Sequence record: NZ_CP067423.1
DNA: 64,000 nt
Source of the DNA: a plasmid
Reading direction: 5' to 3' (one strand)
In this document: piece by piece, positions 1-64,000 of the stretch
Layout of the letters: each line of letters opens with the position of its first letter
Numbering within the stretch: the first letter of the stretch is position 1
Notes under the pieces: generated by a model
Database searches by the model: none
What the model was told of the DNA's origin: nothing
The model's input: the letters and a program-made list of their open reading frames with translations, nothing else
Made by a program: the position numbers and the translations under genes

Positions 1-652
1 GCAGGCGGACCGGATGGTTTTCGCCGACAATGCAGAAGCGGGCGAACTGCAGCAGATCGTCATATTTGGCGGTACGGGTTCCGCCGCGTTCCTCGGTCTC
101 CTGTGTAACCATGCGGCGGATCGAGACGACGTTTCCCATATATTGCTCGAACTCGCGGATCGAACGCCGGAAGTGATCGAGCGCGCGATCGGCAAAGGTG
201 GTCGCGCGGGACTCATCGTCGGAATAGACATATTTGACGAGGCCGGACTTGCGCTTCTCCGGTTCGCGATAGGTCAGGATGATGGCGTGCTGGCTCTCAT
301 AGTGCCCGTCCGCCGCCTCAAAACGCTTGCGCCGTTCCTCATCGATCAGCGCACTTACCTTGTCGGGGAAATGGCAGTTGTCCCGGGCCGGATAGGCCGT
401 CGCCGGCACGCGCACGGCCTCGACCTGGATCATCCAGCCCGATCCGAGCCGGGCGAGAATGGCATTGATCTGGCGGCTGACCTCGTTGCGCTCGAAATCG
501 GTCGAGCTTTCGTTATCCGGACCGGCGAAATACCAGCCGGCCATCAGGCTCCCGTCCTTGAGCAAGAGCGTGCCGTTATCGATCAGGGCCGCATAGGGCA
601 GCAGGTCGGAGAAGGACGGGCCGGAATGACGAAATCGCTTGAGTGCAACCAT
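1..652 (-). CDS. trbE: conjugal transfer ATPase TrbE (VirB4 family), N-terminal ~217 codons; gene runs off window start
   Basis: Reverse complement from ATG at 652 reads MVALKRFRHSGPSFSDLLPYAALIDNGTLLLKDGSLMAGWYFAGPDNESSTDFERNEVSRQINAILARLGSGWMIQVEAVR, a canonical TrbE N-terminus. It starts 1-2 bp after the trbD stop. Absent from the ORF track because no stop lies in the window. Confidence 0.85.
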   Translation of the reverse strand, partial: MVALKRFRHSGPSFSDLLPYAALIDNGTLLLKDGSLMAGWYFAGPDNESSTDFERNEVSRQINAILARLGSGWMIQVEAVRVPATAYPARDNCHFPDKVSALIDEERRKRFEAADGHYESQHAIILTYREPEKRKSGLVKYVYSDDESRATTFADRALDHFRRSIREFEQYMGNVVSIRRMVTQETEERGGTRTAKYDDLLQFARFCIVGENHPVRL

Positions 653-655
653 AAG

Positions 656-955
656 TCAGAACGTCCGCCAGGGCGTGGAGGTCGGCCGGTAGTAGGGGCG
701 GTATCTGATGTGGCGCAGGTAGACGCGGCGCATCAGGGGATCGGCTTTCGCCATCATGCGCAGTAGCCCGACAACCACGATCCAGATGACCGTGCCGAGC
801 AGCGCCGATACGGTCGTCAGGATGACGAAGACGAGAATGACCGCGGCGAGCCCGGTCAGAAGCACGAGCTCACGGTCAGCCCCAAAGAGCAGCGTCGGAC
901 GCGAAAGGGCACGGTGTATCCGCGCCGTCGCCAGCCGGCTTTCCCTTTCAGCCAT
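656..955 (-). CDS. trbD: conjugal transfer protein TrbD (VirB3-like), ~99 aa
   Basis: Internal ATG of the 656..1096 ORF gives [46 protein letters not shown], a TrbD-like membrane protein. It sits between trbC and trbE as in Ti/IncP trb operons. Confidence 0.85.
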
Positions 956-1319
956 GCGGGGCAACCACCGGCTCTTGTTCGTGCGCCTCCAGCGGGACGC
1001 CGATGGACGAACCGCTGGAGCCGAACAGGCCGACGATTTGCGTTGCACCGAGCAGGATGCCGGCGACGAGTACGATGTAGCAGAGCCTCCGCGCAAAATC
1101 GTTCAACTCGCCGCCGAAGATCAACATGCCGCCGGCAATGGCGACCGCGGCGAGCGCGATAGCGCCAGCGACCGGGCCGGTGATGGATTCCTGAATCTGT
1201 TCCAGAGGCCCTTCCCAGGGCAGGCCCCCTCCCCCGCCGCTGGCGAGCGCCGGTTCGATCATGACGAGCGATGCGGCCGCGAGGCCGAGCAGGAGCGTGA
1301 AAGCCTTCTTAGACGACAT
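948..1319 (-). CDS. trbC: TrbC pilin precursor (VirB2-like)
   Basis: 123-aa product with a signal peptide ending ALASGGGGG, two hydrophobic segments and a PWEGPL motif typical of TrbC/VirB2. It lies between trbB and trbD. Confidence 0.85.
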
Positions 1320-2292
1320 GAAGATTTCTTCCCTGGATGGATTCGGATTTCGACGCGCCGACCGGCGAGGTGAGGTATCGCCCGTCGCGAAAGCCTTCGA
1401 CCTTCAGGATCTCGCGAACGGTTCGCCCGCCGGGCGCGCGCTCGATCGAGACGATCAGGTCGACCGCCTCTCCGATGACTTCCGGCATAGGCTGGGAGCT
1501 GACTTCGGCAACGAGCTGTTCAAGACGGGTAAGAGCGGCGCCGGCCGAGTTCGAGTGAACCGTCGCGATGCCGCCCGGATGGCCGGTGTTCCATGCCTTC
1601 AAGAGAGTGAGGGCAGCGCCGTCGCGAACCTCGCCCACGATGATGCGATCCGGACGCAGCCGCATCGTCGACTTCAATAGACGGCCCATATCGACCGTGT
1701 CTGTGGTGTGCAGGATCACATGATTTTCCGCCGCGCACTGGATCTCGGCAGTGTCTTCCAGGATCACCAGCCGGTGCTCCGGCGTCGTCTCGACCAGCTC
1801 CGCCAGGATTGCATTGGTGAGCGTGGTCTTGCCCGTTCCAGTGCCTCCCGACACTACGATATTGAGCCGGTTCACGATCGAATCGCGGATCACATCAACC
1901 TGCTCGGGCGTCATGATGCCGTCGGCGACATACTGATCGAGGCGGATCAGCATCGACGCGCGCTTGCGGATCGTGAACATCGGCGCAGGCGCGGCCGGTG
2001 GCAAAATCCCCTCAAAGCGATGTCCGCCAAGGGGCAATTCCCCGGAAATAATCGGTCGGTCCTGGTCGACTTCGGTCTTGAGGGCGTGGGCGACTTTGCC
2101 GATGACGGTCTCGGCGTCATGGGAGGCCATCCGCCCCGCCGCCGCTATCCCCTGCCCTACCCGCTCGATAAATAGATTGCCGTCGGGGTTGAGCATGACC
2201 TCCACAACGTCGGGGTCATGGAGCGCTGTCGTGACCGTGGCGCCAAGTGCGTCCTGCAGACCGAGGATCAGCCGTCGTTTCGACTCGCTCAT
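1309..2292 (-). CDS. trbB: conjugal transfer ATPase TrbB (VirB11/GspE family)
   Basis: Walker [13 protein letters not shown] plus VirB11-type motifs. The likely true start is [17 protein letters not shown] (ATG at 2292); the ORF track extends it 68 codons upstream. It starts 28 bp downstream of traI. Confidence 0.9.
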
Positions 2293-2320
2293 GAACCGCC
2301 CTCCTGCCCGGCTGCTTTGG

Positions 2321-2950
2321 TCAGGCCGCGGCTTCCACAGCGGCCGGGAAGAGGGAGACGTAGCTCGACGGCCGCACCAGCTCGAGACTGGGTTCGTCGG
2401 CAGATAAGAGGCCCGCGACAGCAATGGTATTGCCAATAGGATGTGGAGACCCGAGCCGCTCCAGTGGCCACTTCGCTCGGCTGAGAATGCGCTCAAACCG
2501 AACGTCCGTCACCGTGACGATCCGGTCGTACCCATTGGCCATCGACCATTCAATGATGCCGGCGAACAAGGTATGCGTGGCGTCGCGCAGTCCGCTCGCG
2601 GAGACGATTTCGCTGCGTTCGGTGTCGATGCAAAAGCGCGAGCTCTCGACGACGCGGCTCGATTGGGGCATGCGAGCAGCGCCCGCCAGAAACGGAAATA
2701 TCTGACCGAGCATCGTCGGTCCGGTGGACGAAAGGAGGCGGGCGCAACCGATCACGTGACCATCGTTGCCGACGAGCACGAGATAGGTCGGATCGAGCCG
2801 GTCGTACTCGTCCTTTTCCTGGTTGTGCTCTACGTGGACGTCCCAGTCTAACCTGTGTTTGAAGACCCTTGCGCGCAGTTCGTGCATGCGCTCGAGCAGA
2901 CGTTGCTCACTACTTGTAGCCCTCGTACGGCAAATGGCGACGACGCGCAT
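2321..2950 (-). CDS. traI: acyl-homoserine-lactone synthase (LuxI family, TraI-like)
   Basis: 209-aa product aligns along its length with Ti-plasmid TraI (RLDWDV, SRFC, FAGIIEWSMANGY, RFERIL). It is the first gene of the traI-trbBCDE operon. Confidence 0.9.
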   Translation of the reverse strand: MRVVAICRTRATSSEQRLLERMHELRARVFKHRLDWDVHVEHNQEKDEYDRLDPTYLVLVGNDGHVIGCARLLSSTGPTMLGQIFPFLAGAARMPQSSRVVESSRFCIDTERSEIVSASGLRDATHTLFAGIIEWSMANGYDRIVTVTDVRFERILSRAKWPLERLGSPHPIGNTIAVAGLLSADEPSLELVRPSSYVSLFPAAVEAAA

Positions 2951-3012
2951 GACCCAATCCTTAACCCATTGAATTGCGGTCTCTTGAATCCCGTACGGCC
3001 GCGCACCACCAG

Positions 3013-3028
3013 CTGTGAAAAGTCACAG
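3013..3028. promoter_or_regulatory. tra/lux-box-like dyad CTGTGA-aaag-TCACAG upstream of traI
   Basis: 16-bp dyad (6-bp arms, 4-bp spacer) 63-78 bp upstream of the traI start codon, in the traI / luxR-homologue divergent spacer. TGTG..CACA resembles the tra box. Confidence 0.4.
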
Positions 3029-3103
3029 GGGATCGACAGTCGTCGCCGTGATAGACAGGGGGGAGTGCCGAGGGGCCGTTGCCGCATTTATGGCTGAATT
3101 GCG

Positions 3104-3865
3104 ATGCAACGCGAAATTGCGACTACCCGAATTGAGGACAAAAACACCCGGAGAGGATCGTTGCCGAGCAAAGCCTTCGACCAGTTGCGAGACGCACTAG
3201 AAACGGCCCATGGGATGGCGCCTGTCAAAGCCGCGGTGAAGGAGTTCGCCGGCCAATTGGGGTTTGACTGGTTCGCCTATCTCTCGGTTTGTGGGCCGGA
3301 GATCGACACGTTTTCGACGTACCCGCGCGCATGGCAAGGCCACTATATCAACAAGAAATACGCGAGCATCGATCCCGTCGTGCAGGAAGCCCGCCGTTCT
3401 GAACGCTGCTTTGCGTGGTCCGAACGCGACATTGCACGGGCATTATCGCCGGATCAGGTGCGCTTCCTCGGAGAAGCCGGGGATCATGGTATCGCATCGG
3501 GGATATCTGTGCCCGTGTCGGCCGGGTTCGGCCGGACTGTGTTATTCACGCTTGCGTCGTCGAACCGGTGTGACAATTGCCTGGTAGAATGCCCCTTCCT
3601 TGCCGCTTCGATTGCATCGCACGTGGATGTCTATGCGCGGCGCTGGATGCTCGAGCCAATGCCTGCTGTCACCGTCAAGTTAAGCCCTAGAGAGAGGCTC
3701 TGCCTGAGCTGGATGGCAAAAGGCAAGCGCATGTCCGAAATCGCGCAAATCGTCGGGACGAAAGTCCGGACGGTCGAGTATCACCTGCAAAATGCTCGGC
3801 GGAAGCTCGATGCCACCAACGTCACCCACGCCGTCGCGCTTGCAGTGCGTCAACAGTTGATCTGA
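3104..3865 (+). CDS. traR: LuxR-family AHL-responsive transcriptional activator (TraR-like)
   Basis: Autoinducer-binding region aligns with TraR (FAGQLGFDWFAYLSV, YINKKYASIDPVVQEARR) and there is a C-terminal LuxR HTH (SPRERLCLSWMAKGKRMSEIAQIVGTKVRTVEYHLQNARRKL). The start is uncertain; alignment suggests a non-ATG start near 3160. Confidence 0.8.
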   Translation: MQREIATTRIEDKNTRRGSLPSKAFDQLRDALETAHGMAPVKAAVKEFAGQLGFDWFAYLSVCGPEIDTFSTYPRAWQGHYINKKYASIDPVVQEARRSERCFAWSERDIARALSPDQVRFLGEAGDHGIASGISVPVSAGFGRTVLFTLASSNRCDNCLVECPFLAASIASHVDVYARRWMLEPMPAVTVKLSPRERLCLSWMAKGKRMSEIAQIVGTKVRTVEYHLQNARRKLDATNVTHAVALAVRQQLI

Positions 3866-4117
3866 TCCAGGCCGGTCGCGGGAGGGCCTTTCCGCCTCTA
3901 CTTCGTGTTGTGCTTGCCGGCGGCAAAAGAGTCATCCGCGATGGCGCCGTCGCCCCCTACCCTGCCCGGCTGTTTTGAGGCTTATTCGGCTTCGCGTCCT
4001 GATCGGCGGCCGATATCGGCAGGGAGATCGGCAACTAATATCGGCAATTGTGCTGACTTATTGCGTCCAATGCCTTACATTGCAATCCGTTGAGGCACCA
4101 TTGAGATCGGCAAAAGA

Positions 4118-5347
4118 ATGCTTGAAACCCCTGCCCGCATCGAGCCGCTGTTTTTTGACGACGCGGTGCCGACCGTTCTGGCCGATCTTGCGATCGAGCT
4201 GCAGAAGGCCGCCGATGAACTCGGCCGAGGCCTGCATCCGGAGTCGGCTGACGAATTGGCCGATCTCGTACGAGTCATGAATTCTTACTATTCGAATTTG
4301 ATCGAAGGCCACAACACACGACCTCGAGATATCGAGAGCGCCCTGGCCGGCGCCGAGATAGATCCCGAACGTCGTCCCCTCGCCCTCGAGGCGAAGGCCC
4401 ATGTCGAAGTTCAGAGGATGATTGACGGCTTCGGGTTGCGCGGCGAGCTGCCGAGCCCGACTTCGATCGATTTCATTCGGTGGGTTCATCGCGCCTTCTA
4501 CGACGAGATGCCCGAGGAATTCCGGTTCATCGACAAACCTGATGGCGCCAAGGCCGAGATCCTACCCGGCGAGTTCCGGACGTCCGCGGAACATGATGTC
4601 GCTGTCGGGCGCCATCAGCCGCCATCTTCTGACAGGGTGATAGCTTTCATGGAGTATTTCCAGAAGCGGTTCGCCATGGCCGAAAAGCAGGCCAGCCTGC
4701 GGATCATCGCGATTGCGTCAGCTCATCACCGCCTCAACTACATTCACCCGTTTCCAGACGGCAACGGCCGCGTCAGTCGCTTGATGTCTCACGCCATGGC
4801 GCTCAAGGCCGGTATTGGAGGCAACGGCCTGTGGTCGATATCTCGTGGCCTCGCTCGTGGCCTGAAAGATCGTGGCGAATACAAGCGCATGATGGATCAC
4901 GCCGACAGTCCCAGACAAGGCGATCGTGATGGACGAGGAAATCTTTCGGAATCGGCACTCAAGGATTTCGTCGAATGGTTCCTTACAGTCGCGCTCGACC
5001 AGGTGCGGTTCTCGACCGCAATGTTCGACCTCGGGCGGCTCGATGCTCGCTACCGCGCCCTAATAAAAGATGTCGTCGACGATAAACGAGCACCTGATCT
5101 GGTGGCGGCCGTGTTGCGGCACGGCAGGTTGCCCCGTGGTGAAGCCAATTTCGTGCTGAAAACATCCGAGCGCACGGCACGGAGCACGCTGTCGGATCTT
5201 GTCGAGCGCGGTTTTCTGAAATCTGAAACTCCGAAGGCACCGGTACGTATTGCCTTCCCCCTCGATTTCAGGGAACGGCTGTTTCCGAATCTCTTCACCG
5301 ATGTCGAACCCAATGTCCCGGAACCGCCTTCACTGTCTTTCAGATGA
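4118..5347 (+). CDS. Fic/DOC-family protein (putative AMPylator) with C-terminal winged-helix-like extension
   Basis: Carries the Fic motif HPFPDGNGRVSR (HPFx[D/E]GNGR) within a 409-aa product. Confidence 0.85.
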   Translation: MLETPARIEPLFFDDAVPTVLADLAIELQKAADELGRGLHPESADELADLVRVMNSYYSNLIEGHNTRPRDIESALAGAEIDPERRPLALEAKAHVEVQRMIDGFGLRGELPSPTSIDFIRWVHRAFYDEMPEEFRFIDKPDGAKAEILPGEFRTSAEHDVAVGRHQPPSSDRVIAFMEYFQKRFAMAEKQASLRIIAIASAHHRLNYIHPFPDGNGRVSRLMSHAMALKAGIGGNGLWSISRGLARGLKDRGEYKRMMDHADSPRQGDRDGRGNLSESALKDFVEWFLTVALDQVRFSTAMFDLGRLDARYRALIKDVVDDKRAPDLVAAVLRHGRLPRGEANFVLKTSERTARSTLSDLVERGFLKSETPKAPVRIAFPLDFRERLFPNLFTDVEPNVPEPPSLSFR

Positions 5348-5507
5348 GTGGAATTTCAGGAGTGACAACCGGAATGACTCCGGCCGTCCCCGCTCAGAGA
5401 GTAGAACACTGCCTTCGGTCAGCCGAATATCGACAATGCCGGTCCTATGCTGCTGTGCAAGCCCGTTGTAGCCGCGGCAACAATTGCCGTGATTATGGGC
5501 CCCTGGA

Positions 5508-5768
5508 CTAGAATGTGACCTTGGCAGTGACGGGCGTGTAGCCCCGTCCGACCCTACGGGCGAGCCAGGCCTCGAGCGCTTCGCCGGCTTCAGCGGCCGA
5601 CGCATAGAGGTCAAGGCGTTGTCGGCCGAGCGAGCCGATCCGCCCCCACGCGCGCATAAGCGCCGCATCACCGTACAGTGACGGTTCTATCGCGAGTACA
5701 TAAAACCGCGCAACGTTGCGAGCGCAATCGCGGCGTTGAAGGACAACTTGAAGCTTCGGCTCGACCAT
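5508..5768 (-). CDS. WGR-domain protein (86 aa)
   Basis: WGRIG motif with surrounding small all-domain architecture typical of stand-alone WGR proteins on plasmids. Confidence 0.65.
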   Translation of the reverse strand: MVEPKLQVVLQRRDCARNVARFYVLAIEPSLYGDAALMRAWGRIGSLGRQRLDLYASAAEAGEALEAWLARRVGRGYTPVTAKVTF

Positions 5769-6329
5769 GTCTGATTGTCATCGACTTCCGGTACCCACGT
5801 CCAATTCATTGGCTGAATCGTTTGGGCGTGAGGGATTCACGTCGGTGATAATTGCCTCTCTGACGGGAAAGACGATCGACCGGAGGGTTGTCTAGTTGCT
5901 TCCGTTTCCCGTCGGCCCATGGACTTGTGGCAGCCTGACAAACACGCGTTGGGCAATTTTGAGCCACCACGCTGGGCGCTGCATAGCCGGCTAAGAGTCA
6001 TCTGTTCATGGGTGAAGGTGAGTCGCCCCAAAGGAGCGGCGGTCACGCCCACTCACTCGGTTTGACGCCATCCACCACTGTGAAACTTCTCAGGGTGCTG
6101 CATGGACCGAGCCAGCGGCATGTGGCATTGAAGGTTCTCGCGGATTGACCAACCGCGGAGAAACTAAGCGATTGAAAAATCGATGGAAAATGTACGCGCC
6201 GACGCCGCGATTCCGGACTGTGAGGCTCCGCTGAGTGATCTTGTTGGCGTGGACCTGGGCATGTCGTTAAGGTTTCGTTAACCTAAAATCCCTTGCCAGA
6301 GAACGGGAATCGCTCATACTGGCGCCAGA

Positions 6330-7571
6330 TTGGCCGAAAGGTCGAATATGGCGCTATTTTCTCGTTTGGGGGACAAAGCGGAGATGGCATTTCTCCCAAG
6401 TTTTGAGTTTGACGACAAGATCCTTGCCCAGGGGGCCGAGATCTCGCGCAAGCTCGACCAATTGCGCGTCGAGAAGTTTCCGACCGAGGGGCAGAAGACC
6501 CTTCGGCGGTTCTCGATGGCCGAGGTCGCCCACTATCTTGGTATCAGTCCGAACAATCTGAAGCGCCTCCATCTTGAAAAGAAAGGTCCTGAGCCTTTCG
6601 TCGGTGCCGGCGGACGGCGCTTTTACGCGGCCGAGCAGATGACCGAGCTTCGGGACTATCTCGACAAGCACGGGCGATCGGATTCCAAGAAGTATGTGCC
6701 CTACCGCAAACCTGGCGAGAAGCTGCAGGTCATTGCGGTCGTCAACTTCAAGGGTGGATCGGGAAAGACCACCACCACGGCGCACCTCGCGCAGCATTTG
6801 GCGCTCACCGGTCACCGGGTCCTGACGGTGGATCTCGATCCGCAGGCTTCGCTTTCAGCCCTCCATGGCTTCCAGCCGGAGCTCGACAAGAACCCCTCGC
6901 TCTACGACGCGATCCGGTACGACAACCCCGCCCCGGCCGAAGATGTCATCCGCAAGACGAACTTCCCCTTGCTCGATATCATCCCGGCGAACCTGGAGCT
7001 GCAGGAATATGAGTACGAGACTCCGCTTGCCATGCAGTCTCCGTCTCAGGAAGGAAAGCGGTTCTTCACGAGGGTCGCCCGGGCGTTGGATTCGGTCAGT
7101 GAGCGCTACGACGTCGTGGTCGTCGATTGCCCTCCACAGCTCGGCTATCTGACGCTGTCGGCACTGTCGGCCGCCACCTCGGTTCTGATTACCGTCCACC
7201 CGCAGATGCTGGATCTGATGTCTATGAGTCAGTTTCTGCTGATGCTGGGCAATATCATGAAGTCCATCAAGAATGCTGGCGCGAAGGTCCAGCTGGACTG
7301 GCTGCGCTATCTCATCACCCGATACGAGCCCACGGACATTCCCCAGGCACAGATGGTCGGCTTCATGCAGTCGATGCTTGCCGAGGAAATTCTGAAAAGC
7401 CCAATGCTCAAATCCACGGCGATTTCTGACGCCGGCCTCACCAAGCAGACGCTCTATGAGGTCGAGCGATCGAACTTCAATCGCGATACCTATGATCGGG
7501 CGATCGACAGCATGGATGCCGTGAACTTCGAGATTCAGGGACTGATCCACCAGGCATGGGGGCGGTTGTGA
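6330..7571 (+). CDS. repA: RepA, ParA-family partitioning ATPase of the repABC cassette
   Basis: Deviant Walker A VVNFKGGSGKTTTTAHLA and a long N-terminal extension typical of repABC RepA. First gene of repA-repB-repC in the same orientation. Confidence 0.9.
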   Translation: MAERSNMALFSRLGDKAEMAFLPSFEFDDKILAQGAEISRKLDQLRVEKFPTEGQKTLRRFSMAEVAHYLGISPNNLKRLHLEKKGPEPFVGAGGRRFYAAEQMTELRDYLDKHGRSDSKKYVPYRKPGEKLQVIAVVNFKGGSGKTTTTAHLAQHLALTGHRVLTVDLDPQASLSALHGFQPELDKNPSLYDAIRYDNPAPAEDVIRKTNFPLLDIIPANLELQEYEYETPLAMQSPSQEGKRFFTRVARALDSVSERYDVVVVDCPPQLGYLTLSALSAATSVLITVHPQMLDLMSMSQFLLMLGNIMKSIKNAGAKVQLDWLRYLITRYEPTDIPQAQMVGFMQSMLAEEILKSPMLKSTAISDAGLTKQTLYEVERSNFNRDTYDRAIDSMDAVNFEIQGLIHQAWGRL

Positions 7572-7572
7572 T

Positions 7573-7588
7573 GTTGACTGCCGTCAAA
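7573..7588. promoter_or_regulatory. candidate parS-like centromere dyad (TTGACtgccGTCAA) in the repA-repB spacer
   Basis: Imperfect dyad GTTGACTGCCGTCAAAAC loosely matches the repABC parS consensus GTTNNCNGCNGNNAAC. Some repABC plasmids place parS between repA and repB. Confidence 0.3.
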
Positions 7589-7646
7589 ACCACCAAAAAA
7601 ACCCACGGTTTCAAGCGCATAAGCCGCTTAAGGGGGTGCTAGTCAA

Positions 7647-8657
7647 ATGGCGCGGAAAAATCCCTTTGCCAGCATCATGGACAACGGCGACGCTCCCGCC
7701 GAGCGCCCGGTCGCGCAAGACTACACCTTCAAGGGGGCATCACGCTCGCTCATAAGCTCGATCGACGAAATGGCGGCTCAGGCAGGCAAGCTGCTCGAGG
7801 GCGAGACGATAATCGAGGTTAACCCCGACCTGGTGGACCAATCTTTCGCCAACGACCGGCTCAACGTCGATCAGGAAGATTACGAGGCCGACTACGCTCA
7901 GGTGTTGGAGTCGATCCGTGGTTCCGGCCAGAACTCCCCGGCGCTCCTTCGCCCTCACCCGCAGCGGCCCGGCCGCTACATGCTGGTCTTCGGTCGCCTC
8001 CGCTGGCGCGCCGCAAAAGAGCTTGGTCTCAAGCTTCGCGCTGTCATCAAGGATATCTCCGAGCGCGATCATGTGATCGCCCAGGGACAGGAAAACAACG
8101 CGCGAGCGAACACGTCCTTCATCGAGAAAGCACTGTTTGCCGCCGACATCGTTGAGCGGAAATTCGACGAGGACAACGCCACAGCCCTCGCCGCAATCGG
8201 TGTCGATCGGCCGACGCTTTCAAAGATGCTCTCTGTCGCCTCGATGCCCAAGGAACTTCTCGAGGCGATCGGCCGCGCGAAGGCTGTCGGTCGTGATCGC
8301 TGGTATGAGCTCAAGCTCCTCCTCGACAAGCCGGGCAATCTCGACACTGCCCTGGCTCTGGCATTGAGTTCCGATTGGCATGGGATGCCAAGCGAAGCGC
8401 GGTTCGATGCGGTCGTCACGAAGCTGAAGGCATCCAAGCCGCGCCGCCGTGCCGCGCAGGCGCCATCCAAACGCAACTGGGCGCCGTCTGATGGGCGTAT
8501 CGCCGCGGAGATGGTGGCCAGTGGCAAGAAATTCACCATCGCCCTCAAGGCGAAGGGAACCGACGCAGCAGCGTTCGGTGACTACCTCTCGGAAAATCTC
8601 AGCGAGTTGTATGAGGCTTTCCGTCGGGAAAAACGAGCAACCACGAACGGAGATTGA
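7647..8657 (+). CDS. repB: RepB, ParB-family partitioning protein
   Basis: 336-aa product with ParB-like central region, between repA and repC. Confidence 0.9.
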   Translation: MARKNPFASIMDNGDAPAERPVAQDYTFKGASRSLISSIDEMAAQAGKLLEGETIIEVNPDLVDQSFANDRLNVDQEDYEADYAQVLESIRGSGQNSPALLRPHPQRPGRYMLVFGRLRWRAAKELGLKLRAVIKDISERDHVIAQGQENNARANTSFIEKALFAADIVERKFDEDNATALAAIGVDRPTLSKMLSVASMPKELLEAIGRAKAVGRDRWYELKLLLDKPGNLDTALALALSSDWHGMPSEARFDAVVTKLKASKPRRRAAQAPSKRNWAPSDGRIAAEMVASGKKFTIALKAKGTDAAAFGDYLSENLSELYEAFRREKRATTNGD

Positions 8658-8664
8658 GCGCAAA

Positions 8665-8745
8665 AGAAAAAGGCCCCCGAAACGGCAATTCCGGAAGACC
8701 TTCTCTTTAAGTTTGGCGACTGAGAGAATCCCACTTCCGCGAATC
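8665..8745 (-). ncRNA. predicted counter-transcribed antisense RNA (ctRNA) of repABC in the repB-repC spacer
   Basis: 166-bp repB-repC spacer. On the minus strand a GC hairpin (cggaattgccgtttcgggggcc) is followed by a T-run (tttttctttt), giving a rho-independent terminator pointing toward repB, as expected for the repABC ctRNA. Confidence 0.45.
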
Positions 8746-8823
8746 ATAGTCAAGACCATTCAGGTCGGTTTGAGCGCCGATTCGGCGAGCAGGTTTCTTT
8801 TGCCTAGCAATAGGTGAAGGACA

Positions 8824-10140
8824 ATGCAGACGCATACCCCAACGACGCCCTTTGGGCGGCGAACGATGTCACTTGGCATGATGGCAAGCCAGGCTGTGGC
8901 AAAATCGGCACCGGCTGGCGCCCAGGTCCAGAAATGGAAAGTGTTCCAGACGATCCGGGAAGCGCGCGAGCTGATCGGCGCTACGGACCGCGCACTCGCC
9001 ATTCTCAACGCGCTGCTCTCGTTTCATCCGGAAACGGAGCTCACAGGCGACGGCGAACTGATCGTCTGGCCGTCCAACGAGCAACTCATGGCCCGTGCGA
9101 ACGGAATGCCGGCGACGACGCTACGGCGCCACCTGGCCGTCCTGGTCGACTGCGGGCTGATCATCCGCAGAGATAGTCCGAACGGCAAGCGCTTCGCCCG
9201 CAAGGGCAGGGGAGGTCAAGTCGAACAGGCCTACGGGTTCGACCTGGCGCCGATCGTTGCCCGGGCCGGGGAATTCAAGGAGCTGGCGGACACCGTCCGG
9301 GCCGAGAAGAACGCCCTTCGGATCGCCAAGGAGCGTCTCACGCTCCTGCGCCGCGATATCGTCAAGCTCATCGAGACTGGCATCGAGGAGAACGTTCCGG
9401 GCAATTGGGGCAGGGTCTACCAGACCTATCAGGCCATCGTCTGCCGCTTGCCGCGCTCAGCGCCGAGGCAACTCATCGAGGATATCTGCTGCGATCTTCA
9501 CGGCCTCTACACGGAGATCCTCGAGGTATTGGAATCATTTGCAAAAACACAGAATCCGGACGCCAATGAGTCCCATTCTGGTCGCCACATACAGAATTCA
9601 AACCCAGACTCCATATTTGAATCTGAAGACCGCTCTCGAAATAAGAATGAAGCGGGCGGCAGCGCCGCGGAAACCGACAACGTACGGAGCTTGCCGAAGC
9701 GAGAATTGCCTTTGGGCATTGTGCTGGACGCCTGCCCCAACCTGCGAGAATTGACGCAAGGCGGGGAAATCCGTCACTGGCGCGACTTTCTGGCCGCGGC
9801 GGAACTGGCCCGGCCGATGCTGGCAATCAGTCCCAGCGCGTGGCGGGACGCCTGCGAGGTCATGGGCGAACAGCACGCGGCGATCACCCTTGCCGCGATC
9901 TACCAGCGATCAGACCAGATCAACAGCGCCGGCGGCTATCTGCGCAGCCTGACCGACAAGGCAAGGGACGGCAAATTCTCGACCTGGCCAATGATCATGG
10001 CACTGCTGCGCGCCAAGCTGGACGCCGACAAATCGGCGGAGAAAACCGGCCACGAACCGCGAAGCGGCGGTGAAAGCGGGGAAGGGCGGCTCGAAGTCTC
10101 GGAAGCCCTTCTGCGGTCGCTGAACAAGCCCAGATCGTGA
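8824..10140 (+). CDS. repC: RepC replication initiator
   Basis: 438-aa product beginning MQTHTPTTPFGRR, in canonical position after repB. Confidence 0.9.
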   Translation: MQTHTPTTPFGRRTMSLGMMASQAVAKSAPAGAQVQKWKVFQTIREARELIGATDRALAILNALLSFHPETELTGDGELIVWPSNEQLMARANGMPATTLRRHLAVLVDCGLIIRRDSPNGKRFARKGRGGQVEQAYGFDLAPIVARAGEFKELADTVRAEKNALRIAKERLTLLRRDIVKLIETGIEENVPGNWGRVYQTYQAIVCRLPRSAPRQLIEDICCDLHGLYTEILEVLESFAKTQNPDANESHSGRHIQNSNPDSIFESEDRSRNKNEAGGSAAETDNVRSLPKRELPLGIVLDACPNLRELTQGGEIRHWRDFLAAAELARPMLAISPSAWRDACEVMGEQHAAITLAAIYQRSDQINSAGGYLRSLTDKARDGKFSTWPMIMALLRAKLDADKSAEKTGHEPRSGGESGEGRLEVSEALLRSLNKPRS

Positions 10141-10384
10141 TGATTGATAGATTTGAATTCCGCGGGCGGCAACTCGGTCAGTCTCTGTCGTCGTCGATCA
10201 GACCGTCAAAAGTTTCGAGCAGTGCATCGATGATCGATTGGCCAAGGGCATTTGCAGCTTCGCCCATCCGGGCATCGTCTCCGCACCGCGCCGCAGAAGC
10301 GAGCTCCGAACCCTGCTCGGTCAGGATCGACTTGGTTCGCTCGATGGCCCATTGGGCGAAATCGTCGCGGCTGTTGACGGACGT

Positions 10385-11490
10385 TGGTGCAGAAATCAGG
10401 ATGGGGCCGGATTACCCCCTTTCCCGCGGCGGTCAGGCGATCCGGCGGGACACCGGCATGCCGAGGCCGGTCATGATGTTGATGACCTTACATCCGGCGG
10501 TTGCCTCGACCTTCTGGGCAGGCAGACTCCGACCCCGCAGGCTGCGGCCAATCAGGGCCTTGTACCGAAACACCGCCACTTCGACCAAGGATCTTTTCCC
10601 GTAGCCGACGGCCCGCTGCCATCCCAGCCGACCACGCTCCTCGATCAGCTGGATGTGGCGGTCGCGCTGGGTCGGCTCGGTGTCCGCCGCGGCGCTCGGC
10701 ACCGCGGTCGAGCGGGGCGGGATGACCACGGCGGCGTCGGGAGTGTGCCCGGCGACGGAGCGGTAGACCGGCTCCCCATCGTATGCGCCGTCGGCGAACA
10801 CCGCGGAGATCGGGCGGTCGATCTGATCGAGCAGCGGGCCGACCCGCGACGCGTCGCCCTCGTCCATGGTGGTCAGCTCCGAGGCGAGGATCTCGCCGCT
10901 GTCGGGATCGATCGCCAAGTGGAGCTTGCGCCAGGTCCGTCGCGGCTTGCCGCCGTGTTTCTCGTGCAGCCACTCGCCGGCCCCGAACACCTTCAGGCCG
11001 GTGCTGTCGATCACCACGGTCACCGATCCGTTCGCCCGTTTCAGCGCCGCCGCGATCCCCAGGTCGACGCCGCGGCGCGAGAAGGTCGTATGGTCCGGGA
11101 CCGGCAGCTCCAGGCCGAGCAGCCCCATGACCGACTTCAGCATGCCTTCGGTCTGACGCCATGGACGACCAAAGGCCAGGCGCAACATCAGCCCGGCCTC
11201 GATGGCGATGTCCGAATAGCTTCGCGGCCGGCCGCGTTTGCCTGACCGGGCCGGTGTCCAGGCCGCGAGCGCCTCGGGCGTCACCCAGACCGTCAGGCTG
11301 CCCCGTCGCTGAAGTGCGGCATCATACTCGGCCCAGTTGTCAATCTTGTAGCGCGCCTTCGGGATCTTGTGGCGGCGGGGTTCGTTCGCCTTGTAGGGCA
11401 TGCAAATCTCGAGGGGCGACAGGCGGGCGGCCCCTATACGCGACCTGACTCCCGGACGCCAGCTCGATCACCATTTTCGCACCAATGTCC
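10385..11490 (-). mobile_element. IS5-family (IS903-group) insertion sequence, ~1.1 kb
   Basis: Imperfect terminal inverted repeats GGACGTTGGTGCAGAAAT (10385-) and GGACATTGGTGCGAAAAT (reverse complement of ..11490) flank a single transposase ORF. No 9-bp target duplication was found. Confidence 0.7.
10433..11401 (-). CDS. DDE transposase, IS5 family (IS903-like)
   Basis: N-terminus MPYKANEPRRHKIPKARYKIDNWAEYDAALQRRGSLTVWVTPEALAAW parallels the IS903 transposase (RYRISNWSEYN..LINRGSLTFW). 322 aa in one frame. Confidence 0.85.
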   Translation of the reverse strand: MPYKANEPRRHKIPKARYKIDNWAEYDAALQRRGSLTVWVTPEALAAWTPARSGKRGRPRSYSDIAIEAGLMLRLAFGRPWRQTEGMLKSVMGLLGLELPVPDHTTFSRRGVDLGIAAALKRANGSVTVVIDSTGLKVFGAGEWLHEKHGGKPRRTWRKLHLAIDPDSGEILASELTTMDEGDASRVGPLLDQIDRPISAVFADGAYDGEPVYRSVAGHTPDAAVVIPPRSTAVPSAAADTEPTQRDRHIQLIEERGRLGWQRAVGYGKRSLVEVAVFRYKALIGRSLRGRSLPAQKVEATAGCKVINIMTGLGMPVSRRIA

Positions 11491-12283
11491 CGCCCAGGCG
11501 CTCCTTGCCGCCGCTCGAGGTCTGGCGCGGCACCAGGCCGAGCCAGGCCGCCAGATGGCGACCGGACTCGAAGACCGTGGCGTCGCCGACCGTCGCCGTC
11601 AGCGCCGTCGCGGTGATCGGGCCGATGCCGGGAACCGTCATCAGCCGCTGACACGCCTCGTCCGCCTTCGCCTGCTCAGCCAGCCGGGCGTCGAGGTCCT
11701 CGACCCGGCGTTCGGTGTCGCGCAGCTGGTCGACAAGACTCTGAAGAATGCTTCGCGCCAGAGCGGGAACCCGGGTGTCCTCCAGGTCGGCCACCACGGC
11801 GGTCAGCTGCGCGACCTTGCCGGCGCCCTCGGGGGCGATGATGCCGAACTCGGCGAGATGGGCGCGCAGCGCGTTGATCAGCTGGGTCTTCTGGGCGACC
11901 AGCGTCTCGCGCACCCGGTGGATCGCCAGCGTGCTCTGCTGCTCCTCGGTCTTGACCGCAACAAAGCGCATGCTCGGTCGCTGCATCGCCTCGCAGATCG
12001 CTTCCGCGTCGGCCCGGTCGTTCTTCTGGCGCTTCACGTAGGGCTTGACGTACTGCGGCGCCATCAGCCGCACCGTGTGGCCGAGCCGGGTAAGTTCCCG
12101 TGCCCAAAAATGCGACCCGGCACACGCCTCCATTCCAACCACGCACGGCGTCAGGTTGGCGAAAAACGCCAGCACCGCGTCTCGCCGCAGACGCTTCGTC
12201 ACCACCACCTTGCCCTGAACGTCGATGCCATGAACCTGAAACACCGACTTCGCCAGATCGAGACCGATGAATGCCGCGGACAT
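11468..12283 (-). pseudogene. IS110-family transposase gene, 3'-truncated where it abuts the IS5 element
   Basis: DEDD N-domain and HhH region (MTVPGIGPITATAL) are present. The reading frame leaves IS110-like sequence after ...SSGGKERLGG and runs into the IS5 terminal repeat (TLVRKW*). About 60-75 C-terminal residues are missing. Confidence 0.7.
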
Positions 12284-12394
12284 CGCACACTCTCCGGGAT
12301 GAAAGGGACCTATCCGTTACGTGGCACTGACGTGCCAGATGCGGGAGGCCGTCCACCTCATCACTCCAAGGTGAACCGGTAACATTATTTCAGC

Positions 12395-13027
12395 TCAGTT
12401 GGAAGCGTGCTCACGCTCTTCTACCACGCGTTTCTCGTCTTCTGTTCCGTTAAGAGCTTCAAGCGCTCGATCGATATCCTCCAAGCGTTTTAGCAGTTTG
12501 ATGCGCTCCAGCTTAAGCTGATGACGTTGTGCTTCTAAATCAATAGGCTGCGGAGCACGGACGCGTCGTTTGAATTGCAGAATATCCTCTCGCCGCATCT
12601 CTGGCTGTATTATGCCTTCTTTCAGCGCTTGAACACGTTCCTCTGAAGTTAGAGTCGTAATTTGGTAACACGTCTCCGAAGCATTGGGCAGTAAGTTTAA
12701 CGGCAGTTCTTCAGCTTCGATAAACCGAGCTACACTCATCAGCTTATTAGCGGACTGGTGGCTAAATGGCAGGTCGGATGCTACCATCGCCATAAACTCG
12801 CCGTGCTGCAGCCTGTCCTTCGCGGCAAGTAGGTAGCGCCCGATGAGTAGAAAGCTTTCTTGACTTTCCGTCCAAGCACGTCGAATTTCCGCAGCAAATT
12901 CCTCGCGTGCGAGGAGTTTAGCTGGATCGCGTGGAGGTGTGAGACGTGGTGCCAGTATGCCAATTGGGGCGAGGATCTCTCCGGCGTCCTCAGTCGTCAT
13001 GATACGCGGCGTTTGTTTCCTAGCCAT
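12395..13027 (-). CDS. hypothetical protein, possible partition partner (ParB role) of the adjacent small ParA
   Basis: 210-aa ORF overlapping the parA stop by 8 bp in the same operon, with a C-terminal coiled-coil region. Assignment is by position only. Confidence 0.4.
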   Translation of the reverse strand: MARKQTPRIMTTEDAGEILAPIGILAPRLTPPRDPAKLLAREEFAAEIRRAWTESQESFLLIGRYLLAAKDRLQHGEFMAMVASDLPFSHQSANKLMSVARFIEAEELPLNLLPNASETCYQITTLTSEERVQALKEGIIQPEMRREDILQFKRRVRAPQPIDLEAQRHQLKLERIKLLKRLEDIDRALEALNGTEDEKRVVEEREHASN

Positions 13028-13652
13028 GGATCATAGCCTCTACCGCCTGGGCCAACTCGGCGAAATCGTTGCGAACTGCAGCATCGTCCAATGGCATCCC
13101 GAAGAACGAGTAGTTCTGATAAGCTGCGCGAAGCGGCACCTCAGCGCTGAGCAACGGCACTTTGAACGCAGCAAGTTGCTCGCGAGCGAACCCTGCGGCT
13201 TGAGTTCGCTTATTAACCTGCATCAGCACAGCAGCCGCTGGGATCATGATATTAGGCTTATATCGTTGTGCCTGCCGTTCTGCGGTGGTGACATGCTGAT
13301 ACGTCCGTGCTGCTTCGATAGCATCTTTCTGGTCAGGTCGGGCTGGAATTAGAACGGCGCTTGCTACCCCGATAGCGTAGACTAGTCCGCGCGCTAGTGC
13401 TCCGGCGACGTCAATAACAACCACCTCAGAACGCTGTTCAGCCTCAGACGCAGCATCGACGAGGTCATCTTCGTCTACGACAGTCCATGGAATGGGTGAT
13501 TTCGCTCCCTTGAGCCACTGACTCAAGTTGCGATTGGGATCGACATCCAGAACCTCTACGGATTTTCCCGTTCGGTGCCAATGATCTGCCAGACACAGTG
13601 TCAGAGTGGTTTTTCCTGGGCCACCCTTGGTGGAAGCAACCGTAATGATCAT
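13020..13652 (-). CDS. parA: small ParA/Soj-family partition ATPase (type Ib)
   Basis: N-terminal MIITVASTKGGPGKTT deviant Walker A in a 210-aa product. It diverges from the iteron origin region. Confidence 0.85.
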   Translation of the reverse strand: MIITVASTKGGPGKTTLTLCLADHWHRTGKSVEVLDVDPNRNLSQWLKGAKSPIPWTVVDEDDLVDAASEAEQRSEVVVIDVAGALARGLVYAIGVASAVLIPARPDQKDAIEAARTYQHVTTAERQAQRYKPNIMIPAAAVLMQVNKRTQAAGFAREQLAAFKVPLLSAEVPLRAAYQNYSFFGMPLDDAAVRNDFAELAQAVEAMIHG

Positions 13653-13769
13653 GTCCTAAACTTCCGCGCCTGATTCCTATGCCACCCTGCGTCTCTCACC
13701 ATTGAGTGTCAAGCGTTGGGAGCTGATAAGAACGATGATAGTTATCTAGTTCAGCGGTTAAACGGCTAC

Positions 13770-14190
13770 GCCGTTACGGAGCCGAATCAATTTTCAAAAT
13801 CAATATCTTATACCTAATTGCGTGGATCAAATGACGAAGGCTTGTGGAGCAAACGACGAGTCTCTGTGGATGTCATGCCTAATTGATGTGGATCAAATGA
13901 CGAGTTGAGGTGAGCGTCGCGACATCCTCCTTTCTAACGTGGATCAAATGACGACATCGCGACTGTGGATAAGTGGCTAGTCTGGATTGGAATGTGGATC
14001 AAATGACGAGGAGCGTGGGTCTGCTGACGAGAAACGTGGATGTAATGACGAGCCACCTTGGTGTGGGCAGCCTCCGAAGACCCGACAAACCCAAAAAGTT
14101 CGTCATTTGATCCACATCGTTACGTTTATCCGTGCCGCTTGGGAGGGCTAGAGGCATGATGGTAGATGTTGGAGACAGTTATCGTCATTA
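13770..14190. repeat. iteron-type replication origin (oriV): AT-rich tract, 16-bp iterons GTGGATCAAATGACGA on a 21-22-bp period, two inverted copies near the rep start
   Basis: Exact direct copies at 13822, 13888, 13939 and 13994. Variants at 13844, 13866 and 14036. Inverted copies at ~14100 and ~14172. AT-rich aatcaattttcaaaatcaatatc at 13775-13815. Confidence 0.8.
13964..13972 (-). promoter_or_regulatory. perfect DnaA box (TTATCCACA on minus strand) inside the iteron array
   Basis: Plus strand reads tgtggataa, an exact reverse complement of the DnaA box consensus. Confidence 0.5.
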
Positions 14191-14211
14191 CGTCCACATC
14201 ATTGGTGCCCC

Positions 14212-15144
14212 ATGCAGCCTGACCAGCTTGCCCTTCAGCTAGACAGCCCACTTATGGGCAAGGCAAAGAATGATCGCAATTTGATGGTTTACGCGTGGTT
14301 CGGCTTGAACCGTGAAAAGCAAACTGAGCTTCCGATCTACGACGATGGAAAAGTTCGCATCGAAGTTACCGGTACGAAGCATGGGATCGCTAATATCTGG
14401 GATGCTGAGCTGCTTATTTATCTAGCTTCGATCATTCAGGAACGTATCAACCTTGGTGTAGTACCTGAGCCATTGGTGAGTTTCGCTGCACATGATTTCT
14501 TCCGTATCACTGAGACGAAGCCGGGCGGCAGTTCCTATGACCGGCTTGAGGAAGCCTTGGCACGATTGCGAGGCACGCTGATCCGCACCAACATCGAGAC
14601 GGGAGGCGAAGGAGAGTCGGAAGGTTTCGGTTGGATCGACAGCTATAAGATCCAGTACCGTCGCGGCCGCGATGGCGAGAAGATCATGAAGGCCGTACAA
14701 GTCAGGATTTGCGATTGGCTATTCCGTGCCATCGTTAAGGATCGGCGCATGCTGACCTATGATCCACGATACTTCAAGTTAGCGCCGCTTGAGAAGCGGC
14801 TCTATGAAATCGCCCGAGCGCACTGCGGCAACCAAAATGGTTTTAAGATCAACCTGCTGAAGCTTCACCGCCGGATCGGTACGGCGATGGAGCCACGGTT
14901 CTTTAAGGCGCAACTGGTAAAGATGGCAAAGCGGAAAAACCCGCTACCCGAGTATGGCTTTATGCTGGTCGACCCACGCGTCAAGTTGTCGGTGGATAAA
15001 AAAGCGTTGCCGCCACCCGGCCGCACTCCGCTCAAATCATGGATGGTGTTTTTTTTCAGAACTGATCGCCTCTCGAGTATGCCTCCGTTTGCTACAGCGC
15101 CAGAGGTTGAGGACGACTTCCCTGTATCGGAACTGCCAAGCTAA
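14212..15144 (+). CDS. plasmid replication initiator protein (RPA / replication initiator protein A family-like)
   Basis: 310-aa ORF immediately downstream of the iterons. The motif GIANIWDAELLIYLASII resembles the conserved IWDADxLIW motif of alpha-proteobacterial iteron Rep proteins. Divergent from parA. Confidence 0.7.
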   Translation: MQPDQLALQLDSPLMGKAKNDRNLMVYAWFGLNREKQTELPIYDDGKVRIEVTGTKHGIANIWDAELLIYLASIIQERINLGVVPEPLVSFAAHDFFRITETKPGGSSYDRLEEALARLRGTLIRTNIETGGEGESEGFGWIDSYKIQYRRGRDGEKIMKAVQVRICDWLFRAIVKDRRMLTYDPRYFKLAPLEKRLYEIARAHCGNQNGFKINLLKLHRRIGTAMEPRFFKAQLVKMAKRKNPLPEYGFMLVDPRVKLSVDKKALPPPGRTPLKSWMVFFFRTDRLSSMPPFATAPEVEDDFPVSELPS

Positions 15145-15789
15145 TCGTGAGGGTGTACGGGAACGGTAATCAGCCGTATTCTGTATTACCAAATGTTTAC
15201 GCTGCTGAATCTTGAACAAACTAGCAACACGATCTGCCCCGCACTCGTGGTGTTTATACCGTAACAGGCATCACTGAGTATTCTCGTCGTCAGAAACACA
15301 ACTGATGCCAAAAGTCGGTCGGCTGAGGCCGCCAACGAGCGGCCGACCAGTTTCGTGACGTCGGACGTCAAGTAGCTTCGCAGGGACCCATCTGCAGCTC
15401 GGCTTCCGCTAGCTGGGGAATTGGCGATTTGCTCCGGGCGAAGATGGGTGGAAGCTGCTTGACGCCCACAGGCAGAAGACCCTCAAGCCCGTGTTCGCGT
15501 TCTCTGGGCAGACGCCTTGAATTTTTCTGGTTTTCGCGCCTTGTACCGGGCAGATTCCGGGCGTGTGTCTAGGAATTTTCCGGGCGTGCTGCGGCCTCGA
15601 TAACACTCAGAACGAGTTTGGGCGTTGATACGCCGAGCTTTTTCAGCAGCTTGGCCAGCTCCGAGCCGATCCGGGTGCGCTGAACAATAGCCCGGCTTTC
15701 CGTCCGATAGCGCACCGCCTTCAGGCAGTCGAGCGCATGGGCGATGCGCGCCCACGGCAGCGCGCAGCGGATCTCGGCGGCCTGCTGCA

Positions 15790-16260
15790 TCTGCAAGGCC
15801 AACACACAGCTTCACGTGCGCCTCGATCCGCCGCGCCGTCCAGTGGAACATCGGCCGCACTTCATGCTCGCTCTGCTTCATGCGGCGGAAGCAGGACTCA
15901 ATGATCCAAGCGCCTTTGTATCCCAGGGCTACGTTCTCGGACGACAGCGTATCGTCGTTGGTGATCACCACGAACTTGTCGCCGAACTTCTCAGCCGTCT
16001 TCACCTTGCCCGTATTCAGCTTTGGCCGTCTGCGTCAGTTGGTGCCGAGATAGCGGCCGTACCGGCGCGAGGCTATCAGCCGGCAGGCTGCCTTGGGGTG
16101 ATCGACATCCCACTCGTCGAGCAGCGTGATGACCACCTCGAGTTCGGCCAGGACCTGCTCGTGGTGCTGACGCTGGCTTTCGGCCTCTCGCGGGTTCATG
16201 CACAGCACGTAGCGCCGGCGCCGCTCGCCCTCCCGACGCGTTCGTGAGCTGAGCCGCCAT
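15790..16260 (-). pseudogene. fragmented DDE transposase (IS4/IS1634-like) remnants
   Basis: Minus-strand frames give ...RYVLCMNPREAESQRQHHEQVLAELE... and ...VVITNDDTLSSENVALGYKGAWIIESCFRRMKQ...FHWTARRIEAHVKLC (C-terminal Y..IE..FR..K region) in different frames. No intact ORF. Confidence 0.5.
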
Positions 16261-16290
16261 CATGCGGCGATCGGCTCGTCAGCGGTCGAG

Positions 16291-16758
16291 GTCAACAGGG
16301 TTCGTGGGGACCCGCGCGCACAAGCGCAGCGCGGAGCGTGGGCGGAACCCCGTTGACCCCCACGGCTCTGATATCCTAATAGCTCCCTGGTTTGATCCTT
16401 AAACCAGGGATGCCCTCCCGGCGAGGGATCCTAAAATCTCACTTCCTCATAACCGAATAACGGAAGCAGGTTGATCAGGGTAGACCGCCAGCCTCGTGGT
16501 TGGGGAAAGCGGGCCGTGTTAGGTGGGTTCGTCGACCTGACCGCAAGCCAGGATACCCCGCTCCACGTCACCTTGTCAGCCCGACGGCGTTCCTTTCTCA
16601 GGACTTTGACTGGAGCAAAGACAGTGCCCTCGTCAGGCCGGCATCTCCTCCGGTTGCTGGTGGCAGCCGGAGGGAAGCCAGGAGAATATTTGGTGGGACG
16701 GGGTCAACAGGATTCCGCCCACGCTCCGCTCTGCGCTTGTGCGCGCGGATTCCCGTGA
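16291..16758. repeat. ~470-bp element bounded by ~55-bp near-identical inverted repeats, hairpin-rich interior
   Basis: 16304-16360 (GGGGACCCGCGCGCACAAGCGCAGCGCGGAGCGTGGGCGGAACCCCGTTGACCCC) is ~90% identical to the reverse complement of 16703-16758. The left copy is itself palindromic. The interior has several stable stem-loops. Confidence 0.5.
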
Positions 16759-17061
16759 ACCTTAGCGCAAACAGTAGACGTCAGGCATGTTAGTACTGAT
16801 TAGCGATCGATGGTGATGTTGCTCAAGAGTCACACTAGCTGGGGCGAGGTCCATGCTGCATCTGATGATCATCGGAATTGCCGTGCTCGGCATGATCTGG
16901 AATGTGGACCTGGGCGCCCGGCCCTATGTCGACGTGGCAATGTGGCTTCTGTTCGCCGGGCTGATGTTTCACCTGGGTGACCGGTTCAACACCTGGCTGG
17001 ACCACTGGGCGGTCCGGCCCAGGTGGCGCCGGAACCGCCGCCGCGCAGCTGGACGGCCGGA

Positions 17062-17421
17062 TCACTCCGGCGCGTCGATCCCTCTCCTGGACAAGTAGTC
17101 CCGCAAGGAGCGCAGGAAGAACACGGACTGATGTACCCGGGCACGGCCGCACGCCTCCGCCATGGCAGCGGCCACCTCGGGGGTCAGTCGGATGTGGCGG
17201 GTCCGGATCTTGCGGCCGGGGATGGTGGCAACGAAGATGATCTCCTCGTCACTATCCAGCCGCTCGACCATTGCGCTGACAGCTTCGTCGTAGATGGCCC
17301 GCAGCGGCTGGCACCGCTGCTTCGCATAGGCACGCACGACATTCATCAATTCGTCCGACAACCCCGTCACGCTGGTCTCGGTCGTCGGGTAGGCAGGTCG
17401 TGGCACCGTCGCAATTTCCAT
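17062..17421 (-). CDS. hypothetical protein, last gene of the T4SS-2 operon (possible ribbon-helix-helix type regulator)
   Basis: 119 aa from MEIATVPRP; C-terminal KIRTRHIRLTPEVAAAMAEAC resembles RHH/CopG-like segments. Starts 8 bp after the trbI-like stop. Confidence 0.4.
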   Translation of the reverse strand: MEIATVPRPAYPTTETSVTGLSDELMNVVRAYAKQRCQPLRAIYDEAVSAMVERLDSDEEIIFVATIPGRKIRTRHIRLTPEVAAAMAEACGRARVHQSVFFLRSLRDYLSRRGIDAPE

Positions 17422-17428
17422 TGATTTG

Positions 17429-18562
17429 TTACGTCTCCGGAAAAGGAATATCACTATTTATCTGAATTCGATAGATAGCGCCGGATCTCATCGTCAGTAC
17501 CGGCGGTCTCATTAATTCCCGGTTAACGTATTCACCGCCGACGCCTCGGATGCCCTGAGTGCCGACATTTACCGCGACACCGGCCGGCCCCTCGATCAAT
17601 CCACCCAAGGCGCCGACGAACGACAGCGCTCCCTCGATCAGGATGCCGGTGGCGATGCCGCTCCAGGGGTAGTCGCTCTCCGCCTCGACGCCGCTGGCGC
17701 CGTCCTGGCCGAGCGCCGGCGAACATGCCATCGGCATGATTCCACCCCCCAGCAGGTCGACCCGGGTGGCACACATCTGGACCCTCAGGTCGCCTCGGCT
17801 GACGCCGGTGGCGTTCAGCTCGGTCATGACGGTGCTGCCGGCGGGGATGGCCAGGCACTCCTCGACCTGACCGTTGCCCAGGAAAATCCGTCCAAAGGCG
17901 TCCTCGATGATGATGCCGCGCACCTGGCCGGGCAACTCGGTGCGAACCGGGTTCGGGTTCTGGATCACCAACTCCTCGCCCGCCTTCAGGATGCAGCCGG
18001 TCAGTTCGGGCTGCAGGCTGTGCGGGTGATAAAGGCCCTGGCCACTGCGACCACCGCCCCGAGTGTAGAAGTCAGACTTGGCGTTGCCGCCCTCGCCACC
18101 TGTCCCGGCTGCCACAGGTGTCGCTGCGACATCTCCGCTCCCCTGGGCCATGCTGCTACCGCCCAACAGCGGGTTCATCACGGCGCCCATGTGCTTGTTG
18201 TCGAACGCCAGAACCGACACCTTGAAGTTCCTGACCGGCTGCTTGCGTGGCACTTCGCTTCTCCGCTCCTGCCGGTGTCCGGGAGGCGGCGCTTGCTCGC
18301 CTGTTTCCGGTGGCGGTGTCTCGGCAACTTGCGGCCTGGGTTCGGGCGCCCGCGCGCTGATGGCCGCCGGCTCTAGACCCTTGGGCTCCTCGCGTTCCGA
18401 CTCGGTCGTGATCCCGGCCACGCCGTAGAGCATGGCGAGGACCGCAACGACGGAGGTTCCACCCAACAGCAGGGTCCGCTTGTTGAAGCGCCCGCTGTAT
18501 TCGCGGACAGGCTCCTCGATGCCATCCTCTCCGGGATGACGCTCCTTGTCGTAGCTTCTCAT
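17429..18562 (-). CDS. trbI: T4SS-2 VirB10/TrbI-like protein
   Basis: N-terminal TM (LLLGGTSVVAVLAMLYGVAG), Pro-rich linker (PEPRPQVAETPPPETGEQAPPP), and a C-terminal Gly-rich beta-barrel region. Position follows the trbG-like gene. Confidence 0.75.
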   Translation of the reverse strand: MRSYDKERHPGEDGIEEPVREYSGRFNKRTLLLGGTSVVAVLAMLYGVAGITTESEREEPKGLEPAAISARAPEPRPQVAETPPPETGEQAPPPGHRQERRSEVPRKQPVRNFKVSVLAFDNKHMGAVMNPLLGGSSMAQGSGDVAATPVAAGTGGEGGNAKSDFYTRGGGRSGQGLYHPHSLQPELTGCILKAGEELVIQNPNPVRTELPGQVRGIIIEDAFGRIFLGNGQVEECLAIPAGSTVMTELNATGVSRGDLRVQMCATRVDLLGGGIMPMACSPALGQDGASGVEAESDYPWSGIATGILIEGALSFVGALGGLIEGPAGVAVNVGTQGIRGVGGEYVNRELMRPPVLTMRSGAIYRIQINSDIPFPET

Positions 18563-19563
18563 CGTTCTCTCCGAACGGTCATGACGAGGTCACCGCGCAC
18601 GAACCGGACCTCTCCGGGCAGGCCGCGGATGACGTAGTGGCGAGAGGTGGGGTCGATCCAGAATGAGGGAGCCGATCCCCTGGGCAGGAACGGGACCGGC
18701 CGGCTGGATAGCCGGGCGGGCGGCAGGATGTAGGTATTGACGCCATCGTTGTAGGCCGACCACTCGCCGGGCAGGAATTCTGCAGGGCCGTGATAGACGT
18801 ACCGGGTATCCGAGACGGCGGTCGCGTCAGGCCTATGCACCGTAGCGGCTGTCACCCTCGGTTGATCGGACCCGTAGGTATGCTGGACGACCGGATGATA
18901 TGCTGCGTGGCACTTGCGGGGAGCGGCGTCCTCGGCCGGCTTACAGGACGGAACTACGAGATCGTAGAGGTACACCCTGCTGCCGGTAGCGATGGACAGC
19001 GATGTCCGCTCACCCTGTTTGTAGGCCTTGACGGTGACGATCAACCGGGCGCTGGCGGACTTCCTGTTGTTGGCCCGTTCCCGTTTGGCTCGCATGGACG
19101 TACCGTCGACGCCCCCGGCGGTCACCTCAACCATGAACCACTGCGGGTTTCCCAAGATAGCCTCCGGCGTGGCCTCGCCCGGCTCCAAGTAGAAGAGGGT
19201 CACATCGCTGTCGGTTTCCCCGTCGGCAGATGGGCCGTCCATGATAACCTGCTGTCGGACACCGTTCTGGAACGGGCAGGTCATGATTGATCCCTCGAAG
19301 CTGCAGTCCAGGGCGGTGCGCCGGGACCTCTTGACCATGGCCGCAGTCTTGGCGGCTGGCGACGTGAACTTCTTTTCCGGTTTGGCGGGCCCGGTCGCCA
19401 CACCACCAAAAGGCACGGGCACCTGCAGCGTGCCCGGCCCGGGAGGCTGAACCTCCTGGGCCTGGAGGTAGTCGTAAGTCAGTGACGGAGCATCACCCGA
19501 TGGACCGCCTGCGCAGCCCGCCAACACCACCCCCGCAACCGACATCAGCAGAAACTTACACAT
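18559..19563 (-). CDS. trbG: T4SS-2 VirB9/TrbG-like lipoprotein
   Basis: Lipoprotein signal MCKFLLMSVAGVVLAGC in a 334-aa product. Sits between the trbF-like and trbI-like genes and overlaps the trbI-like start by 4 bp. Confidence 0.7.
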   Translation of the reverse strand: MCKFLLMSVAGVVLAGCAGGPSGDAPSLTYDYLQAQEVQPPGPGTLQVPVPFGGVATGPAKPEKKFTSPAAKTAAMVKRSRRTALDCSFEGSIMTCPFQNGVRQQVIMDGPSADGETDSDVTLFYLEPGEATPEAILGNPQWFMVEVTAGGVDGTSMRAKRERANNRKSASARLIVTVKAYKQGERTSLSIATGSRVYLYDLVVPSCKPAEDAAPRKCHAAYHPVVQHTYGSDQPRVTAATVHRPDATAVSDTRYVYHGPAEFLPGEWSAYNDGVNTYILPPARLSSRPVPFLPRGSAPSFWIDPTSRHYVIRGLPGEVRFVRGDLVMTVRRER

Positions 19564-19628
19564 TTCCAGCCGTCCTCAATCGCGATTTATGGGCTGTATT
19601 ATATCCCATAAACAACCTCAGTTGAGCC

Positions 19629-20321
19629 TCACTCGGTGCCCAGGATTTCATAGTCGGTGATCAGGATGCCCATCGGGTTACAGTCCCGGATCTCGGCCGA
19701 GACGTTGGGGAACCGCTGCACCCGGAACTCCGCCGACTTCGGCACCACGGTCCTGCGCATGCCGTCGTCGAACGTCTCCGACCAAGCCGCGCTGATCCAC
19801 ATGCCCTCGGTGTTGCTGCGCTCGCCAGGGCGGCGCCCCACCCGCACATCTTTCTCCGACAGGATGCGCTTCTGGCCGCGGCGCACCATCTCGACGCCGG
19901 CAGATCGTTCGAACGACCGGTTGGCCTTGGTCGCGGCCGGGCCGGTGACGGAGCAGTACAGGGTGTCAATCATCTCCTGCACCTGGGCCGAGGAGTCGAT
20001 CCGACGCAGCCTGTAGACCAGGCGCTTGACCTCGGCGCGGGCCGCTGCCTCGAACTCATCAGCCTTCAGGTCGCCGGCCCTGATCACCTTGAGGGACGTG
20101 AAGTCGCTGTCGAGCAGAGCGGCGAACACTTCCGGCGGCGCCGCCGCGATCTGTTCGCGCTTGTAGACCTGAAAGCCGTTCAGCCCCAGGCTTGCCGCCA
20201 GGGCGAGGACCAGGGCGCGCAAGGCGCCCCGCTGCTGCTGGGCGAGCCATCCCGGGCGGAACGGCTTGGTTTGCTCGACGGTCGGCTCTGGCTGGGTGCG
20301 GCGCATGCGGATCTTGTCAAA
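19629..20321 (-). CDS. trbF: T4SS-2 VirB8/TrbF-like protein
   Basis: True start MFDKIRMRR (ATG at 20321; upstream ORF-track extension is Arg/His-rich junk). Short cytoplasmic N-terminus, one TM (ALRALVLALAASLGLNGF), then a periplasmic domain. Position after the trbL-like gene. Confidence 0.6.
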   Translation of the reverse strand, partial: FDKIRMRRTQPEPTVEQTKPFRPGWLAQQQRGALRALVLALAASLGLNGFQVYKREQIAAAPPEVFAALLDSDFTSLKVIRAGDLKADEFEAAARAEVKRLVYRLRRIDSSAQVQEMIDTLYCSVTGPAATKANRSFERSAGVEMVRRGQKRILSEKDVRVGRRPGERSNTEGMWISAAWSETFDDGMRRTVVPKSAEFRVQRFPNVSAEIRDCNPMGILITDYEILGTE

Positions 20322-20326
20322 CATTC

Positions 20327-21367
20327 TTATACTCTCCTGGATTGGCCGGCTGCGGCCTTGGCGACGCGGGACCAGTACTGGCTCTGAGCTGCGGCCGATG
20401 CCGTCGTCCTGGCGCCGCTGGCCACCCGTTGGGCGCCCTGGCCGATGCCGCGCCAGGTGCTCGTCATGTGCGTGACCTCGCGCTGCGCCAGGGAGCGCCC
20501 GCGCTCGACCATCGCCCCGGTGCCAGTGACGGACCTTGCGACGTTGCCGATGCCCCGGGTGATGGCCTGGGATGACAGCTGCGGCACGGCACTGATGATG
20601 CCGGCGGAAAGCGTTCGGGACTGCCAGGCCAGCCACGCGATGAACACGGCGAGCAGCACCGCCGGGATGATGTCGTCGAAGACCGGCGTTGGCGGCAGGT
20701 CCATCAGCTCGAATGCCCGCGAACCGATGCCGGCGACCATGGCGATGATGACCAGCTTGACCAGGTTGTTCAGCCAACCCTGGATCGCGCCCTCGGCCAT
20801 GTTCTTCGTGAACGGCGTCACGGCCATCGGCGTGAACAGCAGCATGAACAGGCCGTTGGTCTTATAGCCGATCGCCGTGGTCGCCATCTCGAACACCAGG
20901 AAGGCGAATGCCACGTAGATGAACAACGCCGCCAATTCCAGCATAAGCCTGTCGTCCAGGGTTTTGCCGCATTCGATCCACCCGGAGCACAGGGCCTGCT
21001 TCGTGGCCAGGATCTTGTCGGCCTGACCATCGCCGATGCCCCAGAGGGCGGATGGTGTGAACAGGTCCGCGGTCGCGCCATCGGCACCGACGATCCCGCC
21101 ACCGAGTGCCAGCGCGAAGTTGCCGGCAGCGTCGACGATTTCCTTGGCCGACCAGGCGATGGCCAGGAACAGCCAGAAGATCACGAACATCCCGATCAGG
21201 TCGCCGATGATGTTGTCCATGGCACCGGCCAGCCAGGCGAAGGCCAGCCGGGTGACGGCCCATCCGAACGCCAGGGCGAAGGTCGCCAGCACCACCGGCA
21301 TGATCAGCTCGAAGCCGGCGTCCAGGATGCCTAGGACCATGAAGAAAACTTCATCGACGACGCTCAT
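20327..21367 (-). CDS. trbL: T4SS-2 VirB6/TrbL-like polytopic membrane protein
   Basis: True start MSVVDEVFFMVLGILDAG (ATG at 21367). Five or more hydrophobic helices and a Gly/Ala/Gln-rich C-terminal tail as in TrbL. Confidence 0.75.
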   Translation of the reverse strand: MSVVDEVFFMVLGILDAGFELIMPVVLATFALAFGWAVTRLAFAWLAGAMDNIIGDLIGMFVIFWLFLAIAWSAKEIVDAAGNFALALGGGIVGADGATADLFTPSALWGIGDGQADKILATKQALCSGWIECGKTLDDRLMLELAALFIYVAFAFLVFEMATTAIGYKTNGLFMLLFTPMAVTPFTKNMAEGAIQGWLNNLVKLVIIAMVAGIGSRAFELMDLPPTPVFDDIIPAVLLAVFIAWLAWQSRTLSAGIISAVPQLSSQAITRGIGNVARSVTGTGAMVERGRSLAQREVTHMTSTWRGIGQGAQRVASGARTTASAAAQSQYWSRVAKAAAGQSRRV

Positions 21368-21591
21368 GGCGGATGCTTCTGGGTCAGGGTTTTCGGGTCC
21401 ACCTTGCGCTGGCCGCATTCGGGACAGTCGCCGAGGCCGCGGTACAGCCGATCGATCTTCTCCTGCGCCTGCTGTTCCTGGCGCCTGATTTCTTCCTGCA
21501 TGATCCGTAGCTCCTCGGCCGCAGGGTCGGGGTGCGGGGCGGGGCACAGCACGGTCAGGCCGATGCCGAGCAGGATTGCGCAGATGTCCAT
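21364..21591 (-). CDS. small secreted/lipoprotein-like protein in the trbK (entry-exclusion) slot
   Basis: 75 aa with signal-like MDICAILLGIGLTVLC followed by a charged coiled segment. Sits between the trbJ-like and trbL-like genes with overlapping stop/start. Confidence 0.4.
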   Translation of the reverse strand: MDICAILLGIGLTVLCPAPHPDPAAEELRIMQEEIRRQEQQAQEKIDRLYRGLGDCPECGQRKVDPKTLTQKHPP

Positions 21592-21600
21592 GTCGTCACC

Positions 21601-23544
21601 TCACTGGAAAAGAGCGCGACCGGTAGGAGTGCGGGGCTCAAGGGATCCCGGCCCATAGAGGCGCCGGACCTTCTGGTCCGCGATGATCTCCTGGACGCGC
21701 TGCTCCTCGGTCGTCCGGAGCATCGCCGTCGCCATCGCCGCATCACCGGCCTGCCTGGCGGCATCAACAGCGATCTGGGTGCGCAGCATCTGGGTCTGCG
21801 CCTGGATAGCCTGAGTCTGGCCGACTGCTCCCTGACTCAGCCCCAGGACCTCGTCAGACATGTCGAGAGCAGCATCGATGCTGGCCTGGGCCGCTGCCTG
21901 GGTGCGGGCAGCCTCGCGCGTGGCGTCGCTGGTCCTGGTGCGGACCTCGTCCATGTGCAGTCCGGCATCCTCGAAGGTCCAGCTTTCGGGCATGCCCTCC
22001 TGGTAGCGTTCCTGCATCACACCATCAGCATCGACTCCATAGAGATCGGGATCAATGCTGCCCAGCTGACGCCGGGCTGCCTCTTCGACGGTCGAGGCAC
22101 CGGCTGCGGCACTGGCACCAAGCCTCTGCGTCATCTTTCGCTGTTCGGCGAGCTGGCGCTGCTGGGCGGCGAGTTGCTTGCCCAGGCACAGGTTGCCGGC
22201 AATCGCGGTCATCTGCTGGGCGATCTGCGCCGTCAGCGTCGCCCGACCGCCCGAGAAAATCCCGCTGACCACCGATGCGGCGCCGCCGATCATCGCGCCG
22301 CCGATGTTGCACTTCACGGTCTCGACAGCGCTGTCGACGTAGTCCTCGATCGGCTGCAGCACGGTATCGACGGCGTCGCCGATGGTGTTGTTGACCGCGC
22401 TGGTCACCTGGCCAGTGGCCCGGTTGATGATCCGGTTGCCCTCACGCACGATGATGCCGCCGGAGACCAGGTCGTTCAGCCGGCGCACAGCACCGGCCTC
22501 GCCCCGTTCCACCGCCCGCCAGAACTGGTCGTCCGTGTTGTAGAAGTTGTCCGCCAAGCCGTCGACGTTGCGTTCAAACTGGCTATCCGTGCTGCCGTCC
22601 CAGGCCGAGGCTCCGGTGCCGCCGGCCACCCGGTTGTTTTCGATGGTGTTGTTCCGGCTGGTGATCGAGCCCGGCATATGGCTGTTCTGGCCGTTGCTGA
22701 TACCACCGCTGATGTTGTTGCCCTCGATGCGGTTGTTCTCGGCCGAGACCACCCGCACGTCGCCCCGGATGTCGTTGCCGGTGACGACGCTGTTCTCCGC
22801 CTCGTTATCCTGGAACTCGTCGGGGAACTGGTCCATCCGATTCAGCCGGCTGTTACCGTAGCCACCGACCGACACCGCCGTGTCGGCATCAATGTCGATG
22901 GTGTTGTTCACCAGCTGCACGCCGTCGCTGCCGGCCTTCCAGGTGATGCCTGCGAATCCGGCCTTGCCTTTGATCGTATTCCCTTCGTATCGGACGTTCC
23001 TGACCGAGACGTTGTCGATGGCCTCCTGGCGCCAGTGGCCGTCGATCGTATTGCCGGCCACCAGGACGGACTGCTGGTCGGTCGGGCTCATGTTGAACAG
23101 TTTGAAGCCGTCCTGCCCTTCGCCGGTAATCAGGTTGTTGGTGACCTTGAGGTTACCGATGTTCCCGTAAGACCCCCACAGCTTGAAGCCGCCGACGTCA
23201 CCGCCGCTTGGTGCGTCGGCGATCACGTGGAAACCGTCGATCTCCACGTTGGTGATGCGGTTGGCCTGCACGGCGGCCTGGTTGCGGCTGCCCCGGATCA
23301 CCGCGGCACCTTTGCCGTCGACAGAGAAGATTCGAATGGGTGCGCCCGGATCGCCGTGCAGGTTGCTCAGGTCCAGGCTGCCGTTATAGGTGCCGCTGTA
23401 GACGGCGACGGTGTCGCCCGCCCTGGCCGAACGGATCTTGGCCTCCAGGTTGTCTCCCGGCCTGACCTCGATCGTGGCAGCCAGCGCCGGTGTGCCGAGC
23501 ACCGTTCCCGCAAGCAACATCCCCGCGAAAACTCCTCGCCACAT
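21601..23544 (-). CDS. 647-aa secreted fusion protein: N-terminal right-handed parallel beta-helix (PbH1-type repeats) + C-terminal TrbJ/VirB5-like helical domain
   Basis: Start MWRGVFAGMLLAGTVLGTPALA (signal peptide). Repeated NNxI/GNxI turns (VTNNLITGEG, VAGNTIDGH, YEGNTIKGK, LVNNTIDID, IEGNNISGG, SRNNTIENNRVAGG). C-terminal ~270 aa are Q/A-rich helical. Occupies the trbJ slot between trbE and trbK/trbL. Confidence 0.7.
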   Translation of the reverse strand: MWRGVFAGMLLAGTVLGTPALAATIEVRPGDNLEAKIRSARAGDTVAVYSGTYNGSLDLSNLHGDPGAPIRIFSVDGKGAAVIRGSRNQAAVQANRITNVEIDGFHVIADAPSGGDVGGFKLWGSYGNIGNLKVTNNLITGEGQDGFKLFNMSPTDQQSVLVAGNTIDGHWRQEAIDNVSVRNVRYEGNTIKGKAGFAGITWKAGSDGVQLVNNTIDIDADTAVSVGGYGNSRLNRMDQFPDEFQDNEAENSVVTGNDIRGDVRVVSAENNRIEGNNISGGISNGQNSHMPGSITSRNNTIENNRVAGGTGASAWDGSTDSQFERNVDGLADNFYNTDDQFWRAVERGEAGAVRRLNDLVSGGIIVREGNRIINRATGQVTSAVNNTIGDAVDTVLQPIEDYVDSAVETVKCNIGGAMIGGAASVVSGIFSGGRATLTAQIAQQMTAIAGNLCLGKQLAAQQRQLAEQRKMTQRLGASAAAGASTVEEAARRQLGSIDPDLYGVDADGVMQERYQEGMPESWTFEDAGLHMDEVRTRTSDATREAARTQAAAQASIDAALDMSDEVLGLSQGAVGQTQAIQAQTQMLRTQIAVDAARQAGDAAMATAMLRTTEEQRVQEIIADQKVRRLYGPGSLEPRTPTGRALFQ

Positions 23545-23825
23545 CACACCTCTCCTTTGTGCCGTATACAGGATATGAGAGATCCCATAATTGCCCGCCC
23601 CGCATAGCCCACCGCGATCAGCGCTCCACCGAGGCTCACCAGCAGCGTCAATGACCGCCACGGCTGGGGCAGGTCGGCGGTTAACCACCTGACCAGCGGC
23701 ACCCCTTCGGTCAGGATCAGGACCCCGATGCCGAGAAGGGCCAGGGAGCCGGCGACGCCGATGGCCAACCCGGGAAGCAGGTAAACCATGGACCGTTTCA
23801 GGATCTCGGCGGGATACCCGTTCAT
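23544..23825 (-). CDS. small two-TM membrane protein of unknown function between trbE-like and trbJ-like genes
   Basis: 93 aa with two hydrophobic helices (LLPGLAIGVAGSLALLGIGVLIL; LTLLVSLGGALIAVGYAG), translationally coupled on both sides. Confidence 0.4.
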   Translation of the reverse strand: MNGYPAEILKRSMVYLLPGLAIGVAGSLALLGIGVLILTEGVPLVRWLTADLPQPWRSLTLLVSLGGALIAVGYAGRAIMGSLISCIRHKGEV

Positions 23826-26275
23826 TCTGCGGCCCTCAGTATGGTTTCGGGTTCATCGCCCAGGAGCGGACCGACGTCGACGCCGTGCTCTGCCATCCAA
23901 CTGGTCAGGAAGTCGCCGCCCCGGCGCTCGACCTGGCGGGCGTGCTGGTAATGGTGATCGTCGGTCTGGAGCACCATGGCCGAGGCGATCGGGGAGCCGA
24001 GGTCGAAGGTCACCACCGCTTTCCCGACGCCGGGCCGGTGGACGAAGTATTCACCGGCCTGCGCCATGCCAGCGATCACCTCGGCATCGTGCTGGCTCAG
24101 TTTCAGCTCTCCCAGGACCTGCAGACCCTCGGTGGTGGTCACCGCGGTGTCCTGCACGTAGATTTGGGTCGGGCACGAATTGAGGATGATGTGCGAGATG
24201 TCCGACCTGGACAGGTCGAGGACCGACTGGGTGGCGAAGACAACCTGGGTCTTGAGCTTGCGGTATGTCCGGAGACCCCAGCCAAGCCCCTTCACGAACC
24301 CGCCCGCGACATAGGCACTGGCCTCGTCGAGCTGGAGCATCAGCGGCCGGCGCGAGCTGGACAGCCGCATGATGTGCCGCCACAGGTAGGAGATCAGGGC
24401 CGGCGCCGCCACGGCCTCGTCGTCGTCCGTGATGGCTGAAAGTTCAAAGTTGATCCAGTCGGCCTCGTAACTGCGATTGTCAACGGCATCGAAGATGTAG
24501 CCGAGCGGACCGTCGTGAGTGTAGATCCGCATCGCCTTGGCCGCGTCCTCCGACGGCACGTTCAGGCAGAACGTTGTCATGGTCCGGTCGTCCGGTGGCA
24601 TCCGCGCCATGATCCGGAGCGCAGCGTCGACTGCCTGGGAGATGTCGGAGTTGTCGGCCGCGGCGCCGATCTGCTGGCGGATGCGCGCCAGCGTCCAGGA
24701 ATGCGCCCAGGCTCTGTCGGTAGGCTTGTCGATCTGGCGGTAAGGCTGCACGCCGCAACCCTGCTCGCCGATGTTGAAGGTCACCCCACCAACCAGCTTG
24801 GCCGCGACATAGCCGGAGCGGCCGGACTCGACCCGCATGACACGACCACCGGGGACGGCGGTGATGTGCCCGAGGCCCAGGGCATTGAGACCTGATGTTT
24901 TGCCGCCGCCCGTGCCGCCGCACAGGAAGCAGTGCCGGGTGGCCCCGTCGATGTGCAGCGACAACGCGAACCGGCTGGTCGAGCTGGTCCGGCCATGGAG
25001 GAGGATCGGACTCTTGGTTGACCCTAGATCTCCGGCCCAGGCCTTGGTCAGCGGCGCGGTGACCGCGGCGGCCAGCAGGTTGACGCCGGGTCGCACGAAG
25101 TCGACGTCGGTCTTGCCGGGGATCGCCCCCAGGACGCAGTCGTGAGTCGTCAGGTCGTTGATCTCGACCCCGAACCCGTGGTCGAGCAGGAATTCCTCAA
25201 TCTTGCCGGCCTGCGTCTTCGCCTCGCCCCGGTCCTCGTGGTAGACCAGGACGTTGTCCGTGGTCTGGCACCGGAGCACGCCGCCCCGCTGCAACTCCAG
25301 CAGCATGGCGTCGGTTTCCTCCAGGGTGACGGTCGCAGCCTTGTTGTTCAGCGGGCTCAACGCATCCTTCTGGAACTGGCGCATCACCTGGAGCAGCATG
25401 CTTTCCTGGGTCAGCGCCGCCTTGCGGACCAGCCACTCCAGCTCACGCACGGACTCGGCCTTGGACTGGGTCCGGATACGCTTAACCCGACGGATGCGGT
25501 AGCCCAGCTCGGACAGGCCGTTGAACGTGTCGTTACCGAAGTCCAGGGCGCCGGCTTCTATGCTCCGCGGATAGGTGTTGATCTGGACGGACCGCACGTT
25601 GAGGCGGTTGTGCTCATGACCCAGCCACAGCGGGCGACCGCCGGTCAGGGGGCTGTCGATCAGCTGCGGCGCCAGGAACTCGTAAGGATCGATCGAGATC
25701 GGCCTGTCGTTGACGGAGATGGTCGACCGCAGGTACGTGGCTAGGTCATCGCCTTCCAGAACCTCCGCCCCCACGAAGCGCAGGAGTGCGGCCATCCGGT
25801 CCACCGACCGGACGTAGTCGTCGAACATCGGGCCGTAATCGCCCCGGGTCTCGCCCGGCTCCGGCAACAGCAGGGCATTACGCAGCCTCACCGCCAGCCC
25901 GGCCGGTGGATTGTGCCGTACGGAAACATAATGCCGGCTGCCGAAGTGAGTGCCGTCGCCATGCACCGCGGTCCGGTCGATACCGTAGAGGCGGGCCGCT
26001 CGGTTCTCCGTCGTCTGAACCTGGATACCAGGGAGCGGACCACGCCGCTCCTCGACCCAGATCCACTTTCCACCGCCCAGGGTCTGCAAGGCCACCGCGA
26101 ACCGGGCAGCATGGCGCAAACGCTGCTCATCGCTGGCCGTGGACAGGTCCGGTGGTGCCAGTGCCATGGCCATCAGCCAGCCGAACTGGCTGCACGCCAC
26201 GACGCGCGGCCGACCCGCATGCGGCAGCATGGTCAGCCAGGGCACCTCGTCGCGCAGGTAACGCTTCCTTGTCAT
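23822..26275 (-). CDS. trbE: T4SS-2 VirB4/TrbE-like ATPase
   Basis: Walker A CGGTGGGKTSGL and Walker B-like MLQLDEASAY in an ~817-aa product starting MTRKRYLRDEVPW. Follows the trbD-like gene with 1-bp overlap. Confidence 0.9.
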   Translation of the reverse strand: MTRKRYLRDEVPWLTMLPHAGRPRVVACSQFGWLMAMALAPPDLSTASDEQRLRHAARFAVALQTLGGGKWIWVEERRGPLPGIQVQTTENRAARLYGIDRTAVHGDGTHFGSRHYVSVRHNPPAGLAVRLRNALLLPEPGETRGDYGPMFDDYVRSVDRMAALLRFVGAEVLEGDDLATYLRSTISVNDRPISIDPYEFLAPQLIDSPLTGGRPLWLGHEHNRLNVRSVQINTYPRSIEAGALDFGNDTFNGLSELGYRIRRVKRIRTQSKAESVRELEWLVRKAALTQESMLLQVMRQFQKDALSPLNNKAATVTLEETDAMLLELQRGGVLRCQTTDNVLVYHEDRGEAKTQAGKIEEFLLDHGFGVEINDLTTHDCVLGAIPGKTDVDFVRPGVNLLAAAVTAPLTKAWAGDLGSTKSPILLHGRTSSTSRFALSLHIDGATRHCFLCGGTGGGKTSGLNALGLGHITAVPGGRVMRVESGRSGYVAAKLVGGVTFNIGEQGCGVQPYRQIDKPTDRAWAHSWTLARIRQQIGAAADNSDISQAVDAALRIMARMPPDDRTMTTFCLNVPSEDAAKAMRIYTHDGPLGYIFDAVDNRSYEADWINFELSAITDDDEAVAAPALISYLWRHIMRLSSSRRPLMLQLDEASAYVAGGFVKGLGWGLRTYRKLKTQVVFATQSVLDLSRSDISHIILNSCPTQIYVQDTAVTTTEGLQVLGELKLSQHDAEVIAGMAQAGEYFVHRPGVGKAVVTFDLGSPIASAMVLQTDDHHYQHARQVERRGGDFLTSWMAEHGVDVGPLLGDEPETILRAAE

Positions 26276-26276
26276 G

Positions 26277-26582
26277 TCAGGTCTCCAAGTCAGTGCGACG
26301 GCGCAGAGCGCGCACGGCAAAGCGCAAGAGGTTTTCCTGATAGAAGGGATTGTCCTTGGCCAGCATGACGCCGCCGTACCACATCGCGCCCGTGCCCAGG
26401 CACAGCACGACGATCACGGAGATGATGTTCCGGCCGCTGGGGGTGACGGCATACATCGTGAAAACCGTCCCGCAGATCCACCACAGGGCGATTACCAGGA
26501 CCGTCGAGAGTCGGCAGCTCCCCGGCATGTAAGGATGCTGTCCACTCCGTCGGATCTCGATGCCGTAATCCAGCGACGCCAT
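26277..26582 (-). CDS. trbD: T4SS-2 VirB3/TrbD-like protein
   Basis: 101 aa with two TMs (LSTVLVIALWWICGTVFTMYAV; IISVIVVLCLGTGAMWYGGVML), between the pilin and trbE-like genes. Confidence 0.65.
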   Translation of the reverse strand: MASLDYGIEIRRSGQHPYMPGSCRLSTVLVIALWWICGTVFTMYAVTPSGRNIISVIVVLCLGTGAMWYGGVMLAKDNPFYQENLLRFAVRALRRRTDLET

Positions 26583-26884
26583 CAGGCCCCGCCGAGGCCC
26601 AGGACGTATTCGGCCAGCAGCGGCACGCCACCGATGAAGGCGCCGATCGCGGCACCGACGATGGCCTTGCCGATGCCGCGGCCGGGATCTCCGACCATGG
26701 CACCGAGCAGGGCGCCGATGATGGCCAGGCCGACAATCATCAACCCGACGTTCTGGATCATGAAGTCCCAGATGTCCTGGGTGAACGTCTCGATGCCGTT
26801 GGCAGGGATCTGCGCCAGGGCAGGGCCGGCGAAAGCAGTCAGGCCCAGGACGATGGCGGCGGAAAGGGACTGGTTCGTCTTCAT
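26582..26884 (-). CDS. trbC: T4SS-2 VirB2/TrbC-like pilin precursor
   Basis: 100 aa: signal peptide MKTNQSLSAAIVLGLTAFAGPALA, then two hydrophobic segments with Gly-rich packing (GLMIVGLAIIGALLGAMVG...AIVGAAIGAFIGGV). Confidence 0.7.
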   Translation of the reverse strand: MKTNQSLSAAIVLGLTAFAGPALAQIPANGIETFTQDIWDFMIQNVGLMIVGLAIIGALLGAMVGDPGRGIGKAIVGAAIGAFIGGVPLLAEYVLGLGGA

Positions 26885-27960
26885 TGGATCAACTCCGAAG
26901 AAGAATTGCCGGATATATTATAGCCTGTATTGAGTTGATGGGGGACATCAACACGGGTCAGTCTGTAACCTGTGGTTTCATCGCAGCCACCGGGCCGGAA
27001 CACCCCGACGATGTCGCGGCCACCACCCGCCCGGCGCCTAATCCAAATGATGCGCTGCAGGGTCTTCATCAGCACGCGACGCTGCGGCACCGGGTCGATG
27101 CCGGCCTGCGCCACCATCTGCTCGATGCGGTCAAAGAAATCGGCCGGGTTGCTTGCGTGCAATGTCACCAACCCGCCGGTATGGCCGGTGTACTGGGCCA
27201 TGATGAAAACCCAGAGCACGCCATCGCGGGCTTCGCCGAGGATGATGCGGTCAGGCCGGCAGCGCAGCGCATCCTTCAGAAGATCCGCCATGTCCAGGCC
27301 GATGCTGGACAGGCGCAGCACGTCGGCCACGCACGGAAACTGCATCTCCGGCGTATCCTCCAGCGTGACCAGACGATCCGGCTGCACCGCCGGATGATTG
27401 GCCATGCTGGTCAGGAGACTGGTCTTGCCGCTGCCGGTCTCGCCGAACACCGCGACTGTCAGCTTGTTCGCCAAGGCCGCGGCGATGCAGTCCATGGTCG
27501 GCAGGCCCTGGCCGATCGTGTCGGTCTCCTCTTGGGCGAAGTGGACCTCGCGACCCGCGATCGGCGCCACGCCGTCGGCGACGTAGTCCCCAAAAGACCG
27601 GATGGTCCTGGGCAGGAAGCGGAGAACCACATAAGGGCCACCCACGGCTCGGGGCGGGATGCCGCCCTGGAACCGGATCTGCCCGGGAAGATCGGCGGCG
27701 AAGCTCAACCGTCCCCTGCCCTCGGCCACGATGCCGGCGAAGCGCGCGGCCAGGGTCACGATCTGCTGGCGCCGGTCAGCATCAAACTGGGTCTCAAGCC
27801 GGCGCTTGCCGACGGAGCCATAGACGAAGGCTCGACCATCCGGGTTGATGGCGATGTCCTCGGTACCGGCCTGCGCTGCCAGGGTCTGGATTTCGGCGCC
27901 CAGAGCATTGTTCAGCAGGCGTTCGGCCTCGCCCCGCTCACGATCGGAAAGCGGGATCAT
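26881..27960 (-). CDS. trbB: T4SS-2 VirB11/TrbB-like ATPase
   Basis: Walker A VFGETGSGKTSLL, then RIILGEARDG and VTLHASN motifs, in a 359-aa product. Confidence 0.9.
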   Translation of the reverse strand: MIPLSDRERGEAERLLNNALGAEIQTLAAQAGTEDIAINPDGRAFVYGSVGKRRLETQFDADRRQQIVTLAARFAGIVAEGRGRLSFAADLPGQIRFQGGIPPRAVGGPYVVLRFLPRTIRSFGDYVADGVAPIAGREVHFAQEETDTIGQGLPTMDCIAAALANKLTVAVFGETGSGKTSLLTSMANHPAVQPDRLVTLEDTPEMQFPCVADVLRLSSIGLDMADLLKDALRCRPDRIILGEARDGVLWVFIMAQYTGHTGGLVTLHASNPADFFDRIEQMVAQAGIDPVPQRRVLMKTLQRIIWIRRRAGGGRDIVGVFRPGGCDETTGYRLTRVDVPHQLNTGYNISGNSSSELIQ

Positions 27961-28373
27961 TTTGCCGCCTCCATTTTCTGGACGAGATCCTGCACCTGGC
28001 GCACGTGATCGGCCTGGGTGACGGGATGCTGCTCCGGCGGCAGGTAGCGCAGCCGTGTCTCGAAGTTGGCGATTGCCAGCAGGGTGCGGATCTGGTGAGC
28101 CATGCGGTCGATCTGTCCGCGCATCTCGACCAGGGTGGCGGCGACCGCGTCCGACTGATCGGCAGCCGCGTCAACCTTGCCCATGGCGATGTTGATGCAC
28201 TGCTCGACGATGGCGTTGCGCGACCACTTGCCTTGCATCTGCGCCTCGATCCAGGCGTCCTGCTCCTCGGCGAACAGCACCTCCCGGGCCTTCCGGCCGA
28301 CGTAGCGGTTGCCCCTCGGGCGTCGTGCCCGGCGCTCTGCCGCCGTCGCGAGTACATTCGTGTCCATCATCAC
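27957..28373 (-). CDS. hypothetical 138-aa protein between T4CP and trbB-like genes (possible relaxosome/transfer accessory)
   Basis: Protein-like composition (MMMDTNVLATAAERRARRPRGNRYVGRKAREVLFAEEQDAWIEAQ...). Tightly packed: the stop overlaps the trbB start, and the start is 2 bp after the T4CP stop. Confidence 0.45.
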   Translation of the reverse strand: MMMDTNVLATAAERRARRPRGNRYVGRKAREVLFAEEQDAWIEAQMQGKWSRNAIVEQCINIAMGKVDAAADQSDAVAATLVEMRGQIDRMAHQIRTLLAIANFETRLRYLPPEQHPVTQADHVRQVQDLVQKMEAAK

Positions 28374-28374
28374 C

Positions 28375-30235
28375 TCACATCATCAGCGGAACATCGTCGG
28401 CCGGTATCGGGGTTGGTGTCTGGATGGGCTCGGGCACGGGGTCTGGTTTTGCCGCCGGCTTCACCGGCACCTTGGCCTTGAACCTCTTGTTCTTCTTCTC
28501 CTCGGCCTTCCCGGGCTCAGGTGCTGGACCCCGTACCGACGGTTCCTCGAAGCAAATGGCGTCCCACAGGTTTCGGGCACCCACCTCGAGCGGCAGATCC
28601 AGGAAGGCACCCTTGTCGTCGCGCACCGGCAGGAACTCGACGTCTAGCGGTAACCAGGACCTTGGCGCTGGGTTGACCAGCGAGCGCCAGCTGCTCAGCG
28701 GCGGCCGGCTGACTTTGATCGGCTTGGTGTAGCCGCAGACCAGGACGTCGTCCTCCGACAGCCGCAACACCGCCTCGGTCGGCAGGATCGGCTTGCGCAC
28801 CCGGGACCGTGTCAGCCCGGCGCCCCGGCGCTCGCCGCCGGCGCCGTAACTGGCGTTGTCGGACTCTGCGGTGACCTCGACGAAACCGATCGCCTTCGAC
28901 AGCTTCTCGGCCTCGCCGCTGTCGAACGGGCGCAGGGCGACCAGCCGGCTATTGTTGAAGATCAGCGACTTCTCGCCGTAGATCACCGCCAGAACGCCGT
29001 CGGACTGGGCGCCCAGCATGGCCCGGCAGTGGTAGGAGCGCATGTCGGCCATGGCGCCCTCGATGGCGTCGACCTTGCCGAACCGGTTGAACTCGTCAAG
29101 CGCGAAAAGCATGCAGTGACGCTTCCACCGGGCACCGATCCTGTCCTGGTGCCCCATGATCGCGTTCAGGATCTGTGACGTCATCATGCGGACCAGCGGC
29201 GCCAGCCTGGCCGAGTGCTCCGGCGGCAGATGCAGGTTCAGCAGCACCGGGTTCGGCCCGCACATCAGGTCTTCCGGCGAGAACTCGCACGACGATGTTG
29301 CAGAGTCGACGCACGGGTCGGCGTAGACGTTCAGATAGCTATCTATCGTTGCCAGGATGCTACCGACGTAGCGTTCGTTGTTGTTCTGCCAGATCTTCCG
29401 GGCCGCACTGGCGATCTCCTCGCGGAGGATCGGGTTCGGGTGCTGCTGGCGCATCATCCGGTCGCCGCCCTCCCGGCCGGTGGCGTGGAAGCGCCGCAAG
29501 CCGCCCAGGTTCCGTTCCTTCGGGTCGCCGAAGTTGGCCAGGAACATCATCTCGGCCGTGGCGAGCGCCTTGGCGTTCTCGTCCCAGATCGGCTCTTTTG
29601 CCTGGCTCGTGTCGGTATGCGGGAGCAGGGCAGCGAGGTTCTGGAACCCGGCGATCTGATCCACTCCAGTTCCGACGCGGGCCATGGGATTGTACCTGAC
29701 GCTGTCCGGCAGGGTCGGCGCGAACAGCAGGTTATGCCGCCACCGGCTGGAACCCTGGAGCAGCAGCCAAAAGTCACCCTTGCGGTCATGCACGATGGCG
29801 CTGCCCCGCCAGGTCCGCATCAGCGTCGGCAGGAAGAACGAGGCGGTCTTGCCCGACCCTGTCGGACCGGTAACCCGAACATGCATCTGGTGCCGGTCAA
29901 TCAGCAGGCGCCCGTCTGCCGTCGCTCCGACGGTGATCCCGCCAGGGTCGGCTATCACCGGCCGGTTCTCGAAATCCATCTCGAGATTCCCCTCTTCATC
30001 GGTTTGATCAGCCCGAACTGCACCAGGTCGGCCTCGGTTGCCCAGGCCGCCTCGACCTGGTCCTCCGTGCCCCGCATTCGCGGATTGAGCAGCCGGCTGG
30101 TGATCCGGGTGGCGGCGATCTTCACGACCACGACGAGACCGACCATGCCGACCAGCAGCCCCAGCCCGGCCGGAACGAACCACCATTCATGCTGGGCGAC
30201 CTGCGCCCAGACCCACCATTCGCGGATCACTCCAG
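28375..30235 (-). CDS. VirD4/TraG-family type IV coupling protein, interrupted by a frameshift near 30005 (possible pseudogene or sequencing error)
   Basis: N-terminal part (GTG ~30235, frame A: TM helix WWFVPAGLGLLVGMVGLVVVV, then AAWATEADLVQFGLIK like the GSARWA motif) stops at 29955. Frame B continues GNLEMDFENRPVIADPGG...Walker A VTGPTGSGKTAS...to 28375. Confidence 0.75.
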
Positions 30236-30850
30236 CCCTCCCTCTCGGCCGTGCGACCGCCCGGCCTGGCGGACCGGCACGCCGGTGTTCGGGTCCAGCC
30301 CCATCTGCTGCCGGCGCTCCTGGACCGCCTTGCACTTCGCGTCCGGGTCGACTCCGCGCTCTGCCCGGTATCCCAGATGCTGGGTCGCAACCTCCCTCGC
30401 CCTGGCCCGGAGGCCATGCGAGACGTACCCACTCGACAGGCGTAAATTCCTGTCTTCCACCCTGGCCCGCATCACCACGTGAGTGTGCGGATGGTCGGTG
30501 TCCCAGTGCTGGACGGCCATCCATTCGAGCTTCACGCCGCGCCGCTGTTCGTCCTCGGTCAGCAGATCCTTTTCCACCTTGCCCATGACCTCGCGGGTGT
30601 AGGCCTCCAGGTCGAGCCGGTGTCCTTCCTCCGGGGAGAGGATGAATTTGTAGTACCTGTTGTCCTCGCCCCAGCCATGGACCTGGGCAAACATCTCATC
30701 CCGGGTCGCCGGATTGCCGTCTTGGTCGATCCCCTTCAGTTCGCCCTCGCGGGTGATGTACCTGATGTTGTCCCGAAGCGACCGTTTGAACGCGGGCTGC
30801 CCGTTGTGCGCCGCCCGGTACTTCACCTTGACCATGACCCGCTGCGCGAA
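30227..30850 (-). CDS. VirD2-like (MOBP-type) relaxase domain protein, ~205 aa
   Basis: Motif I region QRVMVKVKYRAAH...IRYITREGELKG resembles the VirD2 and RP4 TraI N-termini. Motif III HWDTDHPHTHVV (HxDxDxxHxH). Stop TGA overlaps the GTG start of the T4CP (GTGA). The ORF-track extension to 31084 looks non-homologous. Confidence 0.65.
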   Translation of the reverse strand, partial: FAQRVMVKVKYRAAHNGQPAFKRSLRDNIRYITREGELKGIDQDGNPATRDEMFAQVHGWGEDNRYYKFILSPEEGHRLDLEAYTREVMGKVEKDLLTEDEQRRGVKLEWMAVQHWDTDHPHTHVVMRARVEDRNLRLSSGYVSHGLRARAREVATQHLGYRAERGVDPDAKCKAVQERRQQMGLDPNTGVPVRQAGRSHGREGGLE

Positions 30851-31141
30851 CCGCCCAGGCTTGACGGTCCACCGACCGCGCACCGTGACGCCCGTCGCCG
30901 GCATCGGCACCCGGCGCACCGCCTGGGCCTCTGGCGTCTTGTGATGGCGCACAGGTCGTAGTTGCAGCCCGGCCGGGCGGCCCAGCGTCACCGGAGCTCG
31001 CATCAGCGGCGCCTCGGCAACCGGCGCCGCCTCCTCGATCCGATCCCGTCCATTCACTCCCTCCCCGAGAATGATATACATCATATCCCAATTTCACGGC
31101 AGAACGAAGCCCGGTACAGACCGGAGCACGACCCGGAACAT

Positions 31142-31177
31142 CTCCGGATGTCCGGAGCAGCAGATCCGGCGCAGGAT
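31142..31177 (-). promoter_or_regulatory. candidate oriT nick region: IR ctccggaTGtccggag followed by ATCCTGC core on minus strand
   Basis: Minus strand reads cgcaATCCTGCgcc, matching the MOBP/IncP/T-border nick core ATCCTG|C. An adjacent 7-bp-arm inverted repeat lies at 31142-31157. Located ~90 bp upstream of the relaxase ORF. Confidence 0.3.
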
Positions 31178-32226
31178 TGCGTAGAAGATCAAAGGTTTAT
31201 CATGGCTCCCGTAGGGAGTTATCTTGCACCCCCGCTTCGCACCCCTGATCCGGCGTTGCCCGGTCCCCTTTCGACCAGAGGGCCTAAAGATGTCACAGGG
31301 CGCCTATGGCTGTGCGATCGGTAATCCAGGGCCGGAAGAGCTGTCTCGTCGCAGGAAGCGCCCTCCACTGCGAGAGGGGCCACTGAGCTCCCGACGCCGA
31401 ACTCATGGACAATTATGAGTAGCGGGAAACTTCCGTCAGAATGGCTGAGGTCCCGCGTGTCGGATTTGCCGGAGCGATGATGTACGCTGCGGCCGCTGTG
31501 GCTGTCCGGCGTTTTACGATTTGGAGAGAGTTGCTCGACGTCGCTTGCAGGAGAACTTGCCGGCGTTTCTCTGGAGCACCTTGCGGATTTAACATTACCA
31601 GCAGTCGATACTGAGTATAATTAACATTACCGCATTGTGCTGAACTCTCACATCTATAGGCAGGGTCATTCACATCAGCATGTCTATCGATATCACTGGG
31701 GCAGATTGCCAGCCGACGGACCCTGTTCAAGCTTCAGCCATACTATGTAGCGTGGTATGTAGAAAAGGCTCGAAGTTGGGATTGTTGGGCCGGTGAATCC
31801 GTAGAGCTTACAGCTCGGAGGCCTTGCATGTGTTGATTGATGTAATCGACCTTGCCCATCTGATGATGCCGGTCCTGCGTCAGATGAACAGCACCGACAG
31901 GCAGAAAGCTGCCGACGACAAGGATCATAATCCTGATTACGCTGAACAGGCATGGTTTTGGGTGGGGCCGATACTCGTCAGTTTCAGCAAGCCAACCACG
32001 TTTGTTACCTGTGTTGCCCGGTTAGCTGGACGCGCCCTCGGCGAACGGGCGGGTGAAGCCGACGCCTCTCGCAGGCGGACCAGTACTGCGCCGGACAACA
32101 CGGCCCGCGCGGTAGCGGGTTGTGAATATAGAGGGCAGGCAGGACGCTGACGGATGATCCGGATCCGGGCAGACATGCGCCTCAAACCGGGTCAAACCGG
32201 GACGGGAGCAGTTCCGGTTGAGAGGA

Positions 32227-33213
32227 TCAGTGCGCTGTCGGTCTGCCGAAGACGGCATCGACACTGTCGGCCTCAAGCACCGCATCGATCCAGGTATCCA
32301 GCTGGTCCGCATCAGCCGCCAATAACCGGGCACGGTAAAGCTCCGGAACACCGTGGAAGCGTCGCTCGAGCAGCCGGAGCAGGGTCTCGGCTTTGCCCTC
32401 GATGCGTCCCTGTTTGCGTTCCTGCGCCATGACCGACATCACCGCCTCCCTCTGCTCATCCGGCGCCCGGGCCAGCGCCCCCTCGATCGCCCGCCGGTCG
32501 ACCGCATCGTACGCCCAGTTGATATATATGAACGCACTGACCAGGATTCCGCTACCCAGCAGATCGTCGACCGCCGCCAGCACCGCCGCCCCCTGCCCGT
32601 CGGGCCGATGGCTGTACTTCAGCACCCGCAGCCCGCCGCGCGCCACCCGCTGGTCGGACAGCCGCTCGTCCGGCACCCGTCCGAGGTCGAGCAGGGCGTA
32701 GCGGAAGTCTGGCAGATAGAGCCGCAATGCCGGACATGCTGCCACCGTCTCGCCGAACGACAGCGGCACGGTCCACTCCCGGGCACCATGGTAGATCACC
32801 AGCGGCACGATCGGCGGGCGCTCGCTGCCGGCCACCCCGCCCTGCTCCAGCCGTTGCCGGTCCAGCCGGCGCCAGATCTCGGCCAGGTAGCCCAGCAGCT
32901 GGACCCCGACCTCCGGGTCCGGCGCGCTCTTGTGCTCCAGCAGCACGTAGATGTAGAGCTCGCCGCCGTCCAGGGTCCGAGCCCGGTAGAGCCGGTCGGC
33001 CTGGCTGTGGCGCAGGTGGGCCGCGACGAAGTGGGCATCGAGCAGCTCCGGCGCCTCCGGCGCCAGCAGTGCCGCCACCTCGGCCGGCAGGTGTTCGCGC
33101 AGCACGGCCGCGGCCACGCCGGGCTCGTCCATCAGCGCCCGGAAGAAGGCATCGTGGGTGACCGGGAGATTGGGCACGGACGGGCGGCTCCTGAGTGTCG
33201 GAGGTCGGATCAT
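32227..33213 (-). CDS. Rpn-family recombination-promoting nuclease / PD-(D/E)XK putative transposase
   Basis: True start MIRPPTLRSRPSVPNLPVTHDAFFRALM (ATG 33213); YIYVLLEHKSAPD core and C-terminal ETLLRLLERRFHGVPE helix typical of the Rpn/YhgA-like family. Upstream ORF-track extension is GC junk. Confidence 0.75.
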   Translation of the reverse strand: MIRPPTLRSRPSVPNLPVTHDAFFRALMDEPGVAAAVLREHLPAEVAALLAPEAPELLDAHFVAAHLRHSQADRLYRARTLDGGELYIYVLLEHKSAPDPEVGVQLLGYLAEIWRRLDRQRLEQGGVAGSERPPIVPLVIYHGAREWTVPLSFGETVAACPALRLYLPDFRYALLDLGRVPDERLSDQRVARGGLRVLKYSHRPDGQGAAVLAAVDDLLGSGILVSAFIYINWAYDAVDRRAIEGALARAPDEQREAVMSVMAQERKQGRIEGKAETLLRLLERRFHGVPELYRARLLAADADQLDTWIDAVLEADSVDAVFGRPTAH

Positions 33214-33759
33214 GCCGCGCCGGCACCAGCCACGCCAGCCGGATTTCTCACCGGTCCCACAGTGCCGGTGAGGCATCATGGACCTGACCCTCGTTCCCGT
33301 ACCCGCTTCGTGGCTCTTTCCACAGACACGTGATATGCCTTCGGTTCGGAGCGTACCTCTTTCAATTTCATGCGTAGACGACGAGGGTGTGAGTGACGCC
33401 ACCTGATCAGCACCGATCAAGATCCCGGAACAGGTTCCCGGCTGGCCGCAAGCCATCCCAACACGGCGGCGGTCGTACGGGCGGCGGCGGCAGTGCCCTG
33501 GCGAAGCACGCCCGCTACCTGGAGCTTGCCCAGCTGGCCAGGACCGCCGGCGACGAGGTCGCGGCGCAGCATAACCTTCAGCATGCCGAGCACTGGTACC
33601 GCACGGCGATGGCCGACCGGCGAACCGGGAGCGATGCCCCGGCGGCGGTCGATGGCGGGATCCTTGCCGACTGAGGCGCGGCCGGAGCGCTGCCGGCGCA
33701 AGACCGGCCCAAGGGCGCGGACCCCGCTTCTTTCTCACAAACCCTGTGGGCCTTCTGAC

Positions 33760-34170
33760 ATGACACCGGGCGGACAGGACGGGCGGGACGTGCAGGGACC
33801 GGAGACGGCCGACTGGCGTGCCGGATCCTACAATATCATCACCGCCGCCGGCCGGCTCGAAGTCGAGGGCATCGTGCGGTCGCCGTTCGGCATCGACGAG
33901 CGCGCCGACGGCGAGCCTGGATCCCGGAGCTGGGCGGTGACCCACCTGCCCTCCGGGCTGGCCATAGTCACCCGGATCCGGGCGTGGGCGGTGGCGCTGG
34001 CGTTCACGGACCGGATCGCCGGGCTGGCCGACTGGACCGCCCGGGATATCGCCGCCACGCCCGAGCTGAGGGAGCAGGTCCGCATCGCCCTGGACCGGAC
34101 CTATGACGATTTCCAGGCGGGCCGCCTGTCCGCCGATCCGGACAACAGGCCGAAGACTTCCGCTTCCTGA
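33760..34170 (+). CDS. hypothetical protein (~137 aa)
   Basis: Protein-like segment MTPGGQDGRDVQGPETADWRAGSYNIITAAGRLEVEGIVRSPFGIDERADG... inside a longer junk-prefixed ORF. No recognisable motifs. Confidence 0.3.
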   Translation: MTPGGQDGRDVQGPETADWRAGSYNIITAAGRLEVEGIVRSPFGIDERADGEPGSRSWAVTHLPSGLAIVTRIRAWAVALAFTDRIAGLADWTARDIAATPELREQVRIALDRTYDDFQAGRLSADPDNRPKTSAS

Positions 34171-34379
34171 TGCCGTCGGGTCGCCCGGATCCCCCGCCCG
34201 GCGCACGCTCCATTCCGGGGCGCCGGCTGTGGCGAGTGTAGCCCGGGTGCAACCCCACCCGTGAATTCGCATCATGGATGCGGGCCGGCGAGCGCGTTTG
34301 CCTTGTCACCCGGCCGAGCCAGTGGCAAGGGGAAAGGACCTGCCGATGGGGGCAGCCTATTCGAGGGGGATTTGCAGTC

Positions 34380-34658
34380 ATGAACCAGGCGGAACTGATC
34401 GCCGCCGTCGCGGAGCGCGCCGGCCTGACCAAGGCGGATGCCGGAAAAGCCGTCGAGGCGCTGGTCGCCACGGTCACCGACGCGCTGAAGCGGGGCGACG
34501 AGGTGCGCATCGCCGGTTTCGGCAGCTTCGCGATCTCCGAGCGCGCGGAGCGCCAGGGCCGCAATCCCCAGACCGGCGCGCAGATCACCATCGCGGCGTC
34601 CCGGGCCGCCAGGTTCACCGCCGGCAAGGCGGTCAAGGACGCGCTCAACGGCGGCTGA
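34380..34658 (+). CDS. HU/IHF-family nucleoid-associated DNA-binding protein
   Basis: 92 aa from MNQAELIAAVAERAGLTKADAGKAVEALVATVTDALKRGDEVRIAGFGSFAISERAERQGRNPQTGAQITI, a classic HU fold signature (GFGxF, RNPxTG). Confidence 0.85.
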   Translation: MNQAELIAAVAERAGLTKADAGKAVEALVATVTDALKRGDEVRIAGFGSFAISERAERQGRNPQTGAQITIAASRAARFTAGKAVKDALNGG

Positions 34659-34775
34659 CCGGGCGGGCACAGCCCCTCCGGAGCAGCCGGGGATAGGGTA
34701 AGGATCTCCATGGATCGTGTCCAGGCCCGCGCCGAGTACTGGCAGGCGTCGTCCGGCACTACCATCGCGGGACCG

Positions 34776-35789
34776 TCACGTCAGCGGGGCCGCGGCCCCG
34801 CTGACCGATGCCGTCTCCTTGTTGAAGTCGAGGATGACGTCATAGCCTTGGTCGACATCGACGCGGTGGGCGAACTGGAAGTCGTCGCGGCCGTATCCTC
34901 CAGTCATGGTCTGGTTGCCCACCCAGCCCTCCAGGTAGTCATGCCCGTCGCCGCCCCGGACGGTCATGTTGCCGCTCGCGGAGACGTAGGCGGAATTGGC
35001 GCCCGAGACGATGTTCAATTCCTCGAAGCCCCACACGCTGGACCACCAGTAGCCGCTGGGCTCAACATGATCTCCCACGACGCCGAGGCTGCCGCCCCAC
35101 TGGCTGGAGTTGCTGGTTGCGCTCAGGTAGATCTGTCCTGCCTGATCCTGGCCGAACGCGCCGCGGACATCGACATTCAGGATGTCGCGCCCGGCGCCGC
35201 CGTCCAGGATGCCGGTGCTGGGAGGCTCCACGGCGTCCTGCGCAGTCCAGGAGATGGCGGTGAAGTTGAAAGTGTCGTTGCCGACCCCGCCCTGGGCGTC
35301 GTCCAGGCCGTCCACATAGAGGGTATCATTGCCGTCCCCGCCACGCAGCCGGTCGGCTCCTAAGTCACCGCGTAGCAGATCGTTGCCGATGCCGCCGTCC
35401 AGATAGTCGTTACCGTCGCCGCCCCACAGATCATCGTCATTGGCGCCGCCGAACAGGGCATCCACACCCTTGTCACCGCGCAGGCGGTCATTGCCGTTGT
35501 CCCCGTAGAGACCGTCGGCGCCGTCGCCGCCGACGATGTAGTCAGCGCCGTTACCGCCGCGCAGGGTGTCGTCTCCCGCTTCGCCCCACAGGGCGTCGAT
35601 CCCATCACCGCCCGTGAGGGTGTCGTTCCCGGTGCCGCCGTACAGTCCGTCGTCTCCGGTTCCGCCGTCCAGGATGTCATTGCCGCCTTGGCCGCGCAGG
35701 GTGTCGTTGCCCCCATTGCCCTTTGCGTTGTCGGCACTAGAGGTGCCGCTCCACGTGTTAGCGGCAGAAGTGCCATTGTAAGTTGCCAT
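34776..35789 (-). CDS. RTX-type calcium-binding repeat protein (hemolysin-type GGxGxDxL nonapeptides), likely T1SS substrate
   Basis: More than 15 tandem GGxGNDxLx / GGDGNDTL repeats across a 337-aa product, with an acidic Gly/Asp-rich composition. An AT-rich promoter region lies upstream (35800-36260). Confidence 0.85.
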
Positions 35790-36264
35790 TGAACTAAATC
35801 CTGCCCTTGGTGATCTGTTATTAGATGTGAGTACAGATTTATACCACCTGAAGTATAAGTTAACAGAATCAATGAGATAGTATCGAAAGAGATACTGTTG
35901 CGTGGTAACATAAGCACGAAGGACAACAATACAGAAATAGTGATAAATTTTACGCGCATTATTTCGCTAAAGGGCGATATCGATTGTCGGTTGAATTAGC
36001 AGCCACGATCCGAAGTATTCTATTATTTTCAATGCATTGTATTTTCCGAGCTTTTGCTGTATGAAACCGGCCGTTTTCCGATAGGCTGTTCAGAGGCTCA
36101 CTTGATCGATTTTGGACTAGAGACCGCTACGGCGTTATCCTCAAGCACAGTGCCCTACGGCGCGCACCCCGCCATGCGCTTCCTCCACCATACTGAGCTG
36201 CACTTTCTAAGTTTCACATAATAAAACCGTAAAAATAGGCCATATACCTGCACGGAGGCTGTTC

Positions 36265-37428
36265 ATGCACCTGGGGCACCTGTTCCTTCTAGGTTCCATT
36301 GTTCTCGCTCCTGTCCCGGCACTCGCCGTCCCAAACTACACCATCACCGATCTCGGCACGCTCCCCGGCGGTAGAGGCAGCGGCGGTTTCGATATCAACA
36401 ATAACGGCCAGGTGACAGGGACCAGCGGGACCTCTACGGGCCCCCGTGCGTTCCTGTGGGACTCGGAGACCGGCATGCGGGACCTCGGGTCACTTGCCGG
36501 AAACGGCGGCGTCAGCCAAGCCTTTGGCATCAACGACAACGGGCAAGTCACAGGGTTCAGCACCAACGCAGACGATAGCCAACGTGCGTTCCTGTGGGAC
36601 AGTGCCACCGGCATGCGGGACCTCGGTACAGGCGGCGGCGGCGAGAATGAGATAAGCGATGGTGCCGACATCAACAACAGCGGCCAGGTGACAGGAGCCA
36701 GCAACTTCGGCCCGAGCATCGTCAATGCGTTCGTGTGGGACCCGGAAACCGGCATGCGGAGCATCGGCGCGTTAAGCGAGGAGTTTCCCGGCATCAGCAT
36801 CGGCTCCGGCATCAACGACAGCGGCCAAGTGACGGGAAGCAGCACCATTGGGGAAACCGGCAACCATGCGTTCCTATGGGACCCGCTGACCGGTATGCAG
36901 GATCTTGGCACGCTCGCGGGACCGACTGGCCGGGCGAACAGCTTCGGCGATGATATCAACGATAGAGGCCAGGTGACGGGAGGCAGCGGCACCGGTGTAG
37001 GCGTCTTCAATGCGTTCCTGTGGGACCCAACCACCGGCATGCAGGACTTAGGCGCCCTCGCCGAAGGGGTCTTCAACGCCGGCCGGGGCATCAACAACAG
37101 CGGCCAGGTGACGGGACAAAGCACTACTGCGGACAGCGTCGACCGTGCTTTCCTGTGGGATGGCACGGGCTTGGTCGACCTGAACGACCTGATCCCTCCG
37201 GGATCGGGATGGACCCTCCAGAGTGGAGAAGGGATCAACGACGCCGGGCAGATCACTGGTTTCGGCATCAATCCCAGTGGCCAAGGCCGTGCCTTCCTGC
37301 TGACGCCGGTCACGGTCGCGGAGGTCCCGGAACCGGGAACGCTGGTACTGATCGCCGTCGGAGGCATTGGATTGGGCTTGGCGCGGCATCGTAGGCGCCA
37401 ATACGATTATCGCACGATCCAAAGGTGA
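36265..37428 (+). CDS. PEP-CTERM sorting-domain protein with HAF-family extracellular repeats
   Basis: Signal peptide MHLGHLFLLGSIVLAPVPALA. Six or more ~47-aa repeats (INNSGQVTG...RAFLWD..TGMRDLG). C-terminal VPEPGTLVLIAVGGIGLGLARHRRRQ is a PEP-CTERM motif with TM and Arg cluster. Confidence 0.8.
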   Translation: MHLGHLFLLGSIVLAPVPALAVPNYTITDLGTLPGGRGSGGFDINNNGQVTGTSGTSTGPRAFLWDSETGMRDLGSLAGNGGVSQAFGINDNGQVTGFSTNADDSQRAFLWDSATGMRDLGTGGGGENEISDGADINNSGQVTGASNFGPSIVNAFVWDPETGMRSIGALSEEFPGISIGSGINDSGQVTGSSTIGETGNHAFLWDPLTGMQDLGTLAGPTGRANSFGDDINDRGQVTGGSGTGVGVFNAFLWDPTTGMQDLGALAEGVFNAGRGINNSGQVTGQSTTADSVDRAFLWDGTGLVDLNDLIPPGSGWTLQSGEGINDAGQITGFGINPSGQGRAFLLTPVTVAEVPEPGTLVLIAVGGIGLGLARHRRRQYDYRTIQR

Positions 37429-37534
37429 CACAGCCTGTCCGAAACCCACCATTTTCCAACAGATGGGGAAGAACCTCTCCGGCGCCGGAAGACTTCTGAA
37501 CCGACCGGCGCCGGTTACGCTGCTCGATACACGA

Positions 37535-38062
37535 TCAGCTCAAGCCGGACCGCGACTCTGCATCAAGGCGGGCAAGGCTTTCACCCAGCACGAGAAGGCT
37601 GACACCCAGGAGCGCCACATCCTTGATCAGGAACTGGCCGGTGGCGTTAAGCCACGGAAAGCCGCCCAGGGGGCCTTCCCAGATCGGCAACGCCAACATG
37701 GTGGAGACGGTGACGGCAAAGGTCAGTGTGCCGAGTGCCCCGGCAACGACACCCGCGCGCGCCGACCAGGGCGAGGCAGTGAACAGCGCCGCGGTGACGA
37801 GTTCGACGACGCCGAGCAGGTACGCCGCGCCCGCCTCGCCGAAGACGGGGTAGAGCCAGGCAAGCCAGGGTGTCCCGCCGATGAGCGGCTTGAGCGCGTC
37901 GATCTCGACCTGGGTGAACTTCAGGATGCCGATCAGGAAGAGCGGCAGGACGACACCGGCGAGGGCCACGCCCCGGCCGGTGACCGTGAGGCGGCTGGGC
38001 AGTTCCGTCCGAGAGAGAAAGGCGGCCACGCCAGCGGCGGAGTAAGCGGGATTGTTCGACAT
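37535..38062 (-). CDS. DUF417-like inner-membrane protein
   Basis: 175 aa with four hydrophobic helices. Pattern (GGTPWLAWLYPVFGEAGAAYLLGVVELV) resembles YkgB/DUF417 family proteins. Confidence 0.5.
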   Translation of the reverse strand: MSNNPAYSAAGVAAFLSRTELPSRLTVTGRGVALAGVVLPLFLIGILKFTQVEIDALKPLIGGTPWLAWLYPVFGEAGAAYLLGVVELVTAALFTASPWSARAGVVAGALGTLTFAVTVSTMLALPIWEGPLGGFPWLNATGQFLIKDVALLGVSLLVLGESLARLDAESRSGLS

Positions 38063-38064
38063 AG

Positions 38065-39254
38065 TGTCCCGTTTCAGAAGTTTCTAATCACATTTGGTCT
38101 GAACATTGATGGTTCGGCGGCAGAACCGTTCGATACAGGCAAGAATGTCGTCGGCGGACTTTGTCCACCGAAAGGGCTTGGGATCAGCATTACGGTCGTC
38201 GATGTAGGCGGTGATCGCCGCCTCCAAGGCCTCGGTTGAGCGGTGCACGCCGCGCCGGATCTGCTGGTCGGTGAGGAGCCCGAAGAAGCGCTCGACCTGA
38301 TTGATCCAGGATGCCGAGGTCGGAGTGAAATGGACATGCCAGCGCGGCCGCTTGGCGAACCAGTCGCGGATCAGCTTGGTCTTGTGGGAGGAGGCGTTGT
38401 CCATCACGACGTGGATGTCCAGGTCGGCCGGCACGTTACGCTCGACCTCGTCCAGGAACTTGCGGAACTCCGCTGCCCGATGACGCGGCATGCACCGGCC
38501 AATCACTGTCCCTGCTTTCACGTCCAGCGCGGCGAACAAGGACGTGGTGCCGTGGCGTTCGTAGTCGTGAGTGCGCCGCTCGATCTGCCCTGGGCGCAGA
38601 GGAAGCAGTGGCTGGGTTCGGTCAAGGGCCTGGATCTGCGTCTTTTCATCCACGCACAGCACCAGCGCACGCTCCGGCGGGGCCAAGTAAAGGCCGACGA
38701 TGTCTCTGACCTTTTCGACGAACAGCGGGTCGGTAGAGAGCTTGAAGGTCTCGCTGCGGTGGGGTTGCAGGGAGAAAGCCCGCCAGATGCGATGCACGCT
38801 GGAGGCCGACAGGCCGGAAGCCCTGGCCAGCGAGCGCGTGCTCCAGTGAGTGGCGGTGGGCGGCAGTGCCTCCAAGGTCGTCGTCACCACCTCGGCGACC
38901 TTGTTGTCGCCGATCTTCCGCGGCGCGCCCGGACGGGGTTCCTCCGCCAAGCCGTCCAGCCGCCGCTCGGCAAAACGCTTGCGCCATGTCGCCACCGTCA
39001 GGCGGGTGATGTTGAGCCGGTCGGCAATGGCAACGTTGCTCAGACCCTCCGCCGAAAGCAGAACAATCTGCGCCCGTATCGCATCCGCCCGGGCGGTCTT
39101 CCGGCGGCGCGCCCGCGCCTCCAGTTCGTTCCGCTCTGCCTCGTTCAGGTTAATGTGAACCGCGGCTCCCCAGGCCATGCCAACCTCCCAAATCCGGTAT
39201 TGGGAAAGTGAATCACGGCACCAGAATCATGTATAGTTATTTCTGAAGCGGGAC
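38065..39254 (-). mobile_element. IS630-family insertion sequence (1190 bp) flanked by TA target duplication
   Basis: Terminal IRs GTGTCCCGTTTCAGAA (38065-) and TTCTGAAGCGGGACAA (-39254). TA at 38063-38064 and 39255-39256. Single intact transposase. Confidence 0.8.
38084..39178 (-). CDS. IS630-family transposase (intact, 364 aa)
   Basis: N-terminal HTH (LSAEGLSNVAIADRLNITRLTVATWRKRF) and DDE domain (VLCVDEKTQIQAL...VVMDNASSHKT...FTPTSASWINQVERFF). Confidence 0.9.
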   Translation of the reverse strand: MAWGAAVHINLNEAERNELEARARRRKTARADAIRAQIVLLSAEGLSNVAIADRLNITRLTVATWRKRFAERRLDGLAEEPRPGAPRKIGDNKVAEVVTTTLEALPPTATHWSTRSLARASGLSASSVHRIWRAFSLQPHRSETFKLSTDPLFVEKVRDIVGLYLAPPERALVLCVDEKTQIQALDRTQPLLPLRPGQIERRTHDYERHGTTSLFAALDVKAGTVIGRCMPRHRAAEFRKFLDEVERNVPADLDIHVVMDNASSHKTKLIRDWFAKRPRWHVHFTPTSASWINQVERFFGLLTDQQIRRGVHRSTEALEAAITAYIDDRNADPKPFRWTKSADDILACIERFCRRTINVQTKCD

Positions 39255-39342
39255 AATAGGTCCCTCCATGCATTTATATGCGTGAAGCATATAACAGGAA
39301 TGGGGGATTGATGTCTATGCGTTGCGCATATAATTTTGACGC

Positions 39343-39864
39343 ATGACCAATGACAGAACTGCCAACATCGTCGGTGCACTCGCCCTGGCCGTCGTCGACA
39401 CCCTGCTCCGCGAAGCCCAGGCCGCGGCGCCGGAGCCGGGACCCGCCGCGGCCGCCATATCGCTGCTTGCCCACGATCCGGGCATGTCGATCGACCGGCT
39501 GCGGCGCGCACTCGGTCTGTCGCATCCCGGTGCGGTTCGTCTGGTCGACCGCCTGGTGGCGGATGGGGCCGTGGTCCGGGAAGTCTCTGATCGCGACCGT
39601 CGTGCCGTCGCACTTCACTTGACCGAAGCGGGCCGAAGGACCTGCGCGAACATTCGGGGCGCGCGGCTGCACAGCCTCACGAAGGTGCTCGATTTGCTTG
39701 ATGCGGACGAACGCGCCACTCTGGGCATGCTGACCGAGAAGCTGCTGCGCGGACTCGTTGGGACCGAGGACCAGGCCTACTCGGTCTGCCGGCTCTGCGA
39801 CGAGAGCGTGTGCGCGGACTGCCCCGCCGCCAGCGCATTGGGGCCCCCCAACGCGATCGGCTGA
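39343..39864 (+). CDS. MarR-family transcriptional regulator
   Basis: 173 aa; winged HTH segment MSIDRLRRALGLSHPGAVRLVDRLVADGAVVREVSDRDRRAVALHLTEAGR typical of MarR. Confidence 0.8.
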   Translation: MTNDRTANIVGALALAVVDTLLREAQAAAPEPGPAAAAISLLAHDPGMSIDRLRRALGLSHPGAVRLVDRLVADGAVVREVSDRDRRAVALHLTEAGRRTCANIRGARLHSLTKVLDLLDADERATLGMLTEKLLRGLVGTEDQAYSVCRLCDESVCADCPAASALGPPNAIG

Positions 39865-40303
39865 AATTTCCGGGGCGAGATCTTTTCTCTACCCTCTGCG
39901 AGAACCTGTTCTGTCCCGGCGACTGTTGGACAGGTGGTGAGTCGTCTCTATCGCTCGCGGTCAGTGTCGCTCAGATCCATCGCGGCGATTTCCATGCCTA
40001 CCCCCAGTTCCCGGAGCTGCGTGGACACGTGCAGGAGCAGAGCGGGGTGGCCGCCGGTCTCGGCGAGGCCGACCATGGCCAGGATTTCGTTGAGGACATA
40101 GGGAATGAGACGCGTCTCCATCCGTAGACAACAGGCGCGAAGCACCTTGTTTCCCGCGCTTCTGATCACTGGCGTTTCCCGCGCCTTTCGCGAGCGCCGC
40201 GAGTTCGGACCGGGTGGACAACGCTGCATGCCGGGCCAGGCTTGTGGGAGCTGGTCTGGTGCCAGATCCGGATCTGGGATGTCGGCGTGAACCGGCTCCC
40301 CAA

Positions 40304-41578
40304 TCAGGGTTCGTCAGGTGCTGGTCCGTCGGCTCCATCACCGGGCGGGAACGGCTTCTCGCCCCGGGCGATGCGGTCGAGCAGGCGGCGTACCCCGCGG
40401 GTCCGCTCGTCGGCCGCCGCGACCAGCCGGTCCAGGGCGTCGAAGTCGAAGCTCACCGGCGCCAGCCGCGCGGGTTCGACCGGATCCGCGTCCGGCCGCA
40501 CCGCGACTTCCGCGGGGTCGGTCGCCAGTTCCGCGAACGGCGGGGTCAGCACCCGCCTGGGCCGGCCCCGCGGTCCGCCCCGGGCCCGGCGCCGGGCGGC
40601 GGTGGTCTCGGCGCGGATCGGCAGCAGGCGCTTGAGGCCGTAGAGCCGGCGTGCGCCCCGCCCGGCCCGGCCGGTCACCTCGGCGGCGACCTCGAGCCCG
40701 ACCAGCGCGTCCAGCATCCGCGACGCGCCCTCGACCGAGCAGCCCAGCGCGTCGGCCAGGGCCGAGACGCTGAGCAGCGGCGAGGCGGCCAGCAGGTCGA
40801 CCGCCGCCGGCAGCCGGGAGTTGGACCGGCCGCCGGCGCGCCGGTCGACCCGGTTGCGGGCCTCGCGCCACTCCCGCTCCATCGTCAGCAGCAGGTCACG
40901 GCCGTCGGCGGCCTCGCGCAGGACCGCCTCGAGGAAGCGCACCGTGAACCCGTCGGGATCGGCGGCACCCGCCCGCAGCGCGTCGCCCCCGGTGACGGCG
41001 GCCAGCAGGTGGATGGTGGTCCCGCGCTCACGCAGGTACAGCGGCACGGCGGCGCGGATTGCCGGCCGGCTGCCCTGCCCGGCCAGCCACTCCAGCATGC
41101 CCAGCGCGGCGGCGACCAGGGCCGGCCGGTCGCGGCCGCTGGCGCGCAGGCTGTCCAGGGCGGCGTCGCGCAGGGCCGCCTGCCCGGCATCGGGCGCCGC
41201 CAGCCACCCCCGCAGGCCGACCGCGTGGTTCAGCCCGGTGATCTCCCGGCCGCGGTCGATCGGCGGCGCGGCGGGATCGGTCCGGAGCGGCAGGCCGTGC
41301 AGGTGGGCGGCCAGGCGGTAGGGATCGACCTTGTGGCCGTCCGCCCCGGCGTGGCGACACGCGGCGTCGAGGCCGCTCCAGACGGCCCAGGCCGGCCGCA
41401 GCGGGGTGTCGGCCAGGGCGGCGTCTAGGCGGCCGACGGCGGTGGCGGCGGCTTCGAGCGCCCCGGCGACCGGGCCCGCGACGAACAGTTCGGCCATTCC
41501 TGCTCTCTCCTCATCGACCGGGATCCGGCACGGCTCCGGGAATCGGGCAGCGTCCTTGTATAAGAACTTCCTTGTCAT
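40304..41578 (-). CDS. hypothetical protein, DUF1612-like N-domain with C-terminal winged-helix region
   Basis: Start chosen at MTRKFLYKD. Segment WAVWSGLDAACRHAGADGHKVDPYRLAAHLHGLPLRTDP resembles DUF1612 proteins common on rhizobial plasmids. Arg-rich C-terminus. Start uncertain (alternatives at 41674 and 41497). Confidence 0.45.
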   Translation of the reverse strand: MTRKFLYKDAARFPEPCRIPVDEERAGMAELFVAGPVAGALEAAATAVGRLDAALADTPLRPAWAVWSGLDAACRHAGADGHKVDPYRLAAHLHGLPLRTDPAAPPIDRGREITGLNHAVGLRGWLAAPDAGQAALRDAALDSLRASGRDRPALVAAALGMLEWLAGQGSRPAIRAAVPLYLRERGTTIHLLAAVTGGDALRAGAADPDGFTVRFLEAVLREAADGRDLLLTMEREWREARNRVDRRAGGRSNSRLPAAVDLLAASPLLSVSALADALGCSVEGASRMLDALVGLEVAAEVTGRAGRGARRLYGLKRLLPIRAETTAARRRARGGPRGRPRRVLTPPFAELATDPAEVAVRPDADPVEPARLAPVSFDFDALDRLVAAADERTRGVRRLLDRIARGEKPFPPGDGADGPAPDEP

Positions 41579-41645
41579 ATCAATTGAGTAGACAAGAAAT
41601 TCTACCGTAACCGCATTTAACTTGATAGTCCGCTGATTTCCGTCT

Positions 41646-41696
41646 GCCACGTCGTCATGTCCGATAATGTTCAATTATCGGACATGACGACGTGGC
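41646..41696. promoter_or_regulatory. perfect 23-bp-arm inverted repeat (GCCACGTCGTCATGTCCGATAAT-gttca-ATTATCGGACATGACGACGTGGC), probable operator upstream of the DUF1612-like gene
   Basis: Exact 51-bp palindrome with a 5-nt centre and no downstream T-run, so operator-like rather than a terminator. Lies 70-120 bp upstream of the preferred start of the 40304..41578 gene. Confidence 0.5.
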
Positions 41697-42430
41697 GGCC
41701 AATGTCGTTGTCGGTCAGTTCGTGAGAAAAGCCGGATTCTGCGCGGTTGGGCACCCTGTCAGGCCCTGTTTTGCAGACCGGATCATGCTAAATGTTTTGA
41801 GCCGTTCATGCGAAAAGCCCGCCACCCGGACGCGGGGCATCACCGCACGCTGTTGAAAAACAAGCCTTTTTCCAAAAAGGAAGCTTGAGGACGTAGCCCG
41901 TCCAGGGACCTGACTGTTGCCCGACATCCCGCCGCATCATGACGCCGAAACGCCCTCGCGGTTCATCTCGTCCCGATCGGCCAGTCCCCACCGGCAGCAG
42001 GGGCACACCGGGCATCACCACCGCCGTGACGCTTAGGTATTTCACCAAACGGCCATTTGTTGGCAGCTGCGAGTTTGGTAAAATGGTTGAAGACGCCGCC
42101 TGCGGCTCTGACCTACAGTGTCGCTGCTGGGCGGTTCAGTGGATTCGGCCTGTTTCCTGCACTTTATTGGCTAAACCCAGCCGATTTGCGGGGTGGATCG
42201 CTGGAACTGCTGGACGGTTCCGTACAGCGCTCGCTGGCCCGTTTCGCCGCCGGTCTCCGCTCACGTCATCCTCTCTTCCCCATCAGAAGCCGTGCGTGCC
42301 CGCATCGTCAGAACGTCCCCCTGCACGCGGGGTGTAAAGAAAGTGGCGTGTAACGAAACGACCGTTTCCTTCCGTGTTCCTGAACTTTACAAAGGGGGTG
42401 GACGACACTCTTACGGCTTGGGGAAACACT

Positions 42431-43387
42431 ATGGCGCTCATCGGCTATGCCCGCGTTTCGACCGACGAGCAGACCACTGCCGCCCAAATGGACGCGCTGC
42501 GCGCCGCCGGCTGCACGGAAGTCTTCGAGGAGAAGGCTTCCGGCGCCTCCCGCGCCCGGCCGGAGCTGGCGCGAGCCCTAGCCCGTATTGGTCGCGGCGA
42601 CACGCTGGTTATCTGGAAGCTGGACCGGCTTGGCCGCTCCCTGTCGCACCTGCTGGAGGTGATCGAGGATCTGCGCGACCGCGGCTCTCACTTCCGCTGC
42701 CTGACCAGCCCGATCGATACCGCCAGCCCGCACGGGACGCTGGTGCTCCAGATGCTGGGCGCCGTAGCGGAGTACGAGCGCTCGCTCATCCGCGAGCGGA
42801 CACGGGCCGGGCTTAAGGCGGCCAAGGCGCGGGGCAGGGTCGGGGGTAACCCCAAGCTCAAACGGGGCGACAATGCAGCGGCGCGGCGTCTGGCCGACCG
42901 GCAGCGGCAGCTGTATCTGCTGGACTTGACCCGCACGGCCGAGGAGTGGTTGCCCACCGTACGGCGGCTGCGGCCGGTGCGCTCCTGGGCAGCGGTGACT
43001 CGTGCCGTGAACGCCAAGCTGCCGCCCGCCCGCCACTGGACGGTCGAGCGCCTGCGCCGCGCCGTGCGCACCTTCGTCGCGGAAGGACTGGCGGAGCGGA
43101 TGCTGTTGGACAAGGTGCCGTCGGTCCGCGGCGACGATCGGCTTATGGTGCTGGTCGCCGGCATCGCCCGGGCGAATCCGAAGCTGTCGCTGCGCGCCAT
43201 TGGGGCCCAGTTGGAGGCGATGCGCGAGACCACGCCGCGGGGTGGCCGCACCTGGGCGGCTGGGTCGGTCAAAAGCCTGCTGGATCGCGCCCGTGCTCAA
43301 GGGTTGCTGGCCGTAAGGAGACGCGCAGGAATAATTAAGACATATTGGTGTGATGTTTCCGGTGTAGGCTATGATCTTCGCTGGTGA
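42431..43387 (+). CDS. serine recombinase (resolvase/invertase family) with long C-terminal extension
   Basis: Start MALIGYARVSTDEQ (catalytic Ser motif), GDTLVIWKLDRLGRS, HTH after residue ~140, then ~130 extra residues. Paralogous to the recombinase at 48297..49067. Confidence 0.85.
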   Translation: MALIGYARVSTDEQTTAAQMDALRAAGCTEVFEEKASGASRARPELARALARIGRGDTLVIWKLDRLGRSLSHLLEVIEDLRDRGSHFRCLTSPIDTASPHGTLVLQMLGAVAEYERSLIRERTRAGLKAAKARGRVGGNPKLKRGDNAAARRLADRQRQLYLLDLTRTAEEWLPTVRRLRPVRSWAAVTRAVNAKLPPARHWTVERLRRAVRTFVAEGLAERMLLDKVPSVRGDDRLMVLVAGIARANPKLSLRAIGAQLEAMRETTPRGGRTWAAGSVKSLLDRARAQGLLAVRRRAGIIKTYWCDVSGVGYDLRW

Positions 43388-44616
43388 TTGCCATATCGGG
43401 CGGCATGATTGATGAGCATGCGATACGAGAGCGGTACGAGGCGATCCGGGACCAGTTGGACGAGCGTGGACGACGCCTGTTTGCGGCGGCTGAGGCAAGG
43501 TCTGCGGGACGCGGTGGGGTGGTGGCCGTGTCGCGGGCAACCGGTCTGGCGCGCGGCACCGTCGAGCGGGGGCTGAAGGATCTTGACCAGCCAGCGCCGC
43601 CCGGCGGGCGTGTCCGCCGGGCCGGGAGCGGGCGGCGGCGCCTGACAGCCAAGGATCCAACGCTGCTGGAGGACCTGCGTCGCCTGGTCGAGCCGGTCAC
43701 GCTCGGAGACCCGATGAGACCGCTGCTGTGGGTCTCCAAGAGCCACGTCAAGCTGGCCAAAGCACTGCAGAAGATGGGTCACGCGGTCAGCCCGAATACG
43801 GTGCGCAAGCTGTTGCACCAGCTCGGCTATGGCCGCCGGGCCAATCGCAAGGCCAATGATGGACGCCAGCATGCCGACCGTGACGCTCAGTTCGAGCACA
43901 TCAATGCCCGGGTCCTGGCCTTTCAGGCCGAGGATCAGCCGGTGATCTCGGTCGACACCAAGAAGAAGGAGCTGGTCGGTAACTACACCAACAAGGGCAC
44001 CGAGTACCGCCCCGAAGGCCAGCCACGGCGGACCGAAGTTCATGACTTCGAGAACAAGGACCTCGGCAAGGTCGTGCCCTACGGCGTCTACGATCTGGCC
44101 GACAACAGCGGCTGGGTCAGCCTCGGCGTGACCAGCGACACCGCCGAGTTCGCGGTCAACGCCATCCGCTCCTGGTTCGACAACAAAGGTCGCGACCTCT
44201 ATCCCGCGGCCTCCCGGCTGATGATCACGGCCGACTGCGGCGGCTCCAATGGAGCTCGCGTGCGGCTGTGGAAGCGTGAGCTTCAGGACCTGGCCGACCA
44301 GACCGGGCTGACGATCTCGGTGTGCCACTTCCCGCCCGGAACCTCGAAGTGGAACAGGATCGAGCATCGCCTTTTCTGCCATATCACGCAAAACTGGCGT
44401 GGCCATCCCTTGACCAGCCGCCTGGCCGTGATCGAACTGATCGCCGCTACCACCACAACGACCGGCCTGACGGTCGAGTGCGAACTGGACACCAACACTT
44501 ACCAGAAGGGTGTCAAGGTCACCGCCGCTGAAATGGCCACCCTCAACATTGAGCGCGACGGCTTTCATCCGGAATGGAACTACACCATCGCGCCGCGCCA
44601 CATACCTCATAACTGA
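43384..44616 (+). CDS. ISAzo13-family transposase
   Basis: 410-aa product with features typical of ISAzo13-like elements (N-terminal HTH region, central DDE, FPPGTSKWNRIEHRLFCHITQNWRGHPL). Start overlaps the recombinase stop (ATGA-type). Confidence 0.75.
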   Translation: MIAISGGMIDEHAIRERYEAIRDQLDERGRRLFAAAEARSAGRGGVVAVSRATGLARGTVERGLKDLDQPAPPGGRVRRAGSGRRRLTAKDPTLLEDLRRLVEPVTLGDPMRPLLWVSKSHVKLAKALQKMGHAVSPNTVRKLLHQLGYGRRANRKANDGRQHADRDAQFEHINARVLAFQAEDQPVISVDTKKKELVGNYTNKGTEYRPEGQPRRTEVHDFENKDLGKVVPYGVYDLADNSGWVSLGVTSDTAEFAVNAIRSWFDNKGRDLYPAASRLMITADCGGSNGARVRLWKRELQDLADQTGLTISVCHFPPGTSKWNRIEHRLFCHITQNWRGHPLTSRLAVIELIAATTTTTGLTVECELDTNTYQKGVKVTAAEMATLNIERDGFHPEWNYTIAPRHIPHN

Positions 44617-44621
44617 TCCAG

Positions 44622-45593
44622 TTATTTATGCGCGTCTCCTAAGTCCGCCCCCGGTGTCAGCATCAGAGCCATCGGACCTTCCATCCAATCCGTGACGAGC
44701 GATTGCGCATAATCGATGGCAAGCGCCGCGACCAACATCACTTGCACCTTATGGGCATGGCTCAGGAACTCATAGGGAAGTTCCCGCACGGCTCCCCAGG
44801 GCTGGCGGAACCCGGCCTCGGTCCAGAGATCGGCAACCCGGTTTCCCAACGCCGAGGTGTCCTGGGCGAAGCGGCACACCTCCTCCAGGGCGGCGCGCAG
44901 CAGCCGGACCCAGGTTCCGCCCTCGATCATGGTATGCGTCAAGGCGACGGAGCCGCGCGTGACCGCCTCCAGGGTCAAGGTGTCCAGCCGCACAAGCGAG
45001 GCGTCGGGGCGGCCCCGGGCGATTGCCGGCGCGGTCGGCATCCAGCCGCGCCCCGGCCAGACAAGGACCCGGCGCAGGAAGGTGCCATGCCGGGGGCAGG
45101 TGAGCATCCAGGGGAGATCCCAGATGAACCGCCGATAGGGGAGCGGATCCTCTTCGAGGCACCCGACGCAGCCCCATTGACCGATCCATTGCGTGTCGAT
45201 CCAGGGCGCAGTCTCCTTGCGCGCACCCGGCCGCCCGAGCCTTGTCAGCAGCCCGAACCGGTCGATGCAGTGTGCAAGATTGGCTTGCGGAAAGGCGAAA
45301 CCGTCCAGCAGTACCGGCACCAGCGACACCGGCGTCATGGCTCGGATCGTCTCAAACGAATAGCCTGTTTTGTCCGACAACCATGCCAGATCATCTGCCT
45401 GTGGCGCGGCACCGGCGAGCGGCCACCCACCGGTCAGACGGTGGTGACGTCCGAGAAGCTCCACAATCACCAAGCCATAGACGCTGGCCATGCGCTGCAG
45501 CCAACTCGTCAGGATCTCTCCTGGCAGAGGCGGCGGAACGACCGGCCAGGGACCAGGTGCGTCGCGGTCCTCGGCCGGATCTGCCTTCACGAT
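44622..45593 (-). CDS. tniQ: TniQ-family transposition protein (Tn402/Tn5053-type module)
   Basis: Begins PGEILTSWLQRMASVYGLV (TniQ N-domain); probable GTG start just after the tniB stop. The ORF-track extension to 45830 overlaps tniB and is Arg-rich junk. Confidence 0.65.
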   Translation of the reverse strand: MVKADPAEDRDAPGPWPVVPPPLPGEILTSWLQRMASVYGLVIVELLGRHHRLTGGWPLAGAAPQADDLAWLSDKTGYSFETIRAMTPVSLVPVLLDGFAFPQANLAHCIDRFGLLTRLGRPGARKETAPWIDTQWIGQWGCVGCLEEDPLPYRRFIWDLPWMLTCPRHGTFLRRVLVWPGRGWMPTAPAIARGRPDASLVRLDTLTLEAVTRGSVALTHTMIEGGTWVRLLRAALEEVCRFAQDTSALGNRVADLWTEAGFRQPWGAVRELPYEFLSHAHKVQVMLVAALAIDYAQSLVTDWMEGPMALMLTPGADLGDAHK

Positions 45594-46462
45594 GGCGCCG
45601 GAGCCTGGCAATGCTGCAGGACATCCGCGGCGGTGATGCGCTCCTCGCCGGAGCGGATTGCGTGGATGCCCAGCTCCGCCAAGGTGCCGAACACAGTGGC
45701 GGCGACGCCGTCGCCGTGGGTGGCCAGCGCCTTGACCGCGCGCACGGTCATCACCGAGGGGCGGCGCAGGGGCAGCCACCGCAGCACGCTGCCAACCAAC
45801 GTGTCGAACTCCGGTCCTGGGTCCCAGCACGGCAGCTCGACCGAGCGGAACCGGCGCGCCAGCTGGCGGTCATGGAACAGCGCCTCGCGGGCATCGCGCG
45901 TGCCGAACAAGGCCAGTGGGACTTGAAGCGTATTGGAGAGATGCCGGATCACGGCCAGCATCGTCCGCTGCTGCCGCACCGAGCCCAGCAGCATGTTATG
46001 CGCCTCGTCCACCAGGATCTGCCGGACGCCGATCATGCGGTAAAGCTGGATCACCCGGTCTGCCAGGCGTGGAACCGGCGATCTGGTCGCGGCCGGCGGC
46101 GTCCCGATCGCAGCCAACAGGGCCTCGTAGAACCAGCGCACGTCGCAGACCGGGGGCATCTCCACAGCGACGACCGGTGTCCGGCGGATGCCGGCCGCCA
46201 GGTCGGCCACGATAGGATGCTGCCGCAGATGCCGGTGCAGGATCGTGGTCTTGCCTTGGCCGGGGTCTCCCCAGACCAGCAGGTTAGGGGCAGCGACGGC
46301 TCCGGCCCCGGCCAGTTGCTCCTCCATGAGATCAAGCACCTGCCGACAGCGTGGGTATTCCATGAACCACCGCCGTCGCATCCACGCAATCCGCTCAACG
46401 TCCGGAAGCCGGGCCGTATCGTGTGCCTCCGGCGTCAGATGCCCGTAGCCATCAGCCATCGC
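45587..46462 (-). CDS. tniB: TniB AAA+ ATPase (transposition regulator)
   Basis: Start MADGYGHLTPEAHD; Walker A VWGDPGQGKTTIL; ILVDEAHNML Walker B. Sits between tniA and tniQ. Confidence 0.85.
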   Translation of the reverse strand, partial: AMADGYGHLTPEAHDTARLPDVERIAWMRRRWFMEYPRCRQVLDLMEEQLAGAGAVAAPNLLVWGDPGQGKTTILHRHLRQHPIVADLAAGIRRTPVVAVEMPPVCDVRWFYEALLAAIGTPPAATRSPVPRLADRVIQLYRMIGVRQILVDEAHNMLLGSVRQQRTMLAVIRHLSNTLQVPLALFGTRDAREALFHDRQLARRFRSVELPCWDPGPEFDTLVGSVLRWLPLRRPSVMTVRAVKALATHGDGVAATVFGTLAELGIHAIRSGEERITAADVLQHCQAPAPS

Positions 46463-48104
46463 CAGAATCCGCCTCGTAGTACGGCAGCAGGAGCGGTGCA
46501 TCCTCATCCACATCGGCGTCCGGCGCGGAGCACCCGATGGCAGGGAACAGCAGATCGCGCATCGGCCGCGCACCACTGCGAGCGAGTGCCAGTCTCGCTT
46601 TCCGACTGCGGCCGCGCGCTTCCTCCAGCGTTTTGCGCCGGGCGAGGATCATGTCGAACACCATCCCCTCATCCACGCCGGCACGGCCCTGCCGCCGCAA
46701 GACGCGGACCGCGGCGCGGTGCTCCCACAGCGAAATGGCGGGACGGCGCAGATTGCGGTACGCGACTTGAAGATAGCCGCCGGCTGCCCCGCGGACATGC
46801 ACCTGGGCCAGGTTGGCCGGGTCATAGTGCACCATGACCTTTCGGCGGTCGTGCAGCAGCGGCAGCAGGGCGTCATGCCAGTAGCGGATTCCAAACATGT
46901 GGATGCCGTCGCGCTGCACCGTCCGCTCCTGCCAGGGCAGGAAGTCGTAATGGAACTCCCGCAGGTCGGGCGGCAAGCGCGGGGTCGCGCCGGCAGTCAG
47001 TTCCCGCCATCGGGCGATTGGTGCCGTGGCGATCGCGCTGTGGAAGCTGGCGTTGTGTTCGAGAATGATGCTCGCCACCATCCACTCGATCTCGGTGATG
47101 GTGAGGCAGGCGTTGCCCTCGGCGTCGTAGGCGCCGCGCTCCTGGATATTGGAGAAGGTCGAGCCGTCCAGGAGGTGCAGCTCCTGCGAGAGATGGCCGA
47201 GACGCCGCTCGACATGGCCGCCGAAGTGCGGCCGCCGCACCGGCCTGTGCCGAACGGCGATACCGTAATCCTCGCAGGCACGGGTAAAGGCGCGCGAGTG
47301 GAATTCCTTGCCGTTGTCGACATGGATGGTCTCGGGCAGGCCGCAGACCGGCCAAGCAGCTGGCAGCTTCCGGTCCTCCAGCCACGCTCCCTTGTCCATG
47401 ACGGCGTGCAGCAGGCAACAGGCGACACTTGTGGCCGAGGGAGGATCGAAGGTGAGATGGAAGCCTGCATACATCCGCGAGCAGACGTCGATGGCGAGCG
47501 TGATGAAGGGGCGCCCGATAGGCTCCAGCGTCTCCGGCTCGACGGCGATAACGTCGGCCGGCGTGTGGTCGACCTGCAGCAATTCCAGCGGCCGCTCCGC
47601 CCGACAGGCGCCCAGCACCGGATCAAAGGCGTCGGCGGCTGCTTTGGGGCCGTGCCGCCGCCGTGTGCTCTCGCGGCGGCTGATGCTCGCCAGGCGCTTG
47701 GTGACGGTCTCTCGGTCGGGAGCGGGGAGCGCGGCGGCGTGGCAGCGCGCCTGGATGTCGCGGGTGAGCTTGGCCTTGCTTGGGCGCAGTTGCTGCAGAT
47801 AGTTGTTCTGGATTTCGTCGGCGACGATCGCTTCGACCTGCGGGTCAAGATGTCGGCCGCCTGGGCTTGGACCCGGACGACGGGGCAGGAGTGACCGCGT
47901 CCGCGGATCCGCCCTGTAGACACGCAGCAGGCGATACAGGTAGCCGAGGCTGATCGCCAATTCCTCAGCCGCGGCGGACGCCAGCTCGATGCTCGGGCCG
48001 GACCTTTCGGCCTGTTGGATGAGACGCCGCAGGACAGCTTCCCGTGCTCGCGCCACCGCCCAGTGGTCGTCATCGGCTTGGTCCGGGGCGGGCGGGTGCT
48101 TCAC
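46452..48104 (-). CDS. tniA: TniA DDE transposase (Mu/Tn7-like, Tn402/Tn5053 family)
   Basis: 550 aa with an rve-type integrase core (LELLQVDHTPADV...TLAIDVCSRMYAGF...IHVDNGKEFHS) and N-terminal HTH. Confidence 0.85.
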   Translation of the reverse strand: MKHPPAPDQADDDHWAVARAREAVLRRLIQQAERSGPSIELASAAAEELAISLGYLYRLLRVYRADPRTRSLLPRRPGPSPGGRHLDPQVEAIVADEIQNNYLQQLRPSKAKLTRDIQARCHAAALPAPDRETVTKRLASISRRESTRRRHGPKAAADAFDPVLGACRAERPLELLQVDHTPADVIAVEPETLEPIGRPFITLAIDVCSRMYAGFHLTFDPPSATSVACCLLHAVMDKGAWLEDRKLPAAWPVCGLPETIHVDNGKEFHSRAFTRACEDYGIAVRHRPVRRPHFGGHVERRLGHLSQELHLLDGSTFSNIQERGAYDAEGNACLTITEIEWMVASIILEHNASFHSAIATAPIARWRELTAGATPRLPPDLREFHYDFLPWQERTVQRDGIHMFGIRYWHDALLPLLHDRRKVMVHYDPANLAQVHVRGAAGGYLQVAYRNLRRPAISLWEHRAAVRVLRRQGRAGVDEGMVFDMILARRKTLEEARGRSRKARLALARSGARPMRDLLFPAIGCSAPDADVDEDAPLLLPYYEADSGDG

Positions 48105-48296
48105 GTCGTCTCACCGGATCTGTCCAGCAGGAGTGAACAGATCCATCCCACGGTTCCACCGAACCGCCCAGCAGGGCATTGTGTGTAAGCCTTGGGAGCC
48201 CTCAGCTCCTGTTGAACTCAACTATCCAGCAGTGACAGCCGTGGAGCCGTGCTGCGGCCGGAACCCAGGGCGAAACAGTACAAAGGAGCAGGGATC

Positions 48297-49067
48297 ATGG
48301 CCATCGTCGGGTATGCGCGCGTCTCCACCGAGGACCAGTCGACCGAGGCGCAGATCCTCGACCTCAGAAAGTTCGGCTGTACCGAGATCTTCCGGGAAAA
48401 CGCCTCGGGTGCTGACCGCGAGCGCCCGCAGCTAAAGGCCGTCCTGAGCCGGGTCAGGAAGGGCGATACCCTGGTCGTCGTGCGCATCGACCGCCTGGCC
48501 CGCTCGCTTGCCCATCTGCTGGACGTCATCGACACCCTGGAGCGCAGGGACGTGGCCTTCAAGTCACTGGGCGACCCGATCGACACCGGCAGCCCGCAGG
48601 GCAAGTTCACCCTGCAGATCCTCGGCGCGGTGGCGGAGTTCGAACGCTCCCTGATCCGCGAGCGCACCAAGGCCGGCGTGCGGGCCGCCAAGGCGATCGG
48701 CAAGAAACCGGGTAACCCCGGCCTGATTGCCAAAGACCCGCTCTCCCGGCGCCGCGTCGCCCGGGCTCGGGATGATCGCCTGACCGAGCGGGTCATCGCC
48801 GGCGCCGACGAGTTCCTTCCCATTGTGCAACGTCTTCGGCCCGGCCACCCCTGGGACCGTGTCGTGGATGTCCTCAACACGGCGGTGAAGAAGCGCCCCG
48901 GCGACAATCCGGCGCCGTGGACGCGCGATGCGCTGATCCGCGCGGTGCGCCGTCTGGTCGCCGACGGCCTGGCCGATCCCGGCGTGCTGAAAGCCGCCCC
49001 GCGCCGCTCCAGAAAGGGGTTTTGTCAGATCTCAGGGCAGCTTGCCGAGAGCGCTTGCAGCGGATAG
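48297..49067 (+). CDS. serine recombinase/resolvase (TniR-like), 3' end replaced by IS6 sequence
   Basis: Start MAIVGYARVSTEDQ. Paralogue of 42431..43387 including the extended C-domain (FLPIVQRLRPG...W..V..LN). The last ~17 codons (GFCQISGQLAESACSG*) derive from the IS6 copy whose left end is at 49015. Confidence 0.8.
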   Translation: MAIVGYARVSTEDQSTEAQILDLRKFGCTEIFRENASGADRERPQLKAVLSRVRKGDTLVVVRIDRLARSLAHLLDVIDTLERRDVAFKSLGDPIDTGSPQGKFTLQILGAVAEFERSLIRERTKAGVRAAKAIGKKPGNPGLIAKDPLSRRRVARARDDRLTERVIAGADEFLPIVQRLRPGHPWDRVVDVLNTAVKKRPGDNPAPWTRDALIRAVRRLVADGLADPGVLKAAPRRSRKGFCQISGQLAESACSG

Positions 49068-49985
49068 GTTCCCGAGCCCATTTTGAGAGATCAAGAGAGC
49101 CGCCATGGACTGCCCGCACTGCCGCTCGTCGGCGACTACGGAGCGGGAGGGGCGAACGGTTCATGGCTTCCGGCGGTTTCGGTGCCGGGATTGTGGGCGG
49201 CGGTTCAACGAGCGGACCGGCACGGCGCTGAACCGGGTCCAGGTCCCGACGGACATCGTGTTTCTCGTGGTCTTCTGGAGATTGCGCTACAAGCTGAGCC
49301 TGCGTGATCTGGCGGAGATGTTCCTGATCCGGGGCATCGTGTTCACCCACGAGGCGGTGCGAGATTGGGAAGCCAAACTGGCGCCACTGCTCAGTGAGGG
49401 CCTACGTAAGCGGCGGGCTGGCAAAGCCGGCCGCTGCTGGCACGTCGACGAGACGTATCTCAAAGTCGCCGGCAAATGGTGCTATCTCTACCGGGCGATC
49501 GATCGCGACGGTAACCTGGTCGACGTCTACCTCAGCAAAAGCCGCGACATGGCAGCGGCCAAGGCTTTCCTTCGTTCCGCCAGGTCGGTCACCCAGGTCG
49601 AGCCCGAGCAGGTCACAACCGACGGCCATACCAGCTACCCTAAGGCCATAACCGACGAACTCGGCACGGACGTCGATCACCGCACCAGTCAGTACAAAAA
49701 CAACGTGATCGAGCAGAATCACCGGAGCATAAAAGCACGCTATCGACCGATGCGCGGCTTCAAGAATTTTGATGCGGCTCATCGCTTCTGCCGCGCCTTC
49801 GACGAGGTCCACAACTTCCTGCGATCGGCCAGCTACATCAACCAGAACGTCTCCCTCGCCCGCCGCCGGACCATCCACGTGCAGCGGGTGGCCGCGTTGC
49901 GGGATCTGATCTCCGTCGCATAATACAGCTTCTGGTAGTCAGACGCTTGTTCAATGCTCAACTTGCCCCGAAAGCTGACAGATCC
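49015..49985 (+). mobile_element. IS6-family insertion sequence, copy 1 (~970 bp)
   Basis: Sequence identical to 57698..58666. Imperfect terminal IRs GGGTTTTGTCAG... and ...CTGACAGATCC. Single transposase ORF. Confidence 0.85.
49105..49923 (+). CDS. IS6-family transposase (272 aa), copy 1
   Basis: N-terminal zinc-finger MDCPHCRSSATTEREGRTVHGFRRFRCRDCGRRFNERTG and a DDE core (WHVDETYLKV...YRAIDRDGN...SYPKAI). Identical to the ORF at 57786..58604. Confidence 0.9.
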   Translation: MDCPHCRSSATTEREGRTVHGFRRFRCRDCGRRFNERTGTALNRVQVPTDIVFLVVFWRLRYKLSLRDLAEMFLIRGIVFTHEAVRDWEAKLAPLLSEGLRKRRAGKAGRCWHVDETYLKVAGKWCYLYRAIDRDGNLVDVYLSKSRDMAAAKAFLRSARSVTQVEPEQVTTDGHTSYPKAITDELGTDVDHRTSQYKNNVIEQNHRSIKARYRPMRGFKNFDAAHRFCRAFDEVHNFLRSASYINQNVSLARRRTIHVQRVAALRDLISVA

Positions 49986-50165
49986 GCCAGCGGCGCAGAC
50001 CGGCGATCTCCATGGCGCGCAGCCCGGCCTTGACCGAAAGCAAGACCACGACCTTGTCGCGGTGCGGGTAGCGCCGGCGCTCATCGCACCAGCGCAGCAT
50101 GGCCGCGACCGCGGTGTCGGTCAGGATCTTCGCCTGCTTGCCCGCCATGTGACAGCATTCCCAAG

Positions 50166-53100
50166 TCAAACCACGCCCGTATGATCACCGGACCCGCTCC
50201 TGCCGTCAAGGGGGCGAAGTCTTTGGAATCGCACGTTTTTCCGCATGTGCGCTTTTTCCGCAACTCGACACCTAAAAGTACCTATTTGCCGAGTGGCGGT
50301 TTTGATTTCGGCCACCAGCCGCTCAGCCGTACGCCGCGACGTGGCGATATGAGGCACCTGTTCGGCCAGGAACGCAGCCGACAGCGGCAGCACTCCCCAT
50401 TCGTTCCTGGCATGGGCGATCAGCCGTTCGACGGCGGTTCCGCCGTCCAGCAGCTCGTTCAGGGTCAGCAGGGTATCGACCTCAATGCCCGGCAGCGGCA
50501 GGTTGCTCAGGATGAACACCTCGCGGTCGGCACGGCCATGGATCAGGCGCAGTCGATCGAGGGCCTGGGCCATGCCGCGCTCGCGTTTGGCTTCGGTGCA
50601 GACCTGCACACGATGGTCGTCGTGCTCGTACACCCCCACCGGCACCGCCGGGCCGTGGCGCATGCGGTGACAGCGGGTTACCCTCCGGTACCGGCCAGTC
50701 AGGTTCAGAGGGATAGGGTCATCACAGTGTATCGCGCGGGCCTGCTGTTCGGCGGCACTCGCCGACATTTCCTCGCGGCCCAGCAGCACCACGGCATCGT
50801 AGTGCTTCCACGCGTCGATGCCCAGGATGGCGCCGTAGTGTGTCCAGGTGGCGCCGCCGAACTCGACCGACACCGGGATCTTGCCGGACCCTTCACCGGT
50901 AAATGCGGTACGTACCGGCTTGTTGGTCACCACCAGCACCTTCCCGCCTTTGGCCTTGCGTGAAATCCAGGCCAGGATGCGGGCGCGAAGGGCCTGGGTG
51001 TGCTCGACCTGCCGGTCAGTCGGCGTGCTGAACACCGCCTCCGGAGCGATGTAGGATTTCGCCAGCGTGGCGTTCCTGATCTGGGTAACCCGACCCAGGC
51101 GCCGTGCCATGATCTCGCGTCCGGCCAGATTGGAGCCGAACAGGATGCGGTTGGTGGCGAGGTCGGCGTCGGCATCGATAATCAGGAGCGGAATGCCCTT
51201 CGGCACGGCCTTGGGCGCTGAGTGGCGATGCAGGTGGAGGTCACCGTCGCGGTAGCTGACGCCGTGGGCGATGTCGCGCGGGTGGCGCAGCTCGCGGGCG
51301 AGCTGGCGAACGATGCGGCCGACGATTTTGCCCTGGTGAAGTTTAAGCTTTTCCGTAACTTCCTCGATGGCCTTGTCCGACATAGCCGGAGAAATATCCG
51401 GCCCGATATCGGTTGGCTCGGCCCAGCGTGCCAGGGTGTCGAGCTGCTTCCTGTTGAGTTTTGCGTCCCGGATCGCAGCCAGCATGGGGGCACCGCTGGT
51501 AATAGCAACCAGCAGGCGGGCACCCAGCGCGGCGGCATCGTCCTGTTCGTTGGTCAGGGCTGCGCTCTGGTAGGTTGCCGGTTCGGCCAGAAGGGCGGCG
51601 CCAACCGTTGCCGAGGTCAGCAGCGTCCGGGTCGAATCCTCGTCGATAACGGCCAGATCTGCGGCCGGAAATCCGAGCGGCTTGCCCAGGGTAAGGTGGT
51701 CATGGACGAACAGGTGCAGGCCGGCACCCTGGTTCAGATAGTTGTTGATGTACTCGCACCCCTTGAAGTGGGGGCACATGGTGTCGCCGCGCATGCACAG
51801 GGCTGAGAACACGGAGGGCACTTTGCCGGCCAGCTTGCGGGCGGTCCGATGCCGGACGCAGGGCGCATTGCCGATTTCCGCTTCGTGGTCGCGGCCACGG
51901 TGGAGCACGACCAGTGGCGCTGGCCAGACATCCCTGGTCAGGTCCTTCATGGCGCTTTCGAAGCCGCGCGCCAGGGCAACGGTTGGAAAGAAGCCGTGAA
52001 ACTGGCGGTTCCAGAGCTTCGGGTGGCGCAGGTAGGCTTCCCGCACGCCTGACGATTTGCCGAGACCAGCAGCGGCGGCAAGCTGGAGCCGGGGCGGGCG
52101 CTTCAGGTCGATGCCGGGATAAGTGCGGGCAACGGCCCGATCGATGGTGCGCCTGGCATCCCGCTTGTCACGGGCGGACATGCCATCGGTAATGAAGGCA
52201 TCGCACTGATCCCTGGTATAGTCGCAAGCCTCCAGCCAGCGTTCGGCCTGTGTCATCCAGTCTTCCAGCAGGATCTGGAGTTCGGCGTACGCGGTGGTGG
52301 CATCCACCGTCGTTGCCGGCCAGTGCGGCACCGGTTTGGGGGAGGTATCGGTGTTGGTCGACTTATCGGGGGTGGGGCTGCTGGGCGGCAGCACCGGCAC
52401 GGCGCCGTCCAGCATGGCGCGCACGGCATCGAGGCCCTGGGTGCGCAACAGGTCGTTGGCGTCCTTTACGTCGGCGGGTGGACGGGCGATCCAGACGTTA
52501 CAGCCGGCAGCGGCCAGCACCTTGCACGTTTCGGCAAGAGACTTCGCGGCCCTGCTGTCCGGGGAATCGTTCTGGGCGGCAATGACGATGCGGCGCTCTG
52601 CCGGTACCGAGTCGACCAGGCGCTTCAAGCCACCGAAGGCAACGCCAACCATGGCGTCGGGTCGGGCGGCATACAAAGTGATGCCATCCTCCGGACCTTC
52701 GCCGCAGATCACGTCACCGTCGCCATCGGACAGCCAACCGATGGCATGGTTGAGGCTGAGGGAGCCAGCTGACAGCTTGGCGACACCATCGCGCTTGTCG
52801 CCATCGGCCTTGAGGCGAACAGCCTGGAAGCCGTGAACCTTGCCGGTCAGATCGGTTGCCGATATTAGAAGCGCGGGTGCGGTGGTGTAGGAATCCGGCT
52901 TTGCCTTATGGCCGGAGTGGAAGCGAATGCGGCCGGTACGCTCGAGAGTATCAACTACATCGGCCGGAATGCCACGGAACTTCACCAGATAGGTTTCGGC
53001 AAGGGTGCCGGTGATGCTCCTGGCAGCAGCCCACTGCTGGCTGGCGAAGATGGACGGATCAGCTTCGTGCTGGGTCGGCTTCGCCTTGCGCTGGGCGATC

Positions 53101-53420
53101 ACCGGAAATTGGACACGCTCTTTCAGGGCATGTTCCAGGGCGTCGATGAATCCCATGCCGGTTTGATGCTGGATCAGGGCGATCATGTCGCCCTTGGTGC
53201 CAGCCTCCCAGTCAACCCAGGTGCCGGCATGCTTGCTGGCGAAGTTGACCTTCAGGCTTCCTTTGGCACCGAATCGGGCGTGGGTGCTGGTAATGCTGGT
53301 CGGCTTGCCGTGGTACTCGGCGGCGATTTCAAGGGCACGGTCGGCAATGCGGCGGCGTTGTTCGTCAGTTACGCGCGCAGGATCGCCTTCCGCCCTGATC
53401 GAGCGGTTGGGGTATCCCAT
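50166..53420 (-). CDS. large Toprim-domain protein, putative plasmid/conjugative DNA primase (~1084 aa)
   Basis: N-terminal primase-like segment (GSLKVNFASKHAGTWVDWEAGTKGDMIALIQHQTG). Toprim region (RIVIAAQNDSPDSRAAKSLAETCKVLAAAGCNVWIARPPADVKDANDLL). Start chosen at MGYPNRS (ATG 53420), 14 bp after the upstream gene. Confidence 0.65.
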   Translation of the reverse strand: MGYPNRSIRAEGDPARVTDEQRRRIADRALEIAAEYHGKPTSITSTHARFGAKGSLKVNFASKHAGTWVDWEAGTKGDMIALIQHQTGMGFIDALEHALKERVQFPVIAQRKAKPTQHEADPSIFASQQWAAARSITGTLAETYLVKFRGIPADVVDTLERTGRIRFHSGHKAKPDSYTTAPALLISATDLTGKVHGFQAVRLKADGDKRDGVAKLSAGSLSLNHAIGWLSDGDGDVICGEGPEDGITLYAARPDAMVGVAFGGLKRLVDSVPAERRIVIAAQNDSPDSRAAKSLAETCKVLAAAGCNVWIARPPADVKDANDLLRTQGLDAVRAMLDGAVPVLPPSSPTPDKSTNTDTSPKPVPHWPATTVDATTAYAELQILLEDWMTQAERWLEACDYTRDQCDAFITDGMSARDKRDARRTIDRAVARTYPGIDLKRPPRLQLAAAAGLGKSSGVREAYLRHPKLWNRQFHGFFPTVALARGFESAMKDLTRDVWPAPLVVLHRGRDHEAEIGNAPCVRHRTARKLAGKVPSVFSALCMRGDTMCPHFKGCEYINNYLNQGAGLHLFVHDHLTLGKPLGFPAADLAVIDEDSTRTLLTSATVGAALLAEPATYQSAALTNEQDDAAALGARLLVAITSGAPMLAAIRDAKLNRKQLDTLARWAEPTDIGPDISPAMSDKAIEEVTEKLKLHQGKIVGRIVRQLARELRHPRDIAHGVSYRDGDLHLHRHSAPKAVPKGIPLLIIDADADLATNRILFGSNLAGREIMARRLGRVTQIRNATLAKSYIAPEAVFSTPTDRQVEHTQALRARILAWISRKAKGGKVLVVTNKPVRTAFTGEGSGKIPVSVEFGGATWTHYGAILGIDAWKHYDAVVLLGREEMSASAAEQQARAIHCDDPIPLNLTGRYRRVTRCHRMRHGPAVPVGVYEHDDHRVQVCTEAKRERGMAQALDRLRLIHGRADREVFILSNLPLPGIEVDTLLTLNELLDGGTAVERLIAHARNEWGVLPLSAAFLAEQVPHIATSRRTAERLVAEIKTATRQIGTFRCRVAEKAHMRKNVRFQRLRPLDGRSGSGDHTGVV

Positions 53421-53433
53421 GTCAGATTCCGCG

Positions 53434-53745
53434 TCACTGTGCGGAGACGATGAGACGTACCTGTCCGGTGATGCCGGCCGTGCGTTCTGCGCCACGGGCA
53501 GCTTTGCGCCAGTCGATATAGCCCAGTTCGACTAGCAGATTATACACCCGGAAGATCGCGGCCTTGGTCACGCCAAGCCGGCGCGACAGGTAATCCGGAT
53601 CGGTGACAATCTGGCCGTCATCTGCGGGGTGGATAGCACCGGTTTCGTCGGCGTGATGGCTCATCACGCCAATGGCATGGAGAGCGGTGGCGGATGTGAT
53701 TCGCGGATCGATCATTGCGCGCAAGGCGACGTTGGCAACAGCCAT
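53434..53745 (-). CDS. small winged-helix DNA-binding protein (~104 aa), likely autoregulator upstream of the primase-like gene
   Basis: From MAVANVALRAMIDPRITSATALHAIGVMSHHADETG...YLSRRLGVTKAAIFRVYNLLVELGYIDWRK (HTH). The ORF-track N-terminal extension is non-protein-like and would span the operator palindromes. Confidence 0.45.
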   Translation of the reverse strand: MAVANVALRAMIDPRITSATALHAIGVMSHHADETGAIHPADDGQIVTDPDYLSRRLGVTKAAIFRVYNLLVELGYIDWRKAARGAERTAGITGQVRLIVSAQ

Positions 53746-53810
53746 CGGGATGGATCTCCCTTGGTCAGCCAGATAGCCGCTTGCATCAACCACGTCGCGT
53801 CGTCCATGAT

Positions 53811-53865
53811 TCGACTCGAAATTCGAGTCGACCTTGAAATTGGACACTATAACGATTATAGTGTC
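53811..53865. promoter_or_regulatory. two adjacent perfect palindromes (TCGACTCGAA-a-TTCGAGTCGA and GACACTATAA-cga-TTATAGTGTC), probable operators
   Basis: 10-bp perfect arms each, 11 bp apart, 66-120 bp upstream of the wHTH gene start on the minus strand. Confidence 0.45.
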
Positions 53866-54288
53866 TGGAGACGCTGGCTGAGGCATTCGGTCCTTAGCTG
53901 ACGGAGTAGCAAAGTCCATTGATCCTGGGCGCTGAAACCATGGGATCGATGGCGGCGAAAAATGACTGAGGGCGGCACTGTGTGGTAGCGGTGTCGCCCT
54001 TAGTCGTGTCAAGTATGTTACTCTCTGGCTGGTTGCGGGACAACACCTTTTTTTCACTACATCATTTAGACCGTGAAAAAGCCCACGCGATAGATTGGGT
54101 AGGGATCGGCCTCCTGTGACAGGAGCGACGCATTAAATTGGCTTATCGGATATGAGGAGCCGCTTCATGCATCGCCTCTGCTTTCACAGTGCCGATGCAA
54201 ACATGTGGAGTGACCTTCCGGTTCTTCTTTTGAATAGTTGCTCCACGGAGAACCGACGGACCCTGCGGAGGCTGACGGAATTCGAAGC

Positions 54289-56499
54289 TCAGGTTGCGTG
54301 TTCCCGCTGAGCCACCGGACCAGCGGCCTCGAGGTCTTCCGGCAGGTAGTGCGCGAGCCGGCTGATCTGCTCGGCGGTGACGGCGCGGGAGAACAGCCAG
54401 CCCTGGAGGTGATCGCAGCCGGCCCGGCGCATCAGCTCGGCCTGCCTTTCGGTCTCGACGCCTTCGGCCACGACCTGCATGTCGAGGGCGCGGGCGACGG
54501 CGACGCTGGCCTGCACCAGCGCCTGGGCGGTGGCGCTGTCGACGGCATCGACGATCATCGAGCGGTCGAGCTTCAGCTTGTCGAAGCGGAACTGGCGCAA
54601 AAACCCGATGCTGGCGTAGCCGGTGCCGAAATCGTCGAGCGCCACCGTGACGCCGAGCCGCTTCAGCTGGTCCAGCACCCGCTCCGCGACATCGGGCGAA
54701 CCGACCAGGTAGGTTTCCGTGATCTCCAGCTCCAAACGCGCTGGCGGGAAGCCGGTCTCGGCCAGGATGCCGGCCAGCGAAGCGGGGAAACCAGGATTGC
54801 GCAGCTGCGCCGCCGAAACGTTGACAGCTACCTTCAGATCCGGCCAGGTCAGCGCCTCGGCGCAGGCGCGCTGGAGGACAAACAGGCCGAGCGCGTCGAT
54901 CAGCCCGCTCTCCTCGGCGATCGGCACGAACTCGGCCGGACTGACCACGCCCAGCACCGGGCTGGTCCAGCGCAGCAGCGCCTCGACGCTCGACACCGCC
55001 CGGTCGCGCGCCCGCACCAGCGGCTGATAGACCACTGTCAGGCCCTGATCGGTCAGCAGGCTGGCCCGCAGCTCGGTCTCAATCCGGTGAGCCTTCTGCC
55101 GGGCCTGGTCAAGTGCGGCGTCGAAGACGCACAGGCGCATCCTGCCGGCGTGCTTGGCGGCGTACATCGCGACGTCGGCCCGGCGGATCAGCTCCTCCGT
55201 GCTCAGCTCGCCGCGCCGGCGGTCGGCGAAACCGATGCTGGCGCCGATCAGAACGGTGCGCTCGCCCAGATGGAAGGGAGCGGCGAGACGATCGAGCAGG
55301 AGGGCGGCCACCGCCCGGGCGCGTGCCGGCGCCTCGCCGCCGGTGAAGACCAGGGCGAACTCGTCGCCGCCCAGCCGGGCGATGAACCCGGCCGGCCCGG
55401 CGAGCTCGCGCAGCAGGCGGGCCACCGCCAGGATCAGCTCGTCGCCGACGCCGTGGCCGTAGCAGTCGTTGACGCCCTTGAAGCCATCGAGATCGAGCAG
55501 CAGCAGCACGGTCGCGTCTTTGGCCTGGTCGAGCTCGACGAGCAGGGAGCGTCGGTTAGGCAGGCCGCTGAGCCCGTCGACCAGGGCCTGCCGGGCCAGC
55601 GAGACGAGCGAGCCCAGCCCCTGTGCGGCAACAAACCACAGCAGACCGGCGGTGATCGTGAGCGCGCCGAGCACCGACGGCAGGGCCGTGCGCAGCGCCT
55701 CGAGGCCGGGCTCGGCGCGCCGCCACGACAGCGTCCCGATCGCCTCCCCGAGGCTGTCCCGCAGGGTCAGGGCGCTGCGATCCGAAGCCGGAGGACCGGG
55801 CCTGAGATCCTCGACCAGCAGCGTGTTCGCCATTTCGTCGAGCATCGGCTGGGACAGCTGCTGGGAGAACACCAGCCGGTGCGGGTGATCGCCGGCAATC
55901 CGCTGCGCCAGGGCCGGCGAGGTTGGAACGATGTTGGCGATGCCGATGATGGCCGGTCCGGCATCGGTCCGGACCAGGCCGCCGACCGGCTCGGTACCCC
56001 GGGGATCGAGGGTGGCGAGCAGCGCATCGAGAGCGGGGCCGTAGAGCGACGCCGCCGACTGCATTGTCGGCTGTCCTCCGGCAAAACCGCTGATCGTGGC
56101 ATCCCCGGCATTGAGGATGAACATGCTGTCGTAGTTGTGGCCCTCGCCGGTCAGGATGCCCCAGGTGCGTTCGACGAAGTCGAGGTCCAGCGGCCCGTAG
56201 ATGGCCCGCACCGCGTCATCCCAGTAGCCGTTGTCGCCGGCCTGGGCGGCGATGCGCCGGAAGGTCAGCTCGAGGCTTGCACCGACGGCCTGCACCGCCC
56301 GCTCCTGATCGATCCGGTTGGCTTCCCGCGCCGTGTGGATCAGGCTGTAGGCCAGCACCGCAGCGAACAGCAGAAACAGGACCAGCGGCGGCAGCAGAAC
56401 GCGTCGCCGTTCCGCACCCAGTACTATGGATCGAGAAAAGGCCGGCCTCGAAGCGCACAGGCCATCCCGGGAGCGTTTGTTCTGGTGAAGGCGCATCAT
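54289..56499 (-). CDS. membrane-anchored sensor GGDEF-EAL protein (diguanylate cyclase/phosphodiesterase)
   Basis: Two TMs flanking a periplasmic domain. GGDEF (RLGGDEFALVF), EAL (EALLRW), and downstream DDFGTGYASIGFL and QGWLFSRA motifs. Confidence 0.9.
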   Translation of the reverse strand: MMRLHQNKRSRDGLCASRPAFSRSIVLGAERRRVLLPPLVLFLLFAAVLAYSLIHTAREANRIDQERAVQAVGASLELTFRRIAAQAGDNGYWDDAVRAIYGPLDLDFVERTWGILTGEGHNYDSMFILNAGDATISGFAGGQPTMQSAASLYGPALDALLATLDPRGTEPVGGLVRTDAGPAIIGIANIVPTSPALAQRIAGDHPHRLVFSQQLSQPMLDEMANTLLVEDLRPGPPASDRSALTLRDSLGEAIGTLSWRRAEPGLEALRTALPSVLGALTITAGLLWFVAAQGLGSLVSLARQALVDGLSGLPNRRSLLVELDQAKDATVLLLLDLDGFKGVNDCYGHGVGDELILAVARLLRELAGPAGFIARLGGDEFALVFTGGEAPARARAVAALLLDRLAAPFHLGERTVLIGASIGFADRRRGELSTEELIRRADVAMYAAKHAGRMRLCVFDAALDQARQKAHRIETELRASLLTDQGLTVVYQPLVRARDRAVSSVEALLRWTSPVLGVVSPAEFVPIAEESGLIDALGLFVLQRACAEALTWPDLKVAVNVSAAQLRNPGFPASLAGILAETGFPPARLELEITETYLVGSPDVAERVLDQLKRLGVTVALDDFGTGYASIGFLRQFRFDKLKLDRSMIVDAVDSATAQALVQASVAVARALDMQVVAEGVETERQAELMRRAGCDHLQGWLFSRAVTAEQISRLAHYLPEDLEAAGPVAQREHAT

Positions 56500-56786
56500 T
56501 TACTCAGCTATATTTTTTGAAGGCAGTTATGTTTATGGTGGAGAAAGGGAGCGATCTCGGCTTCAGCGGCAGTGTTGACATCAGGGCCTGCAAGTCATCC
56601 TGAACTCCAGTCCCGGCGCACTTTCCATGAATACTGATAAAGATAGATTTATGGACGATTAAGGCATCCGTGCGTGGTGTATGACGCACGGGCTATGGCG
56701 GAAACTGGGTGATGAGGAGATGAGGGAGGCGGCGTATCGAGATAGGTGCTTGAAGCCTGCCTGAACCTCCAGAGGGGCGATACGCC

Positions 56787-57060
56787 ATGAACGAGGATAG
56801 CAGCATTGTCCGGTTTCGCCAGCCCGACACAATCGACGATCTCCTGACGGCCTTCACCCTCTATGAACACATCTCCCATGCATGGACAAAGGAGCCACAA
56901 CGGTTCAACCTCAATCCGCTCCACCAAATGCCGGGATTAAACATCTAGCTTTGAAAGGTCGCCGGTTCGAAACCTGGACCGAGATCGAGCAGGCCGTTGA
57001 ACGCGCCACCGCCTACTGGAATGAGCACAAGCATTCCTCCATCTGGAGACGCTGACGGCA
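56787..57060 (+). pseudogene. transposase remnant (IS630-like C-terminal fragment)
   Basis: Frames give ...RRFETWTEIEQAVERATAYWNEHKHSSIW (resembles the IS630 transposase C-terminus in this window, AITAYIDDRNADPKPFRW). No intact ORF. Confidence 0.35.
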
Positions 57061-57697
57061 CCACCGCCAAGCCCGCCGTCTCGGTGTTGCCACCTTCCCA
57101 GCAATCTCACTGATTGAGCGGATGTACCACTAAGGCACCCACATCTTAATTTTTAGAAATCAGGCGTCTATTGGGGTTACGGAACTTTAATGATGATCAG
57201 GAGGTAAAAGAAACGGCATTCATGAGATAAATATCGGCAGGACTTAAATACATCGTTATTACAGCTTGTGACAAATTTTCTTGAAGTTGAGCAAATCAAA
57301 CAATCAATGTGCTGCCTCATCTCTAATCATACGATATGATCATGATGGAAAAATCGTATAAGCTTTACAATAGATGAAACTAAAACAAAAAATAATGCTG
57401 AAAAATATCTTATCTTTTATGTAAATTACTTGCCTATCTGCCGTGATTGTTCGTTTTATAGATCGACAACTTTTGAGAGGTGGCGAGCATGGATGAGGTT
57501 CATCCCCGAATTCGGTCGCTTGTTGAACTGTGGCAGCTGAGGTGCGGGCCGGACGACATCCCTTGGCGCAGTGACCTCAGCGTTTTCGCGCTGAAGCCGT
57601 GGCTGGGCTGCCTGACCATCTTTGAGGAAATCGAGAAGGGCAGCGATTATCTCGTTCGCCTCGATGGTCAGGGCGTTGTCGAATTGACCGGCGCCGA

Positions 57698-58666
57698 GGG
57701 TTTTGTCAGATCTCAGGGCAGCTTGCCGAGAGCGCTTGCAGCGGATAGGTTCCCGAGCCCATTTTGAGAGATCAAGAGAGCCGCCATGGACTGCCCGCAC
57801 TGCCGCTCGTCGGCGACTACGGAGCGGGAGGGGCGAACGGTTCATGGCTTCCGGCGGTTTCGGTGCCGGGATTGTGGGCGGCGGTTCAACGAGCGGACCG
57901 GCACGGCGCTGAACCGGGTCCAGGTCCCGACGGACATCGTGTTTCTCGTGGTCTTCTGGAGATTGCGCTACAAGCTGAGCCTGCGTGATCTGGCGGAGAT
58001 GTTCCTGATCCGGGGCATCGTGTTCACCCACGAGGCGGTGCGAGATTGGGAAGCCAAACTGGCGCCACTGCTCAGTGAGGGCCTACGTAAGCGGCGGGCT
58101 GGCAAAGCCGGCCGCTGCTGGCACGTCGACGAGACGTATCTCAAAGTCGCCGGCAAATGGTGCTATCTCTACCGGGCGATCGATCGCGACGGTAACCTGG
58201 TCGACGTCTACCTCAGCAAAAGCCGCGACATGGCAGCGGCCAAGGCTTTCCTTCGTTCCGCCAGGTCGGTCACCCAGGTCGAGCCCGAGCAGGTCACAAC
58301 CGACGGCCATACCAGCTACCCTAAGGCCATAACCGACGAACTCGGCACGGACGTCGATCACCGCACCAGTCAGTACAAAAACAACGTGATCGAGCAGAAT
58401 CACCGGAGCATAAAAGCACGCTATCGACCGATGCGCGGCTTCAAGAATTTTGATGCGGCTCATCGCTTCTGCCGCGCCTTCGACGAGGTCCACAACTTCC
58501 TGCGATCGGCCAGCTACATCAACCAGAACGTCTCCCTCGCCCGCCGCCGGACCATCCACGTGCAGCGGGTGGCCGCGTTGCGGGATCTGATCTCCGTCGC
58601 ATAATACAGCTTCTGGTAGTCAGACGCTTGTTCAATGCTCAACTTGCCCCGAAAGCTGACAGATCC
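57698..58666 (+). mobile_element. IS6-family insertion sequence, copy 2
   Basis: Identical to copy 1 (49015..49985). Left junction fuses to a truncated ORF (57489-57697). Right junction truncates virB8. Confidence 0.85.
57786..58604 (+). CDS. IS6-family transposase, copy 2
   Basis: Protein identical to 49105..49923. Confidence 0.9.
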   Translation: MDCPHCRSSATTEREGRTVHGFRRFRCRDCGRRFNERTGTALNRVQVPTDIVFLVVFWRLRYKLSLRDLAEMFLIRGIVFTHEAVRDWEAKLAPLLSEGLRKRRAGKAGRCWHVDETYLKVAGKWCYLYRAIDRDGNLVDVYLSKSRDMAAAKAFLRSARSVTQVEPEQVTTDGHTSYPKAITDELGTDVDHRTSQYKNNVIEQNHRSIKARYRPMRGFKNFDAAHRFCRAFDEVHNFLRSASYINQNVSLARRRTIHVQRVAALRDLISVA

Positions 58667-59083
58667 CGCGAGAGCTGGTCGGCTGGGAACGCCGGATGGG
58701 CTTGGACGATGGTCTCGGCCTTGTCGGCGCCACGCGTCCGCGAGAGCTTCCAGAACTGGTATCGCGCCGACAATCCGCAAAGCCCGGCGCAGATCTACAA
58801 GGATATGACGGTCGAGACAAATTTCGTCCGATGGGAGCCGATCTGCCCGGTCGAGAAAGCCTGCATCGCCGACGGCCCTCCCGCCTATCGCGTCTGGTTC
58901 GACCGGGTCGAGACGCTGCCGGACGGCAAGCCGATGCCACCGGTTCGCTATGCCGCGACAGTCGCGATCAAGCGGAACGTCGAACTTCCACAGGACAGGA
59001 TCTGGCAGCGCTGGACCTTCAACGCCCCGCAGATCCAGGTCATCGAGTACGCAGGCGCCCAGCGCGAAGGAGTCAGCAGGTGA
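58667..59083 (+). pseudogene. virB8: 3' fragment of a virB8-like gene truncated by IS6 copy 2
   Basis: Reading frame without an own start encodes a VirB8 C-terminal periplasmic domain (...SFQNWYRADNPQSPAQIYKDMTVETNFVRWEPI...YRVWFDRVE...). Its TGA overlaps the virB9 ATG. The ORF-track start MFNAQ lies inside IS sequence. Confidence 0.6.
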
Positions 59084-60102
59084 TGAACAAAGCACCCCGG
59101 ATCGGCTCGATGGCAGCCGTGGCACTGGCACTGATGTCCTCGGCCGCCACCGCCGCCGAAGTGCCGCAGCCGTGCGGGCCCGATCCGCGTGAGCGCTGCA
59201 TCGCCTACGATCCGAGCCAGATCATCAGCCTGTTCCTGGTGCCCGGCGCCACGACCACTCTTCAGTTGCCTGACAATGAAGTCGTCTACAGCGTCGGCAC
59301 ATCGGATAACGAGATCATCAGCGGCAGGCCGCCGGTCGAACGGGTCGCCACCGGCCAGTCCGCCACCGCCGACGACAATCTTCAGATTCATATGCCGGGC
59401 TCCGACGCCAACCCGTCAAAGTTCCTGATGGTCAAGGCGCTGCGCCACCTCGAGCCGCAGCCGTTCACCGTCATCGGCGTGTGGACGAACCCGGTCACCG
59501 GCAAGCAGGACCATCGTCGCCATTCCTTCGAACTCAGCACCATCCCCGGCGGTCCGCAGACGCCTGACACCTTCTTCTCCGTCGTCTTCTCCGACCCCGT
59601 CGCTGCGAAGATCCTCAAGGAAGCCGAGCGGAAGGAGCGCCAGAAGCTCTGGCAGGAAAAGCAGGAGAAGCTCCAGGCACAGGCCGTGGCCGACCGGCTG
59701 ACGCAGGTTCAGCAGTCCGTCCTCGCCCACAACGTAGCCTATGACGGCCAGGGCACCGACGCCGACCGCATCGCCCTGGCGCCGACGGCGCCGGTCGGGC
59801 TGGATGCGATGTGGGACGATGGCCAGCGCACGTATCTGCGCTATCCCGGAAACCGCCCCGTGCCCCTGGCCTACCAGGTCATGCCCGATAGTTCGGAATC
59901 CGTTATCGGTCAGAGCACCGTGGTCGACTCAGCGACCAAGGGCAGCCTGCTGATCATCCACGGCGTCGTGCCGATGCTCCGGCTGCGCGACGGCAACTCC
60001 GTGCTCTGCATCACGAACAACGCCTATGACCCGGTGGGACACCGGACCGGAACCGGTACTGTCGACCCCGGCGTCTTGCGCCAAGTCAGGAGTGGGTCGT
60101 AA
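59083..60102 (+). CDS. virB9: T4SS-3 VirB9-like protein
   Basis: True start MNKAPRIGSMAAVALALMSSAATA (signal peptide); beta-rich domains with a central charged coiled segment. Positioned between virB8 and virB10 with overlapping stop/start codons. Confidence 0.7.
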   Translation: MNKAPRIGSMAAVALALMSSAATAAEVPQPCGPDPRERCIAYDPSQIISLFLVPGATTTLQLPDNEVVYSVGTSDNEIISGRPPVERVATGQSATADDNLQIHMPGSDANPSKFLMVKALRHLEPQPFTVIGVWTNPVTGKQDHRRHSFELSTIPGGPQTPDTFFSVVFSDPVAAKILKEAERKERQKLWQEKQEKLQAQAVADRLTQVQQSVLAHNVAYDGQGTDADRIALAPTAPVGLDAMWDDGQRTYLRYPGNRPVPLAYQVMPDSSESVIGQSTVVDSATKGSLLIIHGVVPMLRLRDGNSVLCITNNAYDPVGHRTGTGTVDPGVLRQVRSGS

Positions 60103-61217
60103 TGCTCGGGAACACCATCACTCCGCAGACCGACGCCACGACGTCGCAGATCGCCGGACCCAGGGAGAGCAGGAAGAAGAAACTCGGCAAGGCGCTGCTC
60201 GGCACCATCACCATCATCGCCGCCGGCTGGTTCATCCTGACCGACAGCCCGCCGCCGCCGGTCGAAGCCGACCGCAGCACCGTCGCCCGCAACGGTGAGA
60301 TCGGCAGCGCCTTCGCGCCGATCCCGCCATCAGCTCCATCGGCAACGCCGACCACCACGAAGCCGCCCCTGCCGCCGGCAAGGCCGACAGGCACGGGCAT
60401 GCCGAGCGTGCCCACCATCCTGGCTCGACCTGTCGTTCGGCCGCCGATCTCGGCACTGCAGACGAGTGGAGGACTCAAGACCGCCGCCGCGAATCCCACT
60501 GCACCGACGTCGTCTACCGCAGGCGGCGTCGAAAGCATCTCCGCCATGAACGGCGGCGGCGGTAGTGATCGGCTGGACGAAGGCCTCGAGGCAGGACGCG
60601 ACGGCGGTACGGTTTCCGCAACGATGCTGCCGGACCGCAACCTGTTCATGACAATGGGGACGCCGATCCCCTGCATTCTGGAGCAGCCGATCAACACGCA
60701 GGTTCCCGGCCCCTTCCGGTGCAAGGTTCGCGGACCGGTCTACAGCACGTCCGGCGCGGTGCCGCTGCTGGACGATGGCACCTGGGCGTTCGGGCGCGTC
60801 GCTCAGCACCTGGAGCGCGGGATGGATCGCGCGTTCGCCGTGGTCACCCGGCTGGAGACACCGCAGGGCTGTCTGATCAAGTTGCGGGCCTCACTGGGCG
60901 ACCAGCTTGGAACCCCCGGCATCGACGGTGAGGTCGACACCCACTTCTTCGAGCGGTTCCGCGGCGTCGCCATGATCGCCCTGCTCGATGCCGCCGGTCA
61001 GGCCGCCGCGATCGGCGCGTCTAACGCCATTGGCGCCGACAGCGGCATCTCGTTCAACCAGTTCCAGAGCGGCAGCAAGAACCTCGCCCAGGGCAGCTAC
61101 GGCGACGACATCGACATCCCCCCGACTCTCCGCCGGGCCCAGGCGGCGCAGGTGCTGATCATGGCGATGGACGACATCGACATGCGGCCGTGCTTCTCGC
61201 TGACGATGGCCCGCTAA
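60102..61217 (+). CDS. virB10: T4SS-3 VirB10-like protein
   Basis: N-terminal TM (LLGTITIIAAGWFIL), Pro-rich linker (PPPPVEA...TTTKPPLPPARP), C-terminal barrel domain. Start TAATG overlaps the virB9 stop. Confidence 0.8.
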   Translation: MLGNTITPQTDATTSQIAGPRESRKKKLGKALLGTITIIAAGWFILTDSPPPPVEADRSTVARNGEIGSAFAPIPPSAPSATPTTTKPPLPPARPTGTGMPSVPTILARPVVRPPISALQTSGGLKTAAANPTAPTSSTAGGVESISAMNGGGGSDRLDEGLEAGRDGGTVSATMLPDRNLFMTMGTPIPCILEQPINTQVPGPFRCKVRGPVYSTSGAVPLLDDGTWAFGRVAQHLERGMDRAFAVVTRLETPQGCLIKLRASLGDQLGTPGIDGEVDTHFFERFRGVAMIALLDAAGQAAAIGASNAIGADSGISFNQFQSGSKNLAQGSYGDDIDIPPTLRRAQAAQVLIMAMDDIDMRPCFSLTMAR

Positions 61218-61240
61218 CCCGATCACCAAAGGACACGGAC

Positions 61241-62278
61241 ATGAACCACCAACACGCGGCCCTTCCCCTGCTCGACTTCGCCCTCACACCGTTCGCCGAG
61301 TTCATGGCCGACGACATGGTCGAGGACATCATCATGAATCGGCCCAATGAAGTGTTCGTCCGGCGCGGGGCGACGACCACGCGCCACGAGGTCGCGGTTG
61401 ACTTCGTCGATCAGCAGGGTATCGCCATCCTGGCCGCCGCCATCAAGGGCCAGAACGTGGGCAAGGCGACGCCGCTGCTGTCCTGTGATCTGCCCGGCGG
61501 TACCCGCCTGCAGGCCGTGCTGCCGCCCTGCGTCAACGACGGCACCGTGGCGCTGGCCATCAGGCGGGCGAAGAAGACGTCACCGACGCTCGACCAGCTC
61601 GCCGCCGGCGGTATCTTCTCCGGTGTCGAGCCGCTGCGGGATGGCCTCTCCCGCGACACGGAAGCCCTGGTCGCCCTCTACCACGAGGCATGCCGCGCCA
61701 CCGGGCCCGATGAACGCCATCACGCCTGGACCGCCTTCCTGCGTGCCACCATGAAAGCCCGCATGACGCATGTCCTGTGCGGCGAGGTCGGGTCCGGCAA
61801 GACCTTCTTCGGCATGGGGCTGGCCAACGAGATCCCGCTGGACGACCGGCTGGTCACGGTTCAGGACAGCGACGAATGGAGCGCCCTACCCCACCGGAAC
61901 CGTACCGATCTGTTCTACAGCAAAGGCGGTCAGGGAGCCGCCAACGTCACACCGAATGATCTGGTTGAGGCATCGCTGCGGCTGGCCATGCGGTGGTTGC
62001 TGCTCCAGGAGCTGCGCGGCGCTGAAGCCTTCTCGTTCCTGCGGGCCCGCCGCTCCGGACATCCCGGCCTGACCACCTGCCACGCCTCCAGCACGCGCGA
62101 GGTCTTCCCAACGCTGGCGCTGATGGTCAAGCAGGCACCGGCCGCCTCCAGCGTCGAGCTGCCCGACATCGAGGCGTCACTGAAGAGCCTGATCGACGTC
62201 GTGGTTCACTTCCACCGGCCCGAGGGACGCTTCGCCGTTTCCGAAGTATGGTTCCGGTATGCGGAGGCCGCAGCATGA
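61241..62278 (+). CDS. virB11: T4SS-3 VirB11-like ATPase
   Basis: Start MNHQHAALPLLDF; Walker A LCGEVGSGKTFF; LLQELRGAEA and TTCHASS motifs. Stop overlaps the virD4 ATG. Confidence 0.9.
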   Translation: MNHQHAALPLLDFALTPFAEFMADDMVEDIIMNRPNEVFVRRGATTTRHEVAVDFVDQQGIAILAAAIKGQNVGKATPLLSCDLPGGTRLQAVLPPCVNDGTVALAIRRAKKTSPTLDQLAAGGIFSGVEPLRDGLSRDTEALVALYHEACRATGPDERHHAWTAFLRATMKARMTHVLCGEVGSGKTFFGMGLANEIPLDDRLVTVQDSDEWSALPHRNRTDLFYSKGGQGAANVTPNDLVEASLRLAMRWLLLQELRGAEAFSFLRARRSGHPGLTTCHASSTREVFPTLALMVKQAPAASSVELPDIEASLKSLIDVVVHFHRPEGRFAVSEVWFRYAEAAA

Positions 62279-64000
62279 GAAGGCTGAAACTGGTTCTGTC
62301 CCCCGTCATCGCCCTGGCGGGCTTCACCTTCACCGCCTCCACTGTCACCCTCTTCGGCCTTGGCACGATCCGGCAAGCCGGTATTCCCACCGCCGAATGG
62401 TGGGGCTATCTCTTCGCCACCATGCCGGACGCCTACACTCAGTCATGGGTCAACGAATGGCTGCTCTACGGAGCCGCCGCAGGCCTTATCACCGCCTGCT
62501 TGGCCGTCTACCGTATCCTGGGCGAAGACGGTGTTCCTCTCGGTCGTGACGGCCGCGCCCTGTTCGGCTCCGCGAAATACGCAACGCCGCGGCAGGGCAG
62601 GAAATCGGGGCTGATCTACTCATTCCGCCCCCGGCCCGATTGCATCCTGCTCGGCCGCACCGCCGGGGTCCTGGGGATGGGCAAACGTTACGTCTGCCTT
62701 CCCGGTCCGGAGCACGCCCTGCTCTATGCCAGGACCGGCAGCGGCAAGGGCGTCGCCTACGTTGTCCCGAATTGCTTCAACTACGCCGACAGCTTGGTCG
62801 TGCTCGACATCAAGCGGGAAAACTACACGAGAACGGCGGCGCATCGGGAGAACACCCTCGGCCAGGACGTCTTCCTGTTCTCGCCCCTGGCCGAAAACGG
62901 CGCCACCCACTGCTGGAATCCGGTCGGTGGGATCGATGAGTCACAGCCGGATTACCTGTCCAGGATCCAGCGCCGGGCCTTCAACCTGTTTCCCGAAGTC
63001 GGCACGGCCAGCAGGAACAAGTTCTGGCAGGACAGCGCGCGGACCGCATGGACCGGCATCGCGACCCTGATCTGCGAGACGCCGGGAATGGACCTGACCC
63101 CGGCCTCGATCTTCCGCTTCTTCACCCGCGGCGACAGCGTCGAGACGATCGCCCGCATGGTCGAGGAGCGCCGGGCCACGGACCGGCCCTACACCCAGGA
63201 CTGCGTCAACCTGCTGTCCGATTATCTACGCGGCAACGAGGACATGGTTCAGGGCATCCGCAAGCAGGTCACCAGCACCATGGGGATCTGGTTCAATCCG
63301 AAGGTCGTGGCGGCAACATCCCGTAGCGACTTCGACCTGCGCGACCTGCGCCGGCGCAAGATGACCATTTATATCGGCGTCATGCCATCCGACTTGGAGC
63401 AACTGGGCTTCCTGCTGCGCCTGTTCTTCCTCCAGCTCTTCGACGCCTGCATGGACTCCCACCCGGATCACGACAGCACCATCACCCACCGGTGCCACGT
63501 CCTGATGGACGAGTTGACCGCCCTCCCCCCGATGCGACCGATCGCCAGGGCCAACGGCTTCGCGCGGGGCTTCGGGCTGCACTTCAGCTTCGTCGTCCAG
63601 ACCAAGACCGATCTGAGAGACGAATACAAGGAAGACGGACTGGCGTCACTATTGGGGAACCTCGGCGCGGAAATCGTCTTCGGCACCAATGACGAACTGC
63701 TGACGAAGGAGGTCAGCGAGCGCACCGGGTACGGCACCGTCGAGAACATCAGCCGGTCGGCGCCGCGCTTCTTCGGGTGGTTCCGTGCCAGGGAGCAGAA
63801 CGAAAACACCGGTCAGGCGAAGCGCGCGCTCATCCTCCCCCAGGAGGTCAACGAGCTTCCCGACGACGAGCAGATCATGTTCCGCAGGGGGGCGCCCGCG
63901 TTCCGCCTCAAGCGGAACTGCTGGTACACCGATGCCAACTTCATGAATCTGGAGCAGACGCCGGTCGAGCCGCCGGCCGTGGCCTGCACACTCGACCGCG
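62275..64000 (+). CDS. virD4: T4SS-3 VirD4-family coupling protein, 5' ~575 codons (runs off window end)
   Basis: Translation from ATG 62275: two N-terminal TMs, GSAKYATPRQ (GSARWA-like), Walker A ARTGSGKGV, VLDIKREN, HVLMDELTAL Walker B. No stop before 64000, so absent from the ORF track. Confidence 0.85.
   Translation, partial: MRRLKLVLSPVIALAGFTFTASTVTLFGLGTIRQAGIPTAEWWGYLFATMPDAYTQSWVNEWLLYGAAAGLITACLAVYRILGEDGVPLGRDGRALFGSAKYATPRQGRKSGLIYSFRPRPDCILLGRTAGVLGMGKRYVCLPGPEHALLYARTGSGKGVAYVVPNCFNYADSLVVLDIKRENYTRTAAHRENTLGQDVFLFSPLAENGATHCWNPVGGIDESQPDYLSRIQRRAFNLFPEVGTASRNKFWQDSARTAWTGIATLICETPGMDLTPASIFRFFTRGDSVETIARMVEERRATDRPYTQDCVNLLSDYLRGNEDMVQGIRKQVTSTMGIWFNPKVVAATSRSDFDLRDLRRRKMTIYIGVMPSDLEQLGFLLRLFFLQLFDACMDSHPDHDSTITHRCHVLMDELTALPPMRPIARANGFARGFGLHFSFVVQTKTDLRDEYKEDGLASLLGNLGAEIVFGTNDELLTKEVSERTGYGTVENISRSAPRFFGWFRAREQNENTGQAKRALILPQEVNELPDDEQIMFRRGAPAFRLKRNCWYTDANFMNLEQTPVEPPAVACTLDR

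Follow-up and report, generated by a model that had tools for sequence, protein, structure and literature searches.

A second, intact trb-type transfer locus of a divergent lineage, with a predicted beta-helix on its TrbJ protein, in a 64-kb plasmid segment

The 64-kb stretch of plasmid DNA analyzed here (hereafter, the window) carries three T4SS loci, of which the second, locus 2, is an intact and independent transfer module that encodes a relaxase and a coupling protein (T4CP) of its own. As a whole, the data are best explained by locus 2 being a self-contained conjugative module of a divergent trb-like lineage, bearing an exchangeable beta-helix on TrbJ and joined by IS elements to loci 1 and 3, a reading to which we assign a probability of roughly 70%. 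The first-pass annotation had reported a complete second trb-type locus with its own relaxase and T4CP among three T4SS loci; indeed, the full gene set is present on the minus strand with intact ORFs, and each of the three loci was found where it had been placed. Locus 2 comprises 16 intact ORFs at 17062-31084 on the minus strand (about 17.06-31.23 kb when the candidate oriT is included), in the order relaxase, small TM ORF, T4CP, ORF, trbB-C-D-E, ORF, trbJ-like gene, ORF at the trbK position, trbL-F-G-I and a last ORF:

31219-31226, minus strand: candidate oriT core, CAAGATAA, 135 nt upstream of the relaxase start
30227-31084, minus strand: relaxase, 285 aa, distantly RlxS/MOBP-like (Pfam Relaxase, 29 bits)
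29955-30230, minus strand: 91-aa ORF with one TM helix and a 'WAT' motif (sequence reading, conservation)
28375-29979, minus strand: T4CP body, 534 aa, N-terminal TM domain absent (Pfam T4SS-DNA_transf, 158 bits; TrwB_AAD_bind; TraG-D_C)
27957-28370, minus strand: conserved 137-aa ORF at the position of a trbA/copG-type regulator (position)
26881-27960, minus strand: TrbB/VirB11-type ATPase, 359 aa (Pfam T2SSE, 86 bits)
26582-26884, minus strand: TrbC/VirB2 pilin, 100 aa, signal peptide (Pfam TrbC, 26.2 bits; gathering score 27.9)
26277-26582, minus strand: TrbD/VirB3-position protein, 101 aa (position, size, hydrophobic segments)
23822-26275, minus strand: TrbE/VirB4 ATPase, 817 aa (NCBIfam TrbE PRK13873, 304 bits; cut-off 1020)
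23544-23825, minus strand: lineage-specific 93-aa membrane protein with two hydrophobic segments, between trbE and trbJ
21601-23544, minus strand: 647-aa predicted beta-helix-TrbJ fusion (AF2 model, Foldseek, NCBIfam TrbJ at family level)
22155-23528, minus strand: part of the TrbJ gene that was exchanged recently, codons ~5-463 (megablast, protein identity)
21364-21591, minus strand: 75-aa ORF at the TrbK/entry-exclusion position (position)
20327-21367, minus strand: TrbL/VirB6, 346 aa (Pfam TrbL, 51.6 bits; start refined)
19629-20324, minus strand: TrbF/VirB8-like protein, 231 aa (Pfam VirB8, 18.7 bits, gathering score 23.2; position and size conserved)
18559-19563, minus strand: TrbG/VirB9, 334 aa, with its own lipobox VLAGC (Pfam CagX, 37 bits; N-terminus read)
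17429-18562, minus strand: TrbI/VirB10, 377 aa (Pfam TrbI, 51.9 bits)
17062-17421, minus strand: conserved 119-aa ORF at the operon end

Four of these ORFs (91, 137, 93 and 119 aa) were absent from the first-pass list, and all four are conserved in the lineage. The genes have GC3 values of 0.76-0.88 (coding-type) and no internal stops, and comparison with a metagenome copy revealed purifying selection in all 12 genes tested (dN/dS 0.07-0.39). Inactivating lesions, which would have told against an intact locus, were not found: the T4CP N-terminus does lie in another frame, but the split is lineage-wide. Decay or silencing of locus 2, which would then be a relic with a frameshifted T4CP, a truncated relaxase and a lost trbH, is accordingly a largely refuted and very improbable reading. 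It could draw on the TM/'WAT' segment being out of frame with the ATPase body, on a relaxase of 285 aa compared with ~650 aa for RlxS and on the failure of family-model searches to find trbH/VirB7 or TraF in locus 2. However, no relative lacks the split T4CP or the short relaxase, even where identity falls to 44% for the T4CP and 30-41% for the relaxase, TrbG has a lipobox of its own, and the signature of selection and the lack of stops likewise speak against decay. As judged from its sequence, locus 2 is probably active in transfer, most likely working like a P-type system.

The relaxase matches the NCBIfam RlxS model only at positions 71-243 of 654 (94 bits; cut-off 850) but contains the catalytic motifs, namely, the Tyr of VKVKY and the histidine motif HWDTDHPHTH; its homologues in related loci are 256-285 aa long. 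The 8-mer CAAGATAA is found a single time in the whole window. The related loci L003, L009 and L011 also have one copy each, which in all three precedes the relaxase gene by 145-199 nt, and plasmid pTT6-4 has CAAGTTAA at the equivalent place. We consider CAAGATAA a putative oriT core, near which the relaxase would nick.

The lineage homologues of the T4CP, down to 44% identity, are all 534-606 aa long (26 of 26), and the 8 that were read all lack a TM domain and begin at the DPGGI motif. The 91-aa ORF, in turn, is separate in all related loci; its identity to the L009 and L011 versions is 30-35%, and the residues W, R and WA are invariant. A frameshift in the T4CP was rejected, given that the split is kept lineage-wide and the upstream TM ORF is conserved. 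Because the small ORF holds the 'WAT' motif that is normally part of the T4CP itself, the split looks like a true gene fission, the 91-aa ORF presumably being the membrane anchor of the coupling protein as a separate gene. A similar arrangement is known from pIP501, where TraJ, a T4CP without a TM domain, is encoded beside the small membrane protein TraI, its proposed anchor (PMC12857230), although pIP501 is a Gram-positive system and the small ORF of locus 2 additionally bears the T4CP motif. In locus 2, the 91-aa peptide would tether the T4CP body to the membrane, and the relaxase-DNA complex would be passed on to the channel.

Locus 2 has a complete complement of VirB2-6 and VirB8-11 and shares the trbB-C-D-E-J-(K)-L-F-G-I order with the Trb (MPF-T) systems of Ti, IncP and Tn4371-ICEMlSym, and, as in Tn4371-like elements, the relaxase and a traG-type T4CP lie directly upstream of trb. 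The best NCBIfam models are TrbE PRK13873, TrbB_P, IncP-type TraG and RlxS. Nevertheless, the proposal that the order is exactly that of Ti/Tn4371 holds only approximately: unlike the Ti/IncP/Tn4371-type systems, locus 2 has no trbH or traF, contains the four extra conserved ORFs, and encodes a split T4CP, a 285-aa relaxase and a 647-aa protein at the trbJ position. Furthermore, every locus 2 protein remains far below the curated Trb/VirB/RlxS cut-offs, with scores 3-10 times lower in the comparison with Ti/IncP/Tn4371-type systems, and TrbB does not reach the TrbB_P cut-off (144 bits, cut-off 305). The missing TrbH/VirB7 would be replaced by the lipidated TrbG/VirB9, and the LAGC motif is also present in the S. 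aerolata TrbG homologue.

The TrbD-position protein, the 75-aa ORF and the 137-, 93- and 119-aa ORFs have no family match, but all have counterparts in related loci. The TrbD-position protein is conserved throughout; for the 137-aa ORF, identity is 100% to L003 and 72% to S. aerolata, with a 110-aa ORF at that position in L009 and L011; the 93-aa protein is 97% and 47% identical, respectively, with 91-92-aa ORFs in L009 and L011; the 119-aa ORF is 100% and 69% identical; and ORFs of 72-75 aa occupy the TrbK position in L003, L009, L011 and L013. So far, the architecture as a whole has been seen again only on plasmids or contigs of Skermanella and on a few contigs from metagenomes. The same 15-16-gene order is found in L003-L006 (92-100% amino acid identity to locus 2), in L013 of Skermanella aerolata (TrbE 85%, its closest named relative), in L009, L011 and L012 (TrbE 37%) and in pTT6-4 (TrbE 26%). 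Collectively, these loci define a rare, deeply divergent trb-like (MPF-T) lineage, known mainly from the soil bacteria Skermanella, to which locus 2 belongs and whose hallmarks are the 285-aa relaxase, the 91-aa TM ORF with a 534-aa T4CP body, a lipoprotein TrbG without TrbH and the 647-aa TrbJ, with a beta-helix of polysaccharide-lyase type making up its first 465 residues.

The TrbJ fusion consists of a signal peptide, a right-handed beta-helix (residues ~23-340), a helical linker, a Cys/Gly-rich hydrophobic segment and a TrbJ/VirB5 domain (~405-647). The AF2 model has a pLDDT of ~90 at residues 21-300, and in the full-length model the pLDDT falls below 50 at residues 307-518. The N-terminus is predicted to be a polysaccharide-lyase-like beta-helix, its best Foldseek match being the alginate lyase 6kfn (E 1.4e-6), with further matches to PL31/PL6 lyases, AlgE4 and tailspikes (E 1e-6 to 1e-4). 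NCBIfam TrbJ is matched by the C-terminal domain in 5 of 8 family members (best E 3.9e-11); the domain of the window's own protein alone gave no match to TrbJ models, an hhalign comparison with one TrbJ sequence did not reach significance, and the similarity of the predicted fold to TrwJ/VirB5 and CagL was non-significant (E ~1.5-1.9, ranks 9-15). A profile search with this domain recovered 253 representatives, including short proteins (~235-270 aa), 4 of 8 of which matched TrbJ models when tested, and about 21 proteins of 546-682 aa, with N-terminal Beta_helix/NosD domains in 10 of 10 tested. These matches argue for homology of the C-terminal domain to TrbJ at the family level. The position between VirB4 and VirB6 is that of TraC of pKM101, TrwJ of R388 and CagL, and the C-terminal ~240 aa form a helical domain, as in VirB5/TrbJ tip proteins, from which the fusion differs by ~400 extra N-terminal residues (beta-helix and helical linker). 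No VirB5 with an N-terminal beta-helix was found in the searchable literature.

The exchanged segment of the TrbJ gene is the only part of locus 2 detectable by megablast (>80% DNA identity) in any PLSDB plasmid, matching three Skermanella plasmids with 81-87% DNA identity. Relative to the pTT6-4 protein, residues 1-465 are 88% identical and residues 466-647 only 14%, and the TrbJ of S. aerolata is a plain 267-aa protein, 60% identical to the C-terminal part of the window's TrbJ. Since the 88% identical module is shared with a T4SS whose TrbE is just 26% identical, while the closest T4SS (TrbE 85%) has a plain TrbJ, the pattern is that of a domain swap, in which the beta-helix recently came from a T4SS no closer than any other trb system. 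The predicted fold is common to phage tailspike/depolymerase modules, PL6/PL31 lyases and AlgE epimerases; tailspike modules are also exchanged horizontally onto a conserved attachment domain, and AlgE enzymes carry RTX repeats, to which homologous Skermanella beta-helices are fused as well. However, tailspike and lyase beta-helices reside on a virion or a secreted enzyme, whereas that of TrbJ is part of a conjugation protein. In model systems, VirB5 is a pentamer that caps first the stalk and later the tip of the pilus, and it acts as an adhesin (PMC12624023). The beta-helix may thus be displayed at the tip with the TrbJ pentamer, where it could bind or cleave surface or envelope polysaccharide during mating and behave as an exchangeable specificity module.

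Alternatively, the beta-helix might act in the periplasm of the donor as a glycan-cutting or glycan-binding 'space-maker' for T4SS or pilus assembly, in place of VirB1, instead of recognizing recipients from the tip. We regard this as unlikely, although family-model searches found no SLT/VirB1 gene in locus 2 and VirB5, until the pilus grows, is seated in the periplasm on top of VirB6 (PMC12624023). In locus L007, a related beta-helix (44% identical) is fused to the N-terminus of TrbL/VirB6, which would put it at the base of the stalk, in the periplasm, and not at the tip of the pilus, but L007 also has an SLT gene of its own. Moreover, the best structural matches are acidic exopolysaccharide lyases or epimerases and phage tailspikes, not peptidoglycan enzymes, and a module traded recently among unrelated T4SSs within a single genus is what would be expected of a determinant of specificity for the host surface.

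The surroundings of locus 2 are a mosaic with the following features:

1-10380: block 100.0% identical to Aminobacter plasmids (pMET2 type), with trbE'-D-C-B, traI, a traR-like gene, fic and repABC; contains locus 1
1-2950, minus strand: locus 1, with trbE' (cut by the window edge), trbD (656-955), trbC (948-1319), trbB (1309-2292) and traI (2321-2950)
10379-11490: IS5-family element (transposase domains DDE_Tnp_1_5 and DDE_Tnp_1)
13020-13652, minus strand: ParA (Pfam CbiA/VirC1)
14212-15144, plus strand: RPA-type replication initiator (Pfam RPA, 187 bits)
49017-49985, plus strand: IS6-family copy 1, 969 bp (DDE_Tnp_IS240, 151 bits)
57698-58666, plus strand: IS6-family copy 2, identical to copy 1, abutting the truncated virB8
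58661-64000, plus strand: locus 3 remnant, with a virB8 fragment (58661-59080), virB9 (to 60102), virB10 (60102-61217), virB11 (to 62278) and virD4 (62275 to beyond the window end)

Locus 1 is Ti-type, and its TrbB and TraI pass the NCBIfam cut-offs (556 bits vs 499, and 271 vs 250 for the AHL-synthase equivalog, respectively). As to possible control of locus 2 by TraI/TraR, a tra-box-like site was found nowhere, the region beside traI included. As had been anticipated, the locus 2 proteins are not copies of the locus 1 set: pairwise alignment of the paralogues gave 32% identity for TrbB, 23% for TrbE, 24% for TrbG and 21% for TrbI, and VirB11 is only 28% identical between loci 2 and 3. With paralogue identities so low (21-32%), locus 2 is no duplicate, recent or otherwise, of locus 1 or 3. 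The locus 3 proteins are 58-77% identical to those of S. rosea pSR-4 (tblastn), which has a full locus. Because virB8 is truncated (residues 114-252 of the S. rosea homologue remain, the first 113 codons being cut off at the IS6 end) and virB1-7 are missing from locus 3 within the window, locus 3 does not amount to a functional third system there. The idea of three mating-pair-formation systems of different lineages stands insofar as the lineage of locus 2 differs from those of loci 1 and 3.

The data agree with the suggested history of cointegration. Two replication modules lie in the window (repABC at 6.3-10.1 kb; RPA-type rep and ParA at 13.0-15.1 kb), and the block that matches plasmids from three strains of Aminobacter (order Hyphomicrobiales) at 100.0% identity ends exactly at the left member of the 32-nt terminal inverted repeats of the IS5-family element (10379-10410 and 11459-11490), which indicates an IS-mediated cointegrate. 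The two identical, directly oriented IS6 copies, 7.7 kb apart, one of them truncating virB8, resemble IS26/IS6-family cointegrates and pseudo-compound transposons but differ in that 8-bp target duplications are absent in any pairing, so that the IS6 events are not reconstructable from the window. Locus 2 adjoins the RPA/ParA replicon, to which IS elements would have joined the Aminobacter-type repABC/Ti-type segment and the IS6-truncated VirB remnant.

The physical linkage of the three loci on one replicon is presumed from the assembly. An assembly chimera at repeated IS elements, with the loci on separate replicons, seems somewhat unlikely; it would make the co-occurrence of three T4SSs on one replicon an artefact but leave locus 2 real. 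Beyond position 10380, the DNA is Skermanella- or Azospirillum-like (order Rhodospirillales) at only 73-92% identity, and the junction 37-mer is present in no GTDB representative genome or JGI metagenome contig; this abrupt switch at an IS5-family inverted repeat, like the lack of a target-site duplication pattern at both IS6 copies, would be compatible with misjoining. Genuine cointegrates and IS-mediated deletions, however, also end at IS termini, and two replication modules with many transposition genes in 64 kb are typical of real mosaic plasmids. Finally, locus 2 and its flanks (about 15.96-32.3 kb) are present independently in four metagenome assemblies and are therefore authentic.

The trb-type locus found at 17.06-31.1 kb (locus 2) is real, and the first-pass reading of its genes, all on the minus strand, was borne out when ORFs were listed, GC content was read by codon position and gene families were scanned; the list below results from this, the calls being refined against related loci.

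Gene list of locus 2
30227-31084, minus strand, relaxase, 285 aa
29955-30230, minus strand, small TM ORF, 91 aa
28375-29979, minus strand, type IV coupling protein (T4CP), 534 aa
27957-28370, minus strand, ORF between T4CP and TrbB, 137 aa
26881-27960, minus strand, TrbB, 359 aa
26582-26884, minus strand, TrbC, 100 aa
26277-26582, minus strand, TrbD-like, 101 aa
23822-26275, minus strand, TrbE, 817 aa
23544-23825, minus strand, membrane ORF, 93 aa
21601-23544, minus strand, TrbJ-position gene, 647 aa
21364-21591, minus strand, TrbK-position ORF, 75 aa
20327-21367, minus strand, TrbL, 346 aa
19629-20324, minus strand, TrbF, 231 aa
18559-19563, minus strand, TrbG, 334 aa
17429-18562, minus strand, TrbI, 377 aa
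17062-17421, minus strand, ORF downstream of TrbI, 119 aa

All of the essential VirB homologues B2, B3, B4, B5, B6, B8, B9, B10 and B11 are accounted for, B3 being called from position and hydrophobic segments alone and B8 from a match below the gathering score; no B7 (TrbH/VirB7) was found among the locus 2 genes. Pfam searches of the small ORFs, up to an E value of 1, returned nothing meaningful. The order trbB-C-D-E-J-(K)-L-F-G-I is that of the P-type Trb systems (Ti/IncP/Tn4371), but it is not exactly the Ti/Tn4371 order initially described, since trbH is lacking and an extra 93-aa ORF lies between trbE and trbJ. Moreover, locus 2 misses every P-type equivalog or subfamily cut-off tested, and all of its proteins score far under the curated NCBIfam thresholds (TrbB, 144 bits against 305 for TrbB_P; TrbE, 304 against 1020 for PRK13873; 22 against 181 for TrbG_Ti; 23 against 129 for TrbL_P).

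When compared by BLASTP with the complete Ti-type set of an Aminobacter plasmid matching the left end of the window at 100% identity, locus 2 displays identities of 32% (TrbB), 23% (TrbE), 24% (TrbG) and 21% (TrbI), whereas VirB11 alone, at 28%, aligns with the virB8-11/virD4 set at the right end (locus 3). Therefore, locus 2 is not a recent duplicate, and the earlier impression that its proteins are no copies of the first set now rests on pairwise comparison. Relatives are few. A megablast search of 72,556 plasmids with the entire locus matched a single 1.3-kb segment, TrbE relatives at E < 1e-20 numbered 14 in 5.8 billion proteins (those with an organism name all being from Skermanella), and 185,579 species-representative genomes yielded one true relative, S. 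aerolata KACC 11604 (85%). The 15-16-gene architecture recurs in four metagenome contigs (92-100% amino acid identity) and in S. aerolata; it is also found in three contigs that are further removed (TrbE 37%) and in plasmid pTT6-4 of Skermanella sp. TT6 (TrbE 26%). Locus 2 represents a distinct, rare and poorly recognised trb-like lineage.

A VirD4/TraG coupling protein normally combines an N-terminal TM domain, a nucleotide-binding domain and an all-alpha domain in one chain, and it usually starts with a TM helix and the '...AAWATEADL..GL' motif. In locus 2, the nucleotide-binding and TraG-D_C domains are retained in the 534-aa body, whereas the TM helix and the 'WAT' motif are on the separate 91-aa ORF, and the ATPase body begins in another frame, at 'MDFENRPVIADPGGITVG'. 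A frameshift is ruled out by the homologues within the lineage: 26 out of 26, with identities down to 44%, are 534-606 aa long, all 8 whose starts were read begin at the DPGGI motif, and the small upstream ORF is maintained at 30-35% identity among relatives, with invariant Trp, Arg and 'WA' residues. Because body length, start and upstream ORF are all conserved across the lineage, the split appears to be an old gene fission. A comparable arrangement is that of pIP501, where TraI has been proposed to anchor TraJ (review, PMC12857230). The split protein constitutes a natural experiment on T4CP anchoring and recruitment.

The relaxase retains the tyrosine of VKVKY and the sequence HWDTDHPHTH, which corresponds to the HxDxxxPHxH histidine triad motif, and reaches 29 bits with Pfam Relaxase (gathering score, 24.6). 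It shares these catalytic motifs with the RlxS/MOBP relaxases but not their full-length architecture of ~650 aa: the RlxS model gives 94 bits against a cut-off of 850, with model positions 71-243 of 654 alone matched, and the protein is 285 aa long in the window and 256-285 aa throughout its relatives. Given that the relaxase motifs and the canonical TrbG lipobox (VLAGC, with a lipobox also in S. aerolata TrbG) are kept, that the T4CP fission is apparently old and that dN/dS relative to a metagenome copy is 0.07-0.39 in all 12 tested genes, locus 2 does not display the inactivating lesions that the first-pass annotation had considered.

Upstream of the relaxase, a 1.1-kb non-coding stretch is 97% conserved in close copies of locus 2, and a single 8-mer within it, CAAGATAA, is conserved across divergent loci. 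It is unique in the 64-kb window (31219-31226, 135 nt from the relaxase start) and present once in each of the close metagenome copy L003 and the related loci L009 and L011, where it precedes the relaxase by 145-199 nt. We regard the region as a candidate oriT, as a lead only. The IncP-type nic consensus YATCCTGY was discarded as an oriT marker (7 matches for an expected 7.3, and none of them upstream of the relaxase), and ATCCTGC upstream of the relaxase occurs at chance level.

The 647-aa protein in the TrbJ position consists of a signal peptide, a right-handed beta-helix, a helical linker, a Cys/Gly-rich segment and a helical C-terminal domain. The beta-helix (residues 21-300) is predicted with a pLDDT of ~90 and retrieves 6kfn, 7o78, 8bwk, 1dbg and 2pyh in Foldseek at E values of 1.4e-6 to 4e-4, the closest structures being alginate lyase 6kfn, PL6 chondroitinase B and alginate lyases, AlgE4 epimerase, RbmB and phage tailspikes. 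Its relatives match Pfam Pel9A-like, Beta_helix, NosD and Chondroitinase B, and the module is confidently predicted to adopt the parallel right-handed beta-helix fold of the PL6, PL9, PL31 and AlgE lyases and epimerases. In the family alignment, D145/K148 and K203 are invariant, as is a segment after the linker (Cys...Gly-rich...GGRAT...Q..M..AGNLC...QL..Q.R).

TrbJ models do not match the window protein itself, C-terminal domain included; NCBIfam TrbJ PRK13874 is matched by 5 of the 8 aligned family members (best E value, 3.9e-11). A profile of the C-terminal domain, run against 1.84 billion representatives, recovered 253 proteins. Many are ~235-265 aa long, and half of the 8 short ones tested (~240 aa) match TrbJ models, whereas ~21 proteins of 546-682 aa match at their C-termini, with N-terminal Beta_helix, NosD or Chondroitinase-B domains in 10 out of 10 tested. 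Clustered at 50% identity, the 150 best matches include ~21 clusters with such a fusion. S. aerolata encodes a plain 267-aa protein in the TrbJ position, which shares 60% identity with the C-terminal part of the window protein and has no Pfam match. A dedicated model of the domain is all-helical (mean pLDDT, 70) and matches TrwJ (8rtd/8rt9) and CagL (3zcj) at ranks 9-15, with non-significant E values of 1.5-1.9; comparing the TrbJ-domain alignment with one Ti-type TrbJ in hhalign gave no significant match, and a sequence-profile search with the domain found no VirB5 in the PDB. Accordingly, membership of the VirB5 fold family is supported by family-level sequence and gene position rather than by structure. 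Literature searches for a beta-helix or lyase fusion to VirB5/TrbJ found no relevant paper.

Compared with its counterpart on pTT6-4, the window protein is 88% identical over residues 1-465 (86% for the DNA) and 14% identical over residues 466-647, against 25-30% for the remaining T4SS proteins of that plasmid. S. aerolata has the closest T4SS (TrbE 85%, TrbL 80%), yet an ordinary TrbJ without the beta-helix, whereas the related protein P0009 combines a different beta-helix (34% identity) with a linker 78% identical to that of the window. Because identity switches in this manner, the N-terminal module of TrbJ must have been exchanged by recombination, with one breakpoint directly after the conserved QLAAQQR stretch; on these alignments, the exchange is clear and recent. 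Homologous beta-helices of Skermanella are also fused to RTX repeats, and a metagenomic T4SS (L007, JGI metagenome 3300045996) encodes, at 4219-6570, a 783-aa TrbL/VirB6 composed of a signal peptide, a beta-helix 44% identical to that of the window, a Pro-rich linker and the TrbL domain. Thus, fusion of the beta-helix to a stalk component, be it VirB5 or VirB6, is recurrent, and the pattern of swapping suggests a tailspike-like specificity module.

In model systems, VirB5 forms a pentamer that caps the VirB6 stalk, is carried outward as the pilus tip and is thought to mediate recipient recognition there (PMC12624023; PMC12857230). By analogy with this stalk cap, we infer that the beta-helix would be displayed with the TrbJ pentamer, where it would bind or cleave surface polysaccharide. 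A bolder reading, to which we assign a probability of roughly 0.3, goes further: a family of conjugative systems may arm its VirB5/TrbJ tip pentamer with a beta-helix that binds or depolymerises polysaccharide in the manner of a tailspike, is recombined between unrelated T4SSs of one host genus and sets the reachable recipients or capsule/EPS types. If true, this would be the conjugation analogue of receptor-binding-protein swapping in phages. We keep alive a rival, in which the beta-helix has a periplasmic 'space-making' role rather than acting at the surface: a similar beta-helix is fused to TrbL in L007 and locus 2 has no VirB1/SLT gene, but L007 possesses an SLT in addition to its fusion. 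The beta-helix-TrbJ fusion offers a directly testable handle on an open question of conjugation research, namely by what means a pilus tip recognises the surface of a recipient or passes through it.

PGAP labels TrbE, the relaxase and the beta-helix-TrbJ of pTT6-4 as 'hypothetical protein', and MOB-suite (PLSDB) types both pTT6-4 and the S. rosea plasmid pSR-4 as 'non-mobilizable' despite a relaxase, T4CP and full T4SS. Standard tools miss the lineage, so that too few plasmids of soil Rhodospirillales are called mobile. The VirB4/TrbE gene of pSR-4, like that of pTT6-4, is annotated 'hypothetical protein'. Multi-T4SS mosaic plasmids are ordinary in these bacteria; the added value here is a little-recognised trb-like lineage with an apparently fissioned coupling protein and a recombinationally swapped, polysaccharide-lyase-like head on a VirB5-type protein.

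The initial view of three T4SS loci is largely right. Over window positions 1-10380, identity to plasmids from three strains of Aminobacter is 100.0%; this block contains the trb genes of Ti type together with traI, a traR-like gene, fic and repABC. Locus 1 has the gene content originally described, namely trbE' (incomplete at the edge of the window), trbD, trbC, trbB and traI, followed by the traR-like gene. The tra-box consensus ATGTGCAGATCTGCACAT has no match with up to 3 mismatches in the 64-kb window, including beside traI, and a search of the traI-traR intergenic region for palindromes found none. A Fic-family gene (4118-5347) and a WGR-domain gene (~5508-5768) separate the quorum-sensing genes from repABC. 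Locus 3 does contain virB9, virB10, virB11 and virD4, but in the window it is a remnant, because virB8 starts again only at the position of residue 114 in the S. rosea homologue, where the right-hand IS6-family copy ends (58666), and virB1-7, found in pSR-4, are missing.

The Aminobacter identity breaks off precisely where the left inverted repeat of an IS5-family element (10379-11490) begins. The element is followed by a transposase gene of the IS110 family, which shares 89-92% identity with Skermanella copies, a second replication module (13.0-15.1 kb; ParA and RPA-type) and the locus 2 block, which is shared with the metagenome contigs from ~15.96 to beyond 32.3 kb. This arrangement fits the proposed history of cointegration, here IS-mediated, between Aminobacter-type and Skermanella-type plasmids; however, the joins at IS repeats may instead be an assembly chimera, a rival that persists because the junction was found nowhere else, its 37-mer being absent from the GTDB genomes and JGI metagenomes searched. 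The two IS6-family copies (49017-49985 and 57698-58666; 969 bp, 100% identical, direct) bracket 7.7 kb as in an IS26-type cointegrate, but they do not match the pattern of a split 8-bp target duplication: the flanks differ in every pairing, with no target-site duplications. Provided that the assembly is right, the window is a mosaic across bacterial orders, with plasmid modules of the Aminobacter and Skermanella types joined by IS elements.

Several further features surround locus 2. The genes at 12395-15144 (DUF3102 protein, ParA, RPA-type initiator) adjoin it and are absent from the metagenome copies, where similarity ends at ~15956. Directly downstream, two 89-nt inverted repeats (16299-16387 and 16673-16761; 78% complementary) are possibly a small mobile or regulatory repeat, and the DNA around and between them (~16.2-16.8 kb) is ~83% identical to pTT6-4 (~5000-5225). 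Directly upstream of the relaxase/oriT region lies an Rpn/YhgA-like PD-(D/E)XK 'transposase_31' and DUF4351 gene (32227-34275, minus strand; probably really ~32227-33210), which also neighbours the close metagenome copies L003-L006 and S. aerolata L011 (6859-7845; 75-92% amino acid identity in the latter) and may be part of the transfer module.

The 32-58-kb region is rich in mobile-element genes: this Rpn/YhgA-like gene, IS630-like and ISAzo13-type transposases (the latter at 43384-44616), resolvases at 42374-43387 and 48249-49067, a Tn5053/Tn402-like tniQ-tniB-tniA set (44622-48104, minus strand) and the two IS6 copies, the left of which overlaps the final ~50 nt of the second resolvase ORF, beside the tni genes. 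The IS6-bracketed segment encodes a 1109-aa DUF7146/Toprim protein (50166-53495) and a CHASE4-GGDEF-EAL protein (54289-56499). An RTX (HemolysinCabind) protein gene at 34776-35789 has a similar counterpart upstream of the L009 T4SS, and a PEP-CTERM protein gene (36265-37428) contains five DUF3466-like repeats of ~141 nt (47 aa), which are mutually 63-76% identical.

What the first reader, a model, noticed from the sequence alone, without database searches (positions are those of the whole stretch)
21601..23544. Pilus-tip slot of the second T4SS encodes a beta-helix::TrbJ/VirB5 fusion protein
The gene between the trbE-like ATPase and the trbK/trbL-like genes, where trbJ (VirB5-type minor pilin/tip adhesin) normally sits, encodes 647 aa instead of ~250. 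After a cleavable signal peptide, ~350 aa carry repeated NNxI/GNxI/GNDI turns (VTNNLITGEG, VAGNTIDGH, YEGNTIKGK, LVNNTIDID, VTGNDIRGD, IEGNNISGG, SRNNTIENNRVAGG). These are characteristic of right-handed parallel beta-helices such as pectate lyases and phage tailspike depolymerases. The C-terminal ~270 aa are Gln/Ala-rich helical, like TrbJ/VirB5. A carbohydrate-binding or polysaccharide-degrading beta-helix displayed on a conjugative pilus tip would be an unusual recipient-recognition or surface-penetration device. I have not seen this described for P-type T4SS.
Basis: partly seen in the sequence, partly recalled or inferred. Interest (0 to 1): 0.8.

Follow-up and report, generated by a model that had tools for sequence, protein, structure and literature searches.

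The report
TrbJ pilus-tip protein carrying beta-helix head
The gene that normally makes the small tip protein of a plasmid's DNA-transfer pilus here carries an extra, swappable head that resembles sugar-chain-cutting enzymes and phage tailspikes, which could be how the plasmid gets through a partner cell's slime or capsule.

Summary
One intact 647-aa gene (minus strand, 23544→21601) lies in a divergent Trb-type conjugation operon, between trbE and a small trbK-position ORF plus trbL. An extra 93-aa membrane ORF separates it from trbE.

The protein has four parts:
- a Sec signal peptide (residues 1-22);
- a confidently modelled right-handed beta-helix (23-~320) whose closest solved folds are PL31/PL6 polysaccharide lyases, the AlgE4 epimerase and phage tailspikes;
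- a conserved ~90-aa neck;
- a divergent TrbJ domain (410-647; hhalign 99.2% against a set that is 95% TrbJ by NCBIfam).

A direct fold match to VirB5 structures was not obtained; only weak CagL hits appeared.

The gene is a mosaic. Residues 1-463 are 87-97% identical to a Skermanella plasmid protein whose T4SS is otherwise about 26% identical. Residues 464-647 match the ordinary 267-aa TrbJ of an operon that is 62-88% identical throughout. Heads and cores reassort across the family: about 20 of the 150 nearest TrbJ cluster representatives carry a beta-helix head, and all isolate hits are Skermanella.

Tip display and polysaccharide binding or cleavage are inferred, not shown. I found no published description. 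This is a new variant of a known kind.

The parts
21601..23544 (-). Whole CDS: 647-aa beta-helix::TrbJ fusion (ATG 23544, stop 21601-21603)
   Evidence: The ORF and ribosome-binding site were read directly. A 95%-identical 647-aa protein is present in three independent assemblies.
23479..23544 (-). Sec-type signal peptide, residues 1-22 (MWRGVFAGMLLAGTVLGTPALA|ATIEV)
   Evidence: This was read from the sequence. All 10 aligned homologues have an equivalent hydrophobic N-terminus ending in A-x-A/G. No signal-peptide predictor was available.
22585..23478 (-). Right-handed parallel beta-helix head, residues 23-320. It carries an Asn ladder and the invariant residues D145, K148, D177 and K203.
   Evidence: Pfam Beta_helix gives E 2.4e-7. 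AF2 pLDDT is mostly 85-96. Foldseek finds the PL31 alginate lyase 6kfn at 1.4e-6, plus PL6 lyases, AlgE4, RbmB and tailspikes. A profile search of PDB sequences finds the PL6 lyase AlyGC at 2.2e-8, aligned over the N-terminal cap only. Invariant residues were counted over 38 homologues.
22318..22584 (-). Conserved neck or adaptor, residues 321-409, predicted helical at low confidence
   Evidence: This is the most conserved segment across the family. It is 76% identical to P0009, where the head is 29% and the core 34% identical, and 70-97% identical across most members. It also occurs without a beta-helix (P0022, P0028, P0030, P0032, P0035, P0042) and with a different beta-helix (P0037). AF2 pLDDT is below 60.
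21604..22317 (-). Divergent TrbJ (VirB5-counterpart) domain, residues 410-647, with a conserved Cys pair at C412 and C453
   Evidence: The profile search retrieves TrbJ-length proteins, and 87 of 92 are NCBIfam TrbJ. hhalign gives 99.2%, E 7e-20, over 192 columns. AF2 with a deep alignment gives pLDDT above 90 for residues ~490-630, with three long helices and a small appendage. The stand-alone relative P0178 starts at the equivalent of C412.
22155..23498 (-). Recombinant segment: DNA 81-87% identical to Skermanella plasmids pTT6-4, pSR-5 and a 613-kb S. rosea plasmid. It ends at codon 463.
   Evidence: In a megablast of window 17000-30500, only this stretch matches. At protein level, residues 1-463 are 87-97% identical to the pTT6-4 protein, residues 464-647 have no hit, and TrbE is 25.6% identical.
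23544..23825 (-). 93-aa two-TM ORF between trbE and the fusion gene. Its start overlaps the trbE stop and its stop overlaps the fusion's ATG.
   Evidence: Translation is. Homologous ORFs occupy the same place in L005 (91 aa), L007 (85 aa, 48% identical) and L009-L011 (93 aa). There are no Pfam or NCBIfam hits.
23822..26320 (-). TrbE/VirB4 ATPase (longest ORF 832 aa; called as 817 aa in near-identical contigs)
   Evidence: NCBIfam TrbE NF010447 gives E 2.1e-90.
21364..21591 (-). 75-aa ORF in the trbK position
   Evidence: The ORF is listed. It is 78% identical to the 72-aa ORF in the same place in L007 and 43% identical to the one in L005. It has no family hit, so it is assigned by position only.
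20327..21367 (-). TrbL/VirB6 (346 aa)
   Evidence: Pfam TrbL gives E 1.3e-13. Near-identical contigs call it at 346 aa.
17429..20324 (-). TrbF/VirB8-like (19629-20324), TrbG/VirB9 (18559-19563) and TrbI/VirB10 (17429-18562)
   Evidence: Pfam gives VirB8 (weak), CagX at 4e-9 and TrbI at 1e-13.
26277..31084 (-). Upstream part of the operon: TrbD-position ORF (26277-26582), TrbC pilin (26582-26884), TrbB (26881-27960), 138-aa ORF, TraG coupling protein (28375-30186) and relaxase-like gene (30227-31084)
   Evidence: Family hits are. The same gene order occurs in L005, L007 and L009.

Best explanation
The gene encodes the TrbJ (VirB5-counterpart) subunit of this plasmid's second, divergent Trb-type conjugative T4SS. 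A head has been grafted onto its N-terminus. After Sec export and signal-peptide cleavage, the mature protein consists of a ~300-aa polysaccharide-lyase-like right-handed beta-helix, a conserved ~90-aa neck and a TrbJ helical domain.

Shown:
- the domain architecture;
- its place in the operon;
- its recurrence in other T4SS loci;
- its mosaic origin. The head, neck and first TrbJ helix (residues 1-463) came by recombination from the trbJ of an unrelated T4SS lineage. Residues 464-647 are this operon's own TrbJ core.

Inferred:
- The TrbJ core assembles, like VirB5, as a pentamer on top of TrbL/VirB6 and is pushed out on the tip of the growing pilus.
- The VirB5 N-terminal part projects outward in the pentamer, so up to five heads would sit at the distal end.
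- There they bind, and possibly cleave by a Lys/Asp-dependent lyase-type reaction, an acidic surface polysaccharide (EPS, capsule or LPS) of the mating partner or of the shared matrix. This would give the pilus access and set partner specificity, much as a phage tailspike does.
- Reassortment of heads and cores between T4SS lineages would then retarget the pilus.
For: - Architecture.
- TrbJ identity of the core.
- Same slot in five other kinds of locus: pTT6-4 and pSR-5, L003, L005 and L009-L011. A plain 267-aa TrbJ fills that slot in the most similar operon, L007.
- Mosaicism: window versus P0002 is 89% (head), 91% (neck) and 14% (core). P0006 versus P0009 is 34% (head), 92% (neck) and 75% (core).
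- Head resembles carbohydrate-active beta-helices: PL31, PL6, AlgE4, RbmB and tailspikes.
- D145, K148, D177 and K203 are invariant in 38 homologues down to ~30% identity. From sequence register and the model's strands, they lie on successive rungs. That pattern is expected of an active or binding site rather than a spacer.
- The same head is joined to RTX repeats in Skermanella proteins (P0012-P0017). RTX repeats are a layout typical of type-I-secreted proteins (my knowledge), which suggests the head can work outside the cell.
- Literature: TrbJ is listed as the RP4 counterpart of VirB5, which forms a pentameric stalk and pilus tip (PMC12624023). The VirB5 N-terminal part projects out in the pentamer, and the pilus grows from the base and pushes VirB5 out (PMC9259494). 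Capsules limit conjugation depending on pilus type (PMC10918111).
Against: - There is no experimental evidence for localisation, oligomeric state, binding or catalysis.
- The window protein itself matches no curated TrbJ or VirB5 model. The fold search of the C-domain gave no significant VirB5 match.
- Similarity to lyases of known structure is low (9-15% identity). At sequence level it covers only the N-terminal cap, so known catalytic residues could not be mapped.
- Five ~45-kDa N-terminal appendages would have to fit inside the outer-membrane core complex and pass its channel. They could also interfere with the N-terminal helix rearrangement proposed for VirB5.
- The same head is also fused to TrbL/VirB6, an inner-membrane stalk protein (P0011). 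That fits a periplasmic site of action at least as well as tip display.
Confidence: 0.5

Rival explanations
1. The head works inside the donor's own envelope and is never displayed to the recipient. Tethered to the central stalk (TrbJ or TrbL), it clears or remodels periplasmic or nascent exported polysaccharide around the assembling machine, or opens the donor's own EPS layer for the emerging pilus.
For: A homologous head is fused through a ~110-aa Pro-rich spacer to the N-terminus of TrbL/VirB6, which stays in the inner membrane (P0011). Before pilus growth, VirB5 sits in the periplasm on top of VirB6 (PMC12624023). Periplasmic beta-helix enzymes acting on exported polysaccharide are known, for example AlgG (my knowledge). 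The related AlgE4 A-module is among the fold hits.
Against: The RTX-linked relatives suggest an extracellular setting for this head. The P0011 locus has its own SLT lytic transglycosylase, so the head is not a stand-in for VirB1/TrbN there. Frequent head swapping between lineages is what one expects of a part facing variable partner surfaces rather than the donor's interior. However, a donor's own EPS type also varies.
Confidence: 0.25
2. The beta-helix is a non-enzymatic and possibly non-carbohydrate adhesin or rigid spacer, as in autotransporter passengers, filamentous haemagglutinin or yeast beta-helix adhesins. It lengthens or stiffens the tip, or binds a protein receptor.
For: Beta-helices are common adhesin scaffolds; PMC8746771, found, is an example. 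No lyase catalytic constellation could be mapped. VirB5 proteins are regarded as adhesins (PMC12624023).
Against: Four charged residues (D145, K148, D177, K203) are invariant across 38 homologues that otherwise fall to ~30% identity. All of the best sequence and fold matches are polysaccharide lyases, epimerases or depolymerases, not adhesin passengers.
Confidence: 0.2
3. The long ORF is an artefact: a frameshift, a mis-assembly or a decaying pseudogene that joins a beta-helix gene to trbJ.
For: The window protein gave no family hit when scanned whole. Read-level data were not available.
Against: The same 647-aa ORF (95% identical) occurs in three independent assemblies. The architecture recurs in about 20 cluster representatives at 50% identity and in several Skermanella replicons. 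The neck joining the two parts is the best-conserved segment. Start and stop are translationally coupled to the neighbouring genes.
Confidence: 0.02

Closest known systems
TrbJ of P-type conjugation systems (RP4 and Ti plasmid), the counterpart of VirB5, TraC (pKM101), TrwJ (R388) and CagL
   Same: It has a Sec signal peptide. It sits after trbE and before trbK/trbL. Its helical, Gln/Ala-rich domain of about 240 aa is homologous by profile to TrbJ. The modelled topology is a long helix, a small appendage and two long helices. It belongs to an operon with a coupling protein and a relaxase-like gene.
   Different: It carries about 390 extra N-terminal residues (beta-helix plus neck). Scores fall below every curated TrbJ or VirB5 cut-off. 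It has a conserved Cys pair at C412 and C453. A 93-aa membrane ORF is inserted between trbE and trbJ. No significant structural match to TraC or CagL was obtained.
Polysaccharide lyases with a right-handed beta-helix (PL6 alginate lyases and chondroitinase B, PL31 alginate lyase 6kfn, PL9 Pel9A) and the AlgE4 mannuronan epimerase A-module
   Same: It shares the fold, the N-terminal cap motif (xGDTIxLxxGTY) and the Asn ladder. It has conserved Asp and Lys residues on successive rungs. Relatives carrying RTX repeats have the same two-part layout as AlgE enzymes (the AlgE layout is from my knowledge).
   Different: Identity is 9-15%. Sequence alignment covers only the cap. The known catalytic residues and Ca2+ site could not be mapped. 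The domain is tethered to a secretion-machine subunit rather than being a free enzyme.
Phage tailspike and tail-fibre depolymerases
   Same: A beta-helix head sits at the distal end of a DNA-delivery organelle. Heads are exchanged as modules on a conserved adaptor. Foldseek hits include the CBA120 TSP2, P22 and HK620 tailspikes.
   Different: There is no phage context. There is no tailspike-type N-terminal particle-binding domain and no evidence of trimerisation. The carrier would be a pentamer, and the resemblance in function is an analogy only.
Evolved VgrG and PAAR spikes of type VI secretion systems, and extended VirB6 proteins
   Same: A tip or stalk subunit of a secretion machine is extended by an extra functional domain. 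The VirB5 pentamer has been likened in shape to the PAAR-VgrG tip (PMC12624023). Extended VirB6 proteins with large hydrophilic domains are known (PMC12857230), and a TrbL with this same head exists (P0011).
   Different: These are different machines and folds. Extended VirB6 proteins carry central or C-proximal domains of unknown role. Neither review that I searched for VirB5 (PMC12857230, PMC12624023) mentions an extended VirB5/TrbJ.

Membership tests
TrbJ / VirB5 family (T4SS stalk and pilus-tip subunit) | Gene position between trbE/virB4 and trbK-trbL/virB6 | tested here: met
   TrbE is at 23822-26320, the target at 21601-23544, the 75-aa ORF at 21364-21591 and TrbL at 20327-21367. A 93-aa ORF intervenes on the trbE side. 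The homologous operon L007 has a plain TrbJ in this slot.
TrbJ / VirB5 family (T4SS stalk and pilus-tip subunit) | Score above the curated cut-off of a TrbJ or VirB5 model (NF010448, TIGR02780, TIGR02791, PF07996) | tested here: not met
   The window protein and its C part give no hit even at E<=10. Relatives hit NF010448 and TIGR02780 at E from 1e-18 to 1e-4, but at 19-66 bits against cut-offs of 225 and 100.55.
TrbJ / VirB5 family (T4SS stalk and pilus-tip subunit) | Homology to TrbJ at superfamily level (profile methods) | tested here: met
   The C-domain profile finds 293 representatives at E<=1e-3, mostly 225-280 aa and matched end to end. Of the 92 scanned, 87 are NCBIfam TrbJ and 5 also match VirB5. 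hhalign gives 99.2%, E 7.3e-20.
TrbJ / VirB5 family (T4SS stalk and pilus-tip subunit) | Three-helix bundle with a small globular appendage, as in TraC 1R8I and CagL | tested here: inconclusive
TrbJ / VirB5 family (T4SS stalk and pilus-tip subunit) | Pentamer on VirB6 and localisation at the pilus tip | not testable with these tools
   This needs multimer modelling or experiment. It is known for TrwJ and VirB5 from PMC9259494 and PMC12624023.
Right-handed parallel beta-helix (pectate-lyase-like, PbH1 repeats) | Pfam Beta_helix above the gathering score | tested here: met
   PF13229 scores 30.9 bits against 25.9, E 2.4e-7, on residues 23-380. The domain is not reported when the whole protein is scanned.
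Right-handed parallel beta-helix (pectate-lyase-like, PbH1 repeats) | Predicted three-dimensional fold and Asn ladder | tested here: met
   AF2 pLDDT is mostly 85-96 with regular three-strand rungs. Foldseek gives 20 PDB hits at E<=1e-3, all beta-helix enzymes or tailspikes. Ladder Asn residues are conserved in 36-38 of 38 homologues.
Polysaccharide lyase families PL6, PL9 and PL31 | Catalytic base/acid residues and Ca2+ site of the family in equivalent positions | tested here: inconclusive
   Sequence alignments to PL6, PL31 and PL9 chains cover only residues ~23-140, the cap.
Polysaccharide lyase families PL6, PL9 and PL31 | Lyase activity on a defined polysaccharide | not testable with these tools
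   This requires a biochemical assay.
Phage tailspike depolymerase | Trimeric beta-helix with an N-terminal virion-binding domain, encoded in a phage genome | tested here: not met
   The context is a conjugation operon on a repABC plasmid. The head starts directly after the signal peptide. Tailspikes appear only as fold neighbours. The oligomeric state was not tested.

The most novel reading that the evidence does not exclude
Some conjugative pili carry exchangeable enzyme-like receptor-binding heads on their VirB5/TrbJ tip, joined through a conserved neck. On this reading, plasmids retarget or widen their recipient range, or penetrate EPS or capsule, by swapping heads between unrelated T4SS lineages. 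That would be a tailspike-like strategy in conjugation.
Probability: 0.35. Interest if true: 0.85.

Novelty: new variant of a known kind. Interest (0 to 1): 0.7.

Why it matters
How a conjugative pilus recognises a partner, and how it gets through capsule or exopolysaccharide, is poorly understood. VirB5 is thought to be the tip adhesin, and capsules measurably limit conjugation (PMC12624023, PMC10918111). A TrbJ carrying a lyase-like head would be a natural example of a pilus tip equipped to bind or cut surface glycans.

The observed reassortment of heads and cores offers a ready experimental handle. One could swap heads, or revert to the plain TrbJ of the sister operon, and measure recipient range.

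The fusion also poses a structural question for current T4SS models. A pentameric stalk tip with five ~45-kDa N-terminal appendages must somehow be housed in the core complex and pass through it.

In practical terms, such heads could guide the engineering of targeted conjugative delivery.

Tried and rejected
- Whole-protein Pfam and NCBIfam scans gave nothing. The beta-helix domain appears only when the N part is scanned alone.
- A profile search of the C-domain against PDB sequences gave only a weak, probably spurious hit to a phage tape-measure protein (E 0.034).
- The first AF2 run, with a 10-sequence alignment, left residues 307-518 below pLDDT 50. A 147-sequence alignment rescued the TrbJ core but not the neck.
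- A scan of the GTDB genome collection with the family alignment returned no confirmed locus, although Skermanella genomes are known to carry the gene. I treat this as a limitation of the pattern search and used tblastn on plasmids instead.
- The context of the chromosomal Skermanella copy P0004 was not on record.
- One long TrbJ-like representative matched an arabinofuranosidase catalytic domain. I could not tell which protein it was. It may be the repetitive, doubtful hit P0078, so I do not use it.
- I considered that the head might replace the VirB1/TrbN lytic transglycosylase. I rejected this as the main idea because the fold neighbours are polysaccharide lyases, not muramidases, and because the TrbL-fusion locus has its own SLT.
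- The 691-aa ORF on the plus strand (21532-23607) was rejected as a gene. It is antisense to a conserved gene in 65% G+C DNA.
Full report
**1. What is in the sequence**

The finding's coordinates hold one open reading frame on the minus strand. It runs from ATG 23544, preceded by AAAGGAGAGG, to the stop at 21601-21603 and encodes 647 aa. The 691-aa ORF on the plus strand over the same stretch is antisense to a conserved gene in ~65% G+C DNA, and I disregard it.

The gene lies in a minus-strand operon. The gene order is:
- relaxase-like gene (30227-31084)
- TraG coupling protein (28375-30186)
- 138-aa ORF
- TrbB
- TrbC pilin
- TrbD-position ORF
- TrbE (23822-26320)
- 93-aa two-TM ORF (23544-23825)
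- the target (21601-23544)
- 75-aa trbK-position ORF (21364-21591)
- TrbL
- VirB8-like TrbF
- TrbG
- TrbI

All matches to Trb models are significant but far below equivalog cut-offs, so this is a divergent P-type system. The window itself is a repABC plasmid with TraR and a Ti-type TrbB at 1309-2496. "Second T4SS" is therefore a fair description.

**2. Domain anatomy**

- **Signal peptide.** Residues 1-22 look like a Sec signal peptide (…TPALA|ATIEV). This is read from the sequence; no predictor was available.
- **Beta-helix head.** Residues 23-~320 are a right-handed parallel beta-helix.
  - Pfam Beta_helix scores above its gathering threshold when this part is scanned alone (E 2.4e-7).
  - AlphaFold2 gives regular three-strand rungs with pLDDT mostly 85-96.
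  - Foldseek against the PDB returns 20 hits at E<=1e-3, all beta-helix carbohydrate enzymes or tailspikes. They are led by the PL31 alginate lyase 6kfn (1.4e-6), followed by PL6 chondroitinase B and alginate lyases, the AlgE4 epimerase A-module, the RbmB lyase and the CBA120 and P22 tailspikes.
  - A sequence profile of the family also hits PL6 lyases (AlyGC 2.2e-8), PL31 and Pel9A, but only over the N-terminal cap.
  - Over 38 homologues, some only ~30% identical, the Asn ladder and four charged residues (D145, K148, D177, K203) are invariant. From the strand pattern of the model they lie on three successive rungs. This is my reading of sequence register; I did not inspect coordinates.
- **Neck.** Residues 321-409 form a neck that AF2 cannot place (pLDDT below 60).
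- **TrbJ-like domain.** Residues 410-647 are the TrbJ-like domain. The stand-alone relative P0178 begins, after its signal peptide, at the equivalent of C412, and the pair C412/C453 is conserved.

**3. Is the C-terminal domain TrbJ?**

The window protein hits no curated model directly. The case rests on profile methods and close relatives:
- A profile of the C-domain of ten family members, run against 1.84 billion cluster representatives, found 293 proteins at E<=1e-3. Most are 225-280 aa and match over nearly their whole mature length.
- Of the 92 short hits scanned, 87 match NCBIfam TrbJ NF010448, 86 match TIGR02780 and 5 also match VirB5.
- An alignment restricted to the window's own C-domain type aligns to that set at 99.2% probability, E 7e-20, over 192 columns.
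- Close full-length relatives hit TrbJ models directly: P0004 at 1.8e-10, P0021 at 2.7e-7, P0053 at 1e-15 and P0050 at 3e-14. JGI names P0053 TrbJ.

All of these scores are below the curated cut-offs. The domain is therefore a divergent member of the TrbJ superfamily, not an equivalog.

**4. Recurrence and context**

The same architecture sits directly after trbE and before a small ORF plus trbL in several loci:
- Skermanella sp. TT6 plasmid pTT6-4 and S. rosea plasmid pSR-5;
- metagenomic contigs carrying P0021 and P0009. The P0009 operon is fully syntenic with the window, including a 91-aa ORF after trbE;
- three independent assemblies carrying the 95%-identical P0001.

HMMs I built for the head, neck and core show head plus core in about 20 of the 150 best TrbJ-like representatives. 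Neck plus core without a head occurs in six, and a different beta-helix on the same neck occurs in P0037. In PLSDB, tblastn finds relatives only in Skermanella: 10 records, often several per genome. The fusion is real, recurrent and confined, as far as isolates go, to one genus of Azospirillaceae plus uncultured relatives.

**5. Mosaic origin**

Megablast of the whole operon against plasmids matches only window 22155-23498, at 81-87% identity. This is codons ~16-463 of the target.

| Comparison | Segment or gene | Identity |
|---|---|---|
| Window vs pTT6-4 protein | Residues 1-320 | 87% |
| | Residues 321-424 | 88% |
| | Residues 425-463 | 97% |
| | Residues 464-647 | no detectable match |
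| | TrbE | 25.6% |
| Window vs contig L007 | TraG | 75% |
| | TrbB | 84% |
| | TrbC | 88% |
| | TrbE | 84% |
| | TrbL | 80% |
| | TrbI | 74% |
| | 267-aa TrbJ in the trbJ slot vs residues 464-647 | 62% |

L007's TrbJ has no head and no neck. The window gene therefore arose by grafting head, neck and first TrbJ helix from a distant T4SS lineage onto this lineage's own TrbJ core.

A segment-wise identity matrix shows the reverse event as well. P0006 and P0009 share the neck (92%) and core (75%) but have heads only 34% identical. Heads and cores reassort around a conserved joint.

**6. How it probably works**

Established knowledge supplies three points:
- TrbJ is the RP4 counterpart of VirB5, a pentamer that caps the VirB6 stalk and becomes the pilus tip (PMC12624023).
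- In the R388 structure the VirB5 N-terminal part projects outward, and the pilus grows from the base, pushing VirB5 out (PMC9259494).
- Capsules limit conjugation in a pilus-dependent way (PMC10918111).

From this I infer that the heads sit at the distal end of the stalk and pilus. There they would bind or cleave a surface polysaccharide, most plausibly an acidic EPS or capsule given the lyase and epimerase neighbours and the invariant Asp/Lys set. The existence of the same head on RTX proteins (P0012-P0017) suggests that it functions outside the cell. The AlgE-like reading of that layout is from my knowledge.

**7. Rival explanations**

The main rival is a donor-side, periplasmic role. The same head is also fused, through a Pro-rich spacer, to the N-terminus of TrbL/VirB6, which stays in the inner membrane. 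That locus has a short protein in the trbJ slot and its own SLT. A non-enzymatic adhesin role is also possible. An artefact is effectively excluded.

Steric accommodation of five ~45-kDa appendages in the core complex is an open problem for the tip model.

**8. Novelty**

Full-text searches found no description of a beta-helix or other enzyme-like domain on TrbJ or VirB5. I searched two recent T4SS reviews for VirB5 and read the passages returned. One review discusses extended VirB6 proteins. None of the passages I read mentions an extended VirB5. Database records call these proteins hypothetical or "right-handed beta helix domain-containing".

I rate this a new variant of a known kind, with interest 0.7. 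The architecture and its modular exchange are solid. The proposed function would be surprising to specialists and is directly testable, but it remains inferred.

Noticed in passing
window 23544-23825 (-): A 93-aa ORF with two predicted TM helices lies between trbE and the fusion gene. Its start and stop overlap both neighbours. It is conserved in the same position in related operons (L005 91 aa, L007 85 aa at 48% identity, L009-L011 93 aa) but absent from the pTT6-4 and pSR-5 type. It has no family hit and its role is unknown.
   Followed up: partly
L008 4219-6570 (P0011): A homologous beta-helix head is fused through a ~110-aa proline-rich spacer to the N-terminus of TrbL/VirB6. That locus has a 167-aa protein in the trbJ slot and its own SLT lytic transglycosylase. 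This N-terminally extended VirB6 bears on where the head acts.
   Followed up: partly
P0012-P0017 (Skermanella and metagenomes): The same head (42-47% identical) is joined to RTX/HemolysinCabind repeats instead of TrbJ. The layout recalls AlgE-type secreted epimerases and suggests that the head is an extracellular polysaccharide-active module.
   Followed up: no
P0180 and P0181 (321-322 aa, metagenomic): These TrbJ proteins have the window's core type (47-48% identical). After the signal peptide they start with 'TLTAVPGDTIEV', which resembles the first strand of the head, followed by a Gly-rich stretch. They may be remnants of head deletion.
   Followed up: no
window 22318-22584 (-) and family alignment A1: The neck is the best-conserved segment of the family. 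It is 70-97% identical where heads fall to ~30% and cores to ~14%. It may be a binding or oligomerisation element, or simply the shared recombination joint.
   Followed up: partly
window 21532-23607 (+): A 691-aa ORF runs antisense to the fusion gene. It is most likely a by-product of high G+C content and not a gene.
   Followed up: partly
window 1309-2496 (-), 3104-3865 (+), 6330-10140 (+): A Ti-type TrbB (E 2.5e-167), a TraR-like autoinducer-binding regulator and repABC are present. The window is a repABC plasmid whose first, canonical trb operon runs off the left end, so its own trbJ is not in the window.
   Followed up: partly
window 34776-35789 (-) and 32227-34275 (-): An RTX-repeat protein (337 aa, no beta-helix head detected by tblastn) and a 682-aa protein with an Rpn-family nuclease/transposase-like C-terminal half lie just beyond the second T4SS.
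   Followed up: no
window ~61190-62278 (+): A third T2SSE/VirB11-type ATPase is present, 28% identical to the operon's TrbB. It may belong to a Tad/Cpa-type pilus or another secretion system.
   Followed up: no
alignment A4 (long TrbJ-like representatives): One of the 37 long hits matches Pfam ArabFuran-catal (E 8e-22), and one matches PF07996 (VirB5-type T4SS protein). I did not identify which proteins these are. The first may be the doubtful repetitive hit P0078.
   Followed up: no

Follow-up and report, generated by a model that had tools for sequence, protein, structure and literature searches.

Two copies of one insertion sequence bracket a segment of plasmid pTT6-3 of Skermanella cutis TT6, with a truncated resolvase gene on one side and a truncated virB operon on the other. 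Such an arrangement raises the question of whether the segment is a composite transposon which inserted as a unit, or the product of several separate rearrangements. We addressed this in a 64,000-nucleotide stretch of the plasmid (sequence record NZ_CP067423.1), referred to as the window, whose features are collected in Table 1.

The two copies form an exact direct repeat of 969 bp (49017-49985 and 57698-58666), with 8,681 bp from start to start and 7,712 bp enclosed. They are 100% identical and in direct orientation, which bears out the earlier note's description of two identical direct IS6 copies about 7.7 kb apart. Since alignment with seven relatives puts the start of the element (GGTTTTGTCAG...) one base later, and its end at ...CTGACAGATCC, the IS is 968 bp long, and the extra G is a flank base common to both copies by chance. 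Each copy encodes, in a single ORF, a transposase of 272 aa which scores 208 bits against NCBIfam transpos_IS6 (cut-off 125) and matches Pfam DDE_Tnp_IS240 with E = 2e-44, placing the element in the IS6 family by profile comparison. Its inverted repeats (GGTTTTGTCAG... and GGATCTGTCAG...) are equal at 17 of 24 positions, are shared by 53 relatives, and match the GG tips and cTGTt motif of IS6-family ends (PMC7986276). The length exceeds the family norm of about 0.7-0.9 kb, and the excess corresponds to an N-terminal zinc-ribbon extension of the transposase. The element belongs to a zinc-ribbon clade whose members measure ~960-990 bp, encode a transposase of 272 aa, have GGTTCTGTCAG ends and occur in Azospirillaceae, Acetobacteraceae, Ktedonobacteria and other hosts. 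An exact search of the GTDB genome collection, from which strain TT6 is absent, gave no match to the left end of the IS, and exact-protein look-ups of the transposase, TniA, TniB and a S. stibiiresistens Toprim homologue gave no record.

Table 1. Features in and around the IS6-family pair, in window coordinates.
Feature	Coordinates	Strand	Evidence or remark
Tn5053/Tn402-like tni transposon	42119-48237	-	Pfam TniQ, TniB, Mu-transpos_C/rve, Resolvase, DDE_Tnp_ISAZ013
res2, internal resolvase of tni transposon	42374-43387	+	
ISAzo13-family IS within tni transposon	~43316-44640		Pfam DDE_Tnp_ISAZ013
tniQ, tniB, tniA	44622-48104	-	
res1, plasmid-type serine recombinase, truncated	48297-49017	+	Pfam Resolvase, E = 8e-44; ORF runs on to 49067 inside IS
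Left IS6-family copy	49018-49985	+	968 bp; transposase gene 49105-49923
Tyrosine-recombinase-like gene, 5' fragment	49986-50148	-	54 codons, reads into left IS; NCBIfam XerA-type, weak, E = 0.004
DUF7146-Toprim protein, putatively primase-like	50166-53420	-	1084 aa; Pfam DUF7146 1.5e-11, Toprim_3 8e-6; C-terminal P-loop-like region
Small protein directly upstream of Toprim gene	53434-53745	-	103 aa; conserved partner
CHASE4-GGDEF-EAL protein	54289-56358	-	689 aa as annotated; Pfam EAL 7e-68, GGDEF 2e-32, CHASE4 2e-11
IS256-family remnant	56686-56852		86-88% identical to IS256-family copies of Skermanella plasmids
Remnant of another repeated element	56960-57135		78% match to unannotated stretch of A. 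brasilense plasmid
PAS_5-domain gene, 5' fragment	57489-57698	+	~70 codons, reads into right IS; Pfam PAS_5 positions 3-67 of 137, E = 6e-4, below curated cut-off
Right IS6-family copy	57699-58666	+	968 bp; transposase gene 57786-58604
virB8 3' remnant	58667-59083	+	138 codons; Pfam VirB8 positions 100-192 of 213
virB9	59083-60102	+	Pfam CagX; ORF intact
virB10	60102-61217	+	Pfam TrbI; ORF intact
virB11	61241-62278	+	Pfam T2SSE; ORF intact
virD4	62275 onward, past window end (64000)	+	Pfam T4SS-DNA_transf; ORF intact

All four IS junctions interrupt open reading frames. The outer ones cut res1 and virB8, and the inner ones cut a tyrosine-recombinase-like gene (left IS) and a PAS_5 gene (right IS). 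No pairing of these flanks, whether across either IS, between the outer two or between the inner two, could once have been contiguous, and a single insertion of a composite transposon is therefore insufficient to account for the structure, which calls for no fewer than three IS6-type events. It had been proposed that one composite transposon truncated both the resolvase gene and the virB operon, by IS26-type events rather than simple transposition. The appeal to IS26-type events stands in general, whereas the single transposon does not, since one insertion cannot cut two unrelated genes and the inner junctions cut two more. A simple cointegrate with a small plasmid was also considered and rejected: the inner ends are the 5' parts of different genes and not the two halves of one.

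The four 8-mers flanking the copies (CAGAAAGG, GCCAGCGG, GCGCCGAG and CGCGAGAG) were compared in all pairings, direct and reverse-complement, and the best agreed at no more than 4 of 8 positions. The reported lack of 8-bp duplications at outer and inner junctions is thus confirmed. Its use as a clue to the history of the locus is not, because target duplications are missing from 52 of the 53 relatives as well (one has them). Their absence is normal for this clade and says little about history, and the 8-mers cannot be used for ordering the events. The argument from flank contiguity is independent of target duplications. Joining the flanks of 50 relatives gave a continuous reading frame in 7 cases at shift 0 and in 16 at shift 1 mod 3, against 9 for random pairs, and no empty site for a related IS copy was found on pTT6-1. 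It might be speculated, with little confidence, that the zinc-ribbon clade moves without leaving the family's hallmark 8-bp duplication, perhaps relying almost entirely on conservative joining targeted to an IS, or on events accompanied by deletion of adjacent DNA. If true, the four clean junctions would be what its chemistry ordinarily yields, rather than marks of a later rearrangement.

The genes listed earlier as cargo are all present in the enclosed segment. The Toprim protein is identical to the annotated TT6 protein P0001 and is best described as putatively primase-like. It matches the PHROG family 'DNA primase' (6e-20), its N-terminal region matches the C-terminal region of TraI_TIGR (1e-26), and its Toprim_3 score of 26.7 bits lies just under the Pfam cut-off of 27.2. 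It resembles the Toprim primases of plasmids and phages (IncP TraC; TIGR02760 TraI C-terminal; PHROG), since its N-terminal ~330 residues match DUF7146, Toprim_3, phage primases and TraI_TIGR, and its homologues lie in conjugative-plasmid backbones. In contrast to them, its C-terminal part of ~700 residues belongs to no curated family. Sequence searches detected no solved structure for either the protein or its family profile. At two other loci, L004 and L005, the Toprim homologue likewise has a gene immediately upstream, whose product shares 42% (L004) and 32% (L005) identity with the 103-aa protein. No family profile matches the 103-aa protein directly, and its L005 counterpart gives weak matches to HTH_IclR and to families of phage replication initiators; the 103-aa protein probably binds DNA through a winged helix. 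The CHASE4-GGDEF-EAL protein has intact GGDEF and EAL motifs; protein P0013 is 100% identical to it, and the next relative only 52%. The tyrosine-recombinase-like fragment is called as a cut gene on a short-read contig (L003) too.

The segment is a mosaic: along it the G+C content steps from 64-66% to 70-73% and then to 41-54%, and it carries the IS256 scar and a second IS scar. Beyond the second scar, AT-rich filler (41-43% G+C) extends to ~57450. A short transposase-tail-like ORF at 56882-57055 was considered as an IS630 remnant and discarded, as it is unrelated to the IS630-family transposase of the window. An Rfam scan of 48-59.5 kb gave no match.

Within a collection of 5.8 billion proteins, the Toprim and GGDEF-EAL proteins are both unique to this plasmid. 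The small upstream gene also accompanies the nearest Toprim homologues (56-66% identical), but these have neither a GGDEF-EAL gene nor an IS6 element nearby, and adjoin relaxase, T4CP and resolvase genes in conjugative-plasmid backbones. At L004 the Toprim homologue is 66% identical, whereas the coupling protein shares no more than 29% and 24% identity with its two counterparts in the window; the Toprim pair is foreign to both type IV secretion backbones of the plasmid. Neither the search for related proteins nor the nearest homologues placed the passenger segment in a second genomic context, the contexts being different. The suggestion that the cargo may travel as a unit thus finds no support in these relatives, or in the IS scars inside the segment.

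On the right, the IS leaves exactly the 138 codons of virB8 that had been reported in front of virB9-virB10-virB11-virD4. In alignment they correspond to residues ~115-252 of VirB8 (252 aa) from Skermanella rosea plasmid pSR-4, a P-type VirB/VirD4 system with the same gene order from virB8 on and ~73% nucleotide identity over virB10-virD4. In comparison with pSR-4, virB1-B7 and the first ~115 codons of virB8 are missing, leaving the set in the window incomplete. The genes from virB9 to virD4 are also called on a short-read contig (L093). The missing part, which it had been advised to look for elsewhere in the genome, has no homologue on pTT6-1, pTT6-2 or pTT6-4, the TT6 plasmids that were searched. 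The virB system is presumably inactive now; a second, apparently complete transfer cluster is present on the plasmid, at 17.4-31.1 kb.

On the left, the reading frame of res1 enters the IS and terminates in ...RKGFCQISGQLAESACSG and a stop. Its 240 native codons (48297-49016) are 87% identical, up to the junction, to a 314-aa orthologue on an A. brasilense plasmid. The truncation and the frame ending inside the IS had been recognised correctly; the extent had been put at the last codons, whereas about 74 of 314 are gone, including a conserved C-terminal block, and the resolvase is likely to be inactive. The lost 3' end, for which a search had likewise been advised, is absent from the window, and no reciprocal partner was found on pTT6-1, -2 or -4. 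The sole resolvase 3' remnant on these three plasmids, on pTT6-1, was rejected as a partner, being only the last ~20 codons and abutting an ISL3 element, not IS6.

Elements of the IS6 family form cointegrates, direct-repeat pseudo-compound transposons, intramolecular deletions and translocatable units (PMC7986276). We propose, with a probability of about one half, that the structure is a multi-step rearrangement scar of an IS26-like (IS6-family) element and not a one-step arrival. One IS copy would first have been positioned between res1 and virB8. An IS-mediated deletion, either by intramolecular replicative transposition in cis or by recombination between two copies, would have removed the 3' end of res1, the intervening DNA, virB1-B7 and the 5' part of virB8 up to codon ~115. 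On a different plasmid, 7.7 kb together with one IS would have been excised as a circular translocatable unit, with one end in the PAS_5 gene and the other in the integrase-like gene, and this unit would then have fused at the resident IS, by transposase-dependent conservative or RecA-dependent recombination. The outcome would be two identical direct copies and four unrelated junctions. We infer both this order of events and the circular intermediate. Import is supported by the 66% identity to the L004 Toprim protein, and by the occurrence of relatives of the Toprim module in plasmid backbones of another lineage. It is weakened by the fact that no donor context or circular form was seen and that the collection of 5.8 billion proteins yielded the segment nowhere else; reciprocal partners of the junctions may also exist in the rest of pTT6-3 or on the chromosome. 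The pair can still recombine, which would release a circle of 8,680 bp or delete the segment and leave a single IS.

It is also possible, though we do not favour it, that nothing was imported and that the segment was already part of the plasmid, for example left behind by an earlier fusion with an L004-like plasmid, and was then reached by two separate IS insertions, each of which deleted adjacent DNA. Relatives of the Toprim pair do lie near resolvase and relaxase/T4CP genes, and the window has resolvases and two type IV systems; IS and transposon insertions are densely packed between 42 and 59 kb, and adjacent deletions are known for the IS6 family (PMC7986276). Against such decay in situ, the Toprim module resembles that of L004 much more closely (66%) than the secretion systems do theirs (24-29%), the orientation of the Toprim gene relative to the resolvase differs from both L004 and L005, and the IS must have inserted twice, independently and in the same orientation, with two deletions in addition. 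The number of steps, two insertions each with an adjacent deletion, is similar to that of the import.

An error of assembly, in which the second copy or the linkage of the flanks arose from the repeat, is very improbable. Identical repeats are the classic site of a mis-join, and only two of the four junctions, neither of them at a left end, were recovered from independent data. However, the genome is a hybrid assembly of a PacBio 20-kb library and Illumina reads into circular contigs at ~2100x coverage (PMC11767975), with reads long enough for the 9.65-kb structure. In an independent short-read assembly, two contigs with different flanks end exactly 30 nt inside the IS right end, and the IS is therefore present at least twice. 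The pair thus survives the check for an artefact that had been called for. Least credible of all is the insertion, in one step, of a ready-made IS6-bounded composite transposon, for although direct copies flanking a segment are the usual form of a pseudo-compound transposon (PMC7986276), codon 240 of res1 and codon ~115 of virB8 are unrelated flanks that cannot have been adjacent, no flanking duplication exists, and virB1-B7 and the res1 3' end are missing rather than displaced in the window or onto pTT6-1, -2 or -4.

The structure shares several features with IS26-type pseudo-compound transposons and translocatable units such as Tn4352 (PMC7986276): identical direct IS6 copies around a passenger, a DDE transposase of IS6 type, inverted repeats which begin with GG and contain a CTGT motif, and an IS-rich plasmid region with deletions of neighbouring genes. 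It differs from them in having no 8-bp duplication round the unit or either copy and no contiguous outer flanks, and its passenger, a patchwork, has a truncated gene at either end and was seen in no second location. The IS is also longer than the reviewed range of 700-890 bp, and its transposase has an N-terminal four-cysteine zinc ribbon, which the same review describes only for the larger clostridial clade h.

The IS pair is thus better seen as an ordinary scar of repeated mobile-element rearrangements than as a neat transposon with a functional gene set, and the idea that the enclosed genes form a mobile functional set needs correcting. The result is mainly one of bookkeeping, and shows how an environmental repABC megaplasmid has been remodelled: a resolvase has apparently been inactivated, a second conjugation system decapitated and probably silenced and, in the history proposed here, a fragment of another plasmid's replication/establishment module brought in with the gene of a c-di-GMP enzyme. 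Specialists in mobile elements may find interest in an IS6 clade nearly without target duplications and in a pair of tni transposons that appear to have hunted res sites.

The first of this pair adjoins res1. Its inverted termini lie at 42119 (TGTCGCTGCTGG...) and 48237 (TGTCACTGCTGG..., as reverse complement) and contain the repeated motif CTGCTGGNCGGTTC; no 5-bp duplication was found around them, and the ends are provisional. Like the res-site hunters Tn5053/Tn402, it has tniABQ next to a resolvase gene, TGTC termini with repeated subterminal motifs, and its tniA end upstream of that gene, res1 starting 59 nt beyond the TGTC terminus. Unlike them, it shows no such duplication and has an internal res2 of about 330 aa oriented opposite to tniABQ; the truncated res1 lies outside the transposon and is therefore likely to be its target and not TniR. 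The gene had been called a Tn402-like resolvase, a description at odds with this position, with the absence of tni genes beside its orthologues on the plasmids of A. oryzae and Azospirillum sp. TSA2s, two of the three Azospirillum plasmids inspected, and with the identities to the A. brasilense plasmid, 87% for res1 against 69% for the neighbouring tniAB. Probably, then, res1 is not the tni element's own gene; it lies outside its ends as the target of a res-hunter would. On the A. brasilense plasmid the orthologous resolvase gene also has a tni element, a different one, 58 nt upstream. Two different tni transposons appear to have hunted the same position upstream of orthologous resolvase genes independently.

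The sequence features described in the earlier note proved to be real and accurately located, and the best reading of the structure is that several IS6-driven events left it behind. Judged from the sequence, these would have put a plasmid resolvase out of action, removed the front part of a second virB/D4 system and enclosed a fragment from another plasmid. A 969-bp exact direct repeat (49017-49985 and 57698-58666) is present, its two copies being separated by 7,712 bp. Since relatives from Skermanella aerolata, S. stibiiresistens, Azospirillum canadense and plasmid pTT6-1 align with repeat positions 2-969, the length of the IS was set at 968 bp, with GGTTTTGTCAG... at its start and ...CTGACAGATCC at its end; the first G of the repeat is a flank base common to both copies by chance. 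The 272-aa transposase ORF matched the NCBIfam IS6 model at 208 bits (cut-off 125) as well as Pfam DDE_Tnp_IS240, and has a CxxC...CxxC zinc ribbon at its N-terminal start. Most IS6 members measure 700-890 bp and 220-250 aa, and the only members described with zinc fingers are those of the larger clostridial clade h (PMC7986276). The element studied here is longer, as is its transposase, and since both its size and its zinc ribbon fall outside that description, it is a slightly atypical IS6 member. Copies on pTT6-1 are 86% identical to it, and no identical copy was found on the other TT6 plasmids searched, namely pTT6-1 (821,558 bp), pTT6-2 (475,996 bp) and pTT6-4 (71,359 bp).

The TT6 genome was assembled into circular contigs with Unicycler, using a PacBio RSII 20-kb library and Illumina reads (PMC11767975). 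In an independent short-read assembly of SRR13347272, one contig (L003) corresponds to window 49956-55382 and another (L093) starts at window 58637, each contig reaching into the IS from its right end by exactly 30 nt. As the two contigs carry different flanks at this end, two distinct right-end junctions are present in the reads. The worry that the two copies might be an assembly artefact was thus checked, and both right-end junctions (two of the four junctions) are independently supported, alongside the hybrid long-read assembly. L003 breaks within the GGDEF-EAL gene at window 55382, where the 31-mer is not repeated in the window; the break may stem from repeated sequence in another part of the genome or, G+C being 73% there, from low coverage.

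Features of the window, with the enclosed segment numbered from left to right
Feature	Position	Strand	Remark
repA-type replication gene	6330-7571		
repC-type replication gene	8824-10140		336-aa ORF between repA- and repC-type genes
Transfer cluster, complete-looking	17.4-31.1 kb (17429-31084)		with relaxase and coupling protein
tni element, partner end	42119		TGTCGCTGCTGG...
res2	42374-43387		within tni element
tni element, tniA-proximal end	48237		reverse complement TGTCACTGCTGG...
res1, likely start	48297		
IS6-family element, left copy	49018-49985		
1: integrase-like fragment			
2: 1084-aa protein	50166-53420	minus	
3: 103-aa protein	53434-53745	minus	
4: spacer			0.5 kb, lower G+C
5: CHASE4-GGDEF-EAL gene	54289-56358	minus	70-73% G+C; GGDEF and EAL motifs present
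6: IS256-family remnant	56686-56852		167 bp
7: second repeated-element remnant	56960-57135		
8: low-G+C stretch			~300 bp, 41-43% G+C
9: PAS_5 fragment			
IS6-family element, right copy	57699-58666		
Decapitated virB8'-virD4 set	58667-64000		

At the left outer junction the IS cuts res1, a serine recombinase gene. It is 87% identical, in protein and in nucleotide sequence, to a 314-aa A. brasilense plasmid recombinase up to ...APRRSRKG, past which its frame runs into the left IS as FCQISGQLAESACSG*. The ~74 codons lost include the block TWAxSSVKxLLDRARxQGLL, which the orthologue shares with the window paralogue res2; judged by other serine recombinases, the DNA-binding end probably lay here. 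One further resolvase 3' piece was found among the searched TT6 plasmids, a stretch of ~20 codons on pTT6-1 beside an ISL3 element, and was rejected as the missing half of res1, as it does not start at codon 241. This remnant (TWAPSSVKVLLDRAREQGLI; L092 5001-5060, equivalent to NZ_CP067421.1 ~294545-294604) is what remains of a res1-like recombinase gene at its 3' end; in strain TT6, genes of this recombinase family were truncated twice, independently.

The truncated resolvase had been labelled Tn402-like, a label that is probably wrong: res1 starts 59 nt outside the tni element, and orthologues stand without a tni neighbour in A. oryzae and Azospirillum sp. TSA2s plasmids. CTGCTGGNCGGTTC is repeated at both tni termini, and a 5-bp duplication was not found at these ends, whose coordinates are provisional. 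Res-site-hunting transposons of the Tn5053 family are known to end up beside resolvase genes like this one. As the tni end lies just outside res1, in the manner of res-site hunters, res1 is more probably what the transposon targeted than the resolvase belonging to it. On the A. brasilense plasmid (L001 3780-4010), 58 nt separate the res1 orthologue from a different tni element on its upstream side, oriented alike; this element and that of the window share 69% identity in tniAB and differ in their terminal repeats. These tni elements, found at one position upstream of res1 orthologues, look like independent res-site hunting.

Between the convergent res2 and tniQ lies an ISAzo13-family IS (window ~43316-44640) with 19-nt inverted ends (AGGAGACGCGCAGGAATAA and TTATTTATGCGCGTCTCCT); this IS seems to have taken the place of the final few codons in each of the two genes. 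Another IS6/tni junction exists in the genus, on S. aerolata contig100 (L016 3914-5100), where a related IS6 copy without its last ~18 bp abuts the TGTC terminus of a tni transposon with a tniAB 68% identical to that of the window.

To the right of the second IS, 138 codons remain of virB8, equivalent to residues ~115-252 of the 252-aa VirB8 of the Skermanella rosea plasmid pSR-4, and virB9, virB10, virB11 and virD4 follow intact. Homologues of pSR-4 virB1-virB8 were found on none of pTT6-1, -2 and -4. Downstream of virD4, L093 carries a 74-aa ORF and a 195-aa TIR_2-domain protein (L093 6072-7601, ~64.7-66.2 kb of the plasmid); this is where pSR-4 has a MobF relaxase, which is missing here.

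Within the enclosed segment, the N-terminal ~330 residues of the 1084-aa protein match DUF7146, Toprim_3 (just under cut-off) and phage 'DNA primase' families (6e-20), and also the TIGR02760 TraI C-terminal region. The C-terminal ~600 residues are 24-29% identical to plasmid proteins annotated as TraC primase or helicase-family, and contain GLGKS and IDED, which by sequence look like Walker A and B motifs, GK being invariant among the relatives compared. To call the protein primase-like would be reasonable but unproven. The 103-aa protein had no family match of its own; it shares 42% and 32% identity with genes directly upstream of Toprim homologues on two metagenomic contigs, and one of these small proteins gave weak matches to HTH_IclR and phage replication-initiator families.

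That these passengers travel as a unit, as the earlier note had proposed, was not borne out; the arrangement has the form of an IS26-type pseudo-compound element but fails the tests for movement as one. The Toprim and GGDEF-EAL proteins are 100% identical to annotated proteins of a 214,540-bp Skermanella sp. TT6 plasmid and, in a collection of 5.8 billion proteins, are unique to this plasmid, the next relatives being 66-68% identical for Toprim and 52% for GGDEF-EAL. In both metagenomic contigs (L004, 66%; L005, 56%) the Toprim gene keeps its small partner, and a relaxase/coupling-protein/VirB11-like cluster lies 4-6.5 kb away, beyond a resolvase; neither the GGDEF-EAL gene nor IS6 was found in either contig. 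The pair is therefore a conjugative-plasmid backbone module, with the GGDEF-EAL gene as its unrelated neighbour. Furthermore, the coupling protein of L004 shares 29% and 24% identity with the two of the window, against 66% for the Toprim proteins, and hence the module does not share a common history with either pTT6-3 transfer system. This conserved two-gene module (window 50166-53745, L004 9649-13594, L005 8977-13005), which lies near relaxase, T4CP and resolvase genes, consists of a winged-helix-like protein of ~100-130 aa and then a DUF7146-Toprim protein of 1,000-1,300 aa with a P-loop-like C-terminal part; for this large part, no curated family or solved structure was detectable.

Directly right of the left IS, a minus-strand 54-codon ORF (MAGKQAKILTD...LRAMEIAGLRRW) reads into the IS and weakly matches (E = 0.004) the first part of the catalytic domain of tyrosine recombinases. 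Directly left of the right IS, a plus-strand ORF of ~70 codons, covering PAS_5 profile positions 3-67/137, runs into the IS. These inner junctions do not figure in the earlier note. Each IS copy thus has unrelated broken genes on its two sides, and the same holds for the outer and the inner flank pairs. Four unrelated broken genes require a minimum of three events: one insertion plus two more steps mediated by the IS, each of them a deletion, a recombination or the incorporation of a unit. This argument is independent of target duplications.

In the reading to which we assign a probability of about 50%, a chunk of a third plasmid would have been imported, a unit of IS plus 7.7 kb being incorporated at a resident IS. 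An origin in situ, by separate IS insertions with adjacent deletions, is possible and ranks below such an import, because the Toprim module has a history separate from both transfer systems. A one-step insertion of a composite transposon is contradicted by the four flanks, which are unrelated broken genes in every pairing, and neither a simple insertion nor a simple cointegrate gives such junctions.

Any two of the flanking 8-mers (CAGAAAGG, GCCAGCGG, GCGCCGAG and CGCGAGAG) match at no more than four of eight positions in either orientation. Among 53-54 IS relatives with recognisable ends, from ~40 genomes together with two pTT6-1 copies, an 8-bp flanking direct repeat was seen only once, in Belnapia (L034). 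Their best flank matches, with offsets of ±2 allowed, were distributed as in shuffled pairs, and longer, shifted or inverted repeats were absent from their 40-bp flanks. Duplications being missing as a rule in this clade, their absence is uninformative on the history of the window; the zinc-ribbon IS6 clade either undergoes pervasive adjacent rearrangements or moves without leaving duplications. While the structure is a further example of well-known plasmid remodelling and of low general interest, this duplication-free clade is the sole part that might repay more work. In Ktedonobacter racemifer (L065), a tandem pair of IS copies has exactly 8 bp (GGGTGAAG) between them. Belnapia sp. F-4-1 (L034, L037) carries two copies ~10.5 kb apart with a common right flank (GTTTGGCAGGTGGC), which suggests that an IS-plus-flank unit was duplicated.

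The window also holds several IS elements and a tniQBA module. It has two sets of type IV secretion genes, each with a coupling protein, which suggests an older fusion of two transfer-proficient plasmids. An ORF at 36265-37428 is made up of five or six tandem repeats of ~141 bp, each encoding ...INNSGQVTG...AFLWD..., and is adjoined by an RTX-repeat protein gene (34776-35789).
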